IMG/VR virus record: IMGVR_UViG_3300032030_004230
Length of the DNA: 64,000 bases
Reading direction: 5' to 3' (one strand)
Source: a virus
Lineage: Duplodnaviria; Caudoviricetes
In this document: in pieces, positions 1-64,000 of the stretch
Numbering within the stretch: position 1 is the stretch's first letter
Layout: every line of letters starts with the position of its first letter
Notes under the pieces: generated by a model
Databases searched by the model: none
What the model was told of the DNA's origin: nothing
Seen by the model: only the letters and a program-made list of their open reading frames with translations
Program-made: the position numbers and the translations under genes

Positions 1-58
1 CAAGATTCTTGCAAGCGGAATTCTTAGCCCAACACTCGGCTAATAAGTTCTAGACAAT

Positions 59-107
59 AAAAAAGCCGCTCCAAAAGAGCGGCTATTATTTTGCATTTTT
101 CTAAATT
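59..107. terminator. Bidirectional intrinsic terminator (GCCGCTC/GAGCGGC stem) between convergent genes
   Basis: A6-GCCGCTC-CAAAA-GAGCGGC-TATTATTTT; near-identical copy at 46636-46684. Confidence 0.8.
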
Positions 108-680
108 CTATATGCCAGTGCTTCCGAATCCGCCAGAGCCTCTAGAAGTTTTTTCTGAGTAGAAAGACTTCTGCAGCTCAGGATTCGTAAACCCATCTAC
201 AAATTCAGGCTTTGTCAAATCAATAAGCTTAGGAATAAGCTGAACCATCTTCTGGCCAAAGTCGAGATGAGTGCAAAGGTCTTTAGAGTAGTTTATGATA
301 TGAATCCCAATCTCACCTTGATAGCTTGAATCAATAATACAAGCACCACACTGAAACTTCTGTTTGCGGCAGACTCCTGATTTGTTGTTCACTTCAAGCT
401 CGATATTGTTGTTGAAGCTAGACTTTATTCCAGACGGGATAAGAATGTCATCGCCGGGCATAACAAAAATGCCAGATTCAGAAGCAGTTGTTCTTAAACG
501 GTTATTTCGAAGCTTCACACCATAGAAAGGCGTTTCAACAATCTCAATCCAAGGGTTGAGCTCTTTAAGCTCTTTCAAGAACTCAAGTGAAAATTCTGGT
601 ACAAAGAAGTCAAAACCAGCATCTTCACCAACATTTCTATTTGGGAACTTTACGTCCCGAATTCGCATAAATTTCATCAT
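108..680 (-). CDS. dut: dUTPase (trimeric)
   Basis: Motifs DAGFDF, NKSG, IIDSSYQGEI, SRGSGGFGSTG; start moved from 710 to the in-frame ATG at 680, downstream of a GTTAAT motif. Confidence 0.93.
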   Translation of the reverse strand: MMKFMRIRDVKFPNRNVGEDAGFDFFVPEFSLEFLKELKELNPWIEIVETPFYGVKLRNNRLRTTASESGIFVMPGDDILIPSGIKSSFNNNIELEVNNKSGVCRKQKFQCGACIIDSSYQGEIGIHIINYSKDLCTHLDFGQKMVQLIPKLIDLTKPEFVDGFTNPELQKSFYSEKTSRGSGGFGSTGI

Positions 681-710
681 AATAAGATTATTAACATCTA
701 TTCGAGACAA

Positions 711-716
711 ACTAAT
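711..716 (+). promoter_or_regulatory. ACTAAT-N5-ATG motif, putative late promoter
   Basis: AAACTAATTTTTTATG with no SD; same arrangement at 9957(-), 10003(+), 35072(-). Confidence 0.6.
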
Positions 717-721
717 TTTTT

Positions 722-3553
722 ATGGCAAATGTAACTCCTTATATAATGGATGAGACTGGCGCTCTTTCTGCTGTTAGTGCAAATAAAGAAGTTCAGTTCA
801 CATCTGCAGACAATAATAGTGAGTATGAGACTGCTAGACTCACTGATGCTATAAAAACTGCTGCTACTAGTAGACCTGCTGAAGCTGCTGAGACTGTTCC
901 GACTTTCACTAATGAAAGAAATTTTGATGGCTTGAATGATGCAGTCAACAGAATCGCTGATAAGCTCAATATTCTTACTTCAGAAGTAAACGGAAAAGAT
1001 GATATTCTCATAGGACCAAGAAATCTAGACAGACTTAGAGACAATGTAAGAATACTTATAAAAGAGCTTTATAGGCAAGATTACGAAGACACAGGTGCTG
1101 CAAATTCTAAGAGATTCTCTGTAACAGCGAATACAAGATCTAGACTAGACTATCTTGACAAGAGTCTTTATCAGCTCAGTTTCAGAACCGCTGCTAATGA
1201 AGTGCCTTTTAAAGCAGGAGCTACTTACAACGGCAAGTCTCTTTATAATGAGCCAACCAGTGATTTTCAAACTTATTCTACAAGTGTAGAGAATATTACA
1301 GATGCAAATGCATTCTATGGCTATGCAAATATTATAGACATTTTGATTGATGCAGTAGCTGGTGGTCAAAACAATCTGCTTAGAAAGAAGCAAAATGCTG
1401 ATTACTTTAACACATCAGCTAAGCTTCTTGAGACTGGCTTGCTCACTACAACTGCTGAAAGCAAAACTGTAACTCAGCTTTCTGATTATCAAAATGCAGC
1501 GACAAAATACAGAGATTCGTGTACCCTAAAAGACAGACTTACTCGACTCGAGAATGCTTTAGATAAGATTTCTCTTAGAACAGTTGGCCGAGCAATCTTT
1601 GATCCTATAGGAGCTCCAGCTCTCTCTACTTCATACTCTGCTAATGCAAGCAGCAATTCTTTTTTGACATTCTATAATGGTCTTTCAAGTGCTGATATGT
1701 TCCTTCAAAGCATATCTCAAATTCTTGGTCTCACTGTTTTGAATGTAGAAGACAGAACAAGACTTAATGGCGGAAAAAGTCCTTCTAACACAAGCCTCAT
1801 TCAGCTTCAAAGCACTGATTATAAAACTTCAGCTAATTCTTTAAAGACAAACAAAAAAGTAGGTCTCGAGGGTTTTGCATATACATTGCTAGACCATGAA
1901 GACAGGACTACAGAGATTGAGGCTTACAAAACCTGTCTTAGTGTAAATTTGAATGGCTACTACAGTCCTTTAAAGCAAAGCAATGGCACTTTTAAGTCTA
2001 CATACTCTATTGGCAATGAAGCTCGTTACATGATGGACCTTTTGTACCCGACTATCACACAATCTGTGGAAAGTATTACTGAAGTGATAGATGGCGAAAA
2101 TAATGGTCTTAGAGACTATGGTATGACTACTTCTTCTGATAGCTCTCTTGACAAAGTTTTGGGAAGTGTCTATGACAACTTGCCCGCTACAACATCTAAA
2201 CTTGGAAAAGACAAGAAAGGATTTATAGCTGGTTATGATTTCACTTCTTCTAGCAGAAGAAACAACTTTGTAGCTACGGGAACAGTGCTTAACAAAGTCA
2301 GAAAAATCATGAGAAATGATTTAGAGACAAGATTTGACGGCATCTATACAGAGCTTGCAAAGATTCAAAATGCTCTTGGTTTCTCTGTTTATAATGGTAA
2401 GAGCGGCAACACAATTCTCAACACTAGCAATTTTCTTTCACTTGTAGATTCTATCTCTGTTGAAAATTCTCCAGGCTCTATATCATTTTCAACGCCTTGG
2501 AAATCTGGATATACAGAAAAAAGCTGTCCAGGTGCTGCAGTCAAGATTGAGTGTTTTGATAAGAGTGGCAATAAGATTAGCTCAGTCAATTCAGCTGCTA
2601 GTAGAGTCCTAGACACTAAGAATAAATACTCAATCGCAGACTATGCTTTGTCTGCTTGGGCTAATTCTATCTATTTAAGAAATTCACTTGAAACTCACTA
2701 CTCATTTGTTCAGTCAGAGATGGAAGATATTAATCAAGGCTTTCTATCATTGGCTGGTATGCTAAGAACGTTAGTAGGTGACGATGACTACAGTGCTGCG
2801 ACAACTAATGCTAGCATTGCCTACGCTACTCGTGTTTCTAAGCAGAGTCTTGCTAATAATTACACTCTTGAGCAACTCAAGTACTTCTCCACTTATGCAA
2901 TTGACAATGCAGTAAGGTATAAAGCAGACAGTCAGTATGAGACAAAGTTTCCCAATACGAATGCTGAAAGACGACTGCCTCTTAAAGAAACATACTTCTT
3001 GACAGGTAGAGTGTACAGTTCTGCTAAGACAATGCCGACAAAGTATCACACAAATGCTAAAGAAGCTGATGTCTTTATGCCAATGAGTGAGTTTGATGCT
3101 TGGGCTACTAATACAGAACAATCTTTCTCTGATACAATTACAACTTACAAAAATGCTATTGACAAAGATCTGGCTTCATATAAAAATGACGTTGATTCTT
3201 CAATTGCAACTTGCACAAATACTGTAAATACATTTGCAGACAGAGTTTCTATGCTTGAGTCTCAGTCTTTGTCAACTGACAAAGCTAACACTCTTGGTAT
3301 CGTCTACAGAAAGAAGAAAGGCACAGACAGTAAAGATGATGCTGAAACATGCTTTGACCAAGCAACTCCTAGCACTACAATGTTCGATCTAGAGTGGAAA
3401 GACAATACACTTAGCACAGCAGGAAAGCAGGTTTTAACAAAAGCTTCTGATCTTAATGACGATGAGAAGGCAAGCTTAAAAGTCGACGGACTCTTTGTAA
3501 ACTTTGCAAAAGACACTGTTCTTAGAACTACTAAACTTTGGAGTCTTCAATAA
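722..3553 (+). CDS. Large putative virion structural protein (fibre/baseplate-like)
   Basis: 943 aa, S/T/N/A-rich; internal repeats RSRLDYLDKSLYQLSFRT / KDRLTRLENALDKISLRT; late-type motif upstream. Confidence 0.55.
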   Translation: MANVTPYIMDETGALSAVSANKEVQFTSADNNSEYETARLTDAIKTAATSRPAEAAETVPTFTNERNFDGLNDAVNRIADKLNILTSEVNGKDDILIGPRNLDRLRDNVRILIKELYRQDYEDTGAANSKRFSVTANTRSRLDYLDKSLYQLSFRTAANEVPFKAGATYNGKSLYNEPTSDFQTYSTSVENITDANAFYGYANIIDILIDAVAGGQNNLLRKKQNADYFNTSAKLLETGLLTTTAESKTVTQLSDYQNAATKYRDSCTLKDRLTRLENALDKISLRTVGRAIFDPIGAPALSTSYSANASSNSFLTFYNGLSSADMFLQSISQILGLTVLNVEDRTRLNGGKSPSNTSLIQLQSTDYKTSANSLKTNKKVGLEGFAYTLLDHEDRTTEIEAYKTCLSVNLNGYYSPLKQSNGTFKSTYSIGNEARYMMDLLYPTITQSVESITEVIDGENNGLRDYGMTTSSDSSLDKVLGSVYDNLPATTSKLGKDKKGFIAGYDFTSSSRRNNFVATGTVLNKVRKIMRNDLETRFDGIYTELAKIQNALGFSVYNGKSGNTILNTSNFLSLVDSISVENSPGSISFSTPWKSGYTEKSCPGAAVKIECFDKSGNKISSVNSAASRVLDTKNKYSIADYALSAWANSIYLRNSLETHYSFVQSEMEDINQGFLSLAGMLRTLVGDDDYSAATTNASIAYATRVSKQSLANNYTLEQLKYFSTYAIDNAVRYKADSQYETKFPNTNAERRLPLKETYFLTGRVYSSAKTMPTKYHTNAKEADVFMPMSEFDAWATNTEQSFSDTITTYKNAIDKDLASYKNDVDSSIATCTNTVNTFADRVSMLESQSLSTDKANTLGIVYRKKKGTDSKDDAETCFDQATPSTTMFDLEWKDNTLSTAGKQVLTKASDLNDDEKASLKVDGLFVNFAKDTVLRTTKLWSLQ

Positions 3554-4081
3554 ATGGTAGATTTAATTTTTTGTAAGACAAAAGACTTCTCTCTAGCAAA
3601 GAGCTCTTTGTCAGAGAATGGCACAATATGGGTTGAATGTTCTTCTGGAGAGAAGTTGAATGACTTAGGTGACTTTCATTTAGAGAACAGTCTTGTTGTT
3701 TGTAATGGCGAAGAGACAAAAACCTTCTACCATTACTCTAAGTCAGATAAATACATTTGGAATTCTGTAGAAGTTCTTAGAGAAGTTGTTGTGCCATATA
3801 CTGTAAAGGGCGAGAATGGTGAAAGAATTAAGCGTGGGTGGGACTACTTAGACGGAAAACCGATGAGATGGACTAGTCTTGGTAATGCTTTGTACTGCTC
3901 AGATGAGAATTTTCTAAAGCAACTTTTAGTCTTGACATCATCAAACAAATCTTCTTCAGTTATAGAGTTCCCAGACATTAAAATAGAAAGAGACTACTCT
4001 ATGCTAAGAGGAAAAGCTTCTACATCTGAAGACTGTGAACTATCTTTTAAGAACAGAAGTTTTCTCCCAAAAGAGAAATAA
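3554..4081 (+). CDS. Hypothetical protein
   Basis: 175-aa ORF abutting the upstream stop (TAAATG). Confidence 0.75.
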   Translation: MVDLIFCKTKDFSLAKSSLSENGTIWVECSSGEKLNDLGDFHLENSLVVCNGEETKTFYHYSKSDKYIWNSVEVLREVVVPYTVKGENGERIKRGWDYLDGKPMRWTSLGNALYCSDENFLKQLLVLTSSNKSSSVIEFPDIKIERDYSMLRGKASTSEDCELSFKNRSFLPKEK

Positions 4082-4096
4082 GAAAGGAAACATACT

Positions 4097-4942
4097 TTGA
4101 TTAGCTTATACAATAAAAATTGTTTTGATGTGATGAAGTCTTTGAAGAATGCTTCAGTAAAAATGATTTTTGCAGACCCACCATACGGCATATCAATTCA
4201 GTCTAAGAAGCAAAATACAGAGTGGGACGATCTCTCTGACAAAGATCTTTCCAATCTTCTAAACAATTTACTGTCTGAAGCAGAAAGACTTCTCACAGAA
4301 GATGGTGTTCTTTGGATGTGCTATGGTCCCACTAAACAAGCAATTGTAGATTCAGTTATTGAGAACTCTAATCTGCTAGAGATCAAAGAACTTCACTCTT
4401 ACTACACAAGACAAAAAGGAAGAGGCGCTAAGACAAAACTTAAGTCTTTGAGAGAAGACATTGTTTGTCTTGCAAAGAAAAACTTTAGACCAAACTTTAG
4501 CAGAATTAAAGAGCTTGCAAAATCTAGAAAAGAAAATGATCTTCCTGTTGGTCATGCATTAGATATTTTTACAAGCAAAAGAGTTCCTGTATACAGCTCT
4601 ATTGGAAATTGTTTCTTCTATACAACGCCTTCTTATGTGAATGTAAGTGAAAGACAGATACACACATGCCAGAAGCCAGTAATGCTCATTCATGATTTGA
4701 TTGAATTGTCTACTGAAGATAAAGACTTGATTCTAGATCCTTTTGCAGGCTCTTGTGCAAGTGCTATTGCAGCAAGTCTTTCTGGAAGAGACTATATTGG
4801 ATGCGAAATGGATTCAGACATGTTTGCAAAGTCTAAAGAATGGGTAGAAGAATTTACCGACATGTCTTCAAGAGTTTATGCAGGCTTGTCTAAATTTTCT
4901 GACTGTCCTTTTGCTGATCCCGACGTCAAATGTTTTTTGTAG
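4097..4942 (+). CDS. DNA methyltransferase, N6-A/N4-C, beta class
   Basis: N-terminal DPPY, HTCQKP, C-terminal DPFAGS SAM-binding motif; TTG start. Confidence 0.9.
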   Translation: MISLYNKNCFDVMKSLKNASVKMIFADPPYGISIQSKKQNTEWDDLSDKDLSNLLNNLLSEAERLLTEDGVLWMCYGPTKQAIVDSVIENSNLLEIKELHSYYTRQKGRGAKTKLKSLREDIVCLAKKNFRPNFSRIKELAKSRKENDLPVGHALDIFTSKRVPVYSSIGNCFFYTTPSYVNVSERQIHTCQKPVMLIHDLIELSTEDKDLILDPFAGSCASAIAASLSGRDYIGCEMDSDMFAKSKEWVEEFTDMSSRVYAGLSKFSDCPFADPDVKCFL

Positions 4943-5462
4943 CTGCAGACATTGCATCTGAAAAAGAATCACTATCAAAAACTTTTGCAAAGAAGTTGTT
5001 TGGCTTGTCTTCTTCAATATTATGATTTACTCTTTTGTACTCAAGATACTTAATCAAGTTACTGTACAAATCTTCTTCTAAAGAACATGAAGCAATCTCT
5101 ACAGTTTCAGTGTTTATAGAAATAAGAGCTTCTTCAAACCATCTTGTATTTGACGACATAACAGAAACATTGCTCTTGAAGAAAGAGATCTGACAAGTAT
5201 TCTTTGCGTCCACTACAGCAAAAATCGGATATGTCAAGCCCATTTCTGCAAATTCAGCATCTAGACTGAATTTCAAAAAGTATCGTACTTTTTTCTTATT
5301 GTCTATAGAGTCTACATTAGCGCTTGCTTCGAAGTCTAGATTGTCAAGCAAAAGAACTACATGTTCTAAAAATGCTTTTGAATGCACTACTTCTGTAAAG
5401 CTCACATTTTTGAATTTTGATTTGATCTCTAAATCTTTTACAAAATCAGATAGCTTGCTCAT
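4926..5462 (-). CDS. Hypothetical protein
   Basis: 178-aa ORF, ATG start, part of a - strand run. Confidence 0.7.
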   Translation of the reverse strand: MSKLSDFVKDLEIKSKFKNVSFTEVVHSKAFLEHVVLLLDNLDFEASANVDSIDNKKKVRYFLKFSLDAEFAEMGLTYPIFAVVDAKNTCQISFFKSNVSVMSSNTRWFEEALISINTETVEIASCSLEEDLYSNLIKYLEYKRVNHNIEEDKPNNFFAKVFDSDSFSDAMSAATKNI

Positions 5463-5463
5463 T

Positions 5464-5619
5464 CTATTTCCCTCTTTTCTTTACTTGCTTGTTGTACTCT
5501 GTAGCAGCTTTGCCTAGGTTTATTCTAGCTCGTTGCGAGCCAGTCTTCAAAAATTCTATAGCTGCTTCTAGAAGCTTTAATGACAGTGGGTACAAAGCTT
5601 TATAGTCTTCTTCTTTCAT
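5464..5619 (-). CDS. Small hypothetical protein (51 aa, MKEEDYKALYPLSLKLL...), not in ORF track
   Basis: Translated by hand; fills the gap exactly and is preceded by GTTAAT-N8-ATG. Confidence 0.6.
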   Translation of the reverse strand: MKEEDYKALYPLSLKLLEAAIEFLKTGSQRARINLGKAATEYNKQVKKRGK

Positions 5620-5628
5620 AAAAGAAAA

Positions 5629-5832
5629 TTAACTTTTTGAAAGAGCGTCTTTTATCAGAAGAGAGATTCCAATAAGAACATTAAGAATCATCAAGATTCC
5701 GATAATGAACGTAACAAAATAGCCAGCTCCAAAAGCTAATCTTTCATAAGAAGCTTTAGCAAGCAAAAGCGCCACGAACAATGCAAATGAGTAAAATATT
5801 GCATGTATAGCAAAGCTTTTCTCATCAATCAA
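5629..5832 (-). CDS. Small membrane protein (2 TM)
   Basis: Two hydrophobic segments. Confidence 0.6.
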   Translation of the reverse strand: MIDEKSFAIHAIFYSFALFVALLLAKASYERLAFGAGYFVTFIIGILMILNVLIGISLLIKDALSKS

Positions 5833-5844
5833 ATAATACTCTCA

Positions 5845-6033
5845 CTACAAATCTAATCTTTTTACTGCTTCTTGCAGATTACAATACGGACATAATCTTA
5901 CTTTGTAAAGTGTTTTAGTCTTAGGACTGTTGTACTGCTCTCTTCGTATGTATCTATAGTAGTAAGACCTTCCACAGCAGTCACACATCTCATATTCTTC
6001 AGGTTTAGGTTCTTCTATTTTATCGTTTGACAT
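5845..6033 (-). CDS. Small zinc-ribbon protein
   Basis: CDCC...CPYC. Confidence 0.6.
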   Translation of the reverse strand: MSNDKIEEPKPEEYEMCDCCGRSYYYRYIRREQYNSPKTKTLYKVRLCPYCNLQEAVKRLDL

Positions 6034-6104
6034 TTTAGTTCTTCTTAGAAAAAAGCTTTTACTAAATAATTAACATACTTATATCTCATAATGGAGAAAT
6101 TTAC

Positions 6105-7757
6105 ATGGAGAATACAGAATACAATGTGCCAGAAGTAGAAGAGACTGACTCACAGTACTCTGAAACTGGCAAATATGGTGATGGTGTTCCTACTATTGAC
6201 AGTTCTGATATTGAAGAAAAAGTAGAATCAGATTCTGGCTCTTGGCAGGACGCAATTGAAGAAGCTACTGAAGACAGAATTCAGTACGACTTCTCTGCAG
6301 ACGATGATGCAGATGACACTACAGAAGAAAGCACTGCTGAAGCTGGTGATACAGTTGTAGAGCCTTCCCTTGAAGATGTTGTAAAAAGTCGTCTTGAAGA
6401 CGCAAGGGCAGACATTGTCGAAGATGTAGACAATATTTTTGCAAACATCATAATGAAGTTCGAAGACGCTGGCGGCTCTTTTGAGAATGAAACAGGCGAT
6501 GAGCTTGTAAAAAATGCAGAAGAAGAGTTTGGTGTTGATGATGTTGATTACGGTGACACTGACAACAGCTTTGACAAGGTCGTCGTTCTTAAAGAAGCAG
6601 TGATTGCAAAGAGATTAAGAGAAGCTGAAGGTCTCTTCACTGTTGAAGAGGCTCTTAAGAAAGCTGATAAGAAAGACTGGGATAGAGCTTTGGCACACTA
6701 CTCTGAGGCTCAAGTTGAAAGCATGTTCAATAAGATCACTGATCCACGAAAAAGGATTGGTAGAGCAATTGCTTTCTATACTGCATCAATGCTCACTAAA
6801 GGCTACACAGCGCATGGGGAATACAAATATCTTCGTGGCTTCATTGATCAGTCATCTTTGGATGAGTTTTTCCATGAAGGGGACGGTTACTATGACTCTT
6901 GTGAGAAATGCATAGTCGACCTTTGGCCAAAAGTCAAAGATCTCATTAATGCTTCACCAGAGGCAGTTGGCAAGTTTGAAGAAGCTTATGAAGAAGCTTT
7001 GAAGAAGATCGACCAGAAAGCTGCTGAGAAAAAAGCTGCTGAAATGAAAAAAGCTGCTGAAAAGGCTAAGAAAGAGAAAGAAACTGAATGGCTCAAAAAG
7101 CAGTATCAAGCTGCTGGAGCTGCAGTTTTTCAAGTTTCTAGTGAATGGAATTCCTTTGGCGGTTATATTGGCCAGTATGGAAAAGTTGCATACACACCTT
7201 CTGGAAGAAAGATGTCTGATGAAGAAATCTATAGAAAAATCCAGAAATACAATGATGAAAACTACTATGAGCCAAAATACTTTGCTGTAGCAGGCTTCCA
7301 TGGTGGATATGATAGAGACTTTGGTGTAGAGTACGAAGGCAAAACAATCTATACTCTTGACATTGCAAAAGCTTATGAGGACTACATAAATTACTCAACA
7401 GATGGCTATCTGAGCGTCTACAAAATCTCTAAGAGAATCAAAATGGAAGAATCTCTTGAAGCTGAGAACGAAGATCCTACTTTGACAGATTATCAGAAAG
7501 ACGTAGTCAAAGAGATGGTCAAATGTGATTTTGAATGCGGCAAAACTGAAAACGATTACGATGAGCTTGTAGGACTTCTCAAAGAAGATGAAGACTTTGC
7601 TGGTGTAGAATCAGCTGCTGCCGACTACTATATGGAACTTTTGGACTACGGCCCTGCAGGCTTCTATGAAGAGTTCAAAGATGAGCTTGACTTCGATCCC
7701 GACTTTATTGCTGAGTACGGTGATGAAGATGACGAAGAAAACTTCGAAGAAGACTAA
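6105..7757 (+). CDS. Acidic multi-domain protein, putative head-internal (cargo) protein
   Basis: 550 aa, very acidic ends, several LxE-type sites (LKEA, LREA, LEAE); GGAG SD. Confidence 0.55.
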   Translation: MENTEYNVPEVEETDSQYSETGKYGDGVPTIDSSDIEEKVESDSGSWQDAIEEATEDRIQYDFSADDDADDTTEESTAEAGDTVVEPSLEDVVKSRLEDARADIVEDVDNIFANIIMKFEDAGGSFENETGDELVKNAEEEFGVDDVDYGDTDNSFDKVVVLKEAVIAKRLREAEGLFTVEEALKKADKKDWDRALAHYSEAQVESMFNKITDPRKRIGRAIAFYTASMLTKGYTAHGEYKYLRGFIDQSSLDEFFHEGDGYYDSCEKCIVDLWPKVKDLINASPEAVGKFEEAYEEALKKIDQKAAEKKAAEMKKAAEKAKKEKETEWLKKQYQAAGAAVFQVSSEWNSFGGYIGQYGKVAYTPSGRKMSDEEIYRKIQKYNDENYYEPKYFAVAGFHGGYDRDFGVEYEGKTIYTLDIAKAYEDYINYSTDGYLSVYKISKRIKMEESLEAENEDPTLTDYQKDVVKEMVKCDFECGKTENDYDELVGLLKEDEDFAGVESAAADYYMELLDYGPAGFYEEFKDELDFDPDFIAEYGDEDDEENFEED

Positions 7758-7809
7758 TTTCTAAGTAGATGAGGAGACACTAAGTCTCCTCTCAATTTTT
7801 GGAGATACT

Positions 7810-7992
7810 ATGGACAAACTTGATTACTACACAGAAGAACTTTGTGGAATCTACGAGCTCACAAGAACTGATGAGACACTTACAGACGAAGATGTAAGAA
7901 AAGTTTATGAAGCAAAAGACTACGCAGAAGAAAATAACTGTGAAGAACTTTTGAACTTGGCAAATATTCTTATTGAGAGGATTGAAAAATGA
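7810..7992 (+). CDS. Hypothetical protein
   Basis: 60 aa, GGAG SD. Confidence 0.7.
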   Translation: MDKLDYYTEELCGIYELTRTDETLTDEDVRKVYEAKDYAEENNCEELLNLANILIERIEK

Positions 7993-8285
7993 AAGAATGT
8001 ACATGCAATTGCAAAGACGGAAAATGCACATGTGGTGCTGCAGAAGAGAACTTGAATGTTATCAGAGAATGCGTTCTTGAGGCTTTGAAAGAAGTTGGTG
8101 TAAGAGGCTTTCTTAATGTTTTTCTTAAAGCACCATCTGGAAGACTTTTCCCAGCTCAAGTAGACGGTCGGCAGATCAATACAGCACCTGATGAAAAATC
8201 AAAGAATGAAGCTCTTGCAAAAATAAATGCAGCTTATCACAAGAACTACACTCTAGACCAATTGGTTTTCCAACCAGCAGCCTAA
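7989..8285 (+). CDS. Hypothetical protein with Cys-rich N-terminus
   Basis: CTCNCKDGKCTC; ATGA overlap. Confidence 0.7.
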   Translation: MKECTCNCKDGKCTCGAAEENLNVIRECVLEALKEVGVRGFLNVFLKAPSGRLFPAQVDGRQINTAPDEKSKNEALAKINAAYHKNYTLDQLVFQPAA

Positions 8286-8288
8286 ATT

Positions 8289-8322
8289 AAAAAGCCACTC
8301 ATTTAGAGTGGCTTATTTTTTT
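8289..8322. terminator. Bidirectional intrinsic terminator
   Basis: A5-GCCACTC-ATTTA-GAGTGGC-T-rich tail between convergent genes. Confidence 0.8.
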
Positions 8323-8868
8323 TTAGAAATAATTGTTGTCTTCATTTCGCTCCAACTCATAATTAAGAGCAAAATGACTTCCTTCAGTAGATGCATACTT
8401 CCATCCAAGAAGATTTTCGATTGAACTGATCTCTCTAGAATCAATAAGACGAGAGCAAATGTTATTTTCTTTATTTTTGTAGTAAACTAAGATTGTGGGA
8501 GAAGACTCTTCACTCAATTTCGGCAGTTTATAATTTGCAGAATCTACAAAATGAACTTTCTCTTCATCAAAGAAATCACCGTACTTTTTAGAAACTTTTT
8601 CTGCATAAAGACGAATTTGTCGAAGAATCTTCTCATTCATCTCTTCAAGAGATTTTTTCTCTATTTCACCATTGAATAAGAATACTTGAAATCTTCGTTT
8701 TTTAAGAGAAACAAATTCATAAGCTTCATCACCAATAGACCACCAGAAGTGTGGGATTGGCGTGCAAAGAGGGCTGAATCTTGCGGGTATTGCATGAATC
8801 TTTACATTAAGCGGATTTCTAATCCATGCTTTTAATGCTTCAATAAGACAATTGCTGTGCATAGTCAT
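8323..8868 (-). CDS. Hypothetical protein
   Basis: 181 aa, AGGAGG SD, TATTATATTA motif upstream (8888-8897). Confidence 0.75.
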   Translation of the reverse strand: MTMHSNCLIEALKAWIRNPLNVKIHAIPARFSPLCTPIPHFWWSIGDEAYEFVSLKKRRFQVFLFNGEIEKKSLEEMNEKILRQIRLYAEKVSKKYGDFFDEEKVHFVDSANYKLPKLSEESSPTILVYYKNKENNICSRLIDSREISSIENLLGWKYASTEGSHFALNYELERNEDNNYF

Positions 8869-8901
8869 TATGTCCTCCTTGCTATAATAATATAATAAAA
8901 G

Positions 8902-9957
8902 TTACATAGTGATTTTAGTTATTATACGAGCTATTTTGTAATGATAGTCTGGCCTATAGCTACAAGGGATAATCACCATACCATAATTTGCACTTAAACT
9001 GTCTGCTTTTTGTTTGATGGCAGTGTTTCGTTTATATATTGAGCTGACACCGTCTCTTTTGTACGCATAATCAATTGTACAATCACCCACAGAATCAGCA
9101 TTTGACGGTAAGACGAACTCTAAAATTATAACATTTCTTAGATCTTTTTTTGTGCATTTATAAGGCATATTGAACAATACTTTATTGGGACCAGTTCCAA
9201 CTGGTATGGCCTCATAAGGACATTGGTTTATAGAATGAAGAGTGTCACCAAAGCTCAATTTGTTTGTTGAAGTTGGAGAACCAAAACAGAAAGTATTTCT
9301 GATGCTATCATATACCAGGTCTGATACAGTACTTAGATCTAATGTCACATTCTGATAGAAAACAACATTCTGCAAGCCAGAATAATAATTCTTAAGTTTG
9401 TTAAGATCATCTTTGTAGTCAAATAGCCTGTTGTAAAAGAGTCTTCTATCAGGTCCCTTATAATCTATGGTGTTGCTCCCCCCTTGTTTTCCAGCTACGA
9501 ATACAGGTGTAGATACTATAAGCAAATGTCCGCTAAAGGCAGTTACTGATGTTGCTGTAGCTGTGCTTGAGTTCTCAAGCTTTTTAATGTCTTTATCAAC
9601 TGTGGGGAACAGGAGTGTTATAGTTACATTAGGCAATAATATAAACGGATGAATCGTTGATCCGCCTGCATTTATAATTTTTTGTATGTGGATAGCTTTT
9701 GGGTATTTAGTAGAATTTTTGATTGTGAGCTCTTTTACATAGTAGTTTGGATCTGTAGGACGAGCACTATTGAAAGAACACATAAACGCATAAAAAGATT
9801 TTGGCTCATTATATGGATCTGTGATTTTTACTGTAACTTGCCCATCAAAGGTGGCGTTATCAACAGTTTTACAGCTCTTTCTTATGCATCTGTAGTCAAA
9901 AGCATCATAGCTGCTTATTATTCCATGAGAAGCAGTGTTGCCAAATTCAATTTGCAT
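8902..9957 (-). CDS. Putative virion/tail-associated protein
   Basis: 351 aa, beta-rich composition, ACTAAT-N5-ATG late-type motif. Confidence 0.5.
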   Translation of the reverse strand: MQIEFGNTASHGIISSYDAFDYRCIRKSCKTVDNATFDGQVTVKITDPYNEPKSFYAFMCSFNSARPTDPNYYVKELTIKNSTKYPKAIHIQKIINAGGSTIHPFILLPNVTITLLFPTVDKDIKKLENSSTATATSVTAFSGHLLIVSTPVFVAGKQGGSNTIDYKGPDRRLFYNRLFDYKDDLNKLKNYYSGLQNVVFYQNVTLDLSTVSDLVYDSIRNTFCFGSPTSTNKLSFGDTLHSINQCPYEAIPVGTGPNKVLFNMPYKCTKKDLRNVIILEFVLPSNADSVGDCTIDYAYKRDGVSSIYKRNTAIKQKADSLSANYGMVIIPCSYRPDYHYKIARIITKITM

Positions 9958-10011
9958 AAAAAATTAGTTTCATCTGCAAAAATCTAAGAAAACTAATTTT
10001 TTATGCAAATT
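9949..10011. repeat. 22-bp perfect inverted repeat spanning both divergent start codons
   Basis: AAACTAATTTTTTATGCAAATT at 9990-10011 and its reverse complement at 9949-9970; 19-bp spacer. Confidence 0.9.
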
Positions 10012-11274
10012 TCTATAGATCTGTCAAACAATGAATTGCCAGCAGGCATGACATTGCTACATGAAAACGTAGTTGACAAGCTTAAAGAGCATGAACAAAT
10101 AGAGTGGAAAGACACTCTTAAAGAGCTAAACCCAAAAAGTCCCGCTTCAGTGGGCGTGTCATCTGCAATTGTGCTGAACGGCTTTGTAAAATCTATAGAT
10201 GTCAGAAACTGGGTAGTGAAGAAGTTTGAGAAAAAGACTGATGACTTTGTAGAATGGGTAGATAATACTCTTATAAAAGACAATTTAGAGAACTTTGCAA
10301 ATGTCTGGTGGGACAAAGGCATTGACTACTACAATAAGAAAATTGAAGAGAAGACAGGCATAAAGAATGCATTTTCAAGCTTCAAGTTAAATCTTGGCTA
10401 CTCTAACAAAGAATGGGCGATCATAGGTGATTTGAAAGCTTTAGCTGCAGAAGATGAGATGAAGTATAATGCAGCGCATCCAAGCAAATCTACATGGAAC
10501 AGACGAGTGTTCCCTTTAAAAAAAGTTGTGCCACCTGACAAAAAGTTCACAAATAAAGCTGTACAGGCTCTTATAGATGCAGGACCAGATTCAATGTCTC
10601 ACATGTTTGATGTCTTTTTCTATGTAGACCAAGCATCTATTGGACGAGCAGGATATGATGCATCTAAAGAAACAGATAAAGAAATTACAAATCAGATTAT
10701 TCTGTCTTCAAGAATTCTATCTATAGAAATACCAAACTATCTTATAGACGAATATGATGAGATTCTTCCAGTGGGCGCTATCAAAAAAGGTGCATCGACA
10801 GTGTCTTTTGAGAATAAGTCTTCTTTCTCATTTAGAGTTGACAATGACTTCATAATAAAAGATATGTTTGACGCATATAGTCTCACATCTTGGAAAATAG
10901 ACTCTAACGGAACACTCAATAGTTCAGAGCCAGTCCCATATTCTTTTGCAAGAAAATGTGGAAGAAGCAGTAAAGGCAAGCTTACTATCATAGTAAAAAG
11001 AGCTACGCCTACGCCAGCTACAGGCAATACATTTGTGTCTGACAACATAAAAAAAGCTATGGGACCATTTTTTAATTTTGATAATAGTACTGATGTGAGT
11101 CCTTCTGAAGAAGCTACCATGTCTCAGTACTTGAATGATTGGTTTGTGTTTGAAGATGTAAAGATTCTTGGTTCTGATGGACCAATTTCTTTTACTAGAG
11201 ATGATGCAAACACTTCAAGTCTTACTGAAGAGTTTATTTTCAAAAGATTCTATAGATTTACTTCAAGAGGATAA
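10003..11274 (+). CDS. Tail-tube-fold baseplate/tube-initiator-like protein (paralog of next gene)
   Basis: C-terminal half MSHMFDV..SIEIP..SFSFRVD..FEDVKILG..SF..FIFK resembles the T4 gp19/gp48/gp54 pattern. Confidence 0.5.
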   Translation: MQISIDLSNNELPAGMTLLHENVVDKLKEHEQIEWKDTLKELNPKSPASVGVSSAIVLNGFVKSIDVRNWVVKKFEKKTDDFVEWVDNTLIKDNLENFANVWWDKGIDYYNKKIEEKTGIKNAFSSFKLNLGYSNKEWAIIGDLKALAAEDEMKYNAAHPSKSTWNRRVFPLKKVVPPDKKFTNKAVQALIDAGPDSMSHMFDVFFYVDQASIGRAGYDASKETDKEITNQIILSSRILSIEIPNYLIDEYDEILPVGAIKKGASTVSFENKSSFSFRVDNDFIIKDMFDAYSLTSWKIDSNGTLNSSEPVPYSFARKCGRSSKGKLTIIVKRATPTPATGNTFVSDNIKKAMGPFFNFDNSTDVSPSEEATMSQYLNDWFVFEDVKILGSDGPISFTRDDANTSSLTEEFIFKRFYRFTSRG

Positions 11275-12719
11275 TGTTTATGGACATTAAGATAGACAAC
11301 AGCTTAGGATTCCATGTATCTCTAGATAGCATAAAAGCTTCAAAAATTGTGAGTTCTGAGAATCTCCAAGTCAGAGATGTTGCTATAGACAGAAACTACT
11401 CTTTTTTCGACTTTTCTATAGAACTTGATGATGAGACAAAAGACAATTACTTGAAGCCAAGAGCTTTGCAGGATATTTTCAAAGTCTATGACAAGAGCTT
11501 CTACACTTTAGACAAAGTAGAGTCTGACACATTGTACAGCACACTGATGACTCAAGATATCAAGACAACTACTTCAGTCTCTAATATCAAGATACATGTG
11601 CCGAAGCAGTCATTCGCTGTCTCACCAAGCATAAGAATGATGAATAAGTTCGAATCTAATAATGAGCTTGTGTCTATGGAAAATAAAGAAGAGTGGGCGA
11701 AAGTAGACACTTGGAAGGAATTCGCAGCGACTTTAAAAGAAGAGTTCGGCGGCATACAGAAGTGGAAAGACTTGTCTACAGAAGTAGGTCATTTTACTCT
11801 TAATGCATTCAAAGATGTTTTAGTAAGCTGGCTTAATGATGCGTCTGTAGATGATTTTCTCAATGATACTTATAAGTCTCAAAGAAGTGCCAAGACTGGT
11901 GCAGAAGCTTTAGAAAAGTCTCTTAAAACAGAATACGTAATACATACTCCACTTTCTGCATTAAGTGAAGTCTCAGCAATGCACAACCCAGTGTGGACTT
12001 TAGTCAATCAAAAGCAAGATTTGATGTCTAATATGTATGATGTATCGATAGTGCAGACTATTCTTAATAGCCCAAGAGACAGAACGAGTGCACATAGTGA
12101 AGAAACCTCCTCAAAAATTGATGAGATAGCAGACATTGTTTCAGTTCGTGCACATGGATTTGAGATTCCAAATAAGAAGCAATCAACTTTTGAATGGAGC
12201 TTGCCAACAGGAACTATGCACAAAGTCGAGTCAAATATGAGCTATGAAAGAACTCTTGAAATTACATTAGACTTAGACCAGCCTTTGTATGTCTATGACT
12301 TCATAAATGGAGCTTGTGCTAATGTTCAATGCTACTCACAGTCAGATCATTTTTCTGTAATAAATTCAGAAGTAGAGAAACTTAAAAACCCAGAAGCAGG
12401 TTATCTTAATTTGAAAGAAGCTTTCTCAAGAATTCCGATGGTGTATCAAAAACTTAAAAGCAATAAACGATTTGACTTGCGCATACGAGTACTGAACAAT
12501 TACGACGACTACTTGAATCATAAAATACAGAAATTGAAGAAGCCTTATACTGATGAGCCTGCCAAAGTCGGTACAATTTTCTATTTTGAAGATGTAAGAG
12601 TTCTGGGAACTACTGATGGCCCTACATTTGACAGAGAAAATGATGGTCAGCAATCAATTACAGTAAAACTAATTTATAAAGCATTATGGAAGAATGCTTG
12701 GCCTGAGAAAGGCAAATAG
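11274..12719 (+). CDS. Tail-tube-fold baseplate/tube-initiator-like protein
   Basis: MSNMYDV..GFEIP..ITLDLD..FEDVRVLG..TF..LIYK, collinear with the upstream paralog. Confidence 0.5.
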   Translation: MFMDIKIDNSLGFHVSLDSIKASKIVSSENLQVRDVAIDRNYSFFDFSIELDDETKDNYLKPRALQDIFKVYDKSFYTLDKVESDTLYSTLMTQDIKTTTSVSNIKIHVPKQSFAVSPSIRMMNKFESNNELVSMENKEEWAKVDTWKEFAATLKEEFGGIQKWKDLSTEVGHFTLNAFKDVLVSWLNDASVDDFLNDTYKSQRSAKTGAEALEKSLKTEYVIHTPLSALSEVSAMHNPVWTLVNQKQDLMSNMYDVSIVQTILNSPRDRTSAHSEETSSKIDEIADIVSVRAHGFEIPNKKQSTFEWSLPTGTMHKVESNMSYERTLEITLDLDQPLYVYDFINGACANVQCYSQSDHFSVINSEVEKLKNPEAGYLNLKEAFSRIPMVYQKLKSNKRFDLRIRVLNNYDDYLNHKIQKLKKPYTDEPAKVGTIFYFEDVRVLGTTDGPTFDRENDGQQSITVKLIYKALWKNAWPEKGK

Positions 12720-12745
12720 CACAATTTAAGAGGAGAATTTTAGTA

Positions 12746-13615
12746 ATGGCAAATGTAATTCATTTTGCAACTCGTCAAGCAAGAGATTTGTGGGAGCATG
12801 AGATCTCAGGACAGATTTCTGACGGTGCTTGGGAGAATGACAGAAATACAGAAGAGTGGTGGAGAAACACTGAAGTTGTAGTTGACGGCAAAGTTGGCCA
12901 TGACTGGTGGGAAAGAAGAAATTCTTACGGAATTTCTCGTCTTAAGCAGTATGTTGGTGACAGAATGGTTGATATTGTCAAATACAGCCAAGTTCTAGAG
13001 TATCAGTTCCCTGAGATTAAGGATCAAAAAGATATTGACAGCATCATTGAAGGTGCAGATGGTTCATGGTCAATGGAAAAGTATGCTATTCCTACACTTG
13101 AAAAGTATGGCATCTCTGCAGAGGTATGGAATCAAGCTTGTGAAAACTCACCTGTTCAAGAGTGGTCAGACATTCAGCCTTTCTTGAAAGAAATTTCTAC
13201 AATGTTCAAAACTCGCAATCCTGATAGTCTTTATCCAAACAAAAAGACTTATTCTAGCAACCCAACTGTTTCAAAAGAAGAAAGAGCTGAACAGAAGCTT
13301 GCAAAGCCTTCTACAAATGAAGAGAAGATGCTTGCATGGCAGGCTGGAACTCGTGGATTCAATGCTAAAGCTGCTGGTACTGAGAAGCTCTATACAAATC
13401 TTGAAATCTGCAAGAAGATTGGTTTTAAAGATGGTTTTGACACAATTCGTGATGAATTGCTCCTTAGAGGTGAAAGACCTGCAGCAAAAATCAAATTCAC
13501 TGAGAGCAGCATGAATGGCTTGTTTACTGGTGTTTGCGATAAATGTCACACATACGGAAATGTAAAGTACATCGGTGGAAACCAACTTTGCATGAGATGC
13601 AGCAAAGACAGATAA
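12746..13615 (+). CDS. Phage protein (EISGQISDGAWEN motif, C-terminal zinc ribbon)
   Basis: 289 aa, GAGGAG SD, CDKC...CMRC. Confidence 0.7.
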   Translation: MANVIHFATRQARDLWEHEISGQISDGAWENDRNTEEWWRNTEVVVDGKVGHDWWERRNSYGISRLKQYVGDRMVDIVKYSQVLEYQFPEIKDQKDIDSIIEGADGSWSMEKYAIPTLEKYGISAEVWNQACENSPVQEWSDIQPFLKEISTMFKTRNPDSLYPNKKTYSSNPTVSKEERAEQKLAKPSTNEEKMLAWQAGTRGFNAKAAGTEKLYTNLEICKKIGFKDGFDTIRDELLLRGERPAAKIKFTESSMNGLFTGVCDKCHTYGNVKYIGGNQLCMRCSKDR

Positions 13616-13636
13616 TCTTTAGCTAAAAGTACAAAG

Positions 13637-13661
13637 AAAAAGCCCCTTTTTGAGGGGCTTT
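13637..13661. terminator. Bidirectional intrinsic terminator
   Basis: AAAAAGCCCCT-loop-AGGGGCTTT between convergent genes. Confidence 0.75.
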
Positions 13662-13668
13662 ATCTATT

Positions 13669-14127
13669 TTAAAAAACTAAGAATTTCTTTTCATGGAAGA
13701 GATACTTCAAGATGTCTAAGAAGCTTCGTAAATGAGTTTGTTCCTGCAACTCTGCAACAAGTTCATTGCCCATTTGAGAAATCATACTTAGCTGCTGAAT
13801 AAGAGTTACAGCATTTCGTAGATTCTCTTTATTGTCTGGATTGAAAAATTTAATGTCTTCGGGATCTTTTATAACGCTATCAAAAAGGTCTCTCTGGTCT
13901 TTTTCTCCCATTCTGCAGAAAATTGAGTAAATCTCTAAAAGCTCACTCCCTTCTAGTTGTATAATCTGCAATTTAGGCTTTGGCTCTGCGCCATTTGTGG
14001 GATCTGCCAAAGTAGCTTCTTTATCGAATGTTAAGTCTCCGTTTGTATCAAGTTTTGTATGTAAAATAATAATGCAAGACATCTCCTGAACTTTGCTATC
14101 AGAAGACTTGATGATTTTCTCTGTCAA
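13669..14127 (-). CDS. Hypothetical protein
   Basis: 152 aa, TTG start with AAGGA SD. Confidence 0.7.
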   Translation of the reverse strand: MTEKIIKSSDSKVQEMSCIIILHTKLDTNGDLTFDKEATLADPTNGAEPKPKLQIIQLEGSELLEIYSIFCRMGEKDQRDLFDSVIKDPEDIKFFNPDNKENLRNAVTLIQQLSMISQMGNELVAELQEQTHLRSFLDILKYLFHEKKFLVF

Positions 14128-14153
14128 TTAAAATGTCCTTCTCTTTTGAATTT

Positions 14154-14570
14154 TTAGCTAAACAAGCTTTTTAAGTCTACAGGCTTTGCTTTTGAGCTAT
14201 TAGTCCTATAAGCATTTAGCTCAGCAAAAGTTGTAAAGTACTTCTTGTCATAAGTCTTAATTTTTTCTTCTGAAAGAGAAAGCTCTATAAGCTGACCTGC
14301 GTACTTTGTGATTCGCTTCTTCAAAAGAAAAAGCTGCTTTGCAGAAAGAAAGCCTCTTGACATATAGAATTTTGCAAGAGATGTAAGAAGTTCTGCATCC
14401 TGTGGAACAAAACCGCGGTTATTCTTTATTCGTACAGTAGCTGTAGCTTGCTCAGATTTTGTCTGCTGACTGTAAATCTTCAAAAGAGCTGCTACTGCTT
14501 TATCAGGCTTTGCAACTAGTTGAGACTTAAGTGCTTCAACCATCGACTTTTTGCTAGTATACATAAGCAC
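14154..14570 (-). CDS. Phage hypothetical protein
   Basis: 138 aa, AGGAG SD, TATTATATTA motif at 14601-14610. Confidence 0.7.
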   Translation of the reverse strand: MLMYTSKKSMVEALKSQLVAKPDKAVAALLKIYSQQTKSEQATATVRIKNNRGFVPQDAELLTSLAKFYMSRGFLSAKQLFLLKKRITKYAGQLIELSLSEEKIKTYDKKYFTTFAELNAYRTNSSKAKPVDLKSLFS

Positions 14571-14630
14571 TATCTCCTTATTATTTTTATTTTATGATAA
14601 TAATATAATAAGGAGATTATTAGAATTCTG

Positions 14631-14915
14631 CTAATCGTCTACAAACTCATTCCAAGGATCAAGACCCTCATCAAGCTGACGAAGACGTTCCTGCAAGATG
14701 TGAATGCATTTCTGATAGTCTAACTTTCGACTTTCACGACGAGTTTTTCCGTTTTCTTTCTTTTTACGAAGAATGCGCTTCACTACATCAGCATCAAAAG
14801 GATTCAATTTGTATTCAATCCAGATGTCCCAGCTCTGAATTTTGTGGCTAGCATAGTCACTCTCACCACAGTTATGACTTCTTACATCACTCAACTCTTC
14901 TTTCTTACTTGACAT
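14631..14915 (-). CDS. DUF3310-like phage protein
   Basis: G-x-x-D-Y..IQSWD..LNPF..VVKRILR..DYQKCIH pattern. Confidence 0.6.
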   Translation of the reverse strand: MSSKKEELSDVRSHNCGESDYASHKIQSWDIWIEYKLNPFDADVVKRILRKKKENGKTRRESRKLDYQKCIHILQERLRQLDEGLDPWNEFVDD

Positions 14916-15078
14916 TTAAGCTCCCCAAATTCTCATATCCGCCTTTCTCTTTTACAAGATTATAAATCTCTGTCAATGAAAGTCCATTAAGCGGATTGTT
15001 TGGCTTTCCTACCCAAAATTTAATAGCTTTATCTACAACTTCATCAAAGTCTTTGTCTTTCTTAACCATTATAGCCAT
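14905..15078 (-). CDS. Hypothetical protein
   Basis: Start placed at MAIMVKK, downstream of a purine-rich SD-like stretch. Confidence 0.55.
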   Translation of the reverse strand: MAIMVKKDKDFDEVVDKAIKFWVGKPNNPLNGLSLTEIYNLVKEKGGYENLGSLNVK

Positions 15079-15178
15079 TACGCCTTTCTCCTTCTTCAAT
15101 ATTTGACCAGTAAGCAACTACGCTCACCAGAACAAACACAATAATAAAAGATAAAATCATATAAGAATGTCTCCTCAA

Positions 15179-16600
15179 TTAAGATGCTTTTTCATCTGTC
15201 TCTTCATCATCAAGCTCATACTGCTGCATTCGCATACATTCAGGCTGGAACATATAAGCTCCGATCATGCCGACACGTCCTTGATTTTGCTTCATCATTC
15301 CAACTTCTACAATGTCTAGCATATCTTCCCAAAGTTCTTTTGGCAAATAAGTTTCTGCATAGTACTTCTTTCTGAAAAGATAAACTGACCAACGAGCTCG
15401 TTCAAGATATGAGTTTGAATCTTTAATGTCTGTTCTTTTTGGTCTGAACTTGTCAATGTCTTTTACATCATCAATACGACCATCTTCTGCTTTACGACCA
15501 ATCTGCAATGTACCGACCCAATGGAAACCAAGCTCTTTTGCCATTGCATTCATAATGTTTACAGCAACAGTAATTCCTTGTGCAAAGTTTGCACCTTTTG
15601 AATCTGTAATCATAAACTCACGAACCATTGAAAGCAAGTCGATGAAAAGAATAAAATACTTCTGTCCAATCTTTTTCTGGAACTTCAAAGCATCTTGACG
15701 AATCTGCTGCAATGAAACAGATGCACATTCTGAAATTTCAAGCTTTGAATTATCGATAAGCTCTTTGAATTCAGACTCAATTTTGTCTCTCAAAGAAAGC
15801 CATGCATTTGGATCTTCAGGATTTACAAATTGTGATACAGGAATTCCTGTGCGCAAAGCCATAAGACGATCTGTAGTATCAACATTTCCCATCTCAAGAG
15901 TGTAGTACAAACAAGGCACACCAGCATTTGCAAGTCCATTGATAAGATTGAGACAATAAGCTGATTTTCCCATACCTGTTGCAGCTGTAATAAGCCCGCC
16001 ATTTCCAGGATTTGGTCCGTATGTGACTGATTTGTCTAGAACTGAATCGTAAAACTTATAGCGCTTACCATTCTTACGAAGATTAAAGTCCTCAAGATAC
16101 TGTTCTTTGAGTTCTTCCATTGTAGAAGTTCTCTTTATTGAGACGCCTTCAAGCAAAAGTGACTCAGCTTCAAGCATCTTTTTACGAATAAGTTCTTCTA
16201 CAGCTTCTTCTCTACGAGGGTGCTTATTTATAAGTCCTTCAACTTCAGACATGATTTTAAGAGCTTTTTCAGAGTTCTTCATATAAAGAAGAGACTCAAC
16301 CATGTCTTTTATGTCTACATCTTTGTCTTGATTAAGAGCTGCAATCTCTGAAATTGTGTTCAAAGATACATTTACATCAATTCCGCTTGCATACTGGAAA
16401 ACTGCGAGCTCTGTGTTAGGCGTGTTCTGCTCTTTAAGATACTGAAGAGCTTTATAAATAGACTTGCTTGAACCATGAATAAAAAGCTCTTCGCTAATTC
16501 CAGGCTCATCAAGTTTCTCTGGATTTAGATAAAGCGCATTCAACAGTCTGTATTCTGAGATAAGCGCTGATGTTGATTCTGTAACTTGCTTTTCTGCCAT
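15179..16600 (-). CDS. Replicative DnaB-like (SF4) helicase
   Basis: Walker A AATGMGKS, YTLEM, FIDLL, TLQIGR, DIKDS, KQNQG. Confidence 0.88.
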   Translation of the reverse strand: MAEKQVTESTSALISEYRLLNALYLNPEKLDEPGISEELFIHGSSKSIYKALQYLKEQNTPNTELAVFQYASGIDVNVSLNTISEIAALNQDKDVDIKDMVESLLYMKNSEKALKIMSEVEGLINKHPRREEAVEELIRKKMLEAESLLLEGVSIKRTSTMEELKEQYLEDFNLRKNGKRYKFYDSVLDKSVTYGPNPGNGGLITAATGMGKSAYCLNLINGLANAGVPCLYYTLEMGNVDTTDRLMALRTGIPVSQFVNPEDPNAWLSLRDKIESEFKELIDNSKLEISECASVSLQQIRQDALKFQKKIGQKYFILFIDLLSMVREFMITDSKGANFAQGITVAVNIMNAMAKELGFHWVGTLQIGRKAEDGRIDDVKDIDKFRPKRTDIKDSNSYLERARWSVYLFRKKYYAETYLPKELWEDMLDIVEVGMMKQNQGRVGMIGAYMFQPECMRMQQYELDDEETDEKAS

Positions 16601-16629
16601 AGTGAAAAAATATTAACTCCGTAATGATA

Positions 16630-17343
16630 TTAAAACAATACAATCGGTTCAGATTGTCTATTCTGCAAATAGTTGTCTTCAAATGTGAGAAGCGTCTTAT
16701 GATTTTCTGTCTCTCTTTGCACAAAGTCTTGTATTGAATGAGAGAATCCCTGAGTTTCAATGTCTTCTGGCTTTACATTTGAGATAAAAAGAATGCCTTT
16801 ATTCTCAGACTGAATTCTTGTACGAATAAAAGAATCAATAAAACTATTCTGCCAACCAGTAGAGAACAACTTAACTTTAGATTTGTCAAATGCTTCATCA
16901 ATTACAAGTAAATCCGACTTCATCAAAAGGTCTACGTCACTTCTTGCTTCAGTGTCTCGTTCTGCTCTTTCAAGAAGTTTTATGAGGCTGTCCATTAAGA
17001 TATAACGAACTGAATACTTTTCTCTAATAAGAGACTTACCGACCCAAGATGCCATTGTAGATTTCTGACAACCATTTGGCCCATACATGTAAACTACGAG
17101 TTTCTTAACTTCTGGATTTTCTTTGAATTGCTTGACATAGTTGATAAGCCGATTCTTTGATTCTACCGACTTTGTACCCACATACTTGCGAGGATTAAAG
17201 TCATAGTTTCGCATGTCAAAGCCATAATGTTTATACAATGCTTTTGCTTGCTTTTCAAGTCTTTCTTCTTTGTGTTCAGGTTTTTCTTTGAGAACATTGT
17301 CTTCTAAATAAAAGCCATCAGGCACTTTGTAATAGTCAATCAT
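16630..17343 (-). CDS. DnaC/IstB-like AAA+ helicase loader
   Basis: Walker A-like GPNGCQKS, Walker B LLVIDE, ISN sensor; directly upstream of the helicase. Confidence 0.75.
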   Translation of the reverse strand: MIDYYKVPDGFYLEDNVLKEKPEHKEERLEKQAKALYKHYGFDMRNYDFNPRKYVGTKSVESKNRLINYVKQFKENPEVKKLVVYMYGPNGCQKSTMASWVGKSLIREKYSVRYILMDSLIKLLERAERDTEARSDVDLLMKSDLLVIDEAFDKSKVKLFSTGWQNSFIDSFIRTRIQSENKGILFISNVKPEDIETQGFSHSIQDFVQRETENHKTLLTFEDNYLQNRQSEPIVLF

Positions 17344-17425
17344 AATTTTAAATTAACACTTTTTGTTCTTAAAGTGATTTGAGATGACCCATACAAATTG
17401 TCTTGCTACAAGAATAGAGCTTCCA

Positions 17426-18622
17426 TTACTTATGAGTTACACAAATCTTGATTTCTGCTCGACGACCGATCATTCTCTTGTAATGAAAACCGTCTTCAAC
17501 ATTATTTGGGTGTTTAATTCCACGCATAGAAGCTTCTGCATAGTACTCTTCTGCATCTTCATGAGTGACTTCGAGAATCTCTTTATCATACATAAGAGCT
17601 TTAACAGCATCAATTGGAAGAGGAACTGCACCATGCTTTAGATAGATACGCTCCATTGCTTCAGAAACTTCTCCCCAAAATTCTCTGTCAATGAGTTGCA
17701 AATCATCTTCGATGATTTTGAAAAGTCGTCTCTTTCCCTCATCTGTGCCATCTGAAGCACAGTACTGAAGCTTTCGTCCGCCACGTTTGAAAGTATACAC
17801 AACAACAGCTTTAAGGCCGTCTACTGAACGATCAATTTTCCAGAAGTCTGAATCTTTGACAAGATCTTCTTTTCGATCAAGACCAAGAATGCCACCAATT
17901 GGTTCATAAGCTTTTTGAAGCATTTTGAAGATTTCATCTACATACTTCAATGCACTAGACTTGTCTTCTTTTGTAACGATATTCACATAATGCTCTCGAA
18001 ACACATTCTCTTTCAAAGAGTTCTTTGAGCCAGCCATCAAGTCAAATGCATCAAAGTAACTTTCTGCAGCATCAAGAGCTTTGAAGAGCTCATCTTCATC
18101 AATACGATGATTTCCATCTACTGAGCAATAGTTTACAAGACCGCTTACAGTAGAACCATAAAGAACTTTGAACATATCCTTAAAGCTAAAAAGCTCATCC
18201 GACTTTGCAAAAATACCAAAAGTGCTTTGTGCAGCAGCTCGATTCACATCTTCATAAGTGTCTTCTTCGATACCATCAAGAAGATCTGTAAGTTCTTCGT
18301 CCATCGGATATCCACGATTCTGCTCAAAAAGAACTGGAATATGCACTGAAGGCAACATACAAGGATTGATTACGATTTTTGCGCATTCTTCTTGATTAAG
18401 AGCTAGCGCATAAAAAGCTCCAAATGAATGAGCTACAATTGTGTCAATATGCTTCCCATTAAGAATGGATTTGATTTTAGCCATTGTACCAGGGAAGTCT
18501 AATAAGTCAAAAGACTCTGCAAAGAATTCATCTCCTTGCTTAGAATAGTACTTCTTAATAATTTTTGCTGTAGAGCCTGTTGGACTTCCATCAAATCCGT
18601 GTATGTAAAGAACTTTTGCCAT
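17426..18622 (-). CDS. YqiA/UPF0227-like alpha/beta esterase fused to a GNAT-like phage domain
   Basis: N-terminal YIHGF, AHSFG nucleophile elbow, INP, GNH; C-terminal half (MLQKAYEPIGG..GGRK..DGT..WGEVS) is a separate domain. Confidence 0.7.
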   Translation of the reverse strand: MAKVLYIHGFDGSPTGSTAKIIKKYYSKQGDEFFAESFDLLDFPGTMAKIKSILNGKHIDTIVAHSFGAFYALALNQEECAKIVINPCMLPSVHIPVLFEQNRGYPMDEELTDLLDGIEEDTYEDVNRAAAQSTFGIFAKSDELFSFKDMFKVLYGSTVSGLVNYCSVDGNHRIDEDELFKALDAAESYFDAFDLMAGSKNSLKENVFREHYVNIVTKEDKSSALKYVDEIFKMLQKAYEPIGGILGLDRKEDLVKDSDFWKIDRSVDGLKAVVVYTFKRGGRKLQYCASDGTDEGKRRLFKIIEDDLQLIDREFWGEVSEAMERIYLKHGAVPLPIDAVKALMYDKEILEVTHEDAEEYYAEASMRGIKHPNNVEDGFHYKRMIGRRAEIKICVTHK

Positions 18623-18672
18623 CTTGCTGTTTCCTTATGATAATAATATAATAGCTTGTAAAATTAGTTTTT

Positions 18673-18713
18673 AAAAAAAAAATGCCAGACCCTCTAAAAA
18701 GAAGATCTGGCAT
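18673..18713 (-). terminator. Intrinsic terminator downstream of the SSB gene
   Basis: ATGCCAGA...TCTGGCAT stem with an A10 run (U-tail on the - strand). Confidence 0.7.
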
Positions 18714-18748
18714 AGTCTATCAATTACTCTCTCACAAAAGAGATTTCA

Positions 18749-20221
18749 TTACATGTATTTAGCTCCGCAAGCTGGACAATAGTGGAAGCTGCTTGGGCTC
18801 ATGTAGCCACAGCCTTTGCCGTCGTCTGTTTCACAAGCCATCAAAGTAGACTTTACTGAATCAGCGTAGACAATGTCTTTAAGCTTTCCATCTTCGACAA
18901 TTACATCAAGAATCAAGCTTTTCTCTTCATCAGTAAGCTTTTCATAGCCTTTCAAAAGAGCAATTTTTTCTGGTGTGAGACCAGGCTTTGTGTCTGATGC
19001 TACAGGATCAGTTGTCATTCTTCGACGAGTAGGTGCTTCTGTTTCTTTCATTGTATCAAAAGAAGGAGCTTCAGCAGGCTTCTCTTCAACTACAGGAGCA
19101 GATTCAGCGGGAGTTTCAGCTTTTGCAGCTTCCTGAGCTTCAAACTCTTTCTTCATTGCAGCTTCACGGTCTTTTTCAGCTTTTTCAGCTTCAGCCAAGC
19201 TTGTAAGTTCTGCTGCAAAGTTTGTGTTAAGTGCTGCATCGATTGTGCGAATCTGATTTCCGAGGCGAGAAAGAATCTTGTTGTAAGAAGTTACAGCAAA
19301 CAATTTCTGAATGTTGTAAGTCTCATAATTCTTTTCTTCTTCAGTAAGACCAGGATTTGTAGAAACTCTTTCCCAGTCTTTCTCTGAAATACCCTCAAGC
19401 TCTACAATGTCATTTTTCTCTTTCTGCTTTGAAGCATTCTGCAATTTGTATGCAGGTGACTTCTGGCCAGTGCGGATAACATAAGTATCGAATTTGTCCC
19501 AACCGAGCTTGTATTTGTATGAGAGGTCATACATTGGCTCCAAGAATCCAGCTGAGCTGATACCACGATCTGCATATTCACGAACTACTTTCTGTCCAGG
19601 ATGCTCCTGATCATCGTACTCTTTACGAGTTACATTCTTTGAGAAGATTTTTGTATGCTTGTTTTCTTTACACCAATCATCAAGACGGTCAATACAGTTT
19701 CCGAAGAAAGTCTGCTTTCCAGCCCAACCTGATGCCCATCCGTAAGGCTTGAATTTTGAGCCAGGCTTATCATCTTCAGGCTTATAACCGCCCTTCTTGA
19801 TAATGGCCCAAATTTCTGGGTGTTCTGTCTGTACAGGGAATGTTGCTGTTCCGTTCTTCCACTCTTTGTGATTTACAGTATCGATGATTTTCCACATAAT
19901 ATGGTCAGGATTCTGCTCACGTGTAGGAAGATAGAGATACATTTCAGCGCCTTTGTCATCTTTTACTTTTGCAAGATTGCGTTCGACTGAAGTGTAGCCT
20001 TTGTTTGGGTCTGTTTCTTCTTTTGGGAATGAACCGATAAAACGAACTACTGCATAACCGCCAACGGGTGCAGCGCAAAATTTGATAGGATCGAAGTCTT
20101 GTTTGTTGTTTTCGAAACGCTGTTTGCGTTCCTCAGCTTCTTTCTTTCTCTGTTCTTCTTTGTCTTTCCTAGACTTGATAAAGCTAGTGAAGACGTCGTC
20201 ATCTGGAGTCTCGTAACTCAT
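18749..20221 (-). CDS. Single-stranded DNA-binding protein, T4 gp32-like, with C-terminal zinc ribbon
   Basis: GYAVVRF motif (gp32 AVIRFLP), E/A/P-rich linker, C..GCG..CPACG; highly expressed codon style; next to helicase and loader. Confidence 0.6.
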   Translation of the reverse strand: MSYETPDDDVFTSFIKSRKDKEEQRKKEAEERKQRFENNKQDFDPIKFCAAPVGGYAVVRFIGSFPKEETDPNKGYTSVERNLAKVKDDKGAEMYLYLPTREQNPDHIMWKIIDTVNHKEWKNGTATFPVQTEHPEIWAIIKKGGYKPEDDKPGSKFKPYGWASGWAGKQTFFGNCIDRLDDWCKENKHTKIFSKNVTRKEYDDQEHPGQKVVREYADRGISSAGFLEPMYDLSYKYKLGWDKFDTYVIRTGQKSPAYKLQNASKQKEKNDIVELEGISEKDWERVSTNPGLTEEEKNYETYNIQKLFAVTSYNKILSRLGNQIRTIDAALNTNFAAELTSLAEAEKAEKDREAAMKKEFEAQEAAKAETPAESAPVVEEKPAEAPSFDTMKETEAPTRRRMTTDPVASDTKPGLTPEKIALLKGYEKLTDEEKSLILDVIVEDGKLKDIVYADSVKSTLMACETDDGKGCGYMSPSSFHYCPACGAKYM

Positions 20222-20354
20222 AATGTGTTTCCTCTTCTTGACTACTTTGAGTCATTTGAATAAAATTTATTTTATGTTACCCAACGGGTAAAAATTTCTA
20301 CTTCTTGATGTTATAGAAATTTAGTAGTATATTAACACATAGTCTAGAAACTTT

Positions 20355-20640
20355 GAATTCGTCAACTATTAATGGAGACGACACTGCTATGTGAGAAGTG
20401 GGGGGGAATAGCTGCTATTTAATTATTAATTTAATTTATTCTATGTTTCTATGCATAATAACGAATTCGTCAACTATTAATGGCGCTACGCGCTATATGC
20501 GAAGAGGGGGGGAAGGGGGGGCAGTTGCTTGTTATTAATTATTAATTTAAATTTATTTTTCTTTTTTATTTTTTGAGAATATCATGAATTCGTCAACTAT
20601 TAATGGGGACGATTCGATAGTGTAGATAGAGGGGCTGGCG
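20355..20640. repeat. Three copies of 21-bp GAATTCGTCAACTATTAATGG, each followed by a G-tract and an AT-rich block; candidate replication origin
   Basis: Exact copies at 20355, 20463, 20586; G7 at 20400-20406, G7-AA-G7 at 20506-20521. Confidence 0.85.
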
Positions 20641-20675
20641 TAATATTTTTTTTTTAGATTTGTTAATATCTTTAT

Positions 20676-21239
20676 ATGGCAGAGTACTACATTACTGGAA
20701 ATGGGCAGAGAATATATAAAGATCCTGCAAAGCAAAGAGCATACTTGAAATGGCTTGAGAATAAAGAACTTGAAAAATCTAGAAAAATGAGACCTCAGCA
20801 GCAAAGGCCTGCACCTGCAAGACAAAAGCCTGATGATGGATACGACATAATTGATGGAGAAAGAATCTATCATGATCCTGCAAAGCAAGCTCGTTGGATG
20901 AAGTTTCTCAAAGAAAAAGAGGCTCAGAAAGCTGCAAATGAAAGAGATGAATTTGAGAATGCATATTCTGAAGACAATGCAGAAGAAGAATACACAATCA
21001 ATCAATTCGGTGACAGACAGTATTACGACCCTGAAAAACAAAGAGCTTATGAGGAACTAATTAAACGAAAAGCAAGAGAAGAAATTGAGCACCCGAAAGA
21101 TAACACGATCTTTTCATCTCAATATCGAGACTTGGATTTTCAGTATCAATGGGAAGAAAAAGAATTCGACTCATCAAATTTTGAGATGGAAGAGGGCGAT
21201 TATGACCTTGGCGACAAGGAACAGCCTTCAGAGGACTGA
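20676..21239 (+). CDS. Protein with three G-x-R-x-Y-x-D-P-x-K-Q repeats and an acidic tail
   Basis: GQRIYKDPAKQRAY, GERIYHDPAKQARW, GDRQYYDPEKQRAY. Confidence 0.8.
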   Translation: MAEYYITGNGQRIYKDPAKQRAYLKWLENKELEKSRKMRPQQQRPAPARQKPDDGYDIIDGERIYHDPAKQARWMKFLKEKEAQKAANERDEFENAYSEDNAEEEYTINQFGDRQYYDPEKQRAYEELIKRKAREEIEHPKDNTIFSSQYRDLDFQYQWEEKEFDSSNFEMEEGDYDLGDKEQPSED

Positions 21240-21247
21240 AATTAAAG

Positions 21248-22174
21248 ATGTTAGACACAACACTCACTTTTCCTAACGCAGGAATAAATGTTCTTATTAT
21301 ATCAGGAACGCATGGCGATGAATCTAATGCAGTAAAAGTATCTTCTATGCTTTACAGAAGCTTGGCTGCATTGGCTACATCAGGACAGCAGGCAATTGAC
21401 AGAATTGGCTCTATTAGATTTCTTATCGGAATCAATGAGCAGGGCTTGAAATACAATTCAAGAGAGTATGTCCCTTCACAGTACTCACATGATATCAATA
21501 GAAGCTTTTCTGCAGAACCGCAGACACAGGCTGAAATTATCAATGTTGTAACAGATGCAATTAAAGATTGCGATGTTATGGTTGATTTACATAACTCAGA
21601 ATTTTGTGCAAATTGCTTTGCTATTGACAATAATTCAGAAGCTCCGTACTTTATAGAGTTCTTGACAAGAAACAAGCTTCCATTCACATTGAGAGATTCT
21701 TGCGGTAACAGCACAATCAAACAGTATGCCAACAAAGCTGGTAAAGTAGGATTCACTCTTGAGCTTGATTGCATGGGCTATTCTTATGATGCACAGAAAA
21801 TTCAAGAGAACATGCAGTTTGTCTACAATTTCTTGAAGACACTTGGCTCAGCAAGATTGCCAAAATCATTTGATGACTCAGTTTGCACAGTCTGGAATCC
21901 TACAGCACTTTCAGCAAAAGAGATTCCAGTCATTGATTTGCATGCTTACACTGCATTCTCGATTTTCTCTAGAGCATCAGGTCTTGTAAATTATGCAAAG
22001 CCAAATCCGCTTGCTACTTATCAGAAAGGCGAGACGATTGCTGAAGTCACAGATTTTGCTGGAAACATTCTTTACACTATAAAAGCTCCAGTTGCAGGAT
22101 TTATGACATGCATCAGCTCATCGCTTTATATTGCTGAGAATGATTCTATTGGAGAATTCCAGCCTTCATTCTAA
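21248..22174 (+). CDS. M14 metallo-carboxypeptidase (AstE/aspartoacylase family)
   Basis: GTHGDE, DINRSF, DLHN, TLE, C-terminal barrel-sandwich IKAPVAG. Confidence 0.85.
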   Translation: MLDTTLTFPNAGINVLIISGTHGDESNAVKVSSMLYRSLAALATSGQQAIDRIGSIRFLIGINEQGLKYNSREYVPSQYSHDINRSFSAEPQTQAEIINVVTDAIKDCDVMVDLHNSEFCANCFAIDNNSEAPYFIEFLTRNKLPFTLRDSCGNSTIKQYANKAGKVGFTLELDCMGYSYDAQKIQENMQFVYNFLKTLGSARLPKSFDDSVCTVWNPTALSAKEIPVIDLHAYTAFSIFSRASGLVNYAKPNPLATYQKGETIAEVTDFAGNILYTIKAPVAGFMTCISSSLYIAENDSIGEFQPSF

Positions 22175-22191
22175 TTAGAAGACACAAATAA

Positions 22192-22213
22192 GAGAGCTCA
22201 TAGAAGAGCTCTC
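22192..22213 (+). terminator. Hairpin after the M14 peptidase gene
   Basis: GAGAGCTC-loop-GAGCTCTC, no clear U-tail. Confidence 0.45.
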
Positions 22214-22291
22214 AAGTTGTCTATAGTTAATTTTTAATTACTTATTTGCAATTTAATGTTTCAAAGAAAACATGTATAAGAGGTTTTTAAG

Positions 22292-23623
22292 TTGAACATC
22301 ACTGAATTTCTAGACACGCAGTATAATGAAGCTGCTTTGTACATGCTTTATCGTAATACTGCTTCCTATGTAGACGGACTAAAGAATGCTGCTCGTAAAG
22401 TTGTTTACACAATCAAAAAAAGAAACATTTCTCATCCAATGAAAGTTTCAGCACTTGGCTCAGCTGTAGTAGAAGCAGCAGAGTATTTGCATGGAGATGC
22501 TTCAATTCAGACTACAATTGTAACAGCAGCAAAAAGTGCAGGTGGCTACAACAATCTTCCAGTTCTTGAAGGCATTGGGGCTTTTGGAACTCGTTTCAAC
22601 AAAGAGAATGCTGCAGCTCGTTACATCTTTGCAAAGCCTGCAGAGTATTTTGACCTGCTTTTCAGAAAAGAAGATGACCCAAATCTTGCATTGCAGGAAT
22701 TCGAGGGAAAGCCAATTGAGCCTATGTACTATGTTCCTACTTTGCCTTTGATTTTGGTAAATGGCTCAGAAGGTATTGGTGTTGGTTTCTCTTCTTTGGT
22801 TTTTGCAAGGCCTGTTGCAAATGTCATAAAGGCGACAAGAGCTTTTATTGAGGGAAAAAAATTAAAATCTGAGTGGTTCTACCCTGGCTGGCATGACTTT
22901 AGAGGCACAGTTGCTCCAGATGAAGGCACAAGGTGGATTGTCAAGGGCGTATATGAACGCAATGGCAAGAAGGTTAAGATTTCTGAAGTGCCTATTTCTT
23001 GGAACTTGAAGCCTTTTACTGACAATCTTGATAAGCTCAAAGATGCTGGAAAAATCAGAAGCTATCTAGACTTCTCAGAAGACGATCACTTTAAGTTTGA
23101 AGTCACACTTTCAGATGAAGAAGCTCTCAAGACATCTGAAGAGATCGAAAAAGATCTTGGCTTAGTAGAGCCAATGTCTGAGATTCTCTCTTTGTTCGAT
23201 GAGACAAATCAAATCCGTGAGTACAATGACATTAAAGAGATATTTAAAGACTATTGTGACATCAAAATCAAGTCACTTCAGTGGAGAATCAAATCTGAGA
23301 TTGCTCGGCTCTCAAAAGAAGAAAGTGACCTTAAAGAAACATTGAAATTCGTCAAAGAGAATATAAAAGGCACTATCGTTCTTAAAAATAAGAAGAAAGC
23401 TGAAGCAGAAAAAGAGCTTAAAGAAAAAGGCTATACAATCATTGACAAGCTGATTTCTATGCCACTTTATTCTTTGACCATAGATAAGGTAAAAGAGCTT
23501 GAAGACAAAGTGAAAGCAAAGACAGCAGAACTTAAAGCAATGAAAACAGCTACTCCTCAGTCTTTGTGGTCTAAAGACATTGACGAGCTCGAAGTTAATT
23601 TGAAAAAGACAGGTTGGTTGTAA
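22292..23623 (+). CDS. DNA topoisomerase II, cleavage subunit (T4 gp52/GyrA/ParC-like)
   Basis: DGLK..RK, YLHGDAS, AAARY catalytic Tyr, LVNGSEGIGVG. Confidence 0.95.
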   Translation: MNITEFLDTQYNEAALYMLYRNTASYVDGLKNAARKVVYTIKKRNISHPMKVSALGSAVVEAAEYLHGDASIQTTIVTAAKSAGGYNNLPVLEGIGAFGTRFNKENAAARYIFAKPAEYFDLLFRKEDDPNLALQEFEGKPIEPMYYVPTLPLILVNGSEGIGVGFSSLVFARPVANVIKATRAFIEGKKLKSEWFYPGWHDFRGTVAPDEGTRWIVKGVYERNGKKVKISEVPISWNLKPFTDNLDKLKDAGKIRSYLDFSEDDHFKFEVTLSDEEALKTSEEIEKDLGLVEPMSEILSLFDETNQIREYNDIKEIFKDYCDIKIKSLQWRIKSEIARLSKEESDLKETLKFVKENIKGTIVLKNKKKAEAEKELKEKGYTIIDKLISMPLYSLTIDKVKELEDKVKAKTAELKAMKTATPQSLWSKDIDELEVNLKKTGWL

Positions 23624-23624
23624 G

Positions 23625-25490
23625 ATGGCAAGTAAAGATTCAGCAATACAGTCACTCTCAACAGTAGAGCATATTTTGAAAAGACCAGGCATGTGGATTG
23701 GTGGTACAAGTCCGATTGAGCATGATGTCTGGATTCTTGATGATAATGATTCTATTTCTTTCAAGAAAGTTCTTTATACAGAAGGTCTTCTGAAGATTTG
23801 TAATGAGGTTATCGACAACTCTATTGATGAAGGCATCAAGACAGACTGGAAATATTCAAATAAAATCAAAATCTCAATCACTAAAGATACTTTCTCTTGT
23901 GAAGACAATGGCAGAGGCATTCCTGTAGAGAAAGACGCTAAAGGCGATTGGATGTGTGTAAATGCTGTCTGTAAGCCAATGTCTGGAAGCAATTTCACAG
24001 ATGACAATCGTCAGACAATTGGTACAAACGGCATCGGTGTTAAGGGTGCTAATATCTTCTCAAAAGAGTTTGAATGTATCACTTGCGACGGCAAGAACAA
24101 AATGAAGATTGAGTGCTCTGACAATAGAGCAAATGAGAAGCACACTCTTCTTAAGGGCAATGACAAAACCGGCACAAAAGTCTCATTCAAGCCCGACTTT
24201 GAAAGATTTCATGTAAAGAACTTTGATGATGGGATTATTTCTCTTATTAAGACAAGATTAAAGTTCCTCTCTTGGTTTTATCCGAAGTGTCAGATTTCTC
24301 TCAATGGCGAGAAAATGGGAATGAAAGCAAAAGAGCTTTCTCAGCTATTCCCTCAGCCTTCAGTCACTGTAAGCAATGACAATGTTCTTATCATGGTTTA
24401 TCCTGCAGAAGAACAAGCATTTCTGACTTATGTAAACGGTATTTCTTTAAGAGACGGTGGCTCTCATGTTGAGTACATTCTTGGAAAATTGATTTATGAC
24501 ATTCGAGAGAAAGTCTCTAAGAAGTACAAAGCAATTAAGCCAATGGACATTCGAAATCGTCTTGGCATTGTAGTTCTTTTCAAAGGCTTTGCAAATTGTG
24601 CTTTCAACAGTCAGACAAAAGAAGAACTTACAAATGCTCCTGCAGACACTGGCGAGTTCTTAAGAAACAATGGCATCAGTCTTGATGAATTGTCTGCAAA
24701 GATTCTTAAGACAAAGCCGATTGTAGACAATATTGTAGATCTCTTTAGGCTTAAAGAAGAGCTCAATGAGAGAAAAGAACTTGCTGCTCTTAATAAAACT
24801 AAAAAAGAAGTAAAGAGCGAGAAGTACTTCCCTCCGATTGCAAAAACAGGTCAGAAGTTCCTTATGATTACTGAAGGTCAGTCGGCATTCTCTGGAATCT
24901 CTCCAATTCTTGGTAGAAAAGGCATTGGCTACTATATGCTTCGTGGTAAGCCTATGAATATTCTTGAAAAGCCTGCAGCAGGTGCTAAAGGCTACATGAA
25001 GAATCTTGAGATTTCTGAACTTGTAAATATTCTCGGTCTAGACTTGAATGGAAAGACTGAAGACATGAGATATGACTATGTAGTCGTTCTTTCTGACGCA
25101 GATCCAGACGGCACTTCTATCGCAGGCCTTACGCTTGCTATGATGTCTAAGCTTGCACCAAAAATGATTGAGCAGGGACGAATCTGTCGTCTCAATACGC
25201 CTCTTCTTATTGGTCTTAAAGGCAACAAAGTAGAAGAATACTATTTCAAATTTCCTGACAGAAAAGACATGAAGAAGACTCTCTCATACTTCTATTTGAA
25301 GGGCTTAGGCTCTTGGACGAAAGATCGTCTCAATCAAGTTCTCGATAAAGAAGGCGGGATGGAAAAGCTCTTGATGCCTTTTGAGATGGATAAAAAAGCT
25401 CTTGAATCTATCAACAATTGGTTTGGTCCTGATGCTACTGAAAGAAAGAAAAAACTTCGTGGTATTGAGTTCCATATCAATAATGCATAA
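23625..25490 (+). CDS. DNA topoisomerase II, ATPase/TOPRIM subunit (unsplit gp39+gp60, GyrB/ParE-like)
   Basis: HILKRPGMWIG, EVIDNSIDE, DNGRGIP, GTNGIG, TEGQSA, LRGK, DADPDG, KGLG. Confidence 0.95.
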   Translation: MASKDSAIQSLSTVEHILKRPGMWIGGTSPIEHDVWILDDNDSISFKKVLYTEGLLKICNEVIDNSIDEGIKTDWKYSNKIKISITKDTFSCEDNGRGIPVEKDAKGDWMCVNAVCKPMSGSNFTDDNRQTIGTNGIGVKGANIFSKEFECITCDGKNKMKIECSDNRANEKHTLLKGNDKTGTKVSFKPDFERFHVKNFDDGIISLIKTRLKFLSWFYPKCQISLNGEKMGMKAKELSQLFPQPSVTVSNDNVLIMVYPAEEQAFLTYVNGISLRDGGSHVEYILGKLIYDIREKVSKKYKAIKPMDIRNRLGIVVLFKGFANCAFNSQTKEELTNAPADTGEFLRNNGISLDELSAKILKTKPIVDNIVDLFRLKEELNERKELAALNKTKKEVKSEKYFPPIAKTGQKFLMITEGQSAFSGISPILGRKGIGYYMLRGKPMNILEKPAAGAKGYMKNLEISELVNILGLDLNGKTEDMRYDYVVVLSDADPDGTSIAGLTLAMMSKLAPKMIEQGRICRLNTPLLIGLKGNKVEEYYFKFPDRKDMKKTLSYFYLKGLGSWTKDRLNQVLDKEGGMEKLLMPFEMDKKALESINNWFGPDATERKKKLRGIEFHINNA

Positions 25491-25523
25491 GACATAAGTC
25501 TTCAATAGAGAGTTTTAATTAGC

Positions 25524-25585
25524 AGCTCCCTCTTAGTAGGGAGCTTTTTCTTTTAAAAAACTTTGCAGAATTCTATTATATTATT
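25524..25585 (+). promoter_or_regulatory. Terminator plus TATTATATTA promoter cassette (copy 1)
   Basis: AGCTCCCT/AGGGAGCT hairpin, U-tail, TTAAAAAACTTTGCAGAA, TATTATATTATT; copy at 31610-31674. Confidence 0.75.
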
Positions 25586-25606
25586 TATGTATGGGAGACT
25601 TACAAT

Positions 25607-25753
25607 ATGAGAGAATATGCAGGTAAGCTCATAGAGCTTTGTGAGGAAGGTGCTCTTAATTGGGAGACTCTTGCTCGAGAAGCATTGGCAAGATTGTCTG
25701 AAGATGAAGCAGAAGATATTTGCGAAATCTTTGACCCAAACTATGAAGATTAA
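25607..25753 (+). CDS. Small hypothetical protein (48 aa, MREYAGKLIELCEEG...), not in ORF track
   Basis: GGGAG SD, directly after the promoter motif. Confidence 0.65.
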   Translation: MREYAGKLIELCEEGALNWETLAREALARLSEDEAEDICEIFDPNYED

Positions 25754-25768
25754 GCAGAGGCAGCTATT

Positions 25769-25978
25769 ATGGGCATAACAGTCTATGACGATGATTTTAT
25801 AGGAACTCGTCTCAAAGAGTATCAAAAGACTCGTTACTCAAGCGGAGTAATTGGAGTTTATGATTCTGAAGAAGACTTACATGCTGCAGAAGAATATGAT
25901 AACGGCTATGAGACAGGCCGAGATGAAGGCTTCTTTGATGGTTATGTTCAGTGTCTGAAAGATCTGGGAGTGCGATAA
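25769..25978 (+). CDS. Hypothetical protein
   Basis: 69 aa, GAGG SD. Confidence 0.65.
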   Translation: MGITVYDDDFIGTRLKEYQKTRYSSGVIGVYDSEEDLHAAEEYDNGYETGRDEGFFDGYVQCLKDLGVR

Positions 25979-26886
25979 TGGGAAGTTATTTGAATTTTTC
26001 AATTGAAAGAAAGCTCAGTTCAGGTGAGTGGACGCATTTCTATGATTTGCCTTATGATGATGACTTGTCAATTGTAAATGACAGAGTCCTTAGAGATTTG
26101 TTCTATGATACAGAATTCTATGATGGCATACCATGCATAAATGAGCTTTGCGATAAGACAAAAGCAAACATGTGCTCTAAAATTGAACGACATGGGATTT
26201 TTTGTCATGTAGATGAAGAGTCTGACTTATTTCCATATAAGTTCAAGTGTTTTGAAAACTACTATTGGGCATATACGTCTAATGCAAAAGAGAAAATTCT
26301 TAAAAAGCTTGATGAGCTTGATAAAGATTTAGACACAAAGTTCAATGATGTTGGACTCTTGATTAAAGACGCATATCTTAAAGAGCTCTTCGATAAAAAT
26401 TGTGATATTGTCACTTTTGACGACAGAAGTTATCTTCATCTCTTTATGAGTCCTCATAGTGCGAAGAATGCACTTTTACATAATCCAGACTACAGGGAAG
26501 ACTATTTCTGGGGCGTAGCATCTCTTAAGTATCTAGATAGCAAAAAGAAAGAAGTAAAGCAATATAAGCTCACAAACAATACAAGAGTGAGCTCATATAA
26601 TTCACTTCTCGCAATGAAGTCAGATTTAGAGAAGTCTATAAAAAGAGCTGAGCTCTCTATGTCTGATGAAGCTCGTCTTTCTCAGATTTTGAAAGATGCT
26701 TGTGAAGAAGTTGATGAAGGTGATTGGAACACTTCTCTTGGAAAAGTAGTAAAGAGCTTGATAAAGAACGATAATTTCTCATATTCTGAAGAGTACATCA
26801 ATGAATTGAAATTGCAGCTTCAAGAACTTGAGAAGTTAATTTTCATTACAGGAATAAATGGCAGAGTAATTTGGAACATCTCTTAA
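25978..26886 (+). CDS. Hypothetical protein
   Basis: Start at the TAATG overlap (MGSYLNF). Confidence 0.75.
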   Translation: MGSYLNFSIERKLSSGEWTHFYDLPYDDDLSIVNDRVLRDLFYDTEFYDGIPCINELCDKTKANMCSKIERHGIFCHVDEESDLFPYKFKCFENYYWAYTSNAKEKILKKLDELDKDLDTKFNDVGLLIKDAYLKELFDKNCDIVTFDDRSYLHLFMSPHSAKNALLHNPDYREDYFWGVASLKYLDSKKKEVKQYKLTNNTRVSSYNSLLAMKSDLEKSIKRAELSMSDEARLSQILKDACEEVDEGDWNTSLGKVVKSLIKNDNFSYSEEYINELKLQLQELEKLIFITGINGRVIWNIS

Positions 26887-26910
26887 AAAAAAAGAAGGAG
26901 AATAGAAGAA

Positions 26911-27720
26911 ATGGCTTATGAGTTTGATGTAGGCGCAGTTCATGATAAAATTATTGAGTGGACTCGTGAGTGGTTCAAAGACAAAAAAGGCCCTGCAGTT
27001 CTTGGAATTTCTGGCGGAAAAGACTCAACTGTCACTGCAGCTCTTTTAGCTGAAGCACTCGGTCCTGAAAGAGTAATTGGCGTTCAAATGCCGAATGGTG
27101 AACAGCCAGATATTACAGACAGTGACAAAGTTTTTGAAGTGCTTGGTATTCGCAAAATGACTGTAAATATCAAAGATGCATATATTGCATTAAAAGGTGC
27201 AATTGCAGTCAATTATACGGACGATGTTTCAGAAGGAAAACGCTCAAATAAATGGCCCCCACTTTTCACAACTAACACACCAGCTCGTCTTCGTATGACA
27301 ACACTTTACGGAATTGCTGCAATGGAAAATGGATTTGTTGTCAATACGTGTAATCTCAGCGAAGATGTAGTGGGATATAGCACAAAATACGGTGACTGTG
27401 CAGGTGATTTTTCCCTCTTAAACAAATTGACAAAAACTGAAGTTGTTGAGCTTGGCGATTATATGAAATTGCCGCAAGAGCTTGTTCACAAAACGCCTTC
27501 AGACGGAATGTGCGGTAAGTCTGATGAAGACAATATGGGCTTCGCTTATGAAACACTTGACAAGTGGATTCGTGACGGCCTTAGGCCCATTGCAGCTGAG
27601 ACATTTGAGAAGATTCGTAAGCTTGCAATGAATCCAAATACAAAACTAAAGATGGTTCCGATGGCAACGCCTGACATAGACTTGCCAAATTTGCTGGGGT
27701 TTGAAGTTTATGAGATTTAA
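26911..27720 (+). CDS. nadE: NH3-dependent NAD+ synthetase
   Basis: PP-loop LGISGGKDS, ARLRM, GYSTKYGD, KTPSDG, DEDNMG; no glutaminase domain. Confidence 0.93.
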   Translation: MAYEFDVGAVHDKIIEWTREWFKDKKGPAVLGISGGKDSTVTAALLAEALGPERVIGVQMPNGEQPDITDSDKVFEVLGIRKMTVNIKDAYIALKGAIAVNYTDDVSEGKRSNKWPPLFTTNTPARLRMTTLYGIAAMENGFVVNTCNLSEDVVGYSTKYGDCAGDFSLLNKLTKTEVVELGDYMKLPQELVHKTPSDGMCGKSDEDNMGFAYETLDKWIRDGLRPIAAETFEKIRKLAMNPNTKLKMVPMATPDIDLPNLLGFEVYEI

Positions 27721-27913
27721 TAATCCCTATCATGAGCTTATAGATGTAGCAGGTATTCAAGTTCCAAAAGCAGCCATTGAGTTCATGATACAAAATCCAG
27801 CAAAAATGATGAAAGAGTGGTTTGGTGAGTGTGAGCATGCAGATGAGTTAAAAGACTTATTATCAGAAAAAAGTCCTCAGTCAAATGAGGATAAAAATAT
27901 AGGAGAAAATACT

Positions 27914-28633
27914 ATGAGTATGGAAAGCGCAATGACTGGTATGTTTGGAGACATGTTCAGTCGTCTTGGGAAGGATTGCTGTCGCCTTGGCATCAATGGA
28001 CAGCTTGCTGTAAAGACAAGCAATGGCTACAAGACTTACGATGTAAAGACGGGCCGCCTCACAAATGTCAATCAGTTCTGTTTTGACATCGGTCAGGAGT
28101 TTTTTTTCGTAATTCCTACAACTAAGGCAAAGAAAGGTGATGTTCTTCTTGTTGATGGAAAGCCTCGCTGCGTTATTGAGAACAATGCTGACAAAGAGCT
28201 CAAAGTCATGAACTATGAAAACAGCACAATCGACACAATTGTTCCTGAGCGTCATTTCTTCATGGGTCAGATGTACTTCTACCGCAAGATCGTTTCAATG
28301 TTTGGCAGTAGCAACTTCCTCAAGAAAGGTAAGGGCATCAGCGGAATGCTTGGTATGATGTTCAAAATGAACATGCTCAAGTCTTTTATGGGCGGTGGAA
28401 GCAGCAACAACACTGGCGATACAAACAACATGCTCGGACTGATGATGATGAGCAACATGCTTGGCGGAAAAGACGGTGACAATGACCTTTCAGAAATGTT
28501 CGACTTCGATTTTGTTGAAGCAGACTTTGACCCGACTGTAATGACAGAAAATGTTGATGAAACTCCTGAAGAAAAGAAAGCCCGCCTTAAGGCAGAACTT
28601 GCTGCTCTTGAAGCTGACGAAGGCAAGAAGTAG
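27914..28633 (+). CDS. Met/Gly-rich phage protein preceding the vWA gene
   Basis: AGGAGA SD at 27901; frame is open back to 27701; GMLGMMFKMNM and GLMMMSNMLGG low-complexity segment. Confidence 0.8.
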   Translation: MSMESAMTGMFGDMFSRLGKDCCRLGINGQLAVKTSNGYKTYDVKTGRLTNVNQFCFDIGQEFFFVIPTTKAKKGDVLLVDGKPRCVIENNADKELKVMNYENSTIDTIVPERHFFMGQMYFYRKIVSMFGSSNFLKKGKGISGMLGMMFKMNMLKSFMGGGSSNNTGDTNNMLGLMMMSNMLGGKDGDNDLSEMFDFDFVEADFDPTVMTENVDETPEEKKARLKAELAALEADEGKK

Positions 28634-28680
28634 TTTCTCTGGTAGAGGCTTAAAGCCTCTATCGAATTCTTGGAGAGCTT

Positions 28681-28923
28681 ATGTGGACAATTGCAGTATA
28701 TGCTTATAAGGGTGACACAGATCCTCCTGAGTATTTATGGTCAGCAGAACGTGTTCATTTTGATATAGATGATGGTGTTGAATGGTGGAACAATGACACT
28801 AGATCATACATAGATGAGTTTGTTGAGTATGACATAGACTTACAAAACAAAGTTATCATTATCTATAAATATGACACTCCAGACAATAAGAAAAAGTCTA
28901 CAGATGAAGAGATCGTCTGGTAA
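28681..28923 (+). CDS. Hypothetical protein ending ...DEEIVW
   Basis: 80 aa, GGAG SD. Confidence 0.7.
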   Translation: MWTIAVYAYKGDTDPPEYLWSAERVHFDIDDGVEWWNNDTRSYIDEFVEYDIDLQNKVIIIYKYDTPDNKKKSTDEEIVW

Positions 28924-28965
28924 AAAGAAAAGTGCCTTATCGAAAGGGCAGAGGAGAAATAAACT

Positions 28966-29889
28966 ATGGGTGGCGGAAGTTATTCTAGCTCAGATTTTTC
29001 AAGTTATTCATATAGCCGTGGGTGTTCTTATGATGCAGTAACACATCGTGTAAGCGGTCACAAATTCACAGCATCTTCAATTGCAAAAGAGCTGAACGCA
29101 AAAGGGAAAATTCGCGAATGTTGCAATAATGATGAACATCCTAACACAGTTCCTGTTATTCTTGCATTGGACGTCACTGGTTCAATGGGAACAGCATGTG
29201 ATGAATGTGCTGCTTCAATCTCTGCTTTGATGAAAGACCTCTATGAGCAGTTCAAAGATGTTGAAGTCATGGTGATGGGCGTTGGTGATTTTGAATGTGA
29301 TGATGCTCCGCTTCAGGTATCTCAGTTTGAAAGCGATGTTCGCGTTGCAGAGCAGATGGACAAAGTTTGGCTGGAAAAAGGCGGTGGTGGAAATGGCTAT
29401 GAATCATACACAGCTCCTTGGTGGTTTGGTCTTTACAGAACTTCTTTGGACTGCTATGATAAGCAGGGCCGTAAAGGCATTATCATCACAATGGGCGATG
29501 AGCCGCTTAATCCTATTTTGAATAAGAGCGAAGTATTCGATTTCCTTGGTGAAAAAACTGACAGAGACAAGAATGCACAGTATGTTTTCCGCACGCCAGA
29601 ACTTTATGAAGCTGCTTCTAAAAAGTTTGACATCTACCATATCACTGTAAAAGATCTTCGCACAAATTACGATGGTCACAACGAGTACTATGAAGATAAA
29701 GTAGATGAGTCTTTCAAAGAAGTCATTGGCGAAGAGAATTACATTGTTTCTTCAGTTAACAGTTTGAAAAACAACATCGTAAAACTCATTGAACGCAGCT
29801 ACAAAATTCGTGAACATCTTCTTGAGGCAGAGAAGCCTGCTGAAGACAAAACAGTTAAGCATGATGAGACTGGAGCTATCGTATGGTAG
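28966..29889 (+). CDS. von Willebrand factor A (vWA) domain protein
   Basis: MIDAS DVTGSM, GGGGNGYESY, IITMGDE; N-terminus MGGGS. Confidence 0.88.
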   Translation: MGGGSYSSSDFSSYSYSRGCSYDAVTHRVSGHKFTASSIAKELNAKGKIRECCNNDEHPNTVPVILALDVTGSMGTACDECAASISALMKDLYEQFKDVEVMVMGVGDFECDDAPLQVSQFESDVRVAEQMDKVWLEKGGGGNGYESYTAPWWFGLYRTSLDCYDKQGRKGIIITMGDEPLNPILNKSEVFDFLGEKTDRDKNAQYVFRTPELYEAASKKFDIYHITVKDLRTNYDGHNEYYEDKVDESFKEVIGEENYIVSSVNSLKNNIVKLIERSYKIREHLLEAEKPAEDKTVKHDETGAIVW

Positions 29890-30236
29890 AACGCTATCGT
29901 AAAAAGCCTCTCATAGTAGAGGCAATTCATTGCACATTTGACAATAAAAACGAATGGTGGGACGACCTTGCTAAAATGTGCGAACATGTAGGTATAGAGC
30001 CGTCATTCGTAAGCAGTGAATACGCGGGAAGTGGGGCTTGGATGTCTACAAAGATTACTTTTTCAAATGGTTATGATTACAATGGCCGAGCACTTAATGC
30101 TTTAGCTCCAATTCGTGACGGCGACTATCTTGTAAAAGGTGTTGACGGTAGCATTTATCCAGTTATTAAAGAAACCTTTGAAAAAGTTTACGACAAAGTT
30201 GATGATAACAATGAGACTGGCGTAATTTCTTGGTAG
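29883..30236 (+). CDS. Common phage protein (YRKKP..VEA / GDYLVKG..YP..F.K.Y family)
   Basis: Family motif recognised; ends ...ETGVISW. Confidence 0.7.
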   Translation: MVERYRKKPLIVEAIHCTFDNKNEWWDDLAKMCEHVGIEPSFVSSEYAGSGAWMSTKITFSNGYDYNGRALNALAPIRDGDYLVKGVDGSIYPVIKETFEKVYDKVDDNNETGVISW

Positions 30237-30274
30237 CTCTTATTATATTACTATAACAGGAGACATGAAATTAT

Positions 30275-31369
30275 ATGAGCTTAGACGTTATTATAGGCGC
30301 TGGATTCGGCGACGAAGGCAAGGGTCTTACTACTGCACGAGTTGCAAAGTTTTACCATGATTATGACAACACAATTGTAGTCTTAAACAATGGCGGTGCG
30401 CAGCGTGGGCATTCAGTCAATGTAAATGGCTTTGAGCATGTCTTCAAGCATTTTGGCTCAGCTACTCCGCTAAAAGTTGAGTCTTACTTTGGTCCAAAGT
30501 ATATTCTCAATCCAATGCAGTTTGAGAAAGAATACGATGAAATTTTGAACACTTATGGCATTCACCCAATCTCATCACGTTCTTCAGACTGTATCTGGTC
30601 AACCCCTTGGGATATGATGGCAAATCAAATTCATCAGAAAGAAAAATGGACTGGCTCTTGTGGAATGGGCATTTGGGAGACAATCAAGCGTTATGTAAAG
30701 TCGGTGACAATTCCATTTGATGATTTTTGTCTTGGCTCAGAAAGCTCACAGGTAACATATCTCACAATGATACGTGACTATTATTTTGGTCAAATTGAAA
30801 AAGTGAATGTGCCTGTAGAGTACAAAGACGCTTGGTTTAGCGATGGAACTATCAAACATTTCATCGAAGACTGTATGACTATGTTGATGCGTTGTCCAGT
30901 TCGCAGAGACTTAAGTGATAAAGAACATGTCATTATTGAGAATGGACAGGGAATGCTTTTACGTGATGACGGCAAAGATGATGTTGAGAAAACTCCGTCA
31001 GAAACTGGAATTTATACGCTGTTCGGAATTGATAAAAACCTCATGGCTGAAAGTCCAGTAGTTCATTTTGTTACCAGACCTTATCTAACTCGTCATGGCT
31101 CAGCAAATTGGGAAAACAACAAGAAGCCTCATGACTATGTTGATGCGTCTGTCGAGATAAATCAATATAACGAATTTCAGCATGAACTGTGCTATGCTCA
31201 CCTTAATATTGAGGATTTGAAGAACAGATGTGATGCTGAAGTTAGTAAAGTTGGTTTGAAAAATTACGTTGTTGAAGTTACGCACTGTGATGAGTTGGAT
31301 GCATCTTCAGAATTTAAACGAGTTTTCAAAGATTCAAAAGTACGATTTTATGACACGAGGTATTTGTAA
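30275..31369 (+). CDS. Divergent adenylosuccinate-synthetase (PurA)-like ligase
   Basis: GAGFGDEGKG, GGAQRGH, GSCGMGI, ENGQG, YLTRHG; lacks the TTGRxRR aspartate loop; own TATTATATTA motif at 30241. Confidence 0.85.
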   Translation: MSLDVIIGAGFGDEGKGLTTARVAKFYHDYDNTIVVLNNGGAQRGHSVNVNGFEHVFKHFGSATPLKVESYFGPKYILNPMQFEKEYDEILNTYGIHPISSRSSDCIWSTPWDMMANQIHQKEKWTGSCGMGIWETIKRYVKSVTIPFDDFCLGSESSQVTYLTMIRDYYFGQIEKVNVPVEYKDAWFSDGTIKHFIEDCMTMLMRCPVRRDLSDKEHVIIENGQGMLLRDDGKDDVEKTPSETGIYTLFGIDKNLMAESPVVHFVTRPYLTRHGSANWENNKKPHDYVDASVEINQYNEFQHELCYAHLNIEDLKNRCDAEVSKVGLKNYVVEVTHCDELDASSEFKRVFKDSKVRFYDTRYL

Positions 31370-31587
31370 TGTTGTTTGCAGTAAAGACCCCTGAAGGCTA
31401 TGTAAAGAATAAGCCAAATGGATATGGGTACAAGTTTTCACGAAGACTGAATGACGCTCGTATCTTCAATAAGAGCAATGCAGCGAAGATTGTACGGCGG
31501 TATGTTATGAGAGAAGCTCAGCGTCTTCGAGATTGGAAGTGGTCTGACGTAGAAGTTGTTGAAGTCGGTGCAATTGAACTTGCATAG
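31369..31587 (+). CDS. Small protein, paralog of 37096-37335
   Basis: GYVKNKPNG..YKF....ARIF. Confidence 0.7.
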   Translation: MLFAVKTPEGYVKNKPNGYGYKFSRRLNDARIFNKSNAAKIVRRYVMREAQRLRDWKWSDVEVVEVGAIELA

Positions 31588-31609
31588 CATCTACTAAAAA
31601 CTTCTAGCA

Positions 31610-31674
31610 AGCTCCCTCTTAAGGAGGGAGCTTTTTTCTTTTAAAAAACTTTACAGAACCTTTATTATATTATT
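31610..31674 (+). promoter_or_regulatory. Terminator plus TATTATATTA promoter cassette (copy 2)
   Basis: AGCTCCCT/AGGGAGCT hairpin, U-tail, TTAAAAAACTTTACAGAA, TATTATATTATT. Confidence 0.75.
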
Positions 31675-31852
31675 ATCGTATTCTTGCATTATAAAGGTTT
31701 TAAGAAAGTTTTCTATATTAGGTACAAAAATAATATTTTTACTATTATGGAACTTTCAAAATTACTAAGTGTTTCTGAAAAAACGATTCTTAGACACTTA
31801 AAAGAAAATAAGCCAATAAATAAATCTAGTCTTGTGCTAGAAGGAGTCAAGT

Positions 31853-32086
31853 ATGAGAAGTTATCAGTGGGAGAAACAACAGATTAAAGGAAAATGGTAC
31901 ACAGTTTGTATTAGTCATGAACACATGCCAATGATTGAACATTGCAAAGATGGTCGCTACAAAGTGACTGGCTCAGATGGAAAGTCTAGAATTGAGAAAG
32001 AATTCGTTGATGCAAAGAAGTTTGCAATTAGCACTTTCAAAAAGATGACGAAATTCAACAAAAACTGGGACAAGGACAATGCGTAA
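31853..32086 (+). CDS. Hypothetical protein
   Basis: 77 aa, AGGAG SD. Confidence 0.7.
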   Translation: MRSYQWEKQQIKGKWYTVCISHEHMPMIEHCKDGRYKVTGSDGKSRIEKEFVDAKKFAISTFKKMTKFNKNWDKDNA

Positions 32087-32357
32087 TATGGAAAAAAGAA
32101 AGTTCATTGATTTTACAAAAGATGAATTGGTTCCTGGAACACTTGTTGAAAAGTTTTTTCATGACAGAATTGTAAAAATTGTCAAAAGTCTTGAAAATGC
32201 TGTATTGCTTGAGCTTGAAGATGAGAAATATTCTTCAAACAAAAAGTATGCAGTTTTTGCTCTAAATAAAGACACAGGCTACTGGAATATGAGAATTTCA
32301 TGCCCTTCAGTTGACGAAATGCATTCTTGGCTCTCATTCTACAACAAAATGAGGTAA
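32079..32357 (+). CDS. Hypothetical protein
   Basis: 92 aa, overlapping operon arrangement. Confidence 0.65.
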   Translation: MRNMEKRKFIDFTKDELVPGTLVEKFFHDRIVKIVKSLENAVLLELEDEKYSSNKKYAVFALNKDTGYWNMRISCPSVDEMHSWLSFYNKMR

Positions 32358-32362
32358 ACTCT

Positions 32363-32701
32363 ATGGCAAAAAATGTTGCAAAAATTCTCGATAAGATCGA
32401 AACAAATCTTAAACTCCAGCAGGAGAAGCTTAAACTTCTGCGTGAAAACATGTCTTATATTGAGTATCTGGCAGACTACAAGAATAGTTGTTTTTGGCTG
32501 CCTCTTACTGAAGAAAAAGCAGCAAAGTTTGCAAACGATACCTGGAATCTTGACGAGCTTCGTCTTACAGTATGGTTCCTTGTCAAAACAGACACTGGCA
32601 TTCGCATTTTGAATAAAGAAGAGTACGAAACTTGCATGGATAAAGCACAAGTATTGTATCAGGGTACATATCAGGCTTGCAAAAACTTCATTAAGGTGTG
32701 A
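32363..32701 (+). CDS. Hypothetical protein
   Basis: GAGG SD before MAKNV. Confidence 0.7.
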   Translation: MAKNVAKILDKIETNLKLQQEKLKLLRENMSYIEYLADYKNSCFWLPLTEEKAAKFANDTWNLDELRLTVWFLVKTDTGIRILNKEEYETCMDKAQVLYQGTYQACKNFIKV

Positions 32702-32780
32702 AGCTAATTCTGACTGCAGAAAAATCTCTAAAAAGGCTATTATATTATTATAGCAAACAACACTTAAAAAGGAGATTATT

Positions 32781-32981
32781 ATGACTGCATCAGAAAAAAC
32801 AATTTTTGAAGATTTTCTTAAAGAAGCTCACTTCGAAGTAGAAAGTGAGAATAACGGTCTTTATGAGATTTCACACAGATACTCATCAAAGACTGAGACA
32901 ATTCAGACAAATGGCTATAATTTGCTTTACAGCATGCAGCGACTCACAAATTCACAGCTTGCAAAGGACGTTTTGAGATAA
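32781..32981 (+). CDS. Hypothetical protein
   Basis: AGGAG SD, TATTATATTA at 32738. Confidence 0.7.
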   Translation: MTASEKTIFEDFLKEAHFEVESENNGLYEISHRYSSKTETIQTNGYNLLYSMQRLTNSQLAKDVLR

Positions 32982-33010
32982 TTTCAAGATTCTGTATTGT
33001 AGGAGATACT

Positions 33011-34543
33011 ATGGCTAAAAACATAAAAAATGAGCTGATTGACAAAGTATTAGAACCAATTCACGAAGCTGGCTTTACTGTTGCTTTTGTTGGCGGTTGT
33101 GTTCGTGACAAACTGATGAATATCAAACCTCATGATTTCGACATCGCAACTGATGCAACTCCTGAAGAACTTCATAAAATCTTTAACAAATTTTCAAAAG
33201 TCTCAAAAAACAGTGAGCCTTTTGGCGTAACAATGCCTTTGATTGAATTTGATGACGGGACTGCTGAAGAAGTTGAAATTGCAACTTTCAGAAAAGACAT
33301 TACAAAAGGTCGACATCCAAAAATTGAGTTTACACGCTCAATTGAAGAAGATGCAGCTCGCCGTGATTTTACAGTAAATGCTTTGTATGAAGACATGTTT
33401 GGAAATATCATTGACCCTACAGGTCAGGGCAAAGATGACATTCGAATAAATGCATTGCGTTTCATTGGGAATGCTCAGGACCGCATTTCTGAAGACCCAT
33501 TACGAATCTTCAGATTTGTTCGATTCTTAGCTTCAAAAGGCTTTATGTCAGCTCATAGCGCAAAAGAAGCTTTAGAGTGGAAAGCCGATTTTGCAGATGT
33601 CTCAAAAGAGCGTGTTTTGAAAGAGCTGGAGAAAACATTTGGCGGAAAGTTTCTATTTGAGACTGCATTTGGCTTGACTCCGTTTGACTTTTTCATAGCT
33701 TGTCGTATTGATGAGAAAGTCGGTATGCGTCCGCTAATAGTTGATATGTCAAATATCGAGCAGTCTTGGATGTGGCATGCAGAGGGCTCTTTGTGGTGGT
33801 TGGACAGTGGCGAGTCAGTCGCTGCTGAAAGCATTACAGACTTTTCCAAAGCTACACCAAAGACTCATGGCAGTGCATGGGACCACACTTTGCGAGTTAT
33901 GAAATTGATGAGCAAAGAAACGCAGAATGATCCAGACGAGCATCACAGATTTGTCTTGATGATGGCTGCATTCTTGCATGATATTGGCAAAGCTCATTCA
34001 GATCTTGGAGTTAAGACTAATCACTTAGTTTTTAATGGAAAAGAGATTGTCGAGACAATTCCGAAAGTGTCTGACCACGATAAAGTGGGTGCACCAATTG
34101 CAGAACAGTTTTGTAAAGACATTGGAATGACAAATAAGGATGCTAGACTTGTATTCCGCTTGGTTGCAAATCATATGAATGCACATAAACTCGCAGACAT
34201 GAAAAAGAGGTCTTCTATTTGGAGGCTCGTGTCTCAGAAGTTTTTTAAAGATTTGGTGAAGCTTGCTAGATGTGATGAGAACGGTTGTATCAAGACTACA
34301 GATGACAAGTGGTGTGGTATTGACAATGCTTTGAAGTTACAGAAAGTTGCAGATGTTCTTGGAAAGCCAATGCCAAAGCCTATTGTAACAGGCGATGACT
34401 TGATTGCAGCTGGACTGAAACCAGATAGCTCATTCAAGAAAAGACTTGATGTTGCATACAATTTGCAGATTGATCAAGGCTTAACAGATAAAGCTAAACT
34501 TATCAAGCATGCAAAAGGTATGACATTGCCTAAAAGCTTGTAA
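33011..34543 (+). CDS. cca: tRNA nucleotidyltransferase (class II CCA-adding enzyme) with HD domain
   Basis: VGGCVRD, DFDIAT, RRDFTVNAL, EDPLRIFR, HDIGK, C-terminal TGDDL. Confidence 0.9.
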   Translation: MAKNIKNELIDKVLEPIHEAGFTVAFVGGCVRDKLMNIKPHDFDIATDATPEELHKIFNKFSKVSKNSEPFGVTMPLIEFDDGTAEEVEIATFRKDITKGRHPKIEFTRSIEEDAARRDFTVNALYEDMFGNIIDPTGQGKDDIRINALRFIGNAQDRISEDPLRIFRFVRFLASKGFMSAHSAKEALEWKADFADVSKERVLKELEKTFGGKFLFETAFGLTPFDFFIACRIDEKVGMRPLIVDMSNIEQSWMWHAEGSLWWLDSGESVAAESITDFSKATPKTHGSAWDHTLRVMKLMSKETQNDPDEHHRFVLMMAAFLHDIGKAHSDLGVKTNHLVFNGKEIVETIPKVSDHDKVGAPIAEQFCKDIGMTNKDARLVFRLVANHMNAHKLADMKKRSSIWRLVSQKFFKDLVKLARCDENGCIKTTDDKWCGIDNALKLQKVADVLGKPMPKPIVTGDDLIAAGLKPDSSFKKRLDVAYNLQIDQGLTDKAKLIKHAKGMTLPKSL

Positions 34544-35072
34544 GCTCAACTCTTCTTTTTAGAGTGGGCCGATCTTTGTCATTAATTTCAATCACTTTAG
34601 TGACTTTGTATCGGCCATCTAGTATGACTTCTTGCTGCCATCTGTAATCAGAGTCAGACCACTGACTTGTAATGTCATAAACACTGTCTGGAATTTTCCA
34701 ACCTTCAGCATTATGGAAGACCATTTCACAGATGTCAGCGTCAGAGTTTTGCGAAGTGAATACAGTAATTTTGTCAACAAAGCTATCATAGTTTTCTTTG
34801 CTGAGAAATTGCAAAATTGAGGAAGAGCAAGGTGTTGCAGAGAATATGTCACCCTCTTTTAAAGACCAGACATTGTTTTCTTTGTAGTAGTCGTCCCATG
34901 GACGTGCTACATAACGGTACAATACATTAAAATTTTCTTTGAAGCAGCTTGCAGCTTTCAGTAGTTTGTAAGAGATTCTACTAGTGCACACCCAGTCTTC
35001 AAGAGATTTAAGATAGTCTTCTTTAAGAGACTCCTTGACTGATTCTTCAATAAGCTCATTAGATGCTTCCAT
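34530..35072 (-). CDS. Putative mono-ADP-ribosyltransferase (R-S-E clade, VIP2/C3/Mod-like)
   Basis: LYR strand, LKEGDIF, Ser-rich strand, ARTT-like Y-R-W-Q-Q-E followed by VIL..YKV; ACTAAT-N5-ATG motif upstream. Confidence 0.6.
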   Translation of the reverse strand: MEASNELIEESVKESLKEDYLKSLEDWVCTSRISYKLLKAASCFKENFNVLYRYVARPWDDYYKENNVWSLKEGDIFSATPCSSSILQFLSKENYDSFVDKITVFTSQNSDADICEMVFHNAEGWKIPDSVYDITSQWSDSDYRWQQEVILDGRYKVTKVIEINDKDRPTLKRRVELTSF

Positions 35073-35168
35073 AAAGAATTAGTTGAGTTAATCTTTTTGT
35101 AGAGCAGGATATAAAAATCCTTGTCTCTATAACATATAACATTTTTATAAATAGGAGAACACATTAGC

Positions 35169-36470
35169 ATGTGGGAAATCAATGGAAAGAGAACTTCTGA
35201 TGAAGCAGAAGTAATGAAAGCGTTTGGCCTTAAATATCCGCCAATGGTAAAGAGTCTTGATGACACCGACCTTTATAAGGGCAGCATGGGTCAGACATAC
35301 CATCATCAATTCGGTAATTTGAAGACAACTTGGGACTTCTGTGCCCGCAATGTTGGACTTAACTCAAAGCATCCTGAAAAATACACAAAAGAAGACATCA
35401 CAGAAATCAAAAATCAGCTGCGTGCATATTGCGCACTTCGTTTTGAAGACGAAGAACTTGACTATCTTCGCAACAAATGTCCTTGGATTAAAACAGACTA
35501 TCTCAACTTCTTGAAGTTCTGGCATCCAGTCTTTGAAGACTTCACAGTCGAAGAAGATGAAAAGACAGGCATTAAGCTCTCATTTGCTGGCGTGCAGGAA
35601 TATGTAGAGTACTACGAAATTCCTGTTCTTGAAATCTGTGCAGAAACATACTACCGCAATCATTACAACTATGATAAGCTTCTTGCAAACTACAAGAAAC
35701 TCACTGAAGAAAAAATTGCCAAAATGAAAGAAGGTGACTATCACTTTGGAGCATGGTCAGAGTTTGGAGCTCGCCGCCGCCTTTCTTATGAAGCACAGGA
35801 ATGGTTGATTGGCCGCCTTGCTGAAGAGAAGAGATACACTGGTCCTTTCTATGGTTTCATTGGAACTTCAAATATCCGCCTTGCCCGCATGTTCAACGTA
35901 ACACCTGTTGGAACTTGTGCACATGAGTTTATCGAGTGTGTTGGACAGGGTGATCCTTCACTTAATCCTGCTTACAGCAACAAGTTCGCAATGGAAGCTT
36001 GGATTAAAGAATACGGAGTTTGGAATGGTATTTGGTTGACTGATACAATTGGTGATGAACTTTGCCGCCGTGACATGCAGAAAACATATGCAACATTGTT
36101 CAGCGGAGTTCGTAATGACTCTGGTGACCCGTTTGTTTGGGCAGACAATTGGATTGAGCACTTCAAATCACTTGGAATTGACCCGAAAACAAAGACACTT
36201 TTGTTCAGTAACAGCATCAACAGTCTTGAACTGTGGGATAAACTTTGCCGCCATGTTGAAGGTCGCGCAAAACCTGCGTTTGGAATTGGTACATACTGGT
36301 CAGGTCCTCAGGACATCGACCCTCTCAACATTGTTGCAAAAGTCGTTCTGGTAAATGGAATGGATGTTGCAAAGTTGAGCGACGATGCTGGTAAAACAAT
36401 GAGCCGCAGCGCTGAGTACGTTGACTACCTCAAACGTGCGCTTGATTGGCGCTTGAAGAGCGGAAAATAA
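35169..36470 (+). CDS. pncB: Nicotinate phosphoribosyltransferase
   Basis: DTDLYK, EFGARRR, GTSN, GTCAHEF, LTDT, RNDSGDP, FGIGT, LNIV, KLSD..GK (PncB-type, not Nampt-type). Confidence 0.92.
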   Translation: MWEINGKRTSDEAEVMKAFGLKYPPMVKSLDDTDLYKGSMGQTYHHQFGNLKTTWDFCARNVGLNSKHPEKYTKEDITEIKNQLRAYCALRFEDEELDYLRNKCPWIKTDYLNFLKFWHPVFEDFTVEEDEKTGIKLSFAGVQEYVEYYEIPVLEICAETYYRNHYNYDKLLANYKKLTEEKIAKMKEGDYHFGAWSEFGARRRLSYEAQEWLIGRLAEEKRYTGPFYGFIGTSNIRLARMFNVTPVGTCAHEFIECVGQGDPSLNPAYSNKFAMEAWIKEYGVWNGIWLTDTIGDELCRRDMQKTYATLFSGVRNDSGDPFVWADNWIEHFKSLGIDPKTKTLLFSNSINSLELWDKLCRHVEGRAKPAFGIGTYWSGPQDIDPLNIVAKVVLVNGMDVAKLSDDAGKTMSRSAEYVDYLKRALDWRLKSGK

Positions 36471-36477
36471 AATGAAA

Positions 36478-36497
36478 AACCGCCCATGAGGGCGGTT
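36478..36497 (+). terminator. Hairpin after pncB
   Basis: AACCGCCC-ATGA-GGGCGGTT. Confidence 0.6.
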
Positions 36498-36521
36498 AAT
36501 CTATTTTTAAGGTGATGAAAA

Positions 36522-37088
36522 ATGATTTTATGTATAATCTTTTTATGTTTCTGTGGTTTGTGTTTCATTGGACAATGCATCACATCAGACTGGTATTATT
36601 CAACTCATGATGTTGATAAAGACATAATCAAAAGTGAAGAAAATCCTAAAAAGAAACGCGAGTTGAAGATTGAAAGACTTCAGTATAAAATTTCAAGGTT
36701 TACATACTTTGTTTTTGGTGAGTTAGACTCTAATTGCATACGCGCTTGGATAGTTGGTTTAGCAGCTGTTGCTTTTGGTTTATTTTTGGTCATTGCTAAA
36801 TGTACTGACTCATCTGAAATTACAAATCTTAATGCAAGATATGACTATTATGCAACCGCCATTGAGCAAGGATATATTTGGAACTCGCAGAATGACATTG
36901 TAGATGAACAAAGAAATATTGCTGAGATGAAAGCTTGGGTTCATGAGCATCCAATCAGAACTTTCTTCAAAGTTGAAGATGTCGATGCTTTGTATGATAA
37001 AGTCATGAAGTTTGAAATTCCTGCAATCGAAAACACAGCGAAGTATCAGTTGAATACTACACGAAACGTGATAAAAACAGAGAGATAA
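36522..37088 (+). CDS. Membrane protein (2 TM)
   Basis: Hydrophobic N-terminus and a second TM segment. Confidence 0.7.
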   Translation: MILCIIFLCFCGLCFIGQCITSDWYYSTHDVDKDIIKSEENPKKKRELKIERLQYKISRFTYFVFGELDSNCIRAWIVGLAAVAFGLFLVIAKCTDSSEITNLNARYDYYATAIEQGYIWNSQNDIVDEQRNIAEMKAWVHEHPIRTFFKVEDVDALYDKVMKFEIPAIENTAKYQLNTTRNVIKTER

Positions 37089-37095
37089 AACGCAT

Positions 37096-37335
37096 ATGAA
37101 ATTTGACAACAAAATTTGCAATCATGTAATTTATGTAAAAGGCAATGGTTATGTTGCAAACAAACCAAATGGTGGCGACTATAAGTTTACTCCGCATGTA
37201 CAGCAAGCTCGTGTTTTTAGCTCGTCTGGAGCAGCAGCAAATGCAGCCAACTTTGTAGCTAAGCAGTTTGGTTTTACATCATACTACTACGGCAATCTCC
37301 AGATTATACCAGTTGTTCTGGTAGAGGTAAAATAA
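37096..37335 (+). CDS. Small protein, paralog of 31369-31587
   Basis: GYVANKPNG..YKF....ARVF. Confidence 0.7.
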   Translation: MKFDNKICNHVIYVKGNGYVANKPNGGDYKFTPHVQQARVFSSSGAAANAANFVAKQFGFTSYYYGNLQIIPVVLVEVK

Positions 37336-37338
37336 AAT

Positions 37339-37851
37339 ATGAGTAGCGGACTTCATAATCGATGTAAAGAACGAGCGCAGAAAAAGAGAAAATGCCAAGC
37401 AGCATTCTATGATAGATACTATGGTACAGTCAAATTAATGCTCAGATATCTTCTTGAATGTGAATATGTTCCGTTGACGTTCGAGAACGAGCATGAAGTT
37501 GAGTATGAAGCTACTGAGTTCAGAAAGATTTGGAAGTCTGTTTTCAAGCTTCCATATCTCAGTATTCGTGGAATAACTGAAAGCAGGGCGCCAATTCCAT
37601 ATAAGATTGTTTACAATCGTTGGAAGCGCTTTCTTAAGGAACGCTTGGTTCATTTGCGTTCATTGTATCTTATTGAAGTTATTGGATGCAGTATGCGAGA
37701 TGGCGTAAAAATCGATGTTCGTGAATTGTATTCAGATCATAACGAAATCAATGAACATATGAATACAAAGGTTTTGTCACAAGCTTGGGTACAAAATTAC
37801 AATAAACAGGTTGACGAAAACCTAGACAATAACCAAAAGGAGCTTATCTGA
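37339..37851 (+). CDS. Hypothetical protein
   Basis: 170 aa, GAGG SD. Confidence 0.7.
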   Translation: MSSGLHNRCKERAQKKRKCQAAFYDRYYGTVKLMLRYLLECEYVPLTFENEHEVEYEATEFRKIWKSVFKLPYLSIRGITESRAPIPYKIVYNRWKRFLKERLVHLRSLYLIEVIGCSMRDGVKIDVRELYSDHNEINEHMNTKVLSQAWVQNYNKQVDENLDNNQKELI

Positions 37852-37852
37852 A

Positions 37853-38404
37853 ATGGCAAAGATCGGAATTTTTGGGGGAACTTTCAGCCCATTTCATCTC
37901 GGGCATCTTGCAATCATTAAGAAAGCTCTTGAAAAGCTTGATAAAGTGATTATTGTTCCGACAGTAATAAACTACTATCGTCCTGGCAAAAGGAGTCTTT
38001 TTAGCTTTGACGACAGAGTTCGAATTATTCTTGAGATGACTGCAGGTTTCTCAGGAAGCGTAACAGTTGACTCAGTAGAAAGAGACAAAGACTCTACTTG
38101 GAGAACTGTTGATACGCTTCTATACTTTAAAAAGCTTTACCCAAATGATGAGCTGTATTTTATCATGGGTGAAGACTCTTATTCGCAGTTCAAAACTTGG
38201 TTTAAGTATGAAGATATTCTTCGCTTGGCAAAATTACTGGTTGCAAATCGTGGTGAAATCAAAGCTGATCCTGAAGTGCCTTTTGAAGAATTAAATATTG
38301 GGAAAGGCTTTCAGGAAACATCAGCAACTGCTATTTGTGATAAGCTCATCGAAGAGTTAATTGATACATATATAGCAGATAAAGAGTGGTATAACAGTCT
38401 TTAA
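37853..38404 (+). CDS. nadD: Nicotinate-nucleotide adenylyltransferase
   Basis: IFGGTFSPFHLGH, TVDTL, FIMGEDS..W, SATAI. Confidence 0.9.
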   Translation: MAKIGIFGGTFSPFHLGHLAIIKKALEKLDKVIIVPTVINYYRPGKRSLFSFDDRVRIILEMTAGFSGSVTVDSVERDKDSTWRTVDTLLYFKKLYPNDELYFIMGEDSYSQFKTWFKYEDILRLAKLLVANRGEIKADPEVPFEELNIGKGFQETSATAICDKLIEELIDTYIADKEWYNSL

Positions 38405-38451
38405 AAAATTCTCCAGCTTATCAAAAAGTTGGTAGAAGAGGAGAAATATTT

Positions 38452-39162
38452 ATGGAAAAGAAGTTTGAGTCTTTGAAGAAAATGACACTTCGTCAGGCAG
38501 AGAAATTCTTGGAGAGCGGTAGACTTCGTTCAGAGTTTAATGAGCAGAACACAGCCTACTCAGAGAAAGACAGAGAAGCATTGTATGCAGCAGCTCTTTC
38601 ACTCTCTGAAGCTCGTAAGTTTATCGATGAGTTCTCAAAGAAAGAGCGTTTTGCAACTGACACTTTCCGCTATGGTTTCATCGGTAAGAAAGTGAATGAT
38701 GAGCATGGCACAGAATACGTGCAGGTTTCTCGTGGTTCGCCTTATGGCTCAATTGCAGCAGTCTATGATGAAAAGACAAAGAAAATCTACGCAGGCTTTA
38801 CTTACGTAAGTGAAGATGAGCGTTTCCCACATTCAGTAATCGGCCAAGCAATTGCTCTTCGCCGTGCAATCGAAAACCGCGACAAAGACATTGATATTGA
38901 AGCAATCGACGGAACTCCTTGGCTTAAAGGAGCTGATGAGCTTCAGTGGAAGCATTTCAAAGACAGAGTATATCGTTACTTCCGCCCAGATGAGTTCTCT
39001 CATTCACGTGGAAAGACGCCTACTGCTCAACCAAAGTTTGATGAAATTCATATTTGGCAGTATGTTGTGGAAGCACAGCATGCAAAAGATAAAAAGTCTT
39101 TCAAAGAACTTCTCAAGAAGATTGAGAGCTCTTTGACAGAACTTAATCCAAAATTGAAGTAG
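38452..39162 (+). CDS. Hypothetical protein
   Basis: 236 aa, GAGGAG SD, highly expressed codon style. Confidence 0.8.
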   Translation: MEKKFESLKKMTLRQAEKFLESGRLRSEFNEQNTAYSEKDREALYAAALSLSEARKFIDEFSKKERFATDTFRYGFIGKKVNDEHGTEYVQVSRGSPYGSIAAVYDEKTKKIYAGFTYVSEDERFPHSVIGQAIALRRAIENRDKDIDIEAIDGTPWLKGADELQWKHFKDRVYRYFRPDEFSHSRGKTPTAQPKFDEIHIWQYVVEAQHAKDKKSFKELLKKIESSLTELNPKLK

Positions 39163-39185
39163 TCTTGTACATAAAAAATCAATAG

Positions 39186-39215
39186 ATGCCGCTACAAAGC
39201 GGCATTTTTTTTTTT
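39186..39215 (+). terminator. Intrinsic terminator, followed by a TATTATATTA motif at 39235
   Basis: ATGCCGCT-ACAA-AGCGGCAT plus a long T-run. Confidence 0.85.
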
Positions 39216-39279
39216 GAAATTTGGATATAACATTTATTATATTATTTATAAAGTTTAATTTCATAGAGGTATAGAGAAT

Positions 39280-39660
39280 ATGTATACTAGTTTGATCAAT
39301 GAGCTGTTAAGAGAGATAAGTCGTTCTCATGTAGCCTATCCATCAGAACAGTCTTCACAGTCAAAGAAAGAAGACACTCCTGAAGTAAGTGAACTTCTTA
39401 AGACTGCAGAGCAATATGAAGAGCAGGCAAAAGCTCTAAGAGAAGAAGCTCAGAAAAAGCGTGAATCTCTTCGAAAGCTAAAGTACAGTCCAGCACATTC
39501 CTCAGAAGTTACTGCAATTACGACAAATGGCCACACTGAGTATTTCGTAAGAGAAGATGATGCTCAAAATTATCTCTTGTTCTTAAAAGAAAATGACATC
39601 AAGAATCCTGAAGTGAAAAAGATTTCAGTGACACTTGTTGCAGATTTCTGGCGAGAGTAA
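39280..39660 (+). CDS. Hypothetical coiled-coil protein
   Basis: 126 aa. Confidence 0.7.
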   Translation: MYTSLINELLREISRSHVAYPSEQSSQSKKEDTPEVSELLKTAEQYEEQAKALREEAQKKRESLRKLKYSPAHSSEVTAITTNGHTEYFVREDDAQNYLLFLKENDIKNPEVKKISVTLVADFWRE

Positions 39661-39673
39661 AAGGAGCTGCATT

Positions 39674-39952
39674 ATGAAAGCATTTGTCTACTATGAGTTC
39701 TCTTATTCATTCTCAACTTTGCCAGATGATACAAAAAACTCTAAAGAGAAGTTTTACGGTATTCCAACTGTTTCCACAAAAACTGGCTCTGGGAGAGAAG
39801 TCGTTTTCGTACCGAACAATCTAACTCCTACTGAGTACAATAAGTGGATTGATGAATACGAAGACAAGAAAGGCCAAGAGATCCTTGAAGACGATATTTT
39901 ACACAGAGATGATGTCTTTGTACAAGTAAAAAACTTTTGTCAGCTCCCTTAA
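39674..39952 (+). CDS. Hypothetical protein
   Basis: AGGAG SD before MKAFVY. Confidence 0.7.
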   Translation: MKAFVYYEFSYSFSTLPDDTKNSKEKFYGIPTVSTKTGSGREVVFVPNNLTPTEYNKWIDEYEDKKGQEILEDDILHRDDVFVQVKNFCQLP

Positions 39953-40095
39953 AAACATATATACATTTGTATAATATACATTTCAAAAACATATATACAA
40001 ATGTTTAATATACGAATTCGTCAACTATTAATGGGGCTCCGCTGCATTAATAGTGGGTTGGTTGGCTTGCTATTAATTATTAATTAATTATTAAT
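39951..40095. repeat. Fourth copy of the 21-bp element, with 15-bp direct repeats and a hairpin
   Basis: AAAAACATATATACA at 39951 and 39985; 21-mer at 40014-40034; ACTATTAATG/CATTAATAGT stem at 40024-40054; AT-only block 40071-40095. Confidence 0.85.
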
Positions 40096-40127
40096 AGAGA
40101 GTTAATTTCTAATTTGGAGATTTATTT

Positions 40128-40664
40128 ATGGCTACAAAGCATATTTTGACTGATACACAGTTTGAGCATTTAAGTTCTCTTTTTGAAGAGCGGGAAGATT
40201 TGAAAGGACAGTTTGCAAAAGCAAATGATTTTCTGTATAAAGCTCGATTTTGCTTGAAACTTTTTGACACTTATTCGAATGCAACTTTTACAGAAGACAG
40301 ATGCAGAGTTACTTCTTTAGACAAAACAGATATTCGTATTGTCTACAGAAGAGTGCCAGAACATTTCCAAATTGATGGTGAAACTGCTACAAGAAATCAG
40401 TTTTGTGAACGTATTCATGATACAAAAAAGCTTGTTCGTTCTCTAAATAGCAAGCTTGACAAGACACAAAATAAACTTCAGGCAGAAGTAAGCTTTATTG
40501 CAAAAGCATCAGGTGAATTTTCTTGGAAAATTTGGGATGAGCTCCGCTCAAATTACATAAATAAGAAAAAGATCGAGAAGCAGCAGAAAGCTGTAGAAGA
40601 TGCAGAAAAGAACCTTAAAGAACTGAAAGATGTTCTCGATAGCCTTAAAAGGAGTGTCATTTAA
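40128..40664 (+). CDS. Hypothetical coiled-coil protein
   Basis: 178 aa, GGAG SD. Confidence 0.75.
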   Translation: MATKHILTDTQFEHLSSLFEEREDLKGQFAKANDFLYKARFCLKLFDTYSNATFTEDRCRVTSLDKTDIRIVYRRVPEHFQIDGETATRNQFCERIHDTKKLVRSLNSKLDKTQNKLQAEVSFIAKASGEFSWKIWDELRSNYINKKKIEKQQKAVEDAEKNLKELKDVLDSLKRSVI

Positions 40665-40666
40665 GT

Positions 40667-41065
40667 ATGGAATGCAACTACGAGAAAATTCGGCTAAGTC
40701 GTGAGTATACGAAGCTTTTGAATAAGTACTTCTCAGAAAGGACTATGTTTGTCGATGCTTGCAGAGACTACGAAAGAGCTAAGACAGATTATCGTAATTT
40801 TGCAAAAGCTGAAAATCAGCATCTCTTGTTTGTCGAGACTAAATGTCTTTTAGACAAAAGTGGCTTTCTTTCAAAAGAAGAGTACATTAAGTATTACAAT
40901 AAGAAGCTTGTCCCTTTGACTCGTATGCCATTTTCAGAAATTCAAAAAATAAATGCTGCAAAATGCAAAGAGACAAAAGAGAAAAAAAGAGTGCATCAGC
41001 ATTGTATGAATGCAGCTTTTATTGAACTTAAAGAGTTCCTTTCTTATAATGGCTTCAAGGGGTAA
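40667..41065 (+). CDS. Hypothetical protein
   Basis: 132 aa, tightly packed operon. Confidence 0.7.
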   Translation: MECNYEKIRLSREYTKLLNKYFSERTMFVDACRDYERAKTDYRNFAKAENQHLLFVETKCLLDKSGFLSKEEYIKYYNKKLVPLTRMPFSEIQKINAAKCKETKEKKRVHQHCMNAAFIELKEFLSYNGFKG

Positions 41066-41071
41066 AAGAAA

Positions 41072-41341
41072 ATGGCACCATCAAGTTTTGAGATATTTTA
41101 TGAGACTCGCAAAGTCTTAATTGGCAATAAGCCAGTACCAGAAAATCTTGATTACAGTGCTTGGTTTAAAGAAGAATTAAGACTTTATTGGGACACAGCT
41201 CAGCAATCTTTGATTGAGAATCACCCTGAAGACTTTGACAGAGAAGAACAGCTGAGCGCAACAATTGCTGAACTAGAAGACGAGCTTGAAGAGCTCAGAT
41301 TGAAGCTCAGAGATATTCATTCATTAAGTGAGGAATCTTGA
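41072..41341 (+). CDS. Hypothetical protein
   Basis: 89 aa. Confidence 0.7.
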   Translation: MAPSSFEIFYETRKVLIGNKPVPENLDYSAWFKEELRLYWDTAQQSLIENHPEDFDREEQLSATIAELEDELEELRLKLRDIHSLSEES

Positions 41342-41344
41342 AAT

Positions 41345-42013
41345 ATGTACTCTAAAAAAATGCCAGATTTCAGATGGAACGAAGTTTTAGACTTACTTGA
41401 ATTCGAATCCAAGATGATGGAAGACGGTCATGAAGGCATTTACAGTACTGATGACTTCCAGTACAGTGATTGGAAAGACAAGCTTCCTGATAGCTGGGGG
41501 AAAGAAGATGATGCACTTCGAAAGTACTTCGACATAATGAATGAAGCTGAAAAGCTGTACTGTGCTTTAGGTGAATTTCATCGTGATGTGTCATCTGAAA
41601 ATATTCCAAAATACGAGATTTACATCATGCTTCCAAGCGGAAGAAAGATTGGAATGTATTGGATGACTGGTCAAGGAGATGACTTCGGAACATTTTTGCT
41701 CGACAAGAAAAAAGCAGATGAGCTTGGACCGTACATTATTCCATGGTGCGGTATTGACAATCTGGTCGATAGAAGTCCGTCTAAAAAAGCTGACTGGTAC
41801 TATAACCAAGTTTTGGATGGAGCAGTTCGCTTGCAGATAAAAGAAATTTGTGATGCAGAAGGCGAAAGCACTGGTAATACAATCAGTCTTCAGCATCTTG
41901 TAAAAAATAATGCTATGTTTGTTTTGGGCCAGATGTCGTTTAAGCAAGGATTCCCTTCAACATTGAACTTAGACAACATTGAAAACTTTGTAAAGGAGTG
42001 CATATATGGATAG
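41345..42013 (+). CDS. Hypothetical protein
   Basis: 222 aa, GAGG SD. Confidence 0.75.
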   Translation: MYSKKMPDFRWNEVLDLLEFESKMMEDGHEGIYSTDDFQYSDWKDKLPDSWGKEDDALRKYFDIMNEAEKLYCALGEFHRDVSSENIPKYEIYIMLPSGRKIGMYWMTGQGDDFGTFLLDKKKADELGPYIIPWCGIDNLVDRSPSKKADWYYNQVLDGAVRLQIKEICDAEGESTGNTISLQHLVKNNAMFVLGQMSFKQGFPSTLNLDNIENFVKECIYG

Positions 42014-42626
42014 CTTTACGAAATCAAGAATCAGTAGACTTGAAGCTGATGTAAGATCAATTTTTGAGTCAATTGAAAAGCTTAAAAAAGAAGATGACAG
42101 AAGTAGAGACTCAATCAATGCACTTGTGAGAGTTGGAGAGAATCTCAATAACCGCATTACTGCTCTTGAAGAGACTTCTATGCCAACAAAAGATGAAGAA
42201 GATGACGATGCATCTCTTCTTACAGAAAAGCCAATTGAATACCAAATTGCTTGGAAAATGCTTTCACGCTGTGCTGATTGGTTTTACAGAAAAGCAAAAG
42301 AAGACATTGGCTATGAAGGCTATGACACAGATGTAGAATCTTATGGAAATTTTATCGACACTGTTCGTAAGACTGGATTTATCTCAATAAGTGTTGTAAA
42401 CGGACGCGCATTCTTGTATGCTGCAAATCCTGTAGCATTTATTGAGTTCAAAGACATGTGGAATGATGTTCAAGCATTTATTAATAGCGAGCTTGGCTTC
42501 ATAATTGCAATCAGTCGTTTCGTATATCCTTCAAAAAATGAAGACATAGCACCAGACTACGGTGAAGACATGACTTCAATCGTAAATGAATTTATTGATG
42601 GGCTAAGGAAGCCGGGACAGGACTAA
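42006..42626 (+). CDS. Hypothetical protein with N-terminal coiled coil
   Basis: 206 aa, AGGAG SD. Confidence 0.75.
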   Translation: MDSFTKSRISRLEADVRSIFESIEKLKKEDDRSRDSINALVRVGENLNNRITALEETSMPTKDEEDDDASLLTEKPIEYQIAWKMLSRCADWFYRKAKEDIGYEGYDTDVESYGNFIDTVRKTGFISISVVNGRAFLYAANPVAFIEFKDMWNDVQAFINSELGFIIAISRFVYPSKNEDIAPDYGEDMTSIVNEFIDGLRKPGQD

Positions 42627-42627
42627 A

Positions 42628-43578
42628 ATGAGTAAGTGGCTATATCACAGTGGACTAAAAACAACTGCAACATTCATTGGCAATAGAAAACGAAAAACTG
42701 AAGCACTTCGTTTGTTTGAATGCTCAAGAGAAGACAATATTGAGAAAATTGAAAAGTTTGTCAAGGGGCATGAGCTTTCTTCAAAAACTTGGAGACTGGA
42801 CTATGACAGACCAAGTGCGTATGACGCTTATGACAGTGACGCTTATGCTATTATGTTCTCAGGCGGCTTTGACAGTCTTTCATTAGCTTTGCGTCACTTA
42901 GAAAAGAAAGAACGTGTCTATCTGTTGTCAATTGGTTTTCATGAAGATGAGCGTTGCTCTGCTTGGCTTACTGCACAAATACTAAAATCAGTCTATGGTG
43001 AAGACAATGTAAAGTTCATCAAATTGTTTGATGAGATTTTAATTGATGGTGAAGGAACTTTTGGATTGACGCAACAGCCTATTTGTGCTTTTTATGCTTC
43101 ACACATGCCAGAAGTTGTTTTTGAAGACATTAAAGCAGTTGAATGTGCGTATGTAATGAACGATGATGCGATCTCATATTTGAGTGAACTAAAAGCAATT
43201 TACAGTAATGCCATGAAATGCCACAGTGTCTCTTGCAGTCGTAAAGACTTCCCGCCTATGAGATTCCCTCTTTCAAAAGTTCAGCATCATGAGAATATTG
43301 ACTACGTTCGCAGAATTGAAGAAAAATACGATGTGATTTTCCCAACATTATCAGCTGAACACATTCGATCAAGAATGTATGAAGCAAAAAATGACTTCGT
43401 TTACATTATTGAAGCTGGAGAAAATCAAGACAAGCCAAACAAAGAATGTGATGTCCATGCTTATATTTTCATTGAGCATCTTCGACAGATCAATAGTCTA
43501 AAAGAAGTATTCTCACATTCTCTTACGAAGAGAATCAAAGAGAGACTTGAGAAAGTAGCAGAAACGCTGGAAAGTTAA
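42628..43578 (+). CDS. QueC-like PP-loop ATPase
   Basis: AIMFSGGFDSLSL PP-loop; no C-terminal Zn-binding Cys cluster. Confidence 0.65.
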   Translation: MSKWLYHSGLKTTATFIGNRKRKTEALRLFECSREDNIEKIEKFVKGHELSSKTWRLDYDRPSAYDAYDSDAYAIMFSGGFDSLSLALRHLEKKERVYLLSIGFHEDERCSAWLTAQILKSVYGEDNVKFIKLFDEILIDGEGTFGLTQQPICAFYASHMPEVVFEDIKAVECAYVMNDDAISYLSELKAIYSNAMKCHSVSCSRKDFPPMRFPLSKVQHHENIDYVRRIEEKYDVIFPTLSAEHIRSRMYEAKNDFVYIIEAGENQDKPNKECDVHAYIFIEHLRQINSLKEVFSHSLTKRIKERLEKVAETLES

Positions 43579-43587
43579 TCTTTTTAC

Positions 43588-44760
43588 ATGAAGAATAGAA
43601 CTTGGGTATATGCAGATAATAGAAGAGTAGAAGTCTTCTTACACATGGGCAACAAGATTTTCAATAGAATGCATTCTTATGAGAGAAGCATCCTTGGCAG
43701 AGAAAACGAAAAAATTGTAGTTCAGATAGTTCGTTATTCTGAAGGCTCAAAAGACTTGTCTATTTGCTGCTGGTACTGGAAGAAAAGAGACATTAAGAAC
43801 ATCACTTATGGGTCTCTTCTTTTTGAATGGAGAATGCCTTTTGTAAAAAATGGTGTTTACAGCTTATGTTGTGATCTTCCAAAAACTGAAAATTGGCATG
43901 CTATTCGAAGCTGTTTTTCAACTGTTAAAGAAAAGAAACCGACAAAAGACAATGCATTCTACTATCAAAATCATGTTGGACAGGAATGCTTCACGAATGA
44001 TGAAATAAAAGACAATGAAGAAGCCGTCAAGCTTACGATCGACAGATACATGACAAAAGACGAAGCAAAAGCAACTTGGAGACACATCAAAAAGAATAAT
44101 TGGGTCTCAAAGTTTTATTGGGACCCTTGGATGCATGAGTATGACTGCTACTGCAACTTTTGCAAAGCTATCTCTGTAACAGAGCCTAGAAGAAGCTGGA
44201 GATCATGGGTGAGCAATCCAGACATTGGCTATGTTTGGCTAGACGAAATACATTGCAAGAGTGACTATGTCTACAAAGGAAAAGCTTATGTTCCTTGTCC
44301 AGCTGAATTGTATGATCGTCTTTGTTTTTTTAATAAAGAGCAATATGAAGAAGAGATAAAAGATAAGACTGGGCGATTTAAGACTTTTGATGAGTTGTGG
44401 AATGAAGAGCTCACAGCTAAAGAAATTAAAAGCAATGGAAATGTCTGTGGTGGTGCATGGAGAAATCTTCTTAGCAAAAATATTATTGCAAAAGATGATG
44501 TAGACAATGCAGATGATGCAAATCTTGAGAAAGTTGTCACTCTAGGCTGGCATAGAACAGAGATAGAGCATGCAGTTCGTTGTCCTGTTTGCGATGACTT
44601 GTATGAGATTATTTGTCGTAGCGACTACAACCCTGTGCCATTCTTTAAGAGACTTAAAGAGAGAATTGTATGGAAAGCAGAAAGACTTGAACTTGACGCT
44701 ATGCTGCACAATTTTCTCTATAATTTAAAGGAGACATTAAAATGCAAAAAGAGAAAATAG
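43588..44760 (+). CDS. Hypothetical Trp/Cys-rich protein
   Basis: 390 aa, GTTAAT-N8-ATG, CNFC...CPVC. Confidence 0.75.
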   Translation: MKNRTWVYADNRRVEVFLHMGNKIFNRMHSYERSILGRENEKIVVQIVRYSEGSKDLSICCWYWKKRDIKNITYGSLLFEWRMPFVKNGVYSLCCDLPKTENWHAIRSCFSTVKEKKPTKDNAFYYQNHVGQECFTNDEIKDNEEAVKLTIDRYMTKDEAKATWRHIKKNNWVSKFYWDPWMHEYDCYCNFCKAISVTEPRRSWRSWVSNPDIGYVWLDEIHCKSDYVYKGKAYVPCPAELYDRLCFFNKEQYEEEIKDKTGRFKTFDELWNEELTAKEIKSNGNVCGGAWRNLLSKNIIAKDDVDNADDANLEKVVTLGWHRTEIEHAVRCPVCDDLYEIICRSDYNPVPFFKRLKERIVWKAERLELDAMLHNFLYNLKETLKCKKRK

Positions 44761-45473
44761 GTGCTCTTCCTATTGAGTACTCTGTAGTACCTTATAAAAA
44801 AGGCATTGGAGGCACTAGATGCTATCGATATTTTAGCATTATGCAATCAGATGCTGTAGACTCATTAAAGAGACAAGATTGTCCAGTGCTGTATCGAAGC
44901 CGCGATTTTAGTAAATGCTTAACTTTCGCAAAGCACTTCTTTAACGTTGCAGACTTGAAGAATAACTATGAGCTAAATATGAATAAATGCTGGATTGCTG
45001 TGCATGGTATTAAGTACCATCCAGCTAAAGATGCTTGGCTTTGGTGGGTGAGCCAGAAACAAGAAGACATAAAATTTATCTTTGATGAGCCGCAAGACAA
45101 CACCTTAAAAGGCCTCAGTATAACAGTTCAAAGACAGCATGATGCAATTGCAACTCTTAAGCATGAAGCAAAAATCAGAGAGAGACGATTGTCTGAACTC
45201 GAATCAGCTGTTTCTACTCTTTCAAACAGACTATCAGAGTATATTACTTCTCATTCAGAATGCGCAAAAGAAGAGACGAAAGAAGAGCTGCTCAATCTTA
45301 TGGATTGGATTTTCTGGAGAGCTAGAACTGGAAGACCTGTTGACAAGACAAACATCTATGACTTCTTTTGTTTCGCTGATTCTCGTGGTTTCGCAAATAA
45401 TGCTACTAGTGCAAGAGTTTGGGACTATAGATATGAAGACCTCTTCTACAATAATTTTGTACTTGTCAAATAA
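44742..45473 (+). CDS. Hypothetical protein
   Basis: 243 aa, AGGAG SD. Confidence 0.7.
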   Translation: MQKEKIGALPIEYSVVPYKKGIGGTRCYRYFSIMQSDAVDSLKRQDCPVLYRSRDFSKCLTFAKHFFNVADLKNNYELNMNKCWIAVHGIKYHPAKDAWLWWVSQKQEDIKFIFDEPQDNTLKGLSITVQRQHDAIATLKHEAKIRERRLSELESAVSTLSNRLSEYITSHSECAKEETKEELLNLMDWIFWRARTGRPVDKTNIYDFFCFADSRGFANNATSARVWDYRYEDLFYNNFVLVK

Positions 45474-45496
45474 AAGCTGTGAAGGAGATTTAGAGA

Positions 45497-45697
45497 ATGA
45501 GAATGACAGTAACAGACTTATGCAGCCAGCTTCAGTCACTTGCTCATGAGGGCTATGCAATTCATGCTATTGAGCTTTTGACAGAATGTGATAATTGTAC
45601 TTCTGACATCACTTTAGATAATCCGACGCTAGAGATCATAAAGTCGGACAAAAAAACAGTTAAGCTCCTTTTTAGAAACGGAGAGCACAATGACTAA
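45497..45697 (+). CDS. Hypothetical protein
   Basis: 66 aa, AGGAG SD. Confidence 0.65.
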   Translation: MRMTVTDLCSQLQSLAHEGYAIHAIELLTECDNCTSDITLDNPTLEIIKSDKKTVKLLFRNGEHND

Positions 45698-45878
45698 TGA
45701 TGAGCTTCTTGCTAAAGAAAACACTCTTTCAAGAAAAGTCGATGAGCTTAAAAAAGAACTTGTAGAAAAGCAAGTAGCTCTATGTAAGTATGATGGCTAT
45801 GAGGAGACTTCTAAGAGAATTAAATCTCTGATACAGAAGTTCTTGAGCAAAAACTTAACAAAATCGAATCTGACATAG
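45690..45878 (+). CDS. Hypothetical coiled-coil protein
   Basis: 62 aa, GGAG SD. Confidence 0.6.
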   Translation: MTNDELLAKENTLSRKVDELKKELVEKQVALCKYDGYEETSKRIKSLIQKFLSKNLTKSNLT

Positions 45879-45920
45879 ATTATGCTTGTAACTAATTTTT
45901 CATATAGGAGATTTTTCTAA

Positions 45921-46505
45921 ATGAGAAAACTTAATGAGAACATAGAATGGGGAGACTTCGATCAGTTCACAAACTCTGATAAGTATCTTCCTGCACGTGG
46001 TGAAGGCGACAACATGGCTACTCAAGCTGCTACTGCTTTGAGCAAGCTTGTCTATAAGTGGTTTAATGATGGTGATGTCTATGATACTCGCTATGAGCTT
46101 AAAGGCTGGGCAAATGACATCTCAGGTTCAGCAAACTGGCTATACAAATACATTCCAGAGACACAGCCTATTCTTGATAGAATTGAACTAATCGGGACAG
46201 AAGATGAGTACACAGGACTTTTGTTTGACCTCTGCAAAGTTGTAGATCCAAAAATTCCAAGTCTTGAGAGCTTTGACTTAAAAGGCGATGCATACGACGA
46301 AGATGGCAAATTTAAGTACTGTGAAAGATGCAGCAATTGCGGTTGTGTAATGCCAGACGGCGATTACTGCGATGGAATGTGTAAAGACTGCTATGAGGAG
46401 CGGTATGAAGACGACTACGAGGATGAAGACGAAGAATTTGATGAAAGCAAAGTCATCGATATGCCTCGTATTAGAGAAGCTCGCAGAGCAAAGAATACAA
46501 AATGA
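45921..46505 (+). CDS. Putative late/head-cargo protein with zinc ribbon and acidic tail
   Basis: ACTAAT at 45891, AGGAG SD, MRKLNE leader, CSNC..CKDC. Confidence 0.7.
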   Translation: MRKLNENIEWGDFDQFTNSDKYLPARGEGDNMATQAATALSKLVYKWFNDGDVYDTRYELKGWANDISGSANWLYKYIPETQPILDRIELIGTEDEYTGLLFDLCKVVDPKIPSLESFDLKGDAYDEDGKFKYCERCSNCGCVMPDGDYCDGMCKDCYEERYEDDYEDEDEEFDESKVIDMPRIREARRAKNTK

Positions 46506-46612
46506 TTGATGCTTTGATAGCATCTGCTTTAGCACTTATATGTGCTACTGGGCTTTCATTGCTCATAGTAGTCATAGCTTGCTATTTAGATAGAAAGCAA
46601 AAGAATGACTGA
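46502..46612 (+). CDS. 36-aa single-TM peptide (MIDALIASALALICATGLSLLIVVIACYLDRKQKND), not in ORF track
   Basis: ATGA overlap with the upstream stop; hydrophobic core and basic C-terminal tail. Confidence 0.5.
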   Translation: MIDALIASALALICATGLSLLIVVIACYLDRKQKND

Positions 46613-46635
46613 GATAAGAAACTGAAAAGCTCATT

Positions 46636-46684
46636 AAAAAAGCCGCTCATTAAGAGCGGCTATTATTTTGCAACTTTCTAAATT
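46636..46684. terminator. Bidirectional terminator at the major strand switch
   Basis: 44/49 nt identical to 59-107. Confidence 0.8.
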
Positions 46685-47660
46685 ACTTCATCAATTTGAA
46701 CTTAAAGCCTTTCTTCTCACCGTCTACTGGACGATTAAGAGATCTCTTAATGATGTTTGTAAACTTATCATCAATCTCTTTTGAGACAGCTACTTTTTTG
46801 TAGTCTTCACAAATGGTCTTTATAAGACGAAGATTCATTTGAATAGATTCTTTGATAGGAAGCTTATAGCCGAGAGACTCTACTTCATAGAAGAATTTTT
46901 CTTCAGGATTCATGTTCTCAAGCTCATGCAGCTTTTTAAAGCTGTATTTAGCAGTTCTTTCTTCTATAGTTTTGAGGTCTTCACCAGTCTCGCCAATGTG
47001 TTTAATGAACTCAAATCCATAGAGCTTCAAAGGCTCGAGAACTTTTTTCTTTCTCTGAAAAAGAGCTCCTTGAATGTTATCTGAGCCGTCTCCATAAAGT
47101 GCTTTGAAGTACGTAACACTTGCAATAGTCGGCTTGAACTTATACTTTTCTTGAAATTCTTTTACTGTGAAAAGGTCTTTTGGCCCACGATTCATCATGT
47201 GAACGTTCTCAGACAGGAATCTCGACCAGTCTTCATCAGTAGTGACCATTAGAATTTTCTTATCAGAAAACTCTTTTACAATAGACTCTACATAATCATC
47301 AGCTTCATATTTGTAGCTTTCGCATTCAATTACATTTGGTCCTTGATGCAAAAAGTATCTTCTAAGAGTGTCTACACACTGAAGAATAAGTCCATCTTTC
47401 TTTCTGTTCTCTTTGTACTTCGCATTGAGTTGTTTTCTTTCTGTAGAGTATTTAAAAGAAGAGTCTACAGTCAAGTCATCTTTTGCAATAGGATCAAAAA
47501 GAAGAAATAGCTTTCCATCTGTAGAAAGCATCGGCTTCAATTCGTTCTCAATGTAGTCAATAAGATTATTTGTAATTGCAACAGTAGACTGTATAGCTAC
47601 ATGAGATTTGCGTCTATAATAAAGATTAAAGACATCAATTAAGATTAAATCGTATTTCAA
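46683..47660 (-). CDS. 5'-3' exonuclease / flap endonuclease (T4 RNase H-like)
   Basis: LIDVFNL, YKENR, YEADD, DEDW, GDGSDNIQG. Confidence 0.9.
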   Translation of the reverse strand: MKYDLILIDVFNLYYRRKSHVAIQSTVAITNNLIDYIENELKPMLSTDGKLFLLFDPIAKDDLTVDSSFKYSTERKQLNAKYKENRKKDGLILQCVDTLRRYFLHQGPNVIECESYKYEADDYVESIVKEFSDKKILMVTTDEDWSRFLSENVHMMNRGPKDLFTVKEFQEKYKFKPTIASVTYFKALYGDGSDNIQGALFQRKKKVLEPLKLYGFEFIKHIGETGEDLKTIEERTAKYSFKKLHELENMNPEEKFFYEVESLGYKLPIKESIQMNLRLIKTICEDYKKVAVSKEIDDKFTNIIKRSLNRPVDGEKKGFKFKLMK

Positions 47661-47676
47661 AAATAAGCTCCAGGTA

Positions 47677-47832
47677 CTAAAGATGCATTTTCTTTAGTGT
47701 TCTAAAATTGCCTGGTTTCTCTTTGTCTTCTACGATGCGAGTAGCATTATTGCTCTTTGCTTCGTCAAGTTGCTCAACAGTCACAGGCTTTCCGTCAAGA
47801 GTAAGCTCTTTTGTTTCTTTTGTGTTTTCCAT
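47677..47832 (-). CDS. Small hypothetical protein (51 aa, MENTKETKELTLDGKPV...), not in ORF track
   Basis: AGGAG SD, ACTAAT motif upstream (47854-47859). Confidence 0.65.
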   Translation of the reverse strand: MENTKETKELTLDGKPVTVEQLDEAKSNNATRIVEDKEKPGNFRTLKKMHL

Positions 47833-47971
47833 AAAGGATTCTCCTTGCTAATAATTAGTCTTTCCTGTGAATTCGATCAACTTAGTTAATAATAGAATAT
47901 TAACTTACTATTCTGAAACAGCAATAGGACTCATGTAGGAATGAGCCCTGTATTTTTGAAATTTTAAAGAC

Positions 47972-48349
47972 TTATATAGACTTTGCGTCTTCTTTTTCAC
48001 AAGCAATTTCAGCATTCATATCAAAGTACATTTTCTCAAGAGTTTCATAGATGTCTTCAATATTGTAAGCTTCTCTTCTGTCTTCGTTGTCTCGCAAGAA
48101 CTCATAAAGACTAAGAAGTCGCTTTTTGTTAAAGCATACTGCATAATTAAGAACAGCAAAATCATAACCAGCTTCCCAAATCTTCTGATTAGACAATGCT
48201 GAGAAAGTTTTGCCTGTCTCATCAGTCCATGCAGCAGTGCCATCTTTCTTGAAAATACATGCACTTGGACCAGCAGACATGCCTTCTCTAAAATTGGCTG
48301 TCTCTAGCCATTTCTCGTACTCAGGATTTTTCTTTTCATTAAGAGCCAT
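47972..48349 (-). CDS. Hypothetical protein
   Basis: 125 aa, GGAG SD. Confidence 0.7.
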   Translation of the reverse strand: MALNEKKNPEYEKWLETANFREGMSAGPSACIFKKDGTAAWTDETGKTFSALSNQKIWEAGYDFAVLNYAVCFNKKRLLSLYEFLRDNEDRREAYNIEDIYETLEKMYFDMNAEIACEKEDAKSI

Positions 48350-48370
48350 ACATTAGTCTCCAACATATAA

Positions 48371-48757
48371 TTATTTTTTCACCCATTCCAGAAAGTTCAT
48401 TTCTGAGAAAGTTCCCTTATCTTTAGCTTTTTCAATTCTTGCATTTGTAATGTCTTCATTGCTGATAGAGAATTGTCTCTTCACAATGTCAAGAACTTCA
48501 AACAAATCTGCAAACTCTTCAATAAGAAGCTCATGTTCAAGTGTATGATCACCGGGCTCAACTTCTGTTACATGATCGTACCATGCATAAGCACTTGCAA
48601 GCTCTTTTGCTTCTTCTTCAATTTTGTTTGCTATTGCATCAATGTACTCTTTAGTAAACTTCTTTATTTGATGGACTTTGAGAGCATTCCCGTCTTTCAT
48701 TATCAATTGTGGTACTTTATCTCTCACCAGTTTTTCGTATTTTATCTTTCTTCTCAT
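48371..48757 (-). CDS. MazG/PRA-PH-like NTP pyrophosphohydrolase
   Basis: KLVRDKVP, EEEAKE, EEFADLFEV, R..K...KG.F. Confidence 0.85.
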   Translation of the reverse strand: MRRKIKYEKLVRDKVPQLIMKDGNALKVHQIKKFTKEYIDAIANKIEEEAKELASAYAWYDHVTEVEPGDHTLEHELLIEEFADLFEVLDIVKRQFSISNEDITNARIEKAKDKGTFSEMNFLEWVKK

Positions 48758-48876
48758 AAAAGCTCTTCCATACTACAAATAAAACAAATAAAGCAAAAAC
48801 AACAAGCTCCATTACGCCAACTACTACAAACATTTTCAAGCACCCAATAAGAAGTACTTTTAAAATTGTCATAAAG

Positions 48877-49179
48877 TCACTCACTTGCGTAATCTGCAAC
48901 TACTGGACAATAGAATAGCTTGAAGCCTTCATCTTTGTAGTACTCATATCTTAATGAATGTGCACCTTCTAACCACAAGTAGACTTCATTTTCTGCAATG
49001 TCATACATGTGAAGCATCTCTTGCAAAGCATCTTCTTTGATCTGATCTAAAGCTTCAAGGTCATCTAATTCCTTAAGATAACCTAAAGATTTTTCAATGT
49101 CTACTACTTTCGCCCAATCAAAAAACGCCATAATAGATGCTATTGATTTTGCAACTTTAAGTGGCATAGATTCTTTCAT
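48877..49179 (-). CDS. Hypothetical protein
   Basis: 100 aa. Confidence 0.65.
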   Translation of the reverse strand: MKESMPLKVAKSIASIMAFFDWAKVVDIEKSLGYLKELDDLEALDQIKEDALQEMLHMYDIAENEVYLWLEGAHSLRYEYYKDEGFKLFYCPVVADYASE

Positions 49180-49182
49180 ACG

Positions 49183-49644
49183 TTACCATCTCCACATATC
49201 ATCAGTCATATCAGGCGCAGACAAACACAACTTATATCGATAATATTTCTTGCCTACTTCAGCAATTGGCATATACTTTAATCTGCCATTTATTCTTAAC
49301 TCTGAATAAAAAACTCTATCAGGAACAGGCTTTTTTCCATTGAAAGCTTCGTTAAAAGTCTTTGAGTCTACAGCTATCGACTTCATCAGATTCTCAACTG
49401 TATTTACAAGATACGCTTCAAATGTTCTTGCGTCTTCTGACTCTTGAATTACTTCACCGATACTGTTGACAACAATCCATTTCTGATTGGTTGTAGCATT
49501 CAACTCATGTACAAAATACCACATTGCTTTGTGATCAGGATCGTCCCATCTAGATGCATCATCTTTGCTGTCAGTAAGTGAATAGTGACCACAAAGATTT
49601 ACAAAATATGAATTATGCTCAAGTCTTCTAATATAGTACCACAT
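49183..49644 (-). CDS. Hypothetical protein
   Basis: GTTAAT-N8-ATG places the start at 49644. Confidence 0.7.
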   Translation of the reverse strand: MWYYIRRLEHNSYFVNLCGHYSLTDSKDDASRWDDPDHKAMWYFVHELNATTNQKWIVVNSIGEVIQESEDARTFEAYLVNTVENLMKSIAVDSKTFNEAFNGKKPVPDRVFYSELRINGRLKYMPIAEVGKKYYRYKLCLSAPDMTDDMWRW

Positions 49645-49659
49645 AATCAAAGATTAACC

Positions 49660-50823
49660 CTAGTCATTTACTGGAGTCACTACAAATTCTTTTGAAGACA
49701 TTGTTTCAGCAAAGATTTTAAGAGCATCTTCTGCACTTTTTGCTGCAATTATGATGTCGCCTTTGTGCGTAATTCTGAACTTTCTTTCAAGTGATGATGT
49801 CAAGCAATACTCATAGTAGGGACTAAGACCTGCAGACTCAAAGTCTAAGTCTTCCCATTTATCTGCTTCATAATCTGACATGCAAGGATGCACATTACGA
49901 TATGAGACTTTCTTCCCATCGAGAATCCACTTCATTACAGTCTTTAAGTCTGTAGTAGTACTTTCATTCACTGCTCTTTTTGCTTTCTCTGCTAAGAATT
50001 CTGTAAATTTTTTGTCCCAGTAATGACCTTGAGCATTAGAAAGCAGTAAACCGTTTATGTAAAGCCACTTTTCAAACTCTGACAATGATGTTTTTGTAAG
50101 ATTCTTCTTTTCAGCCCAATCGCCTATAGATATCATGCTGATAGAGTCTTTATGCATGTTGGCACTTTCCAGACATGCAAAACGAATGAGGAATGACCAA
50201 CCCTTGTCAACAGGGTCTTCGTCTGAAACTACATAAACTGTGCCTGTGCTTGGATCAACGAACACTGACCAGGGATACGCAGTCAACAAGCTATTATGAC
50301 TAAAATGGTCTAATTCAGTAGATGCTGTGGCGTCCGACTTAGCATTGCTAAGAAGAAACTCTTCATAGATTTGCATCCATTCTGCAAAAGACGCATTTTT
50401 GGTCATTGGATGCTTATCTTTTTTATAGGCAATAAAGCGGTCTTTGTTAAAAGCATCTTTCTTTAAGTCTTTGAAAAACTTATCAACATTCATAGTTTTC
50501 TCCTGAGTATTCTTAAATGCAAAAAGAATTGCAATTGAAGCACTTGAGCATGCAGTTGGATCAACACATATATGTGATGCCAAAAATGACTGGTAGGTGA
50601 CTTCAGTCATTTGTGTCCAGTACACTGGGCTAACCCCAGACTTTTCCCATCCGCCATCATTGACATAGTATATTTCAGAATAGCATGCATAGTAATGACA
50701 GCCATTTGAATCAGTGAGAATAGCGTACCAATGACGATACTTTCCAGTCAAAGGATTTTCATTTGCTACATTGTCATAGCGTTTTTCATGATAAGAAACG
50801 TAGTACTTAAGATTCTCACTCAT
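49660..50823 (-). CDS. Hypothetical multi-domain protein
   Basis: 387 aa, ATGA overlap. Confidence 0.75.
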   Translation of the reverse strand: MSENLKYYVSYHEKRYDNVANENPLTGKYRHWYAILTDSNGCHYYACYSEIYYVNDGGWEKSGVSPVYWTQMTEVTYQSFLASHICVDPTACSSASIAILFAFKNTQEKTMNVDKFFKDLKKDAFNKDRFIAYKKDKHPMTKNASFAEWMQIYEEFLLSNAKSDATASTELDHFSHNSLLTAYPWSVFVDPSTGTVYVVSDEDPVDKGWSFLIRFACLESANMHKDSISMISIGDWAEKKNLTKTSLSEFEKWLYINGLLLSNAQGHYWDKKFTEFLAEKAKRAVNESTTTDLKTVMKWILDGKKVSYRNVHPCMSDYEADKWEDLDFESAGLSPYYEYCLTSSLERKFRITHKGDIIIAAKSAEDALKIFAETMSSKEFVVTPVND

Positions 50824-51347
50824 TTCTTAGGCTCCCAATTCACAATAGCGTCTTTTATCTCTTTATCATCAAACTGTCTGTCAATACGAATAATAAATGA
50901 TCCACGAATCAATGCATGAGTACAATCGTCAACTGAACTAAGATACTTATTAAAAGCACTTAGGCATCGATTTGCTGCATCATTAGCAAGATCATTACAA
51001 CGACTGTAGCCAAATTGCTTTTTTCGCTCTTCTTTTTCCTCAAAAGATGTTTGCTCGCTCAAGCCCAAAATACAGCGTTCAAAACTTGCAGGAACAATCA
51101 AATTCTCAATTGAGAAGTCAAGCTCATTCTTATTATAATGATACTCAAATCGCTCTACATGATGATCATAGAGCGCTTGCAGCCTTTCTTCTATCGTATA
51201 GTAACCACTACCAATAGACATTTCTTCATCGGTCCGTTTTTTAGATATTTTTTGGCCTTTCAATATCTTAACAATCAGCTCTTTCACTAAAAATGAGATT
51301 AAGCCAATAAATAAAAGTGCACCAAAAATTGGGAGAATATACGCCAT
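50820..51347 (-). CDS. Membrane-anchored protein
   Basis: N-terminal TM, GGAGG SD. Confidence 0.7.
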   Translation of the reverse strand: MAYILPIFGALLFIGLISFLVKELIVKILKGQKISKKRTDEEMSIGSGYYTIEERLQALYDHHVERFEYHYNKNELDFSIENLIVPASFERCILGLSEQTSFEEKEERKKQFGYSRCNDLANDAANRCLSAFNKYLSSVDDCTHALIRGSFIIRIDRQFDDKEIKDAIVNWEPKK

Positions 51348-51350
51348 GTC

Positions 51351-51785
51351 TTACCTCCAAAGCCCAATTGCAGGAAAGTATAAGATTGCAACAAACAAAA
51401 TGCATGCAATATGTGCCAACTGATCTTGTACAAGATTAATTTTGAGCTTATTTGCTTTTGCATCGTCAATAAAATAATGTGAGCTTGTCAAAAATATAAT
51501 AGCAGGGATAAAGAGAAACCATGAATTGAGTAGAGTCTTAAAATGCTCTGAAATCAGCATGTCAATAATCATTGGAAGCATTACAAAAATTGCATTTTCA
51601 AAGCTATGTGCAAAAAGACTCATCTTAAAGTCATCTTTATACTTTTTAGAGTCCACATTCTCTTTTTTGCATTCTTTTAACCACCAAGTCTTTTGCTTAA
51701 GATTCGCTAAGCAGCCTTGAATATGGAAGTCTTCGATGTAATGCATCAAGAACATCAAGAGGACTATAAAGATTTTATAGCTCAT
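51351..51785 (-). CDS. DUF3307-like membrane protein
   Basis: H.x.D.F..Q, H..ID..K and DQ..H motifs within TM helices. Confidence 0.75.
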   Translation of the reverse strand: MSYKIFIVLLMFLMHYIEDFHIQGCLANLKQKTWWLKECKKENVDSKKYKDDFKMSLFAHSFENAIFVMLPMIIDMLISEHFKTLLNSWFLFIPAIIFLTSSHYFIDDAKANKLKINLVQDQLAHIACILFVAILYFPAIGLWR

Positions 51786-52492
51786 CGTAGCACCTCAGTT
51801 TTGTCTTCACATATCTTTAAGAAGTCGGCATACATTGCATTTGTGTCAATCATCTTAAAGTCTTCTCTATTTTCTGGAAGAATAAAGTTGACTGTTCCTT
51901 TATTCAAGTTTCCGTTCTTGTCAAAATAATGATTATTCCATGCTTCAGCATTCTCAATAACAAGCTTTGCATTTGTTTCCCATAGAGGAATATTCTTATA
52001 ATTGCTATCACAGTACTGCACATAGTCAGAATAGTTTCCATTGTCATACAAAACTGATTGCTTATTAAATTCTGATACTGAAAAGCCGAGAAAAACAACT
52101 CCGAAGAAAGCTGCCAGAAAAGCAAGAACACAATACATAGACCAGGGACCAGCATTAGAAAATCGAAGATTTCTTTTAAAGAACTCAGCAACATACTTAC
52201 CGGGCCATTTGCAATATTTGTTCCATGCTTTATTTAGCTTCTCATAATGTCTCTTTAAGTCGGGATATTTTTCTGTATTGTTAGAGTTGATTTCTGCAAA
52301 TTCATTCACAGAGTACGATGAGACATGGTACAATGAGCAGAAGTCTCTATTCAAAGTGTCCCAGTGAGAATGTAGTCTCTCATTTATAAGCCAAAAAATG
52401 AAATGAACAAGCATTTTGAGCAGTACAACCCCAAAAGTGCCGATTAAGATTAAGCTTACCAAAATGTCAAAATGATACTTTTCAAAATTCAT
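51782..52492 (-). CDS. Membrane protein (2 TM)
   Basis: 236 aa with two hydrophobic segments. Confidence 0.7.
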   Translation of the reverse strand: MNFEKYHFDILVSLILIGTFGVVLLKMLVHFIFWLINERLHSHWDTLNRDFCSLYHVSSYSVNEFAEINSNNTEKYPDLKRHYEKLNKAWNKYCKWPGKYVAEFFKRNLRFSNAGPWSMYCVLAFLAAFFGVVFLGFSVSEFNKQSVLYDNGNYSDYVQYCDSNYKNIPLWETNAKLVIENAEAWNNHYFDKNGNLNKGTVNFILPENREDFKMIDTNAMYADFLKICEDKTEVLR

Positions 52493-52989
52493 TATCTGAA
52501 CCTCACTTGTGATATATCTCTTTCTGGAATGGAGTCTTTGACTTTTTCAATTTCGTCAAGTAGTCTTGCTATTACATTAACAGGATCAGAAAGACACTCA
52601 TCATAGAGTTTCTTAGCTCGTTCATGAAGTTCTTGCTTATGCTTACGTTCTGCTTCTGCTGCTTGCTCTTCTCTGATTTTTTTCATCATTGGCTGAACGA
52701 GCTTTTCAAAATTCTCGTAAGAACAATCAAAAGGCTTCATTGGCAATTCACTATATGGCAATGGATTGCTAAGCGAATATTCTGCCCATTTACGAATTTG
52801 TTTTTCAGAAGGATTTTCATTCACATTCTTAAGATAGCAGTCATGGCAAATCGTACCGTATTCTTCTTCCCATAGACAAATCGTGTTTTTTGACTTATAA
52901 GGCTTTTTGCAAACATCACATTTTACGTCCCAATTTTTTGGGTCATGAATATCTTGAAAAAAGTCTTTGTCCTCTAAATTTAAGTTCAT
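52492..52989 (-). CDS. Hypothetical zinc-finger protein
   Basis: CDVC...CHDC. Confidence 0.7.
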   Translation of the reverse strand: MNLNLEDKDFFQDIHDPKNWDVKCDVCKKPYKSKNTICLWEEEYGTICHDCYLKNVNENPSEKQIRKWAEYSLSNPLPYSELPMKPFDCSYENFEKLVQPMMKKIREEQAAEAERKHKQELHERAKKLYDECLSDPVNVIARLLDEIEKVKDSIPERDISQVRFR

Positions 52990-53420
52990 AGTCTTGCGCC
53001 CATGTAAAGATTTGAGACATCGTCTGCACAGTCATTTTCCCAGTTGATGAGCCATGCTTTTTTGAACATCTTTCCAACATTTATGCTTTCATCAGCATTA
53101 ATCCAATAAACGCAGTCATTATCATTACATGTGAGACGATTTATGATTGAAATTGCATCTGTAAAGTATTCATTCCATTTGCCAGACCCATTTTTTCCAG
53201 CCCAAAGGTGAATAATAACATTCTCGTATTCCTCACCTGGAGAACAATCTTCTGGAACAGCTTTTGCAACATAGTCAATTTCAAAGCCATTGTCTTCTGT
53301 ACCTACAAGGCCAAACCTTACTTTGTTGATAAAATTTTGATCTTCAACCAAAGTCCAAATTTCACCGTACTTTTTACCATCTACAGCAACACGGTCTTTT
53401 AATGTCATTACGTCCATCAT
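52986..53420 (-). CDS. Hypothetical protein
   Basis: AGGAG SD before MMDVM. Confidence 0.7.
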   Translation of the reverse strand: MMDVMTLKDRVAVDGKKYGEIWTLVEDQNFINKVRFGLVGTEDNGFEIDYVAKAVPEDCSPGEEYENVIIHLWAGKNGSGKWNEYFTDAISIINRLTCNDNDCVYWINADESINVGKMFKKAWLINWENDCADDVSNLYMGARL

Positions 53421-53431
53421 TTTTCTCCTTT

Positions 53432-54262
53432 TTATAAGTAATTGAGCCAACTATTATCGAGCATTGCCCATAAGAAGATGAGAGTGACACCAACTGTAAT
53501 GAACATTGCCCAAAAAAAGATTAACCAGCCATTTCCCATAAGCATGCTTTCACGAAGTGCTTCAAAATCTTCTGGCGTGTTATTTTTGTCATGGATTGCA
53601 TTGTCAGTTCCAACATCTCTGTTGTTGATGTTTATGAACGTAATTCCTGAACACTCAAGTGGATAGGCTCGAATTGTCCATCTGTCACTTCCAGAACGAT
53701 TGTAGCCAACTTGATGACAGCCGTTGAACTTGAATGTGCCGTATGGAAATTCTATACCTGCAAACTTTATTCTTCCAACATGAAGCCAATTGTTCCAAAC
53801 AGTGTCCCATGTGTAATAGACTTCAGTACGTGTATGTGTTTTTCCATTGACTGTATAATGCACAATTCGTGTATGGCGCGTGTAATGTTCTTTCTCAATG
53901 CCGATAACTGAGTATTTGCCATTTGCCTGATTGACAGCAGCTCTCATACCACTCTCATTTTTGTTGTAATGGCTTATCCAACTTTCAGCAGTTACGTATC
54001 CAACAGCTTCGAGCTTTCCATAAGCGAAAACATCCGCTCCTTGTTCTGTCTCATAGGCCTGTTTGAATGTGTCATTGTCTTGGATTACATAAGCATTCAT
54101 ATACTTCAAGTTGTGTTTGTCAATAGCAGCCACAATCTTTCCGTGAATGAACATTCCCAAGACTATGTAGATGGCGAGAATACCAATTCCGAAAATCAGT
54201 TCTCGTGCTGTGATTTCGCCATAACCTGGAAGATAGAACAAAACAGCTGGATGTTTATTCAT
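53432..54262 (-). CDS. LemA-associated membrane protein (N- and C-terminal TM)
   Basis: TM-soluble-TM layout, EKEHYTRH..YYTWD; directly downstream of lemA. Confidence 0.7.
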   Translation of the reverse strand: MNKHPAVLFYLPGYGEITARELIFGIGILAIYIVLGMFIHGKIVAAIDKHNLKYMNAYVIQDNDTFKQAYETEQGADVFAYGKLEAVGYVTAESWISHYNKNESGMRAAVNQANGKYSVIGIEKEHYTRHTRIVHYTVNGKTHTRTEVYYTWDTVWNNWLHVGRIKFAGIEFPYGTFKFNGCHQVGYNRSGSDRWTIRAYPLECSGITFININNRDVGTDNAIHDKNNTPEDFEALRESMLMGNGWLIFFWAMFITVGVTLIFLWAMLDNSWLNYL

Positions 54263-54273
54263 TTTATGTCTCC

Positions 54274-54864
54274 TTAGAGTGTTGCAGGTTTACCCTGATT
54301 TGGAAGTTTTACTGATGAACCATCATAGAGGTCTTCAAACTCGATGACTTCATAGCCAACCATATCAAGGAAATTGCGGCGAGGCCAAGCCCGTGTGCAT
54401 CTTCGATAATCTGCTTTTGCCCGTGCATATGCTTTATGACTCTGTGCAACTTTTGAATTGTACCGCTGTACAGCTGTCATATATTCTTTGTATAGTTCTG
54501 CTGCTTTAAGTTCTGGATAAGCTTCATGTACTGCATTGATATAGATCTTCGCCTGCTCATTTGCCTTTGCCAATGTTTCACTGTTCTTAGAAATTGCTGC
54601 TGATGAATTTCCACCAACACGTGCGGCCACAATCTTTTCGAGAGCTTCGCCCTCATAGTTCTTGTAGTCTTTTACCGACGCAACCAAAGCTTCAAGTGAA
54701 TTGAACATCTCATTCTGAGAAGCTGCAATCACATCAAGCTGTTCAGTTACTGCCTGTTCTTTTGAAAGTGCTGTGTTCTGTGTTGTGAACACTCCAACTA
54801 CAACAGCAAGTGTTACAAGAACGACTGCTGTAATTGTAATGACAATTGTACCTGCTTTACTCAT
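54274..54864 (-). CDS. LemA family protein
   Basis: N-terminal TM, LVASVKDY..YE, EAYPELKA, WP...FL..GY. Confidence 0.85.
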   Translation of the reverse strand: MSKAGTIVITITAVVLVTLAVVVGVFTTQNTALSKEQAVTEQLDVIAASQNEMFNSLEALVASVKDYKNYEGEALEKIVAARVGGNSSAAISKNSETLAKANEQAKIYINAVHEAYPELKAAELYKEYMTAVQRYNSKVAQSHKAYARAKADYRRCTRAWPRRNFLDMVGYEVIEFEDLYDGSSVKLPNQGKPATL

Positions 54865-54913
54865 CTATTTCCTCCATGTGATGAATAACTGTGTAATGAT
54901 GCAGTTTTTGATG

Positions 54914-55192
54914 TCATATCTTCTTAAACCGCACCCCTTTATCTTTCAAAAATGCATAGATGCCATTTAGATCGTCCATCTTTGCTTTTGTAAAGACATA
55001 TTTAGGGAATAGCTTATTGGGGTCTCTCTCAAGACAAGCAATAAGATCACCTTTATGAAAAACATTAATAAGATCAGCTTCAACACCTTGATTGAATTCA
55101 GCAGTGTAACTTTCCCAAAGGTACGGAAGCCTGTGACTGCCTCTTATGCAATGCTTATTTTCTTTGTTTAGTGCATCAGTCTCTATGCTCAT
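54914..55192 (-). CDS. Hypothetical protein
   Basis: GAGG SD before MSIETD. Confidence 0.6.
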   Translation of the reverse strand: MSIETDALNKENKHCIRGSHRLPYLWESYTAEFNQGVEADLINVFHKGDLIACLERDPNKLFPKYVFTKAKMDDLNGIYAFLKDKGVRFKKI

Positions 55193-55526
55193 CTGCACTG
55201 TCCTCTTCTGCTGAGAGCAAATCTGCATAAGCTTTCTGAGCGCCAGCATCATCAAGACTATTCGGATTAAGTCCAGCTTGCCGGGCAATCAAGTCAAGCT
55301 TTGCATTCAAATGCTTTATCTCATGCATAAAATTAAAAACTATTCCTTTGCTAACACTAAACAAAAGAAAACAACCACAAGCAAATAATGCAGCTACCAT
55401 CTTTCCAGTTTCGCCTTTCGAAGCGTGTATACCTGCAAAAACAGCCCACATAACAAACAACAAGAGATCGATAGCAATATCTCCAGTACTCTTTAAAATA
55501 TCTTTTTTACTGCGTTTAGTAACCAT
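55176..55526 (-). CDS. Membrane protein (2 TM)
   Basis: 116 aa, GAGG SD. Confidence 0.65.
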   Translation of the reverse strand: MVTKRSKKDILKSTGDIAIDLLLFVMWAVFAGIHASKGETGKMVAALFACGCFLLFSVSKGIVFNFMHEIKHLNAKLDLIARQAGLNPNSLDDAGAQKAYADLLSAEEDSADEHRD

Positions 55527-55920
55527 ACAAATACCTCACTTCTACACTGTCTGAGTGCATAATAACTTTTGGTTTTTCAAGAATTTTCACTGAGTCTTCT
55601 GTAAGACTTTTGCAGTAGGTGAGAATATGATTTCGCACAAGTGCAGGAAGCCAAGTCTTCCAATTTCTTTTCTTGAAAAGCTCAGAAAGAATAGCTTCAT
55701 TTTCAGTGAAGTAATTAAGCTTCAAGCAAAATTTGAAGCCTGCTAGTTCTAAAGTCTTGTCAAAATAGTTGTCAAAGTACCATAAATCCTGCGGAATCAT
55801 TCTTGCAATCGATATGACAATATATGCAAACATCTTTACATGTGAATTTTTGCAGTATAATTTTGCGCAATTGAAGCACCAATCAAAAGATTTCTTATTC
55901 ATTTCATCTGGGAAAATCAT
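55516..55920 (-). CDS. Hypothetical protein
   Basis: 134 aa. Confidence 0.65.
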   Translation of the reverse strand: MIFPDEMNKKSFDWCFNCAKLYCKNSHVKMFAYIVISIARMIPQDLWYFDNYFDKTLELAGFKFCLKLNYFTENEAILSELFKKRNWKTWLPALVRNHILTYCKSLTEDSVKILEKPKVIMHSDSVEVRYLYGY

Positions 55921-56028
55921 TTCACAAAAGTCCTCTCAATAACAAAAATTACACTTGCAATACAGCAGAAAAGATGAATAAAATCAATCTTTTCTACCAT
56001 ATTAAATAATATAATAGAACTTCTCTAA

Positions 56029-56688
56029 TTATTTTTCTTCTGCAATAATCTGCATCCAAGAACGTTTGTCAAATTTTGTGATTTTAAGAGAAGACTTAAA
56101 GAAGTCTTTTATAGTTTTCTGAGCTTCTTCCACAGTTTCGTATTCACTCATATCTGTAGGACTTTCAGATACAAATGCTTCAACTTCAAGATAGGGACCG
56201 ATTCCATTGACATTCACAATCTCACAGTGAATTTCATGTCCATTCTTTTCGCACCAAAATGAAACTGATGTTTTCTGTTTCTCAAAATAGGTCTTGAAAT
56301 TGGCAGCTTCGAGAACTTTATTGAATGCAATAAAAGCCTCTCCTTGGAGAGCACCTTCAAATTCATCATTTGTCTCAATTCCATTCTCATCAGTTCTTTT
56401 GTTCTTTACTGTAAGGAATGCCTGAAAGTCTTTTTTTATGCTGTTGACTTGTCCTTGAACAATCTCTTCAAAAGATGTAGTATCTCCGATAGAAGCTTCT
56501 GTTCGAAGTCTGATTACTGTCTTTGGCTTTACAGGAACAATGCCGTCAAAAGAGTAATATTCATCTTTCTTTGCAATAGCATGCCAGCCACCACCACGAG
56601 AAATAGACCATTTGCTAGAGCCAAACTTACTGTCTACAAGATCAATAGCTTGCTTTAGTGTGATTTTCGCTTTCATTTCTACTTCCAT
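56029..56688 (-). CDS. CYTH (triphosphate tunnel metalloenzyme / CyaB-like) protein
   Basis: N-terminal ExExK (MEVEMK), IRLR, LTVK, GPYLEVE. Confidence 0.85.
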   Translation of the reverse strand: MEVEMKAKITLKQAIDLVDSKFGSSKWSISRGGGWHAIAKKDEYYSFDGIVPVKPKTVIRLRTEASIGDTTSFEEIVQGQVNSIKKDFQAFLTVKNKRTDENGIETNDEFEGALQGEAFIAFNKVLEAANFKTYFEKQKTSVSFWCEKNGHEIHCEIVNVNGIGPYLEVEAFVSESPTDMSEYETVEEAQKTIKDFFKSSLKITKFDKRSWMQIIAEEK

Positions 56689-57036
56689 TTACAATGTCTC
56701 CTCTGAAATTTTCTCTAAACGCTCAAAAAGTTGTTTTCCATTTTCATCTGTATATGTAAAATGATTGTAAGTAATTCTTTTCTGAGCTTTGCTCTTGTTC
56801 ACTTTCACAGGGTCTTCATCAAAAATGTCTTCTTGACATTCTGTCAAGCCCTGTTCCCAGAAAAGAAGATAGGTCTCATCATCAAAATCTAGAATTGTGA
56901 CCATTCGTCTTGTCCAACGACCTTCATCAATAGTAGTTTGATAGCCGCCTTCATAAGCAAGCTCTCGCAGCATGCTTTCAGAGAGCTGCTCACCAGCTTT
57001 AATTTTGTCGTAGTATGACTTCATCCAATCTGTCAT
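56689..57036 (-). CDS. Phage hypothetical protein (GRW..W..GLTECQE family)
   Basis: 115 aa. Confidence 0.7.
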   Translation of the reverse strand: MTDWMKSYYDKIKAGEQLSESMLRELAYEGGYQTTIDEGRWTRRMVTILDFDDETYLLFWEQGLTECQEDIFDEDPVKVNKSKAQKRITYNHFTYTDENGKQLFERLEKISEETL

Positions 57037-57037
57037 C

Positions 57038-57691
57038 TCATTCTCCTTTGTTAAGAATATTAATGCATCTCTGCGCTAACTCTTCTGTCAAGCCCTCTTC
57101 GTCAATGCTTTTACAGTCTCTTATAAACCATCGTGTTTGAACAAAGTTTTCCCCAAAAAGATGCAAATCACCATCATCATCGTCTAGCACAACAAATGAC
57201 TTTACTGGGAACTTCCAAGATTTTGTCATATAATTATTGATTTGAAAACCGCGCTCATAAAATTCTGTAACTTCTGGCTTTATGTTTGAGCTTTTAAATA
57301 TAATATTGCCATTAGCATCTTTTTCTCCATAATACCCCGAAAACTTTAGCCATAAAGCTTTGTCGTATTCTCCACCTGTACAATGCTTAATGACAATTCC
57401 ACGCTTTTTCAAATCTTTTTTAAGCTGGCGTATCATGTAGCGCTTACGAAAATGTTTACTGAAATATAGCTTTCGCCAAGATGAAGACATGACAATTGTA
57501 CAATGAGTAGCATCATGTATTTTCTTCAGTAAGTCAAGCTTTTTCAAACTCCACTCACGAACATCGCCATTAAAGCCTCTTTTAATTTGTTCCATGTGAT
57601 GCTGTTCATCTTTCTCAAAAAAGAAATTAGAGTTTAGCACGCCATCAATATCAAGAAACAGAAGTTTTGTCGGATCATCTTTAACCATCAC
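57038..57691 (-). CDS. HAD phosphatase, RNA-repair-associated (HAD_SAK_2-like)
   Basis: FLDIDGVLN, SSSWR, RG..I, VVLDDD, GLT. Confidence 0.85.
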   Translation of the reverse strand: MMVKDDPTKLLFLDIDGVLNSNFFFEKDEQHHMEQIKRGFNGDVREWSLKKLDLLKKIHDATHCTIVMSSSWRKLYFSKHFRKRYMIRQLKKDLKKRGIVIKHCTGGEYDKALWLKFSGYYGEKDANGNIIFKSSNIKPEVTEFYERGFQINNYMTKSWKFPVKSFVVLDDDDGDLHLFGENFVQTRWFIRDCKSIDEEGLTEELAQRCINILNKGE

Positions 57692-58026
57692 TGACCGCCT
57701 ATTGAACTTAAAACATCTTTTACAAATGTAAGTTTATCATTAGAAATTTTAGACGGGGCTTTGAAAAATCTACGATGAAAATCTGTTGCAGTGTATATTG
57801 TCTGCATAGCATTTAGAGAGAAGACTTCAATGTTAATAGGCCAGCCGTCTACGTTGACAAGAAATATGCCTCTATGAGCTTCAATGTCTGGCACTGTGAA
57901 GCTAACATTTTCTCTCTTGCTCATATTCTGAAACAAGTCAAGCGTAGTGAATGTCTCAACTGTTATAAGGCGAGTTTTGTCAAGTTCTGCCAGTCTTTCT
58001 TCCAATAGCTTTGCTGTGTCAATCAT
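57688..58026 (-). CDS. Hypothetical protein
   Basis: 112 aa; TATTATATTA 5 nt upstream of the ATG. Confidence 0.7.
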   Translation of the reverse strand: MIDTAKLLEERLAELDKTRLITVETFTTLDLFQNMSKRENVSFTVPDIEAHRGIFLVNVDGWPINIEVFSLNAMQTIYTATDFHRRFFKAPSKISNDKLTFVKDVLSSIGGQ

Positions 58027-58050
58027 AATAATAATATAATAAAAGAGAAC

Positions 58051-58407
58051 TTAACTTTTCTCTGTAAAACCAGGACAGTCTCTGAAGCTCGGAATGCAGG
58101 GAGAGTCACTATGAATGCATTTAGAGCAGTCTGGTGCTACCCAAATTTTGCTTGCTTCTACAGAAAGCTTATGGATAGCGTCTTCATGCATTTTGATTTC
58201 TTTTTTAATGTCAGAAATTGTTTTAGGCTCTGGCAGCTCTAGCTCGTACTCATCATAATCATGATTCATGTCTGGGCCACCTTCTCTAGACTCAAGCCAA
58301 TTTCCAGCTTCCCACTCATCAGTAGTAGCTTTTACATTCTCCCAATAGCCTTCCCCTGAAACAATCTTATCAGAAACCCAACTTTTTAAAATCCAAATTT
58401 TTAACAT
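58051..58407 (-). CDS. Hypothetical protein with C-terminal Cys cluster
   Basis: CSKC....C......C; AGGAGG SD. Confidence 0.7.
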   Translation of the reverse strand: MLKIWILKSWVSDKIVSGEGYWENVKATTDEWEAGNWLESREGGPDMNHDYDEYELELPEPKTISDIKKEIKMHEDAIHKLSVEASKIWVAPDCSKCIHSDSPCIPSFRDCPGFTEKS

Positions 58408-58429
58408 TATAGACCTCCTTGTCTTTAGC

Positions 58430-58627
58430 TTAAAAGCAGCTCTCTATTATGTTTCTAGACTCCCAAACATTATGAGGCATCCGAAACTCATGACCAAGGC
58501 AATCTCTTACTAGAGTACACTCTTTAAGCCCTCTTTTCAACGGTAAAAGCTGAACAATTGCTGTAGGATTCAAGTATGCCAATTTATCAGAGCCTTCTTC
58601 ATCATAATGAACAGGTACGAACTGCAA
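58430..58627 (-). CDS. Small hypothetical protein
   Basis: 65 aa, TTG start, GGAG SD. Confidence 0.55.
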   Translation of the reverse strand: MQFVPVHYDEEGSDKLAYLNPTAIVQLLPLKRGLKECTLVRDCLGHEFRMPHNVWESRNIIESCF

Positions 58628-58632
58628 TTATC

Positions 58633-58827
58633 TTACTCTCCATTTACTACTTTTAGAAACATATCTGTACTGCCAGGCCATTCATACTCGTCATTGTTCA
58701 CATCTTTAAAAAGAACTCTAGGCCAGTAACCTAAAGAGTCTGTGCTCTCAATGAAAGACGCGATGTAGTCGACATTCACCTGAGTTACTTTACCAGATTT
58801 AGTATTCTTGCCGACTATGAATCTCAC
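58633..58827 (-). CDS. Small hypothetical protein
   Basis: 64 aa, GTGA overlap. Confidence 0.55.
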   Translation of the reverse strand: MRFIVGKNTKSGKVTQVNVDYIASFIESTDSLGYWPRVLFKDVNNDEYEWPGSTDMFLKVVNGE

Positions 58828-59213
58828 CAGCTTCTGTCTCCATTTGCAGTCTCATCTACACTCGAAGGGAAATCAGAACTAGAATCATGTGAGCTAAGTC
58901 GAGTTTCATCTGGATTCTGATCTCTAAACATTTTGCTCATCAAGCTGTCAAATGTCTTTTGCTTTACATAAAGATTAACAAGGAGAAAAGCACTTTCCAG
59001 AGAAGGAAAATAGACTTTTGGTGACTTTTCAGCACCTTTGTAGTTTCCTTTCATAAACTGAACTGACCAACAATCACTATCATCTTCGTAAATTGAGTCA
59101 GCCTCTTCTAATTTTTTAGGGTCTACATCTTGAGCAATACAAACAACATAATCTGCAAATGAGCCCCAGATCTGATTTCCCTGAACTGAATATCTATTAT
59201 CAATTGTCTGCAT
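58824..59213 (-). CDS. Hypothetical protein
   Basis: 129 aa. Confidence 0.65.
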   Translation of the reverse strand: MQTIDNRYSVQGNQIWGSFADYVVCIAQDVDPKKLEEADSIYEDDSDCWSVQFMKGNYKGAEKSPKVYFPSLESAFLLVNLYVKQKTFDSLMSKMFRDQNPDETRLSSHDSSSDFPSSVDETANGDRSW

Positions 59214-59679
59214 TTTCTAAAGCCCTTGCCAGTTCTTTTACTTCATCTTCAGTAAGAAGTTTGTCATCAATTGTCTCATCTTTGTCTGAGTCAATTCCAC
59301 ACAATTTTGAAAGATTAAGAAGGACATTGCATCCTCCGCCTTCTGCTACACAGCCTGCGTCTACACAACGATCAGGAAATGCAACACATTTTGCTCTGTC
59401 TTCTGGTGTGCATTCCTGGTGGACAAGTACAAAATCATTTTGAGGAAGTTTGACTGCATCAGTGGGATGTGCAATACAGTCCTGAACAAAGTCTAGAAAC
59501 ATTTGAGTTTCAACAAACTTTGCAACTTCTTCGTTTGAGATGTCTTCTCCTTCTCCTGCACCGCAATCAATGCAAGCTTGCTGATAAACTTTCTCAAGAA
59601 GCTCTTTTAGGGAAAGCTTTTCAAAGTCTCCATTATTCTTCAAATATTTGTAATAATTGTTGAACCGACGTTTGTCCAT
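59200..59679 (-). CDS. Hypothetical Cys-rich protein
   Basis: 159 aa, AGGAG SD. Confidence 0.7.
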   Translation of the reverse strand: MDKRRFNNYYKYLKNNGDFEKLSLKELLEKVYQQACIDCGAGEGEDISNEEVAKFVETQMFLDFVQDCIAHPTDAVKLPQNDFVLVHQECTPEDRAKCVAFPDRCVDAGCVAEGGGCNVLLNLSKLCGIDSDKDETIDDKLLTEDEVKELARALENADN

Positions 59680-59704
59680 ATTTTGTCTCCTAGTAGTCTT
59701 TGAT

Positions 59705-59938
59705 TTATTGTCCTAATTTATAGAAAACTTCATCAAGAATGTTACGAGCATCTTCATAGCCCATTTCTTCAAATTTCGTATCAAGAGCTTCTTTCGCTTC
59801 TGACAATGCTTTTTGATAACCGTGAGCATAATAGTCTACACAACCGCAATTTACTTCCAGTGCTTCAATTGCATCGTCAAATTCACGAGCATTTTTATAT
59901 GCTGTTTTTCCTGGTGCTATGCTTTCGTTATAACTCAT
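59705..59938 (-). CDS. Hypothetical protein
   Basis: Start at MSYNES, overlapping the upstream small ORF. Confidence 0.6.
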   Translation of the reverse strand: MSYNESIAPGKTAYKNAREFDDAIEALEVNCGCVDYYAHGYQKALSEAKEALDTKFEEMGYEDARNILDEVFYKLGQ

Positions 59939-60096
59939 GATGTTAAATCTCTGCTGCATTCATGCTTGTCAAAGTCTATGTTGTATAGACTTCTAAGATT
60001 GTCTTTTATGCTGATAAGGTCATCAACATTAAGCGCACTCCAATTGACACTTTGAAGCTCTTTGACAAGAATCTCTTTTAGTTCTCTATAGCTCAT
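59935..60096 (-). CDS. Small protein (53 aa, MSYRELKEILVKEL...), paralog of 60422-60637, not in ORF track
   Basis: NVDDLISIKDNL vs NVSELTTIKDNI. Confidence 0.6.
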   Translation of the reverse strand: MSYRELKEILVKELQSVNWSALNVDDLISIKDNLRSLYNIDFDKHECSRDLTS

Positions 60097-60418
60097 TGGG
60101 TCCATAGTCTTTTCCTAAGACAAGATTTGCTCTAAAGTCTTTGTTTTTCAAAGCCTCAGCTTCAGCAATGCACTGTTTTTTCTTTTTTTGGAAGAAGTAT
60201 TCTTTCAAAACTTCAATTGCGTTATGAATCTTCACAGCCTCTTCTTGATTTGAGTATGGCTCAAACACTTTTTCTTCATCATAAGCACTCACTCTCTCTT
60301 CATGAAGAGTGCCCAACAAGTTCTCTCTAACTACATTTACTTTATAGTCATAAGTGTCTTTCCCAAAGTAGTCTTTTTCAATCTCATCAAGAGCTTTTAA
60401 TGTTTCTGTCGGTGTCAT
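60086..60418 (-). CDS. Hypothetical protein
   Basis: 110 aa. Confidence 0.65.
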   Translation of the reverse strand: MTPTETLKALDEIEKDYFGKDTYDYKVNVVRENLLGTLHEERVSAYDEEKVFEPYSNQEEAVKIHNAIEVLKEYFFQKKKKQCIAEAEALKNKDFRANLVLGKDYGPNEL

Positions 60419-60421
60419 ACT

Positions 60422-60637
60422 CTAAAATCCTATCCCCATTTCTGCCAAGTTCATGTCGAGCTGTGCTTCTTTTGCAGCTTTTGCTGTTTCTTCTTTAGCC
60501 GACTTCATTCGCTGAATATTGTCTTTTATTGTAGTCAATTCTGACACATTAAAAATAGACAGATCGAATTCTCTTATCTCTGAAATAAGCTGTTCTTTTG
60601 CTTCTTTTATAGAAGGCCCATTTTTCAAAGGTGTCAT
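60422..60637 (-). CDS. Hypothetical protein
   Basis: 71 aa, ATGA overlap. Confidence 0.65.
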   Translation of the reverse strand: MTPLKNGPSIKEAKEQLISEIREFDLSIFNVSELTTIKDNIQRMKSAKEETAKAAKEAQLDMNLAEMGIGF

Positions 60638-61455
60638 ACTATGTCGTACTCCCTGTTCATCTCTTCTCTAGACAAAACATGAATAAAAGGCTGCCCATCT
60701 TCAGTGTAATCTACATAATGGAAATTATTGATCCTGAACTCCATAAAGTAGTCAATAAGATCATACTTATCACCAAAGTCTTTCTCATCTGGTGCAGTAA
60801 ACTGCACTTCTGTACGAGTATGTGACTTAGTTTTGTAGCCGTCATACCCATTGAAGTCTTTGTTATTTGTAACTATAAGTTCTGGTAACTGAGACTGCAG
60901 CCACTTATAAAACTCATCTACATTTGTAGACGTAAGAACGAAGCCATTCAATTCCTGAGGCTTACGCTGCAATTTAATTGTTCCAGACGGCTGATTCTTT
61001 GTATTGACTTCTTTCGCTCTAAGCTCAAAGTGCCAGCCACTCCAGTCCATTGTTTCTTCTATAGAGAAATACGGTGAATACTGCCACTGTGCAGTATATG
61101 AGATAGTATGGGGCTTTCCGTTAATGTTGCAAACACCAATTTCATCACCAAATGACTTTGTTTCTACGCACTTTTCCTGGTCATTTTCAATGATCTCGCC
61201 GTCATATTGAGCTTCTCTGAAGTAATCCCAAATTTCATCTTCATAGTCATCTCCACAGTCATCAGCAATTTCTTCAATACACTCGCAAAATTCATTAGTT
61301 TCGATAGAGCGTACACCAAAATGCTCAAGCATGTATTTGAAGAAATTAGCAAGAGCTGGGTTGTCTTCTGCTTCATTAATTACAATATTATCCAATTTCT
61401 TCAAATTGGCAAATTCAACATGATGCATAATTGCTGCAGCAGTTTTCACATCCAT
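60634..61455 (-). CDS. Hypothetical acidic protein
   Basis: 273 aa, AGGAG SD. Confidence 0.75.
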   Translation of the reverse strand: MDVKTAAAIMHHVEFANLKKLDNIVINEAEDNPALANFFKYMLEHFGVRSIETNEFCECIEEIADDCGDDYEDEIWDYFREAQYDGEIIENDQEKCVETKSFGDEIGVCNINGKPHTISYTAQWQYSPYFSIEETMDWSGWHFELRAKEVNTKNQPSGTIKLQRKPQELNGFVLTSTNVDEFYKWLQSQLPELIVTNNKDFNGYDGYKTKSHTRTEVQFTAPDEKDFGDKYDLIDYFMEFRINNFHYVDYTEDGQPFIHVLSREEMNREYDIV

Positions 61456-62279
61456 TACTGTTCTCCTATAGTTTGCAAAATATGCTCAATGTAATCTCTA
61501 TTCTGAGCAAAGATCGGAATGTCTTTATCAATTTCCCAGCGAGAGCGATTAAGCTTTTCGTCCCAAACATGAATTACACAAGTTCCGCGTTTTTCAACAG
61601 TTTTGCAGTCATTCCAATTGATATTCTTTTCGAGCATCAATTTATCCTGAAGTTGTGAATTGTTCAAGCCCTGAATTTGCTTCTGTGAGAAATTTGCCTG
61701 TGCTAGTCCCTGGATAGAATTACGAGTTGCATCATTCTGACGCCAAATAAAATAATTCGTAACTTCTTCTTTTGGAATATTGAAACAACGAGCATCAAAA
61801 TATCCGCCGAGATCTACTTTTTTAGTCAGAACATTGTTGTAGTATCTCTCATTATCATCTTCATGCCAGTTATCTTCTACGTACTTTTCGTAGAATTCTT
61901 GAGCTTGCTCAGCCCATCTCTTATTAAAATACATTGCGGCCATAGATGCTGCTACAGAGCAAATTTTCTGAACTTGATAGTCAAACCATGCTGCAGTTTG
62001 CAATGTGTCATAGTCTGTAATGAGAAGCGAAATCTCATCGCTTTCTACATAACCAATTTTGCAGCCCTGAATGTTCTCACACAAGTCTTTGCATGTAAGC
62101 TGCATTGTCTTGATAAATATTTCATCGTAAGGCTTTCTTAAGCCTCTTGTAAATGTGTGGAAGTGACATCCGTCAATGCGTATAATTACATTTGACCGAC
62201 GAGTCAAATATGAGCGAGAACGCGCTTCATAGTATTCTTTCATTCGTTGACCGAGTGCACTTTTCTCAGTTGATGACAT
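61455..62279 (-). CDS. tRNA(His) guanylyltransferase Thg1/TLP (3'-5' polymerase)
   Basis: RIDG..FHTFT, YVESDEIS, FDAR, WRQNDATRNS; AGGAG SD before the ATG at 62279. Confidence 0.93.
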   Translation of the reverse strand: MSSTEKSALGQRMKEYYEARSRSYLTRRSNVIIRIDGCHFHTFTRGLRKPYDEIFIKTMQLTCKDLCENIQGCKIGYVESDEISLLITDYDTLQTAAWFDYQVQKICSVAASMAAMYFNKRWAEQAQEFYEKYVEDNWHEDDNERYYNNVLTKKVDLGGYFDARCFNIPKEEVTNYFIWRQNDATRNSIQGLAQANFSQKQIQGLNNSQLQDKLMLEKNINWNDCKTVEKRGTCVIHVWDEKLNRSRWEIDKDIPIFAQNRDYIEHILQTIGEQ

Positions 62280-62333
62280 AAGAAATCTCCTTCTATTAAG
62301 TAATAATATAATAATTAACAAAGATGCATTTTG

Positions 62334-62516
62334 TTAAAATTCATCATTTTCGTCAAAACACTCTTCTTGAAAAACAGCAGTTGCATCATCTGTCTTATAG
62401 ATTGCTTTTGCTTTCATTATAGCATCTTCTAAAGAATCTGCAGTGATTGTAGTAGACTTAGACTTTGCCAAATCTAGGTTTCCGTCAAGTATTGTGAAGT
62501 AAAACATTAAGCACAA
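62334..62516 (-). CDS. Small hypothetical protein
   Basis: 60 aa; start uncertain. Confidence 0.5.
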   Translation of the reverse strand: MCLMFYFTILDGNLDLAKSKSTTITADSLEDAIMKAKAIYKTDDATAVFQEECFDENDEF

Positions 62517-62522
62517 TCTCCT

Positions 62523-62981
62523 CTATAGATAGCAAACTACTACATTAAAGTCTGCAAATATCTCTTCAATCATTGGCTTTACTCTATTCCAATCTAACTT
62601 ATCGAGGCCGCAGCCAATTCGTGGCATTACAATCTTCTTTGGAAGCTTTTCAAATTCTCCAAAATAAGATAAAGCATGGCACAAGGAATTTTTTAGCGTT
62701 TGATATGTTGGCTTTTGCCAATATTTATTTTTTGTGACAAGATTGAAAACAATATTATCTTTATCAGCAGGAGTTATAATACAGATTCCACAAGTATTGA
62801 AAAAAGAATTCTCATCACGCAGCATTAGAGAAATAGGCCAATTTTCTCGTATATGAAACTTTTCTTGCATGGGCTTTGCAATGCCAGCACCCATTTTCAA
62901 ATCTGCTGAAATGCAATGAAAAATGCAGCATGGTTCTTTTTCAATCTCTTCAAATAAATCAATTTGCTTTTCTGTTATCAT
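62523..62981 (-). CDS. Macrodomain ADP-ribose glycohydrolase, TARG1/DarG/Poa1p-like
   Basis: DLF, HCISAD..MGAGIA, FNLVTK..Y..KPTY, MPRIGCGLDKLDW. Confidence 0.9.
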   Translation of the reverse strand: MITEKQIDLFEEIEKEPCCIFHCISADLKMGAGIAKPMQEKFHIRENWPISLMLRDENSFFNTCGICIITPADKDNIVFNLVTKNKYWQKPTYQTLKNSLCHALSYFGEFEKLPKKIVMPRIGCGLDKLDWNRVKPMIEEIFADFNVVVCYL

Positions 62982-63027
62982 TTTTAGCCTCTGCTCTGCA
63001 TAAGTTAAGCCAGCTTTAAAAGTGCAT

Positions 63028-63231
63028 TTATGCTAGCATTTCTTCTAGTTGAGCTTTAACTTTTACAATTTCACCACCATTGAGACTGCAAAAGTTCTTA
63101 GCTATGTATTGTTCAGCTAAACAGCTAGGATAGCATTCTGTAGTCCAAGCATTGCTATAGAAATCCCAGTATTGAGTTGCGCTATCCTGACCAATTCGCT
63201 TTACAGCATAACGAATGTAGTTATTTTTCAT
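63028..63231 (-). CDS. Small hypothetical protein
   Basis: GGAG SD before MKNNY. Confidence 0.6.
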   Translation of the reverse strand: MKNNYIRYAVKRIGQDSATQYWDFYSNAWTTECYPSCLAEQYIAKNFCSLNGGEIVKVKAQLEEMLA

Positions 63232-63802
63232 TAATTTTCTCCGCGTAGAACTCTTCATACTTATCGAGCAATGCTAAAGCATCTGCCATAGTTGCGAAGA
63301 AAGTCGCTGCTTTGCGAGCTTTTTGAGCTAAGTTATTATCTTGTAGCATCTTGTCTGGAAGCCAATTTCCATTTTTGTCTCTGCACACTCTGCTGCTAAC
63401 AGTCTCTGAGTACTCAAAAGCATCTTTGCTCTCATACTTCATGCCAGCTGCTTCGCATTCTCTGGCAATTCTTCCAGCAGCTGCATTCATGTCATGTATC
63501 AATGAAGGATCACCCAAAAATGTTAGCACAGAGTCATAATGATTACGAACATTCAAAAGTTTGTCTTCTAGAATGTTACGAGCTTTGCGTGCTTCAGGAC
63601 ATTTCGGAAGCTCTCTGAGTATCTCTTCTTTTGAGATTTCTACGATTTCGTAGGGCCCGTCTTTGAAAATGTCTGGACGGCACTCAATCAATTCTTGCGG
63701 TTTTGTTTCATCATCATAGAGATCTGCCTTAGACAAGTACGAATCAAAGCCATAGAAGCCGTAGTATTCGTTATGCTTGTCTTTGATTGCATACTTTACC
63801 AT
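63221..63802 (-). CDS. Hypothetical protein
   Basis: GAGGAG SD before MVKYAIKD. Confidence 0.7.
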   Translation of the reverse strand: MVKYAIKDKHNEYYGFYGFDSYLSKADLYDDETKPQELIECRPDIFKDGPYEIVEISKEEILRELPKCPEARKARNILEDKLLNVRNHYDSVLTFLGDPSLIHDMNAAAGRIARECEAAGMKYESKDAFEYSETVSSRVCRDKNGNWLPDKMLQDNNLAQKARKAATFFATMADALALLDKYEEFYAEKINEK

Positions 63803-63999
63803 ATACACCACTCCTCATCATTACCTTTACAAAGGCAGTCAAACTCATACAAAATTTGGCTTGATATCTCTTCAACCTGCTCGCGTTTTGTATTAAGCAT
63901 CTCCCAAATCTCTTTTGTCTCTTCCGAGGTAAGCTTGCATTCAAATGGGTCATTTGCCCATTTCTTGAATGACTCAGGAAGATTTTCTGGAAACTCATA
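63796..63999 (-). CDS. 3' end of a hypothetical gene running off the window (...YEFPENLPESFKKW...EEWCIW*)
   Basis: Open frame with phage-typical composition, overlapping the next start. Confidence 0.55.
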   Translation of the reverse strand, partial: YEFPENLPESFKKWANDPFECKLTSEETKEIWEMLNTKREQVEEISSQILYEFDCLCKGNDEEWCIW

Positions 64000-64000
64000 T

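Follow-up and report, generated by a model that had tools for sequence, protein, structure and literature searches.

A candidate -10-type promoter element at a fixed distance from start codons in a clade of uncultured giant phages

What kind of signal stands at a fixed distance before start codons that lack a Shine-Dalgarno (SD) sequence? In the window (the whole 64,000-nt stretch of DNA analyzed here, from an uncultured giant rumen phage), the initial annotation had placed GTTAAT exactly 8 nt before an SD-less ATG at five genes and read it as a promoter-like motif. All five coordinates hold: GTTAAT-N8-ATG, where N8 is the 8 nt between hexamer and ATG, occurs five times versus 0.81 expected, and none of 100 dinucleotide shuffles of the window reached five matches. 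We consider it likely, with a probability of about 70%, that the hexamer is part of an eight-base box, GTTAATNT, which would be the single -10-type core of a phage-specific promoter class, with transcripts starting at or next to the ATG. A clade of giant phages from gut and rumen, all uncultured, would share this class.

The spacing is specific. Every other spacing between 0 and 24 has at most one GTTAAT site, apart from N21 with 3, and the hexamer is under-represented in the window overall (24 sites versus 39.5 expected). When all hexamer/spacing pairs before the starts of the 94 ORFs used as the gene set were compared, GTTAAT at N8 tied for first with SD hexamers, and the positional enrichment persisted in a family-wise test (P = 0.0005 with upstream regions shuffled, P = 0.0215 with upstream regions rotated). 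The ATGs of all five sites are ORF starts (51, 237, 187, 390, and 153 aa), and GGAG, GAGG, and AGGA are absent from positions -20 to -4 of all five genes. One of these tetramers is present at those positions in 67 of the 94 window genes, and because so many phage genes have an SD, the host very probably uses SD as well.

We aligned sites from the window and two related phage records, G001 and G002, to define the motif. The set comprised 37 N8 sites, minus 4 with ORFs under 40 aa; the 33 with ORFs of at least 40 aa include 5 from the window and 9 and 19 from the two relatives. The full box proved longer than GTTAAT: position 8 is T in 33/33 sites, so that a complete box at N8 is equivalent to GTTAATNT-N6-ATG. 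The base preceding the ATG is T in 29/33, no column upstream of the box rises above 19/33, and one-mismatch variants of GTTAATNT are rare, almost none. Numbered so that the ATG begins at +1, the box reads G(-14) T T(-12) A(-11) A T N T(-7), and T(-12), A(-11), and T(-7) are present in all 33 sites. As a sequence pattern, this register matches the layout of sigma70-type -10 elements. The box has mismatches to TATAAT at -10 and -9, and the host primary sigma may therefore not read it. Among long ORFs at N8, 29 open with ATG and one with GTG. Eighteen of the 24 GTTAAT sites in the window have T at position 8, and the predicted +1 base of these 18 is A in 13, G in 2, C in 2, and T in 1.

The initial annotation had named genome-wide disappearance of the 8-nt peak as a refutation; checked in the two whole related records, the peak persists beyond the window. 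G001 has 11 GTTAAT sites at N8 and 0 to 6 at other spacings, and G002 has 21 at N8, 14 at N9, 8 at N10, and 0 to 12 at other spacings. Counts of GTTAATNT-N6-ATG in G001 to G004 were 10, 19, 3, and 1, versus 0, 3, 2, and 0 for the reversed motif, which served as a control; in G003 and G004, which are more distant, the pattern is weak.

Three of the five window sites are on the minus strand. GTTAATTT-N6-ATG at 5617..5633 starts the 51-aa ORF 5464-5619, and the upstream ORF 5629-5832 terminates at the TAA within this box. The same arrangement at 17341..17357 starts the DnaC-like helicase loader (16630-17343), and GTTAATCT-N6-ATG at 49642..49658 starts the 153-aa ORF 49183-49644, the upstream gene stopping 1 nt before the box. 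On the plus strand, GTTAATAT-N6-ATG at 20662..20678 starts the 187-aa ORF 20676-21239, and GTTAATCT-N6-ATG at 43574..43590 starts the 390-aa ORF 43588-44760, with the box TAA serving as the stop codon of ORF 42628-43578; the G001 orthologue of the 390-aa gene has GTTAATAT at N10. The 187-aa ORF is followed by an AstE/AspA-like gene.

Slightly wider spacings had been noted for dut and the helicase, and these were confirmed at 9 nt (690-695, ATG 680) and 11 nt (16612-16617, ATG 16600). At the DnaB-like helicase (GTTAATAT at N11; 16598..16617, minus strand), the predicted +1 is the A at 16603, giving a 3-nt leader; its orthologues in G001/L001 and L010 have the box at exact N8. The dut site (GTTAATAA at N9; 678..695, minus strand) is a doubtful member because GTTAATAA does not have T at position 8, which is otherwise invariant. 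In G001, dut has GTTAATAT and then an SD leader.

The box also occurs further upstream of genes, and the sites reported at 20331-20336(-), 22226(+), 35087(+), 36495(+, ATG 36522), and 40101(+, ATG 40128) were all recovered. GTTAATAT at 20329..20336 (minus strand) has a predicted +1 A at 20322, about 101 nt before an SD-led 490-aa gene (18749-20221); orthologues in L001 and L010 also have GTTAATAT upstream, and the distance is kept at roughly 70-110 nt in all three. The SSB label that the initial annotation gave this gene has no Pfam or PHROG support; its sole support, a weak structural lead to gp32-like clusters, makes a gp32-like SSB possible. On the plus strand, GTTAATTT at 22226..22233 follows a hairpin (22192-22213), and the leader predicted from the +1 A at 22240 runs 52 nt to an SD (AGAGG) and a TTG at 22292, where a topoisomerase II subunit starts. 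GTTAATTT at 23594..23601 (plus strand) lies within the last codons of this preceding topoisomerase subunit gene; from its predicted +1 G at 23608 it is 17 nt to the start codon (ATG) of the topoisomerase II large subunit. GTTAATTT at 26835..26842 (plus strand; predicted +1 C) lies toward the 3' end of 25978-26886 and 62 nt before an SD-led NAD synthase gene, and the intergenic GTTAATCT at 35087..35094 (plus strand) has a predicted +1 A at 35101, 68 nt before an SD-led NAPRTase gene. GTTAATCT at 36495..36502 (plus strand) lies directly 3' of the hairpin CCGCCC..GGGCGG; transcription is predicted to begin with the first A of AAGGTGA, giving a 13-nt leader that opens with the SD. A 13-nt leader (T-GGAG...) is likewise predicted for GTTAATTT at 40101..40108 (plus strand), which is preceded by a fourth copy of a 21-nt box unit. 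The intergenic GTTAATAT at 47897..47904 (minus strand) has a predicted +1 A at 47890, 58 nt before an SD-led 51-aa gene (47677-47832), and forms an inverted pair with a nonconforming GTTAATAA at 47885(+); the G001 orthologue of this gene also has GTTAATAT and then an SD.

Eleven of the 18 window GTTAATNT sites fall in intergenic DNA, which makes up 7.7% of the window (P = 1e-8). Three sites within genes, each on the gene's own strand, are of doubtful function: GTTAATGT at 52574..52581 (minus strand, in 52492-52989), possibly an internal promoter; GTTAATCT at 53518..53525 (minus strand, in 53432-54262), 91 nt before the next gene; and GTTAATCT at 58972..58979 (minus strand, in 58824-59213). The only antisense site of the 18, GTTAATGT at 61120..61127 (plus strand) against gene 60634-61455, is probably not functional.

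A fixed distance to ATG and a missing SD could also mark a signal that acts in RNA. GUUAAU might be a translation signal, either a non-SD enhancer or a termination-reinitiation element in polycistronic mRNAs with the AUG 8 nt downstream, although we think this improbable. The TAA within the box is the upstream gene's stop codon in 10/33 N8 sites, and in 8 further sites no more than 6 nt separate the end of that gene from the box, so an upstream co-directional gene ends in or beside the box at 18/33 sites. Many N8 sites are thus tight gene junctions, and translational coupling or reinitiation is therefore also conceivable. However, a box 50-110 nt before an SD-led gene, or at N8-N11 before an SD tetramer, cannot place a ribosome on the AUG. 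SD tetramers downstream of GTTAAT begin at N8 or later, with the exception of a few at N0-N2 and one at N7, and the box stands 8-11 nt before them, as in GTTAAT-N8-GGAGG in L010 and at 36495 and 40101 in the window. Terminator-like hairpins with a T tract within 55 nt upstream were found at 6/62 box sites in G001 and 7/110 in G002, far more commonly than at random positions (51/3000 and 21/3000) or SD-led starts (4/71 and 0/109), while only 1/18 window boxes has such a hairpin. Boxes also occur in divergent intergenic regions that have no upstream co-directional gene, e.g., 20336(-) and 20662(+), and the invariant positions fit the DNA-level -10 pattern T, A...T. To our knowledge, the 3' end of 16S rRNA has no complement to GUUAAU. 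Because the box also precedes SD tetramers and SD-led orthologues and follows intrinsic terminators, we favor a promoter over a translation signal; together with the strict -10-type geometry and the N8 peak in two relatives, these placements agree with the promoter-like character first proposed.

Less probable still is that the box is an operator overlapping gene starts, at which a DNA-binding protein of the phage represses or activates the replication regulon, and that the true promoters lie elsewhere. The very strict sequence and the tie to one functional gene set would suit an operator, as would the outcome of the search for a cognate reader, in which the records of four relatives, one of them complete, yielded neither a detectable RNA polymerase nor a detectable sigma factor. 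Against this, no second conserved promoter element accompanies the N8 sites in the 33-site alignment, a sigma70 -35/-10 consensus scan of 15000-34999 listed no match at the GTTAAT sites in that range, and the compact spacers of 14-20 nt between stop and next ATG are too short for another promoter. An asymmetric, strand-specific box in 1-nt register with ATG or SD starts better suits an element that determines the start site. Least probable of all is an endoribonuclease processing site, in which cleavage 8 nt downstream of GUUAAU would expose a 5'-terminal AUG and yield leaderless mRNA after transcription: it would account for the fixed AUG distance, the absent SD, and the many sites at operon-internal junctions, but upstream transcription would seldom reach a box directly behind a terminator or in a divergent intergenic region, the T(-12)/A(-11)/T(-7) and T(-1)/A(+1) preferences are features of RNA polymerase initiation, and no nuclease candidate is linked to the motif.

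If GTTAATNT is a promoter core, it would span -14 to -7, and the first transcribed base would be the 9th after GTTAAT, in most cases an A that follows a T. Where this A is that of the ATG, as at the five window genes and the 9 and 19 sites of the two relatives, the mRNA would be leaderless. Its missing SD would be explained, because the ribosome would bind the 5'-terminal AUG directly; with a message starting at or next to the ATG, such genes would need no ribosome-binding leader. Where the gene start lies further on, the leaders would be 1-3 nt long, begin with the SD, or carry an SD over 50-110 nt. We infer that a sigma-like factor on the host polymerase would read the box.

The genes behind the box suggest when such a class would act. 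In the window, they include the loader, helicase, topoisomerase II, NAD synthase, and NAPRTase genes, and the proposed link to replication is borne out in G002, where N8 sites stand before primase, DNA polymerase (two parts), and loader genes and the box also precedes NMNAT, a Dda-like helicase (at N9), and a methyltransferase. The class would thus drive genes of replication, recombination, and nucleotide or NAD metabolism, and because of this gene content it is probably a pre-late ("middle") class. As had been suggested, it is distinct from ACTAAT: ACTAA-type sites form a separate class, found in G002 before giant and structural ORFs. Alongside the box class are this ACTAA(T) class and an AT-rich TATTATATTATT motif class.

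RNA data were available as assembled metatranscriptome contigs, the ends of which do not reveal where transcripts start. One match to the window opens exactly at 20676, an ambiguous sign in an assembled contig. In a contig from one related strain, 45 unrelated letters replace the box directly before ATG 20676, which could be a strain variant or a chimera. In a contig whose strain is about 95% identical, positions 17365-17427, which lie immediately upstream of the loader box, are skipped.

Several known systems resemble this one in part. T4 late promoters carry TATAAATA at -13 to -6, which gp55 reads together with gp33 and the gp45 clamp (PMC1524935). Like the box, this is a short, highly conserved single element centered on -10 without a -35 element, and it is found in a large phage with T4-like genes for replication and recombination (UvsX, clamp loader, Dda, and RIIA). 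In contrast to T4, the box differs in sequence, would drive replication rather than late structural genes, and is predicted to give leaderless transcripts; no gp55 homologue was detected, phrog_234 and phrog_12791 matching 0/4 relatives' records. Middle and late transcripts of the Thermus phages P23-45 and phiYS40 are leaderless. Their promoters are described as an extended -10 class used by host RNA polymerase and favored by gp39 (PMC7403470). These promoters and the box are both -35-less phage classes that rely on a -10-region element, but the box does not conserve the T of an extended -10 "TG" (T at -15 in 9/33). AR9 is reported to have early promoters AAATATATATTAT-N6-G and late promoters AACA-N6-TA/G, read by phage multisubunit RNA polymerases, and its reported UTRs of 26-491 nt mean that these transcripts are not leaderless (PMC5312081). 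Unlike phiKZ/AR9, box transcripts are predicted to be leaderless; no RNA polymerase beta/beta' domains were found in the four relatives' records, and no DFDGD-type catalytic motif in the window, G001, or G002. The likeness to these jumbo phages lies in giant phages with several strict short promoter words at a fixed distance to +1, and the window TATTATATTATT motif resembles the AT-rich early word of AR9.

In mycobacteria, -10 motifs adjoining ORFs reportedly drive leaderless mRNAs, and GeneMarkS-2 is said to recognize leaderless classes in bacteria. In Deinococcus, a TANNNT -10 motif adjoining ORFs drives leaderless genes (PMC12340547). The box shares with these bacterial systems T/A/T at -12/-11/-7, a fixed 6-7 nt before the start codon, and carrier genes without an SD in a genome where other genes use GGAG. 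It differs in that GTTAATNT is almost invariant (7 of 8 bases) compared with the loose TANNNT. In addition, GTTAATNT is the element of a phage clade, is tied to one functional class of genes, and occurs alongside two other strict phage motifs.

GTTAAT occurs at 24 sites in the window on both strands, fewer than the 39.5 expected. Five of these sites stand exactly eight nucleotides before an ATG (N8, where the number gives the nucleotides between GTTAAT and the start codon), against 0.81 expected, and none of 100 shuffles reached five. Each of the five ATGs begins a gene (5619(-), 17343(-, the DnaC-like loader), 20676(+), 43588(+), and 49644(-)), and none is preceded by a core Shine-Dalgarno (SD) sequence, compared with 67 of 94 genes that have one. 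The gene set consisted of 95 ORFs picked greedily by length, with the first ATG taken as the start, less one that ran off the end of the window. The initial annotation had claimed these SD-less starts, together with GTTAAT at N9 before dut, at N11 before the helicase, and further upstream of other genes, and we confirmed each of these positions. When all pairs of hexamer and spacing were ranked over the 94 starts, GTTAAT at N8 tied with SD hexamers for the top rank; a count of at least 5 for some pair came up in 0.05% of sets with shuffled upstream regions and in 2.15% of sets with rotated ones. Other spacings of GTTAAT in the window had counts of 0 or 1, except for 3 at N21.

The window, with a G+C content of about 37%, is part of a large phage-like genome, and the full stretch was found in one sheep-gut DNA run. 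It encodes a dUTPase, a DNA methylase, a DnaB-like helicase, the DnaC-like loader, and two topoisomerase II subunits, along with NAD synthase, NAPRTase, an NMNAT-like protein, a CCA-adding enzyme, Thg1, and a PurA-like enzyme. No close DNA relative turned up among GenBank phages in a Megablast search with 15000-23000, tblastn with the 943-amino-acid (aa) ORF found no relative, and tblastn with the helicase gave matches only at 22 to 25% identity. Scanning viral and metagenome contigs with the helicase as a single protein gave no match; an alignment of 31 helicase homologues was needed to reach relatives, and it yielded 28 IMG/VR loci. Helicase homologues are present in contigs of up to 277 kb. 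Two related whole phage records served for comparison: G001 (188,745 bp, estimated 65% complete), with a helicase 50% identical to that of the window, and G002 (329,018 bp with terminal repeats, estimated 100% complete), with a helicase 38% identical. In G002, T4-like proteins of replication and recombination are encoded along with GroEL, several radical-SAM proteins, RNA ligases, and numerous homing endonucleases; its T4-like items in a PHROG scan are UvsX, clamp loader, RIIA, Dda, and baseplate wedge. Rfam had 0 matches over the whole window, and a PDB sequence search had 0 matches to the 4671-aa G002 ORF and the 943-aa window ORF.

The proposed spacing peak persisted beyond the window. Eight nucleotides was the top distance in the window and in both relatives, with 11 sites in G001 (other spacings, 0 to 6) and 21 in G002 (14 at N9, 8 at N10, and otherwise 0 to 12). 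The motif is present in G001, G002, and the locus L010 and is missing from the more distantly related records L011 to L023. Chance or a copied repeat as the origin of the pattern is ruled out because the sites have unrelated flanks and the pattern recurs in genomes in which the helicase is only 38 to 50% identical to that of the window.

To define the element, we used the 37 N8 sites minus 4 with an ORF below 40 aa, leaving 33 (5 from the window, 9 from G001, and 19 from G002). The second base after GTTAAT, which is absent from the search word, is T in 33 of 33 sites. T also occupies this position in 18 of the 24 GTTAAT sites of the window, and one-mismatch versions of GTTAAT in the same register are nearly absent; thus, the element is the eight-base box GTTAATNT, GTTAAT followed by any base and T. 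Of the 33 sites, 24 have A as the third base after GTTAAT and 29 have T immediately before the ATG, and the best column within 25 nt upstream of the box reaches at most 19 of 33. Numbered from the A of ATG (+1), the positions of the box are G(-14) T(-13) T(-12) A(-11) A(-10) T(-9) N(-8) T(-7); six more bases follow, the last of them T(-1).

The determinants of the sigma70-family -10 hexamer are T(-12), A(-11), and T(-7), and its canonical spacer to a purine start that follows a pyrimidine is six bases (5 to 8) long. The box has this geometry (TAATNT-N6-ATG) at all three positions, of which -12 and -11, like G(-14), are given by the search word GTTAAT. At the 18 GTTAATNT sites of the window, the predicted +1, the ninth base after GTTAAT, is a purine in 15 (A 13, G 2, C 2, T 1). 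Before long ORFs of the three genomes, the triplet at N8 is ATG 29 times and GTG once. G002 has 12 more long-ORF starts at N9, all with T at position 8 of the box, and the extra base is A in 8 of them. An extended -10 TG was not found, as only 9 of the 33 sites have T at -15, against 18 with A, G(-14) being part of the word. A scan of 15000-34999 for the sigma70 -35/-10 consensus listed no match at the GTTAAT sites there.

Based on sequence comparison, we read GTTAATNT as a putative promoter from which transcription would start at the start codon of N8 to N11 sites or no more than 3 nt from it, with a probability of roughly 0.7. The initial annotation had called the motif promoter-like, and the comparative evidence (spacing in relatives, placement, and conservation) supports this. 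Four observations favor a DNA-level promoter over a translation signal. The box is not tied to an ATG: in the relatives' loci L010 and L005 it is followed after 8 to 9 nt by GGAGG and then by the start codon, and SD tetramers 3' of GTTAAT begin at N8 or beyond, save a few at N0 to N2 and one at N7. Sites 36495 and 40101 have predicted 13-nt leaders that start with an SD, and sites 22226, 35087, 47904, and 20336 have predicted 52- to 101-nt leaders to SD-led genes. The box is kept where little else is conserved, namely, at a 490-aa gene (18749-20221), the helicase, the loader, and the orthologue of the gene at 43588, which has N10 spacing in G001. Its spacing from the helicase is N8 in G001 and L010 and N11 in the window. 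For the loader, it is N8 in the window and G002 and N11 in the locus L009; the loader is SD-led in L010 and coupled to the upstream gene in G001, where the GTTAAT-N8-ATG at 44364 is the start not of the loader but of a 274-aa gene just 5' of it.

The genomic placement of the box also fits a promoter. In the window, 11 of 18 GTTAATNT sites are intergenic, and intergenic sequence makes up 7.7% of the DNA (P = 1e-8); the others are six same-strand sites within genes, three of them at gene 3' ends, and one antisense site. We counted terminators, defined as a hairpin plus T tract at most 55 nt upstream, for GTTAATNT sites, random positions, and SD-led starts. They precede 6/62, 51/3000, and 4/71, respectively, in G001; 7/110, 21/3000, and 0/109 in G002; and 1/18, 61/3000, and 1/35 in the window. 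Translational coupling or re-initiation at tight gene junctions is conceivable, since the upstream gene uses the TAA within the box as its stop codon in 10 of 33 sites and 8 more upstream genes end at most 6 nt away. However, the box also precedes SD leaders and leaders of 52 to 101 nt and, in G001 and G002, follows terminator hairpins.

RNA data were available as assembled contigs, which carry no start information. Eight RNA runs contain part of the window, the best of them 45% of sampled words, and four runs were compared over 5000-24999. This region is represented in RNA libraries, with the highest depth over 18700-20300, the location of the gp32-like gene. The contig ends that carry adapter letters (17203 and 20298) did not coincide with predicted starts. 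RNA-library contigs from related strains break on both sides of the 14 nt (20662-20675) that run from GTTAAT up to the ATG: one agrees with the window as far as 20661 but not beyond, and another has 45 unrelated letters followed by a match from exactly 20676. A third contig, also from a related strain, is without the 63 nt at 17365-17427, a stretch ending 7 nt 5' of the box at 17357, which fits there being no required upstream element at that box. The breaks at 20661/20662, 20675/20676, and 17365-17427 could reflect indels between strains at promoter junctions or, alternatively, chimeric joins at RNA ends.

The 490-aa protein encoded at 18749-20221(-) belongs to no known family, with weak structural leads to gp32-like single-stranded-DNA-binding clusters. 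Its SD-led start has GTTAATAT upstream in the window and in the loci L001 and L010, at differing distances, with a leader of about 70 to 110 nt after GTTAATAT in the three genomes (in the window, up to 20322). This conservation was read from the raw sequences; MAFFT alignment of the three upstream regions left the window box out of register owing to unequal leader lengths. In T4, gene 32 regulates its own translation through its leader, and the leader of the 490-aa gene is therefore worth a look.

Next to this gene, the divergent intergenic region between GTTAAT 20336(-) and 20662(+) is filled by three tandem units, each headed by an exact 21-nt box, GAATTCGTCAACTATTAATGG. The window has four copies of GAATTCGTCAACTATTAATGG on the plus strand (20355-20375, 20463-20483, 20586-20606, and 40014-40034), against 0 expected, and each heads a unit of about 90 to 120 nt with a G-rich run and a ATTAATTATTAAT tract. 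The fourth unit ends at the GTTAAT site 40101. These units could be replication-origin iterons or a regulator-binding array. Folding of the four units gave no common structure, and only the copy at 40009-40100 beat shuffles. At 47885-47904, in the spacer between two minus-strand genes, an inverted pair, GTTAATAATAGAATATTAAC, combines a conforming site (-) with a non-conforming site (+) and adjoins a GAATTCGATCAAC box resembling the 21-nt repeat.

A link to replication genes had been proposed, and it holds: in the window the box is found at or upstream of the genes for the loader, the helicase, both topoisomerase subunits, and the gp32-like candidate. It also lies upstream of NAD synthase, NAPRTase, and several genes of no known function. 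In G002, N8 sites precede DNA primase, both DNA polymerase parts, the loader, NMNAT, and a thymidylate-kinase-like gene, and N9 sites precede a Dda-like helicase and a methyltransferase.

An unbiased scan, SD words aside, placed ACTAAT at N5 and GTTAAT at N8 in the lead among fixed-distance words in the window; both are among the leading words in G001, and those of G002 include GTTAAT at N8 and AACTAA at N5. The GTTAAT class is distinct from ACTAAT, as had been suggested, with ACTAA-type sites instead heading giant and structural ORFs in G002. ACTAAT-N5-ATG forms a second SD-less class in the window, at 711-724(+), 9992-10005(+), 9955-9968(-), and 35070-35083(-), with two back-to-back copies in the 45-nt divergent spacer 9958-10002, and the G002 word ACTAATTATTATG of this class has 19 to 20 copies. 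ACTAA-class sites precede ORFs of 943, 423, 351, and 180 aa in the window. The class is probably late or structural, since the ORFs that it heads in G002 measure 4671, 1577, and 878 aa, the 878-aa one being a baseplate-wedge homologue.

The AT-rich word TATTATATTATT has 13 window sites with at most one mismatch, against 0.71 expected, including 8886-8897, 14599-14610, 18642-18653, 25574-25585, 30241-30252, 31663-31674, 32738-32749, 39235-39246, 56005-56016, 58030-58041, and 62302-62313. It lies just 3' of the strongest terminators and 15 to 35 nt 5' of SD-led genes, and at 58026 it directly adjoins an ATG. Among repeated 12-mers, its variants come first in G001 and directly after ACTAAT-class words in G002. 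TATTATATTATT seems to represent a third promoter class, probably an early one, and is similar to the AT-rich early promoters found in AR9/phiKZ-type phages. From these motifs, a three-class program may reasonably be inferred, in which AT-rich words would drive early genes, GTTAATNT replication genes, and ACTAA-type words structural genes.

We searched for a protein that could read the box. The RNA polymerase and sigma profiles PF00562, PF00623, PF04542, and PF04545 matched 0 of 4 relatives' records, as did PF00940 (single-subunit RNA polymerase), for which the positive control had no match either. The PHROG families phrog_234 and phrog_12791, found with T4 gp55, matched 0 of the 4 records at E <= 0.1. 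A PHROG scan of 296 of the 305 G002 ORFs of at least 90 aa gave no RNA polymerase and no sigma factor at E <= 1e-8. The beta'-type DFDGD motif (D[FY..]DGD) was absent from large ORFs of the window, G001, and G002, save for one DMDGD in a 905-aa G002 ORF. Very divergent enzymes or factors could escape such profile, motif, and PDB searches. Because nothing recognizable was found in the relatives' records and divergent factors can escape, we infer that the box would be read by the host RNA polymerase with an unrecognized sigma-like or appropriating factor. An unrecognized phage polymerase is a possible alternative reader.

A bolder reading, which we consider doubtful, is that a giant gut phage clade, in which even a complete 329-kb genome shows no recognizable RNA polymerase or sigma factor, uses three strict promoter words, two of them (GTTAATNT and the ACTAA type) fused to start codons, giving at least 30 leaderless mRNAs per genome in an otherwise SD-reliant host. 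If true, three such words and at least 30 leaderless genes would imply an undescribed promoter-recognition factor or polymerase and might mean that the phage adds temporal control by switching between SD-led and leaderless translation.

For this uncultured giant phage clade, the box provides an annotation rule, marking transcription-unit starts and true SD-less start codons. It defines a replication and nucleotide-metabolism regulon apart from the two other motif classes, and it points to a factor reading a 14-bit -10-type word. If mapping of transcription start sites confirms the predicted starts, one phage gene class would provide a clear example of systematic leaderless expression. The other genes of the phage, and presumably of the host, use SD sequences, and this contrast, if confirmed, would make phage control of leaderless translation testable.

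A full-text literature search for GTTAAT with phage and promoter showed no such promoter among the matches listed. Membership in the AR9/phiKZ class is ruled out, as no phage RNA polymerase was found in the relatives' records and AR9 leaders, in a passage of PMC5312081, are 26 to 491 nt long. T4 late promoters, as a passage of PMC1524935 describes them, have TATAAATA at -13 to -6 and work with gp55, gp33, and gp45. Like them, GTTAATNT is a lone conserved element, about 8 bp long (-14 to -7), located at the -10 region with no -35. However, the word differs, the genes are those of replication and nucleotide metabolism, and no gp55-family match was found in the four relatives' records, which together rule out membership in the T4 late class. 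Middle and late transcripts of Thermus phage P23-45 are leaderless. GTTAATNT resembles that phage's middle and late promoters, which lack a -35 according to a passage of PMC7403470. In Deinococcus, TANNNT next to ORFs was shown experimentally to be the -10 region of leaderless genes, as given in part of PMC12340547, and as a promoter GTTAATNT would work like these -10 boxes next to ORFs. The principle of a -10 box adjoining an ORF is already known, as are single-element phage promoters, and the surprise to a specialist is therefore moderate; what is new is the word GTTAATNT, its phage clade, and its gene class.

Follow-up and report, generated by a model that had tools for sequence, protein, structure and literature searches.

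A mobile phage and bacterial cassette links a vWA-fold protein to a PurA-like ligase lacking the aspartate site

Three genes lie tightly packed on the plus strand at positions 27914-31369 of the window (the whole 64-kb stretch of viral DNA analyzed here) and encode protein X, a vWA protein and a PurA-like protein. Two small additional genes, with products of 80 and 117 aa, are interspersed among them, and 193 bp separate the end of nadE from the start of the cassette. An earlier reading made from the letters of the DNA (the sequence-only reading) had described a Met/Gly-rich protein, a vWA protein beginning MGGGS and a 364-aa PurA homolog downstream of nadE, and our coordinates and strand assignments confirm this layout:

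26911-27720, plus strand: nadE, NH3-dependent NAD synthetase (PF02540, 1.6e-46); context, outside the conserved cassette
27914-28633, plus strand: protein X, the first cassette gene and usual upstream neighbor of the vWA gene
28681-28923, plus strand: predicted 80-aa accessory ORF, without a family match
28966-29889, plus strand: vWA-fold MIDAS protein (PHROG 2971, 1.7e-45; AF2 model and Foldseek)
29883-30236, plus strand: 117-aa accessory protein (phrog_419, 9.5e-15), between the vWA and PurA-like genes
30275-31369, plus strand: PurA-like (adenylosuccinate-synthetase-fold) ligase (PF00709, PHROG 1211, fold match)
35169-36470, plus strand: pncB-type nicotinate phosphoribosyltransferase (PF04095 at 1.1e-45, PF17767); context
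37853-38404, plus strand: nadD-like cytidylyltransferase-fold gene (PF01467 at 1.6e-17); context

We read the region as a copy of an X-vWA-PurA-like operon that is mobile and here holds two inserted accessory genes; we found no published description of this cassette in the literature.

The PurA-like protein (364 aa) matches PF00709 with 55.8 bits (cut-off 27), over profile positions 1-271 of 416 only. The best Foldseek matches of its AlphaFold model (pLDDT 87) are bacterial PurA structures (E about 1e-15 to 1e-16, TM 0.64-0.69), and the motifs GDEGKG, G-H, E-N-G-Q-G and Y-L-T-R-H-G are present. It shares with PurA (EC 6.3.4.4; PF00709; E. coli structures 1CG1 and 1ADE) the fold, the P-loop Asp, the His, the Gln of E-x-x-Q-G and the equivalents of Arg143 and Thr239. 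Residues D13, K16, H46 and Q225 are invariant among 54 homologs and align with Asp13, Lys16, His41 and Gln224 of E. coli PurA, while the Arg143 and Thr239 equivalents, which are 5′-phosphate ligands, are invariant throughout the family. Two homologs carry an intein directly after the N-G-G-A-Q-R-G-H catalytic motif; because inteins typically occupy functionally critical sites, we count this position in favor of a functional catalytic site.

In contrast to PurA, the protein has no aspartate site, since A299-T300-T301-G302 of the E. coli enzyme are deleted and R303 and R305 are replaced by variable or hydrophobic residues across the family, as both MAFFT and hhalign (probability 97.4) align it. 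A conserved N-x-x-N-x-x-Q/aromatic loop stands where PurA has its aspartate pocket. This region reads E-I-N-Q-Y-N-E-F-Q-H-E-L-C-Y in the window, whose copy has L-C-Y-A against the consensus F-R-Y-G, so that the only common basic residue of the loop becomes Cys. The sequence-only reading had likewise found the GTP/IMP-activating motifs kept and the aspartate region replaced, and the two alignments agree with it. Other PurA residues are also exchanged, with Asn38 replaced by Gln, Thr129 by Cys and T-K-L-D by T-H-C-D. The guanine-specificity motif (N/T)-K-x-D keeps its Asp but not its Lys in the window and varies in Vibrio and Rhizobium phage homologs, and the C-terminal S-x-G-P segment, a guanine-specificity element of PurA, is absent. 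Both T-H-C-D and the Cys of SCGMGIW are conserved in a gut-phage subfamily but variable in Vibrio, Rhizobium and Mycobacterium phage homologs, so the substrates of these enzymes may differ from clade to clade. The protein also has no counterpart to the C-terminal ~90 residues of PurA, a feature that the sequence-only reading stressed as little as the two inserted ORFs.

Family-level scores fall well short of PurA itself, with 38.7 bits against TIGR00184 (cut-off 395.55) and 36.6 against NF002223 (cut-off 402), and the PurZ model NF038379 yields 15.7 bits where its cut-off is 300. PurZ (N6-succino-2-amino-2′-deoxyadenylate synthase of Z-genome phages; NF038379; 6FM1, 7ODX) likewise belongs to the PurA superfamily as a short form encoded by phages. 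However, it still condenses aspartate with dGMP, and the PurA-like model resembles it less (Foldseek E 1e-9 to 1e-11, RMSD over 7 Å) than it resembles bacterial PurA. The phiVC8 enzyme, the one PurZ sequence compared, has G-S-T-G-K-G where the window has G-D-E-G-K-G, and a tblastn search with it against the PurA-like gene returned nothing, even at E up to 10. Across the 64-kb window, one part of a large phage genome, tblastn finds no homologs of purB, PurZ, DatZ or DpoZ (nothing better than E about 1 for DatZ and DpoZ), which upholds the earlier remark that purB is missing and leaves the gene without the Z-genome company of PurZ in the window. Unlike PurA, moreover, the PurA-like gene is always paired with the vWA gene and lies outside a purine operon. 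Judged by these sequence comparisons, the protein appears to be neither PurA nor PurZ, having retained the catalytic core and lost the aspartate site.

The vWA protein is 307 aa long and begins MGGGSYS; residues 1-4 are flexible (pLDDT below 50) in an AlphaFold model with an overall pLDDT of 80. Foldseek places this model with integrin I, beta-I and vWF-A domains, including vWF-A1, at probability 1.0 (453 matches at E<1e-3), with TM up to 0.63 against isolated integrin I/vWF-A domains. The sequence itself has no Pfam match at E<=0.01, NCBIfam offers no relevant model, and a profile search of PDB sequences gave nothing. The MIDAS residues D69-x-T71-x-S73 and D178 do not vary among 44 homologs, of which at least 90% have T149, in keeping with the earlier description of an intact MIDAS; the putative metal site of the window copy, D69-V-T71-G-S73, has Thr in place of the first Ser of D-x-S-x-S. 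Residues G2, G4 and W307 are invariant in the same set. The N terminus follows M-G-x-G-x-[WFY]-x4-[FYW]-x2-Y in phage and bacterial clades that are <30% identical elsewhere, its first part, M-G-x-G-x-[WFY], spanning mycobacteriophages to Alphaproteobacteria, and its distance from the MIDAS motif is constant in most of the bacterial/MAG homologs listed.

The cassette is found in hundreds of phages and bacteria. In 79/80 and 76/77 viral loci the PurA-like gene is immediately preceded by a vWA gene with the same orientation, and so it is in 76 of 80 bacterial/MAG loci, the remaining four being contig ends. The median gap in the viral loci is 13 bp; the two genes are directly adjacent in most loci and often translationally coupled. 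Their linkage is essentially obligate, and the co-conservation that the sequence-only reading had left to a neighborhood survey is thus what we observe. Among GenBank phages, the vWA and PurA-like genes each match 219 records, and the clades are the same for both (Mycobacterium 201, Rhizobium 10, Vibrio 6, Bacteriophage sp. 1 and Mycolicibacterium 1), and they lie at most about 0.5 kb apart in the three GenBank phage records examined. In a non-redundant set of 115 viral loci, 107 have X immediately before the vWA gene; the median gap is 2 bp.

X is a 239-aa protein with 9% Met and 10% Gly, in which a beta-rich N-terminal domain is followed by a Met/Gly-rich low-complexity stretch (34% Met+Gly over one 70-aa segment) and an acidic F-x-x-M-F-D-F-D tail. 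An alignment of 102 homologs favors a start near 27914, and comparison with Pfam, PHROG, NCBIfam, PADLOC and Atlas places X in no family. Vibrio phage Va1 and Rhizobium phage TM30 carry divergent ORFs that resemble X, and in some lineages a J-domain/kinase-like protein substitutes for X, with a J-domain protein at its place in 20 bacterial loci, as MoMoMixon gp256 and in locus L072. The vWA protein of the window ends in G-A-I-V-W. A C-terminal Trp on the vWA protein goes with X throughout (131/131 with X against 0/39 without it), although these counts are not phylogenetically independent; this perfect co-occurrence is a new observation of the present analysis. The sequence-only reading contained neither X as a conserved third member, nor its replacement by the J-domain/kinase-like protein, nor the I-x-W tail.

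Some bacterial cassettes have a neighbor in NrtR, an ADP-ribose-sensing NAD regulator, which adjoins the cassette on the same strand (PF21906 at 7e-17, plus NUDIX) in 14 bacterial/MAG loci labeled Lachnospiraceae and other Clostridia. In the window, the cassette sits among the nadE, pncB and nadD-like genes. Genes for NadE, PncB, PncA-like proteins and NAMPT recur near viral cassettes, a NadE homolog being found in 13 of the 115 non-redundant loci. This association is partial, covering roughly a quarter of phage loci at most, and could be a mere clustering of auxiliary nucleotide-metabolism genes, because genes for dUTPase, NrdD and Gmk are just as frequent nearby. Phage NAD+ reconstitution is known from NARP1 (Adps and Namat) and NARP2 (Nampt and Nmnat). 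The cassette resembles these as a phage gene set among NAD-salvage genes, with bacterial copies next to NrtR, but it contains no NARP enzyme, and its ligase cannot be credited with any NAD-forming reaction.

We propose that the PurA-like ligase, the vWA protein and X form a complex that uses an amine other than aspartate and has a role in NAD/ADP-ribose biology, a reading to which we give a probability of roughly 0.55. Here we infer catalysis, the nucleotide substrate, complex formation and the physiological role, with substrate, NTP, nucleophile and product read across from PurA. The PurA-like protein would be an active, probably dimeric, NTP-dependent ligase that binds a purine nucleoside 5′-monophosphate, IMP or another 6-oxopurine being the likeliest. 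It would phosphorylate the ring carbonyl oxygen, after which an amine would take the place of the phosphate. Because the N-x-x-N-x-x-Q/aromatic loop has supplanted the aspartate pocket, the incoming amine is presumably not aspartate, nor the product adenylosuccinate. The enzyme may work only jointly with the vWA/MIDAS protein, whose G-x-I-x-W C-terminal tail would dock onto the Met-rich adaptor X, a part that the J-domain/kinase-like protein may fill in other lineages. With NrtR next to bacterial copies, and nadE, pncB and nadD around the cassette in the window, the operon may act when NAD+ is broken down or under ADP-ribose stress, for instance where phage and host contend for NAD+.

A small-molecule chemistry, possible in our view though not favored, would have the enzyme aminate a 6-oxopurine nucleotide, using ammonia or some other small amine, or form an unusual N6-substituted nucleotide, and so rebuild adenylate/NAD pools or make or destroy a nucleotide signal, with vWA and X as regulatory or scaffold subunits. 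The retained catalytic core and 5′-phosphate ligands are compatible with this, as is the NAD-salvage and NrtR context. A small amine is used by every characterized member of the superfamily, PurA being one. The other, PurZ, also takes a small amine (PMC12884076). On the other hand, this route leaves the obligatory vWA partner unexplained and offers no nameable candidate amine; the PurA-like protein has no glutaminase or ammonia-channel domain, and no gene that might process a product is conserved downstream in the viral and bacterial loci surveyed.

Alternatively, the acceptor may be the vWA protein itself, as the sequence-only reading suggested. In such protein purinylation, the alpha-amine of Gly2, freed by Met removal, would receive an N6-linked AMP-type nucleotide. 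Methionine aminopeptidase specificity allows Met excision when Gly or Ser occupies position 2, the N-terminal motif is conserved across divergent phage and bacterial clades and flexible in the model, the small-molecule amine pocket of the enzyme is ablated, and the two genes are obligately linked and frequently coupled in translation. A conceptual parallel exists in QueC-family Cap9/QatC (type IV CBASS, QatABCD), which joins a 7-deazaguanine base to the N terminus of a partner protein. There too a nucleotide-metabolism ligase is repurposed beside a partner with a conserved M-G N terminus, but the ligase superfamily is unrelated to the PurA fold and the conjugate in our cassette is hypothetical. 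No TGT-like neighbor was found at viral or bacterial loci, and the one weak QueC match in the window falls on NadE. A mutual-information scan of vWA positions 3, 5 and 6 against enzyme columns shows no outlier, a few vWA homologs begin M-S-K-G or M-G-S-S, and a conserved terminus is equally explicable as a docking peptide. Purinylation also gives no role to X, to the J-domain protein or to the MIDAS site. We consider it possible but rather unlikely.

The pairing of a MIDAS vWA gene with a P-loop NTPase gene, presumed to act jointly, recalls the MoxR AAA+/vWA pairs (RavA-ViaA, CbbQ-CbbO), and the J domain of some cassette lineages would fit the link of those pairs to chaperone-recruiting modules. 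One such MoxR-vWA pair has been noted in a jumbo phage (PMC7824862). The PurA-like protein might by analogy be a non-enzymatic switch or chaperone that, with the vWA adaptor and X or its J-domain counterpart, remodels a client, and the conserved docking tails are consistent with this. We nevertheless hold it improbable. A switch would not need the invariant Asp13, catalytic His, Gln224 and Arg143/Thr239 equivalents, and PurA is classified with the enzymes of its P-loop class. MoxR pairs moreover employ an AAA+ ring, whereas the cassette NTPase is a ligase of PurA fold whose catalytic site is intact, and no AAA+/MoxR cluster occurs among conserved neighbors at 115 viral and 76 bacterial loci.

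The sequence-only reading also offered re-amination of inosine nucleotides produced by deaminase defenses such as RADAR, which we regard as very improbable. The chemistry would suit a 6-oxopurine-activating core in a phage, but the window has no purB, the protein has no amide-donor domain, and neither vWA nor X is accounted for. PADLOC shows no defense linkage, and the context consists of NAD/ADP-ribose genes and NrtR rather than deaminase defense. The cassette also lies beside NrtR on Mb-sized bacterial-assembly contigs (prophages not set apart), unlike a phage-only counter-defense. Of that earlier interpretation, the separation from PurA and PurZ, the kept core, the lost aspartate site and the vWA linkage stand, and the RADAR proposal finds no support. 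Least credible is that the gene encodes an ordinary divergent PurA, or else PurZ, the 2-aminoadenine enzyme, as the PF00709 and PHROG 1211 matches and the GenBank labels "adenylosuccinate synthetase" and "2-aminooxy adenylosuccinate synthetase" would have it, given scores far under the equivalog cut-offs, the absent Asp loop and an Asp13 where phiVC8 PurZ has Ser.

Small proteins with an I-x-W tail cluster within the cassette. The 80-aa ORF, which has no Pfam or PHROG family, ends in D-E-E-I-V-W, a tail type shared with the vWA protein. The 117-aa protein ends in E-T-G-V-I-S-W, and homologs with G-x-I-T-W tails occupy the equivalent position in loci L006, L035, L041 and others.

The cassette at 27914-31369 is real and widespread, and has a modified PurA-fold enzyme at its core. 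Five open reading frames (ORFs) run here in one direction and are tightly spaced, with successive gaps of 47, 42, -7 and 38 bp. A Met/Gly-rich protein (X), a vWA-fold protein beginning MGGGS and a PurA homologue all lie in this interval downstream of nadE, as the sequence-only reading had described. The source of the window is a large phage genome, and the contig that carries the protein cluster of the PurA-like enzyme is at least 326 kb long.

Genes of the cassette and its neighbours in the window
26911-27720, nadE (PF02540, 1.6e-46), ending 193 bp upstream of the cassette
27914-28633, + strand, first of the five ORFs, X, 239 aa, Met/Gly-rich
28681-28923, + strand, second ORF, 80 aa, between the X and vWA genes
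28966-29889, + strand, third ORF, vWA protein, 307 aa, N-terminus MGGGSYS
29883-30236, + strand, fourth ORF, 117 aa, between the vWA and PurA-like genes
30275-31369, + strand, fifth ORF, PurA-like protein, 364 aa, PurA homologue
Downstream of the cassette, gene for a CCA-adding enzyme (cca)
34530-35072, - strand, antisense ORF of 180 aa between cca and pncB, no PADLOC match
35169-36470, gene for a pncB-type NAPRTase, downstream of the cassette
37853-38404, nadD-like gene, downstream of the cassette

The nadE, pncB-type and nadD-like genes around the cassette resemble a phage-borne Preiss-Handler route to NAD.

A survey of neighbourhoods, proposed as a check in the sequence-only reading, finds the vWA and PurA-like genes co-conserved in viral and bacterial sequences alike. 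The vWA gene is present in 79/80 IMG/VR loci retrieved by the enzyme, and the enzyme in 76/77 retrieved by the vWA gene, the sole exception being at a contig end; the pairs are on the same strand throughout, with the vWA gene upstream and a median gap of 13 bp. The same arrangement is found on 76 of 80 bacterial or metagenome-assembled (MAG) contigs, and the remaining four start within the enzyme gene or immediately ahead of it. Among GenBank phages, each of the PurA-like and vWA queries matches 219 records, and the clades are the same for both (Mycobacterium 201, Rhizobium 10, Vibrio 6, Bacteriophage sp. 1 and Mycolicibacterium 1), one record being a faecal phage. The two genes are no more than about 0.5 kb apart in all three GenBank records inspected, as immediate neighbours in Vibrio phage Va1 and Rhizobium phage TM30 and with one small ORF intervening in MoMoMixon. 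Such an obligate, often translationally coupled partner argues for a complex of the vWA protein with the enzyme.

In hundreds of phage genomes, the PurA-like gene is automatically labelled 'adenylosuccinate synthetase' or 'PurZ'. Its protein matches PHROG 1211, a group labelled PurZ, at 6e-26, and matches PF00709 with 55.8 bits over profile positions 1-271 of 416 only; comparison with PDB sequences gives weak matches (best E 1e-4). The NCBIfam scores are 38.7 for purA against a cut-off of 395.55 and 15.7 for PurZ against 300. Plain PurA or PurZ identity is unlikely, since these scores fall far under the curated cut-offs and the aspartate loop is gone, and the automatic label is almost certainly an error. 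AlphaFold modelling from 54 homologues gives a confident structure (pLDDT 87), whose top Foldseek matches are bacterial and eukaryotic PurA structures (E 1e-16 to 1e-12, TM 0.6-0.7), with PurZ0, archaeal PurA and PurZ ranked below other PurA and an RMSD over 7 Å. The absence of purB from the window, stated in the sequence-only reading, was confirmed: tblastn of the 64-kb window found no homologue of purB, PurZ, DatZ or DpoZ. A role in Z-genome formation or other DNA hypermodification was set aside, as no companion gene is present in the window and the cassette also occurs beside an NrtR-type regulator on Mb-sized bacterial contigs (possibly as prophage).

We aligned the PurA-like protein with E. 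coli PurA by MAFFT and hhalign (probability 97.4), and both alignments bear out the earlier claim of a PurA homologue that keeps its catalytic motifs and has lost the aspartate loop. The P-loop G-D-E-G-K-G with Asp13 and Lys16, the catalytic His (H46) and Gln (Q225) are invariant across the family, as are the equivalents of Arg143 and Thr239, which are 5′-phosphate ligands in PurA. Relative to E. coli PurA, Asn38 is replaced by Gln, Thr129 by Cys (S-C-G-M-G-I-W), T-K-L-D by T-H-C-D and T-R-V-G by T-R-H-G, and the C-terminal ~90 residues are missing. In the aspartate loop, A299-T300-T301-G302 is deleted and in place of Arg303 and Arg305 stand residues that vary or are hydrophobic. For the family as a whole, the consensus at this site is N-x-Y-N-E-F-Q-x-x-F-R-Y-G-x-L-D, which in the window enzyme reads N-Q-Y-N-E-F-Q-H-E-L-C-Y-A-H-L-N; the model has its lowest confidence in the replaced loop (pLDDT 55-60). 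Fused forms of the enzyme were sought; no informative domain fusion turned up, only two intein-bearing versions. These metagenome homologues (P0241 and P0242, 822 and 840 aa) have a LAGLIDADG intein directly after the catalytic-His motif N-G-G-A-Q-R-G-H, a position that fits the motif being functionally critical and catalytic. Retention of the catalytic and monophosphate-binding residues argues for an active ligase that would phosphorylate the carbonyl of a purine nucleotide, and removal of the aspartate pocket argues for an amine other than aspartate. Within the PurA superfamily, these enzymes are a third, uncharacterised branch whose acceptor is putatively different. Members occur in large phages and in bacterial and MAG assemblies whose labels span several phyla; beside some copies lies NrtR, an NAD regulator that senses ADP-ribose.

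The vWA protein has no vWA-family match in Pfam or NCBIfam, and its profile retrieves only chance matches among PDB sequences. Its structure model (pLDDT 80) matches integrin I, beta-I and vWF-A domains with a Foldseek probability of 1.0. D69-x-T71-x-S73 and D178 of the MIDAS are invariant and T149 is kept in at least 90% of homologues, so the fold match and conserved residues agree with the initial description of an intact MIDAS, as a predicted metal site. The extreme N-terminus (M1, G2, G4, aromatics at 6 and 11, and Y14) is conserved to the same degree as the MIDAS, and phage homologues from Vibrio, Rhizobium and Mycobacterium share an M-G-x-G-x-[WFY] start, as do the majority of bacterial homologues. 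Mutual information between N-terminal positions 3, 5 and 6 and columns of the PurA-like protein is flat and confounded by phylogeny (maximum 0.44, many values 0.37-0.41).

X lies immediately upstream of the vWA gene in 107/115 non-redundant viral loci, with a median gap of 2 bp, and has no match in Pfam, PHROG, NCBIfam, PADLOC or the ESM Atlas; no PADLOC model matches any other cassette member. Va1 and TM30 have highly divergent X-like ORFs at this position, in each of which a Met/Gly-rich tract comes after a beta domain. That of Va1 (237 aa, L001:3237-3950; MK387337.2, about 15946-16659) falls in an annotation gap and its tract is extremely Met/Gly-rich. In 20 bacterial loci without X, a J-domain protein takes its position (PF00226, 1e-8), as it does in one viral locus, L072 (1.4e-6), and MoMoMixon gp256, also in the X position, has a protein-kinase match and a weak DnaJ match. 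A Trp at the vWA C-terminus, invariant in the subfamily of the window, is present in 131/131 non-redundant X loci versus 0/39 with a J-domain or no recognised partner, the loci being phylogenetically non-independent; J-type vWA proteins frequently end in G-G-[IV]-x-[RK]-[FL] in place of the Trp tail.

Small proteins (80-146 aa) in or beside the cassette share the vWA-type end ([acidic/G]-x-I-x-W), and both the 80-aa and 117-aa ORFs of the window carry an I-x-W-type tail. Two or three tailed proteins stand in series between the vWA and enzyme genes in four loci:

L006:7227-7897, tailed small proteins
L007:7267-7997, tailed small proteins
L035:7041-7989, three tailed small proteins
L041:7234-7979, tailed small proteins

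This common tail suggests a single docking site. The vWA C-terminal tail may be a docking peptide for X, whose methionine-rich tract would suit the binding of hydrophobic peptides, and the X and J-domain modules could be interchangeable chaperone-like adaptors.

NAD genes recur near viral copies (NadE at 13 loci, PncB at 8, a PncA-like isochorismatase at 7 and NAMPT at 5), and dUTPase, NrdD, guanylate kinase and RNA-repair genes are about as frequent. Beyond the cassette genes, clustering of neighbours across viral and bacterial loci found no conserved gene. An NrtR-type regulator (NUDIX plus NrtR winged helix, PF21906 at 7e-17) adjoins the cassette on the same strand in 14 bacterial or MAG loci; the assemblies concerned carry the labels of Lachnospiraceae and other Clostridia. 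In TM30, a ComF-like PRTase and a NUDIX gene are immediately upstream of the cassette. TM30 gp013 (L002:667-1230), near the ComF-like PRTase, is annotated as a cytidyltransferase, and Pfam gives a NUDIX domain only (7.8e-8).

The most far-reaching proposal, to which we give a probability of roughly 0.15, is that the cassette encodes a protein 'purinylase'. GTP-activated IMP or a related 6-oxopurine nucleotide would be joined through C6 to the amine of the vWA N-terminal Gly, or to tail-tagged clients recruited by X, giving a protein-N6-AMP conjugate in a phage-host conflict linked to NAD and ADP-ribose. The narrower proposal of the sequence-only reading, that the N-terminal Gly of the vWA partner is the acceptor, accords with how unusually conserved that terminus is, and is similarly doubtful; a small-amine product, for which the vWA protein and X would serve as scaffold, has much the same probability. 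Re-amination by the PurA-like enzyme after RADAR deaminase defence and a non-catalytic switch role are both unlikely.

If true, the purinylase reaction would be a previously unknown post-translational modification and a previously unknown use of the PurA fold. We found no paper on the PurA-like/vWA pair, and the publications consulted on jumbo phages, NAD-ADPr comparative genomics and PurZ are silent on it. The product, once known, would define a new nucleotide-ligation reaction, and could be a novel protein modification, or a novel metabolite deployed where phages and bacterial immunity compete for NAD+. Identifying it would also mend a widespread misannotation, which affects about 200 readily manipulated cluster C mycobacteriophages. 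Because the cassette is carried by cultivable model phages (Bxz1-type mycobacteriophages, Va1 and TM30), its chemistry is directly testable.

Two further neighbours were observed. In 14 viral loci, a gene some 2 kb downstream of the enzyme gene encodes a DUF2828/DUF7788 protein of 531 aa (L050:10201-11796), and in six Lachnospiraceae-labelled loci NrtR, behind the cassette, is directly followed by a protein of ~670 aa that contains a class I methyltransferase domain (L199:3729-5759).
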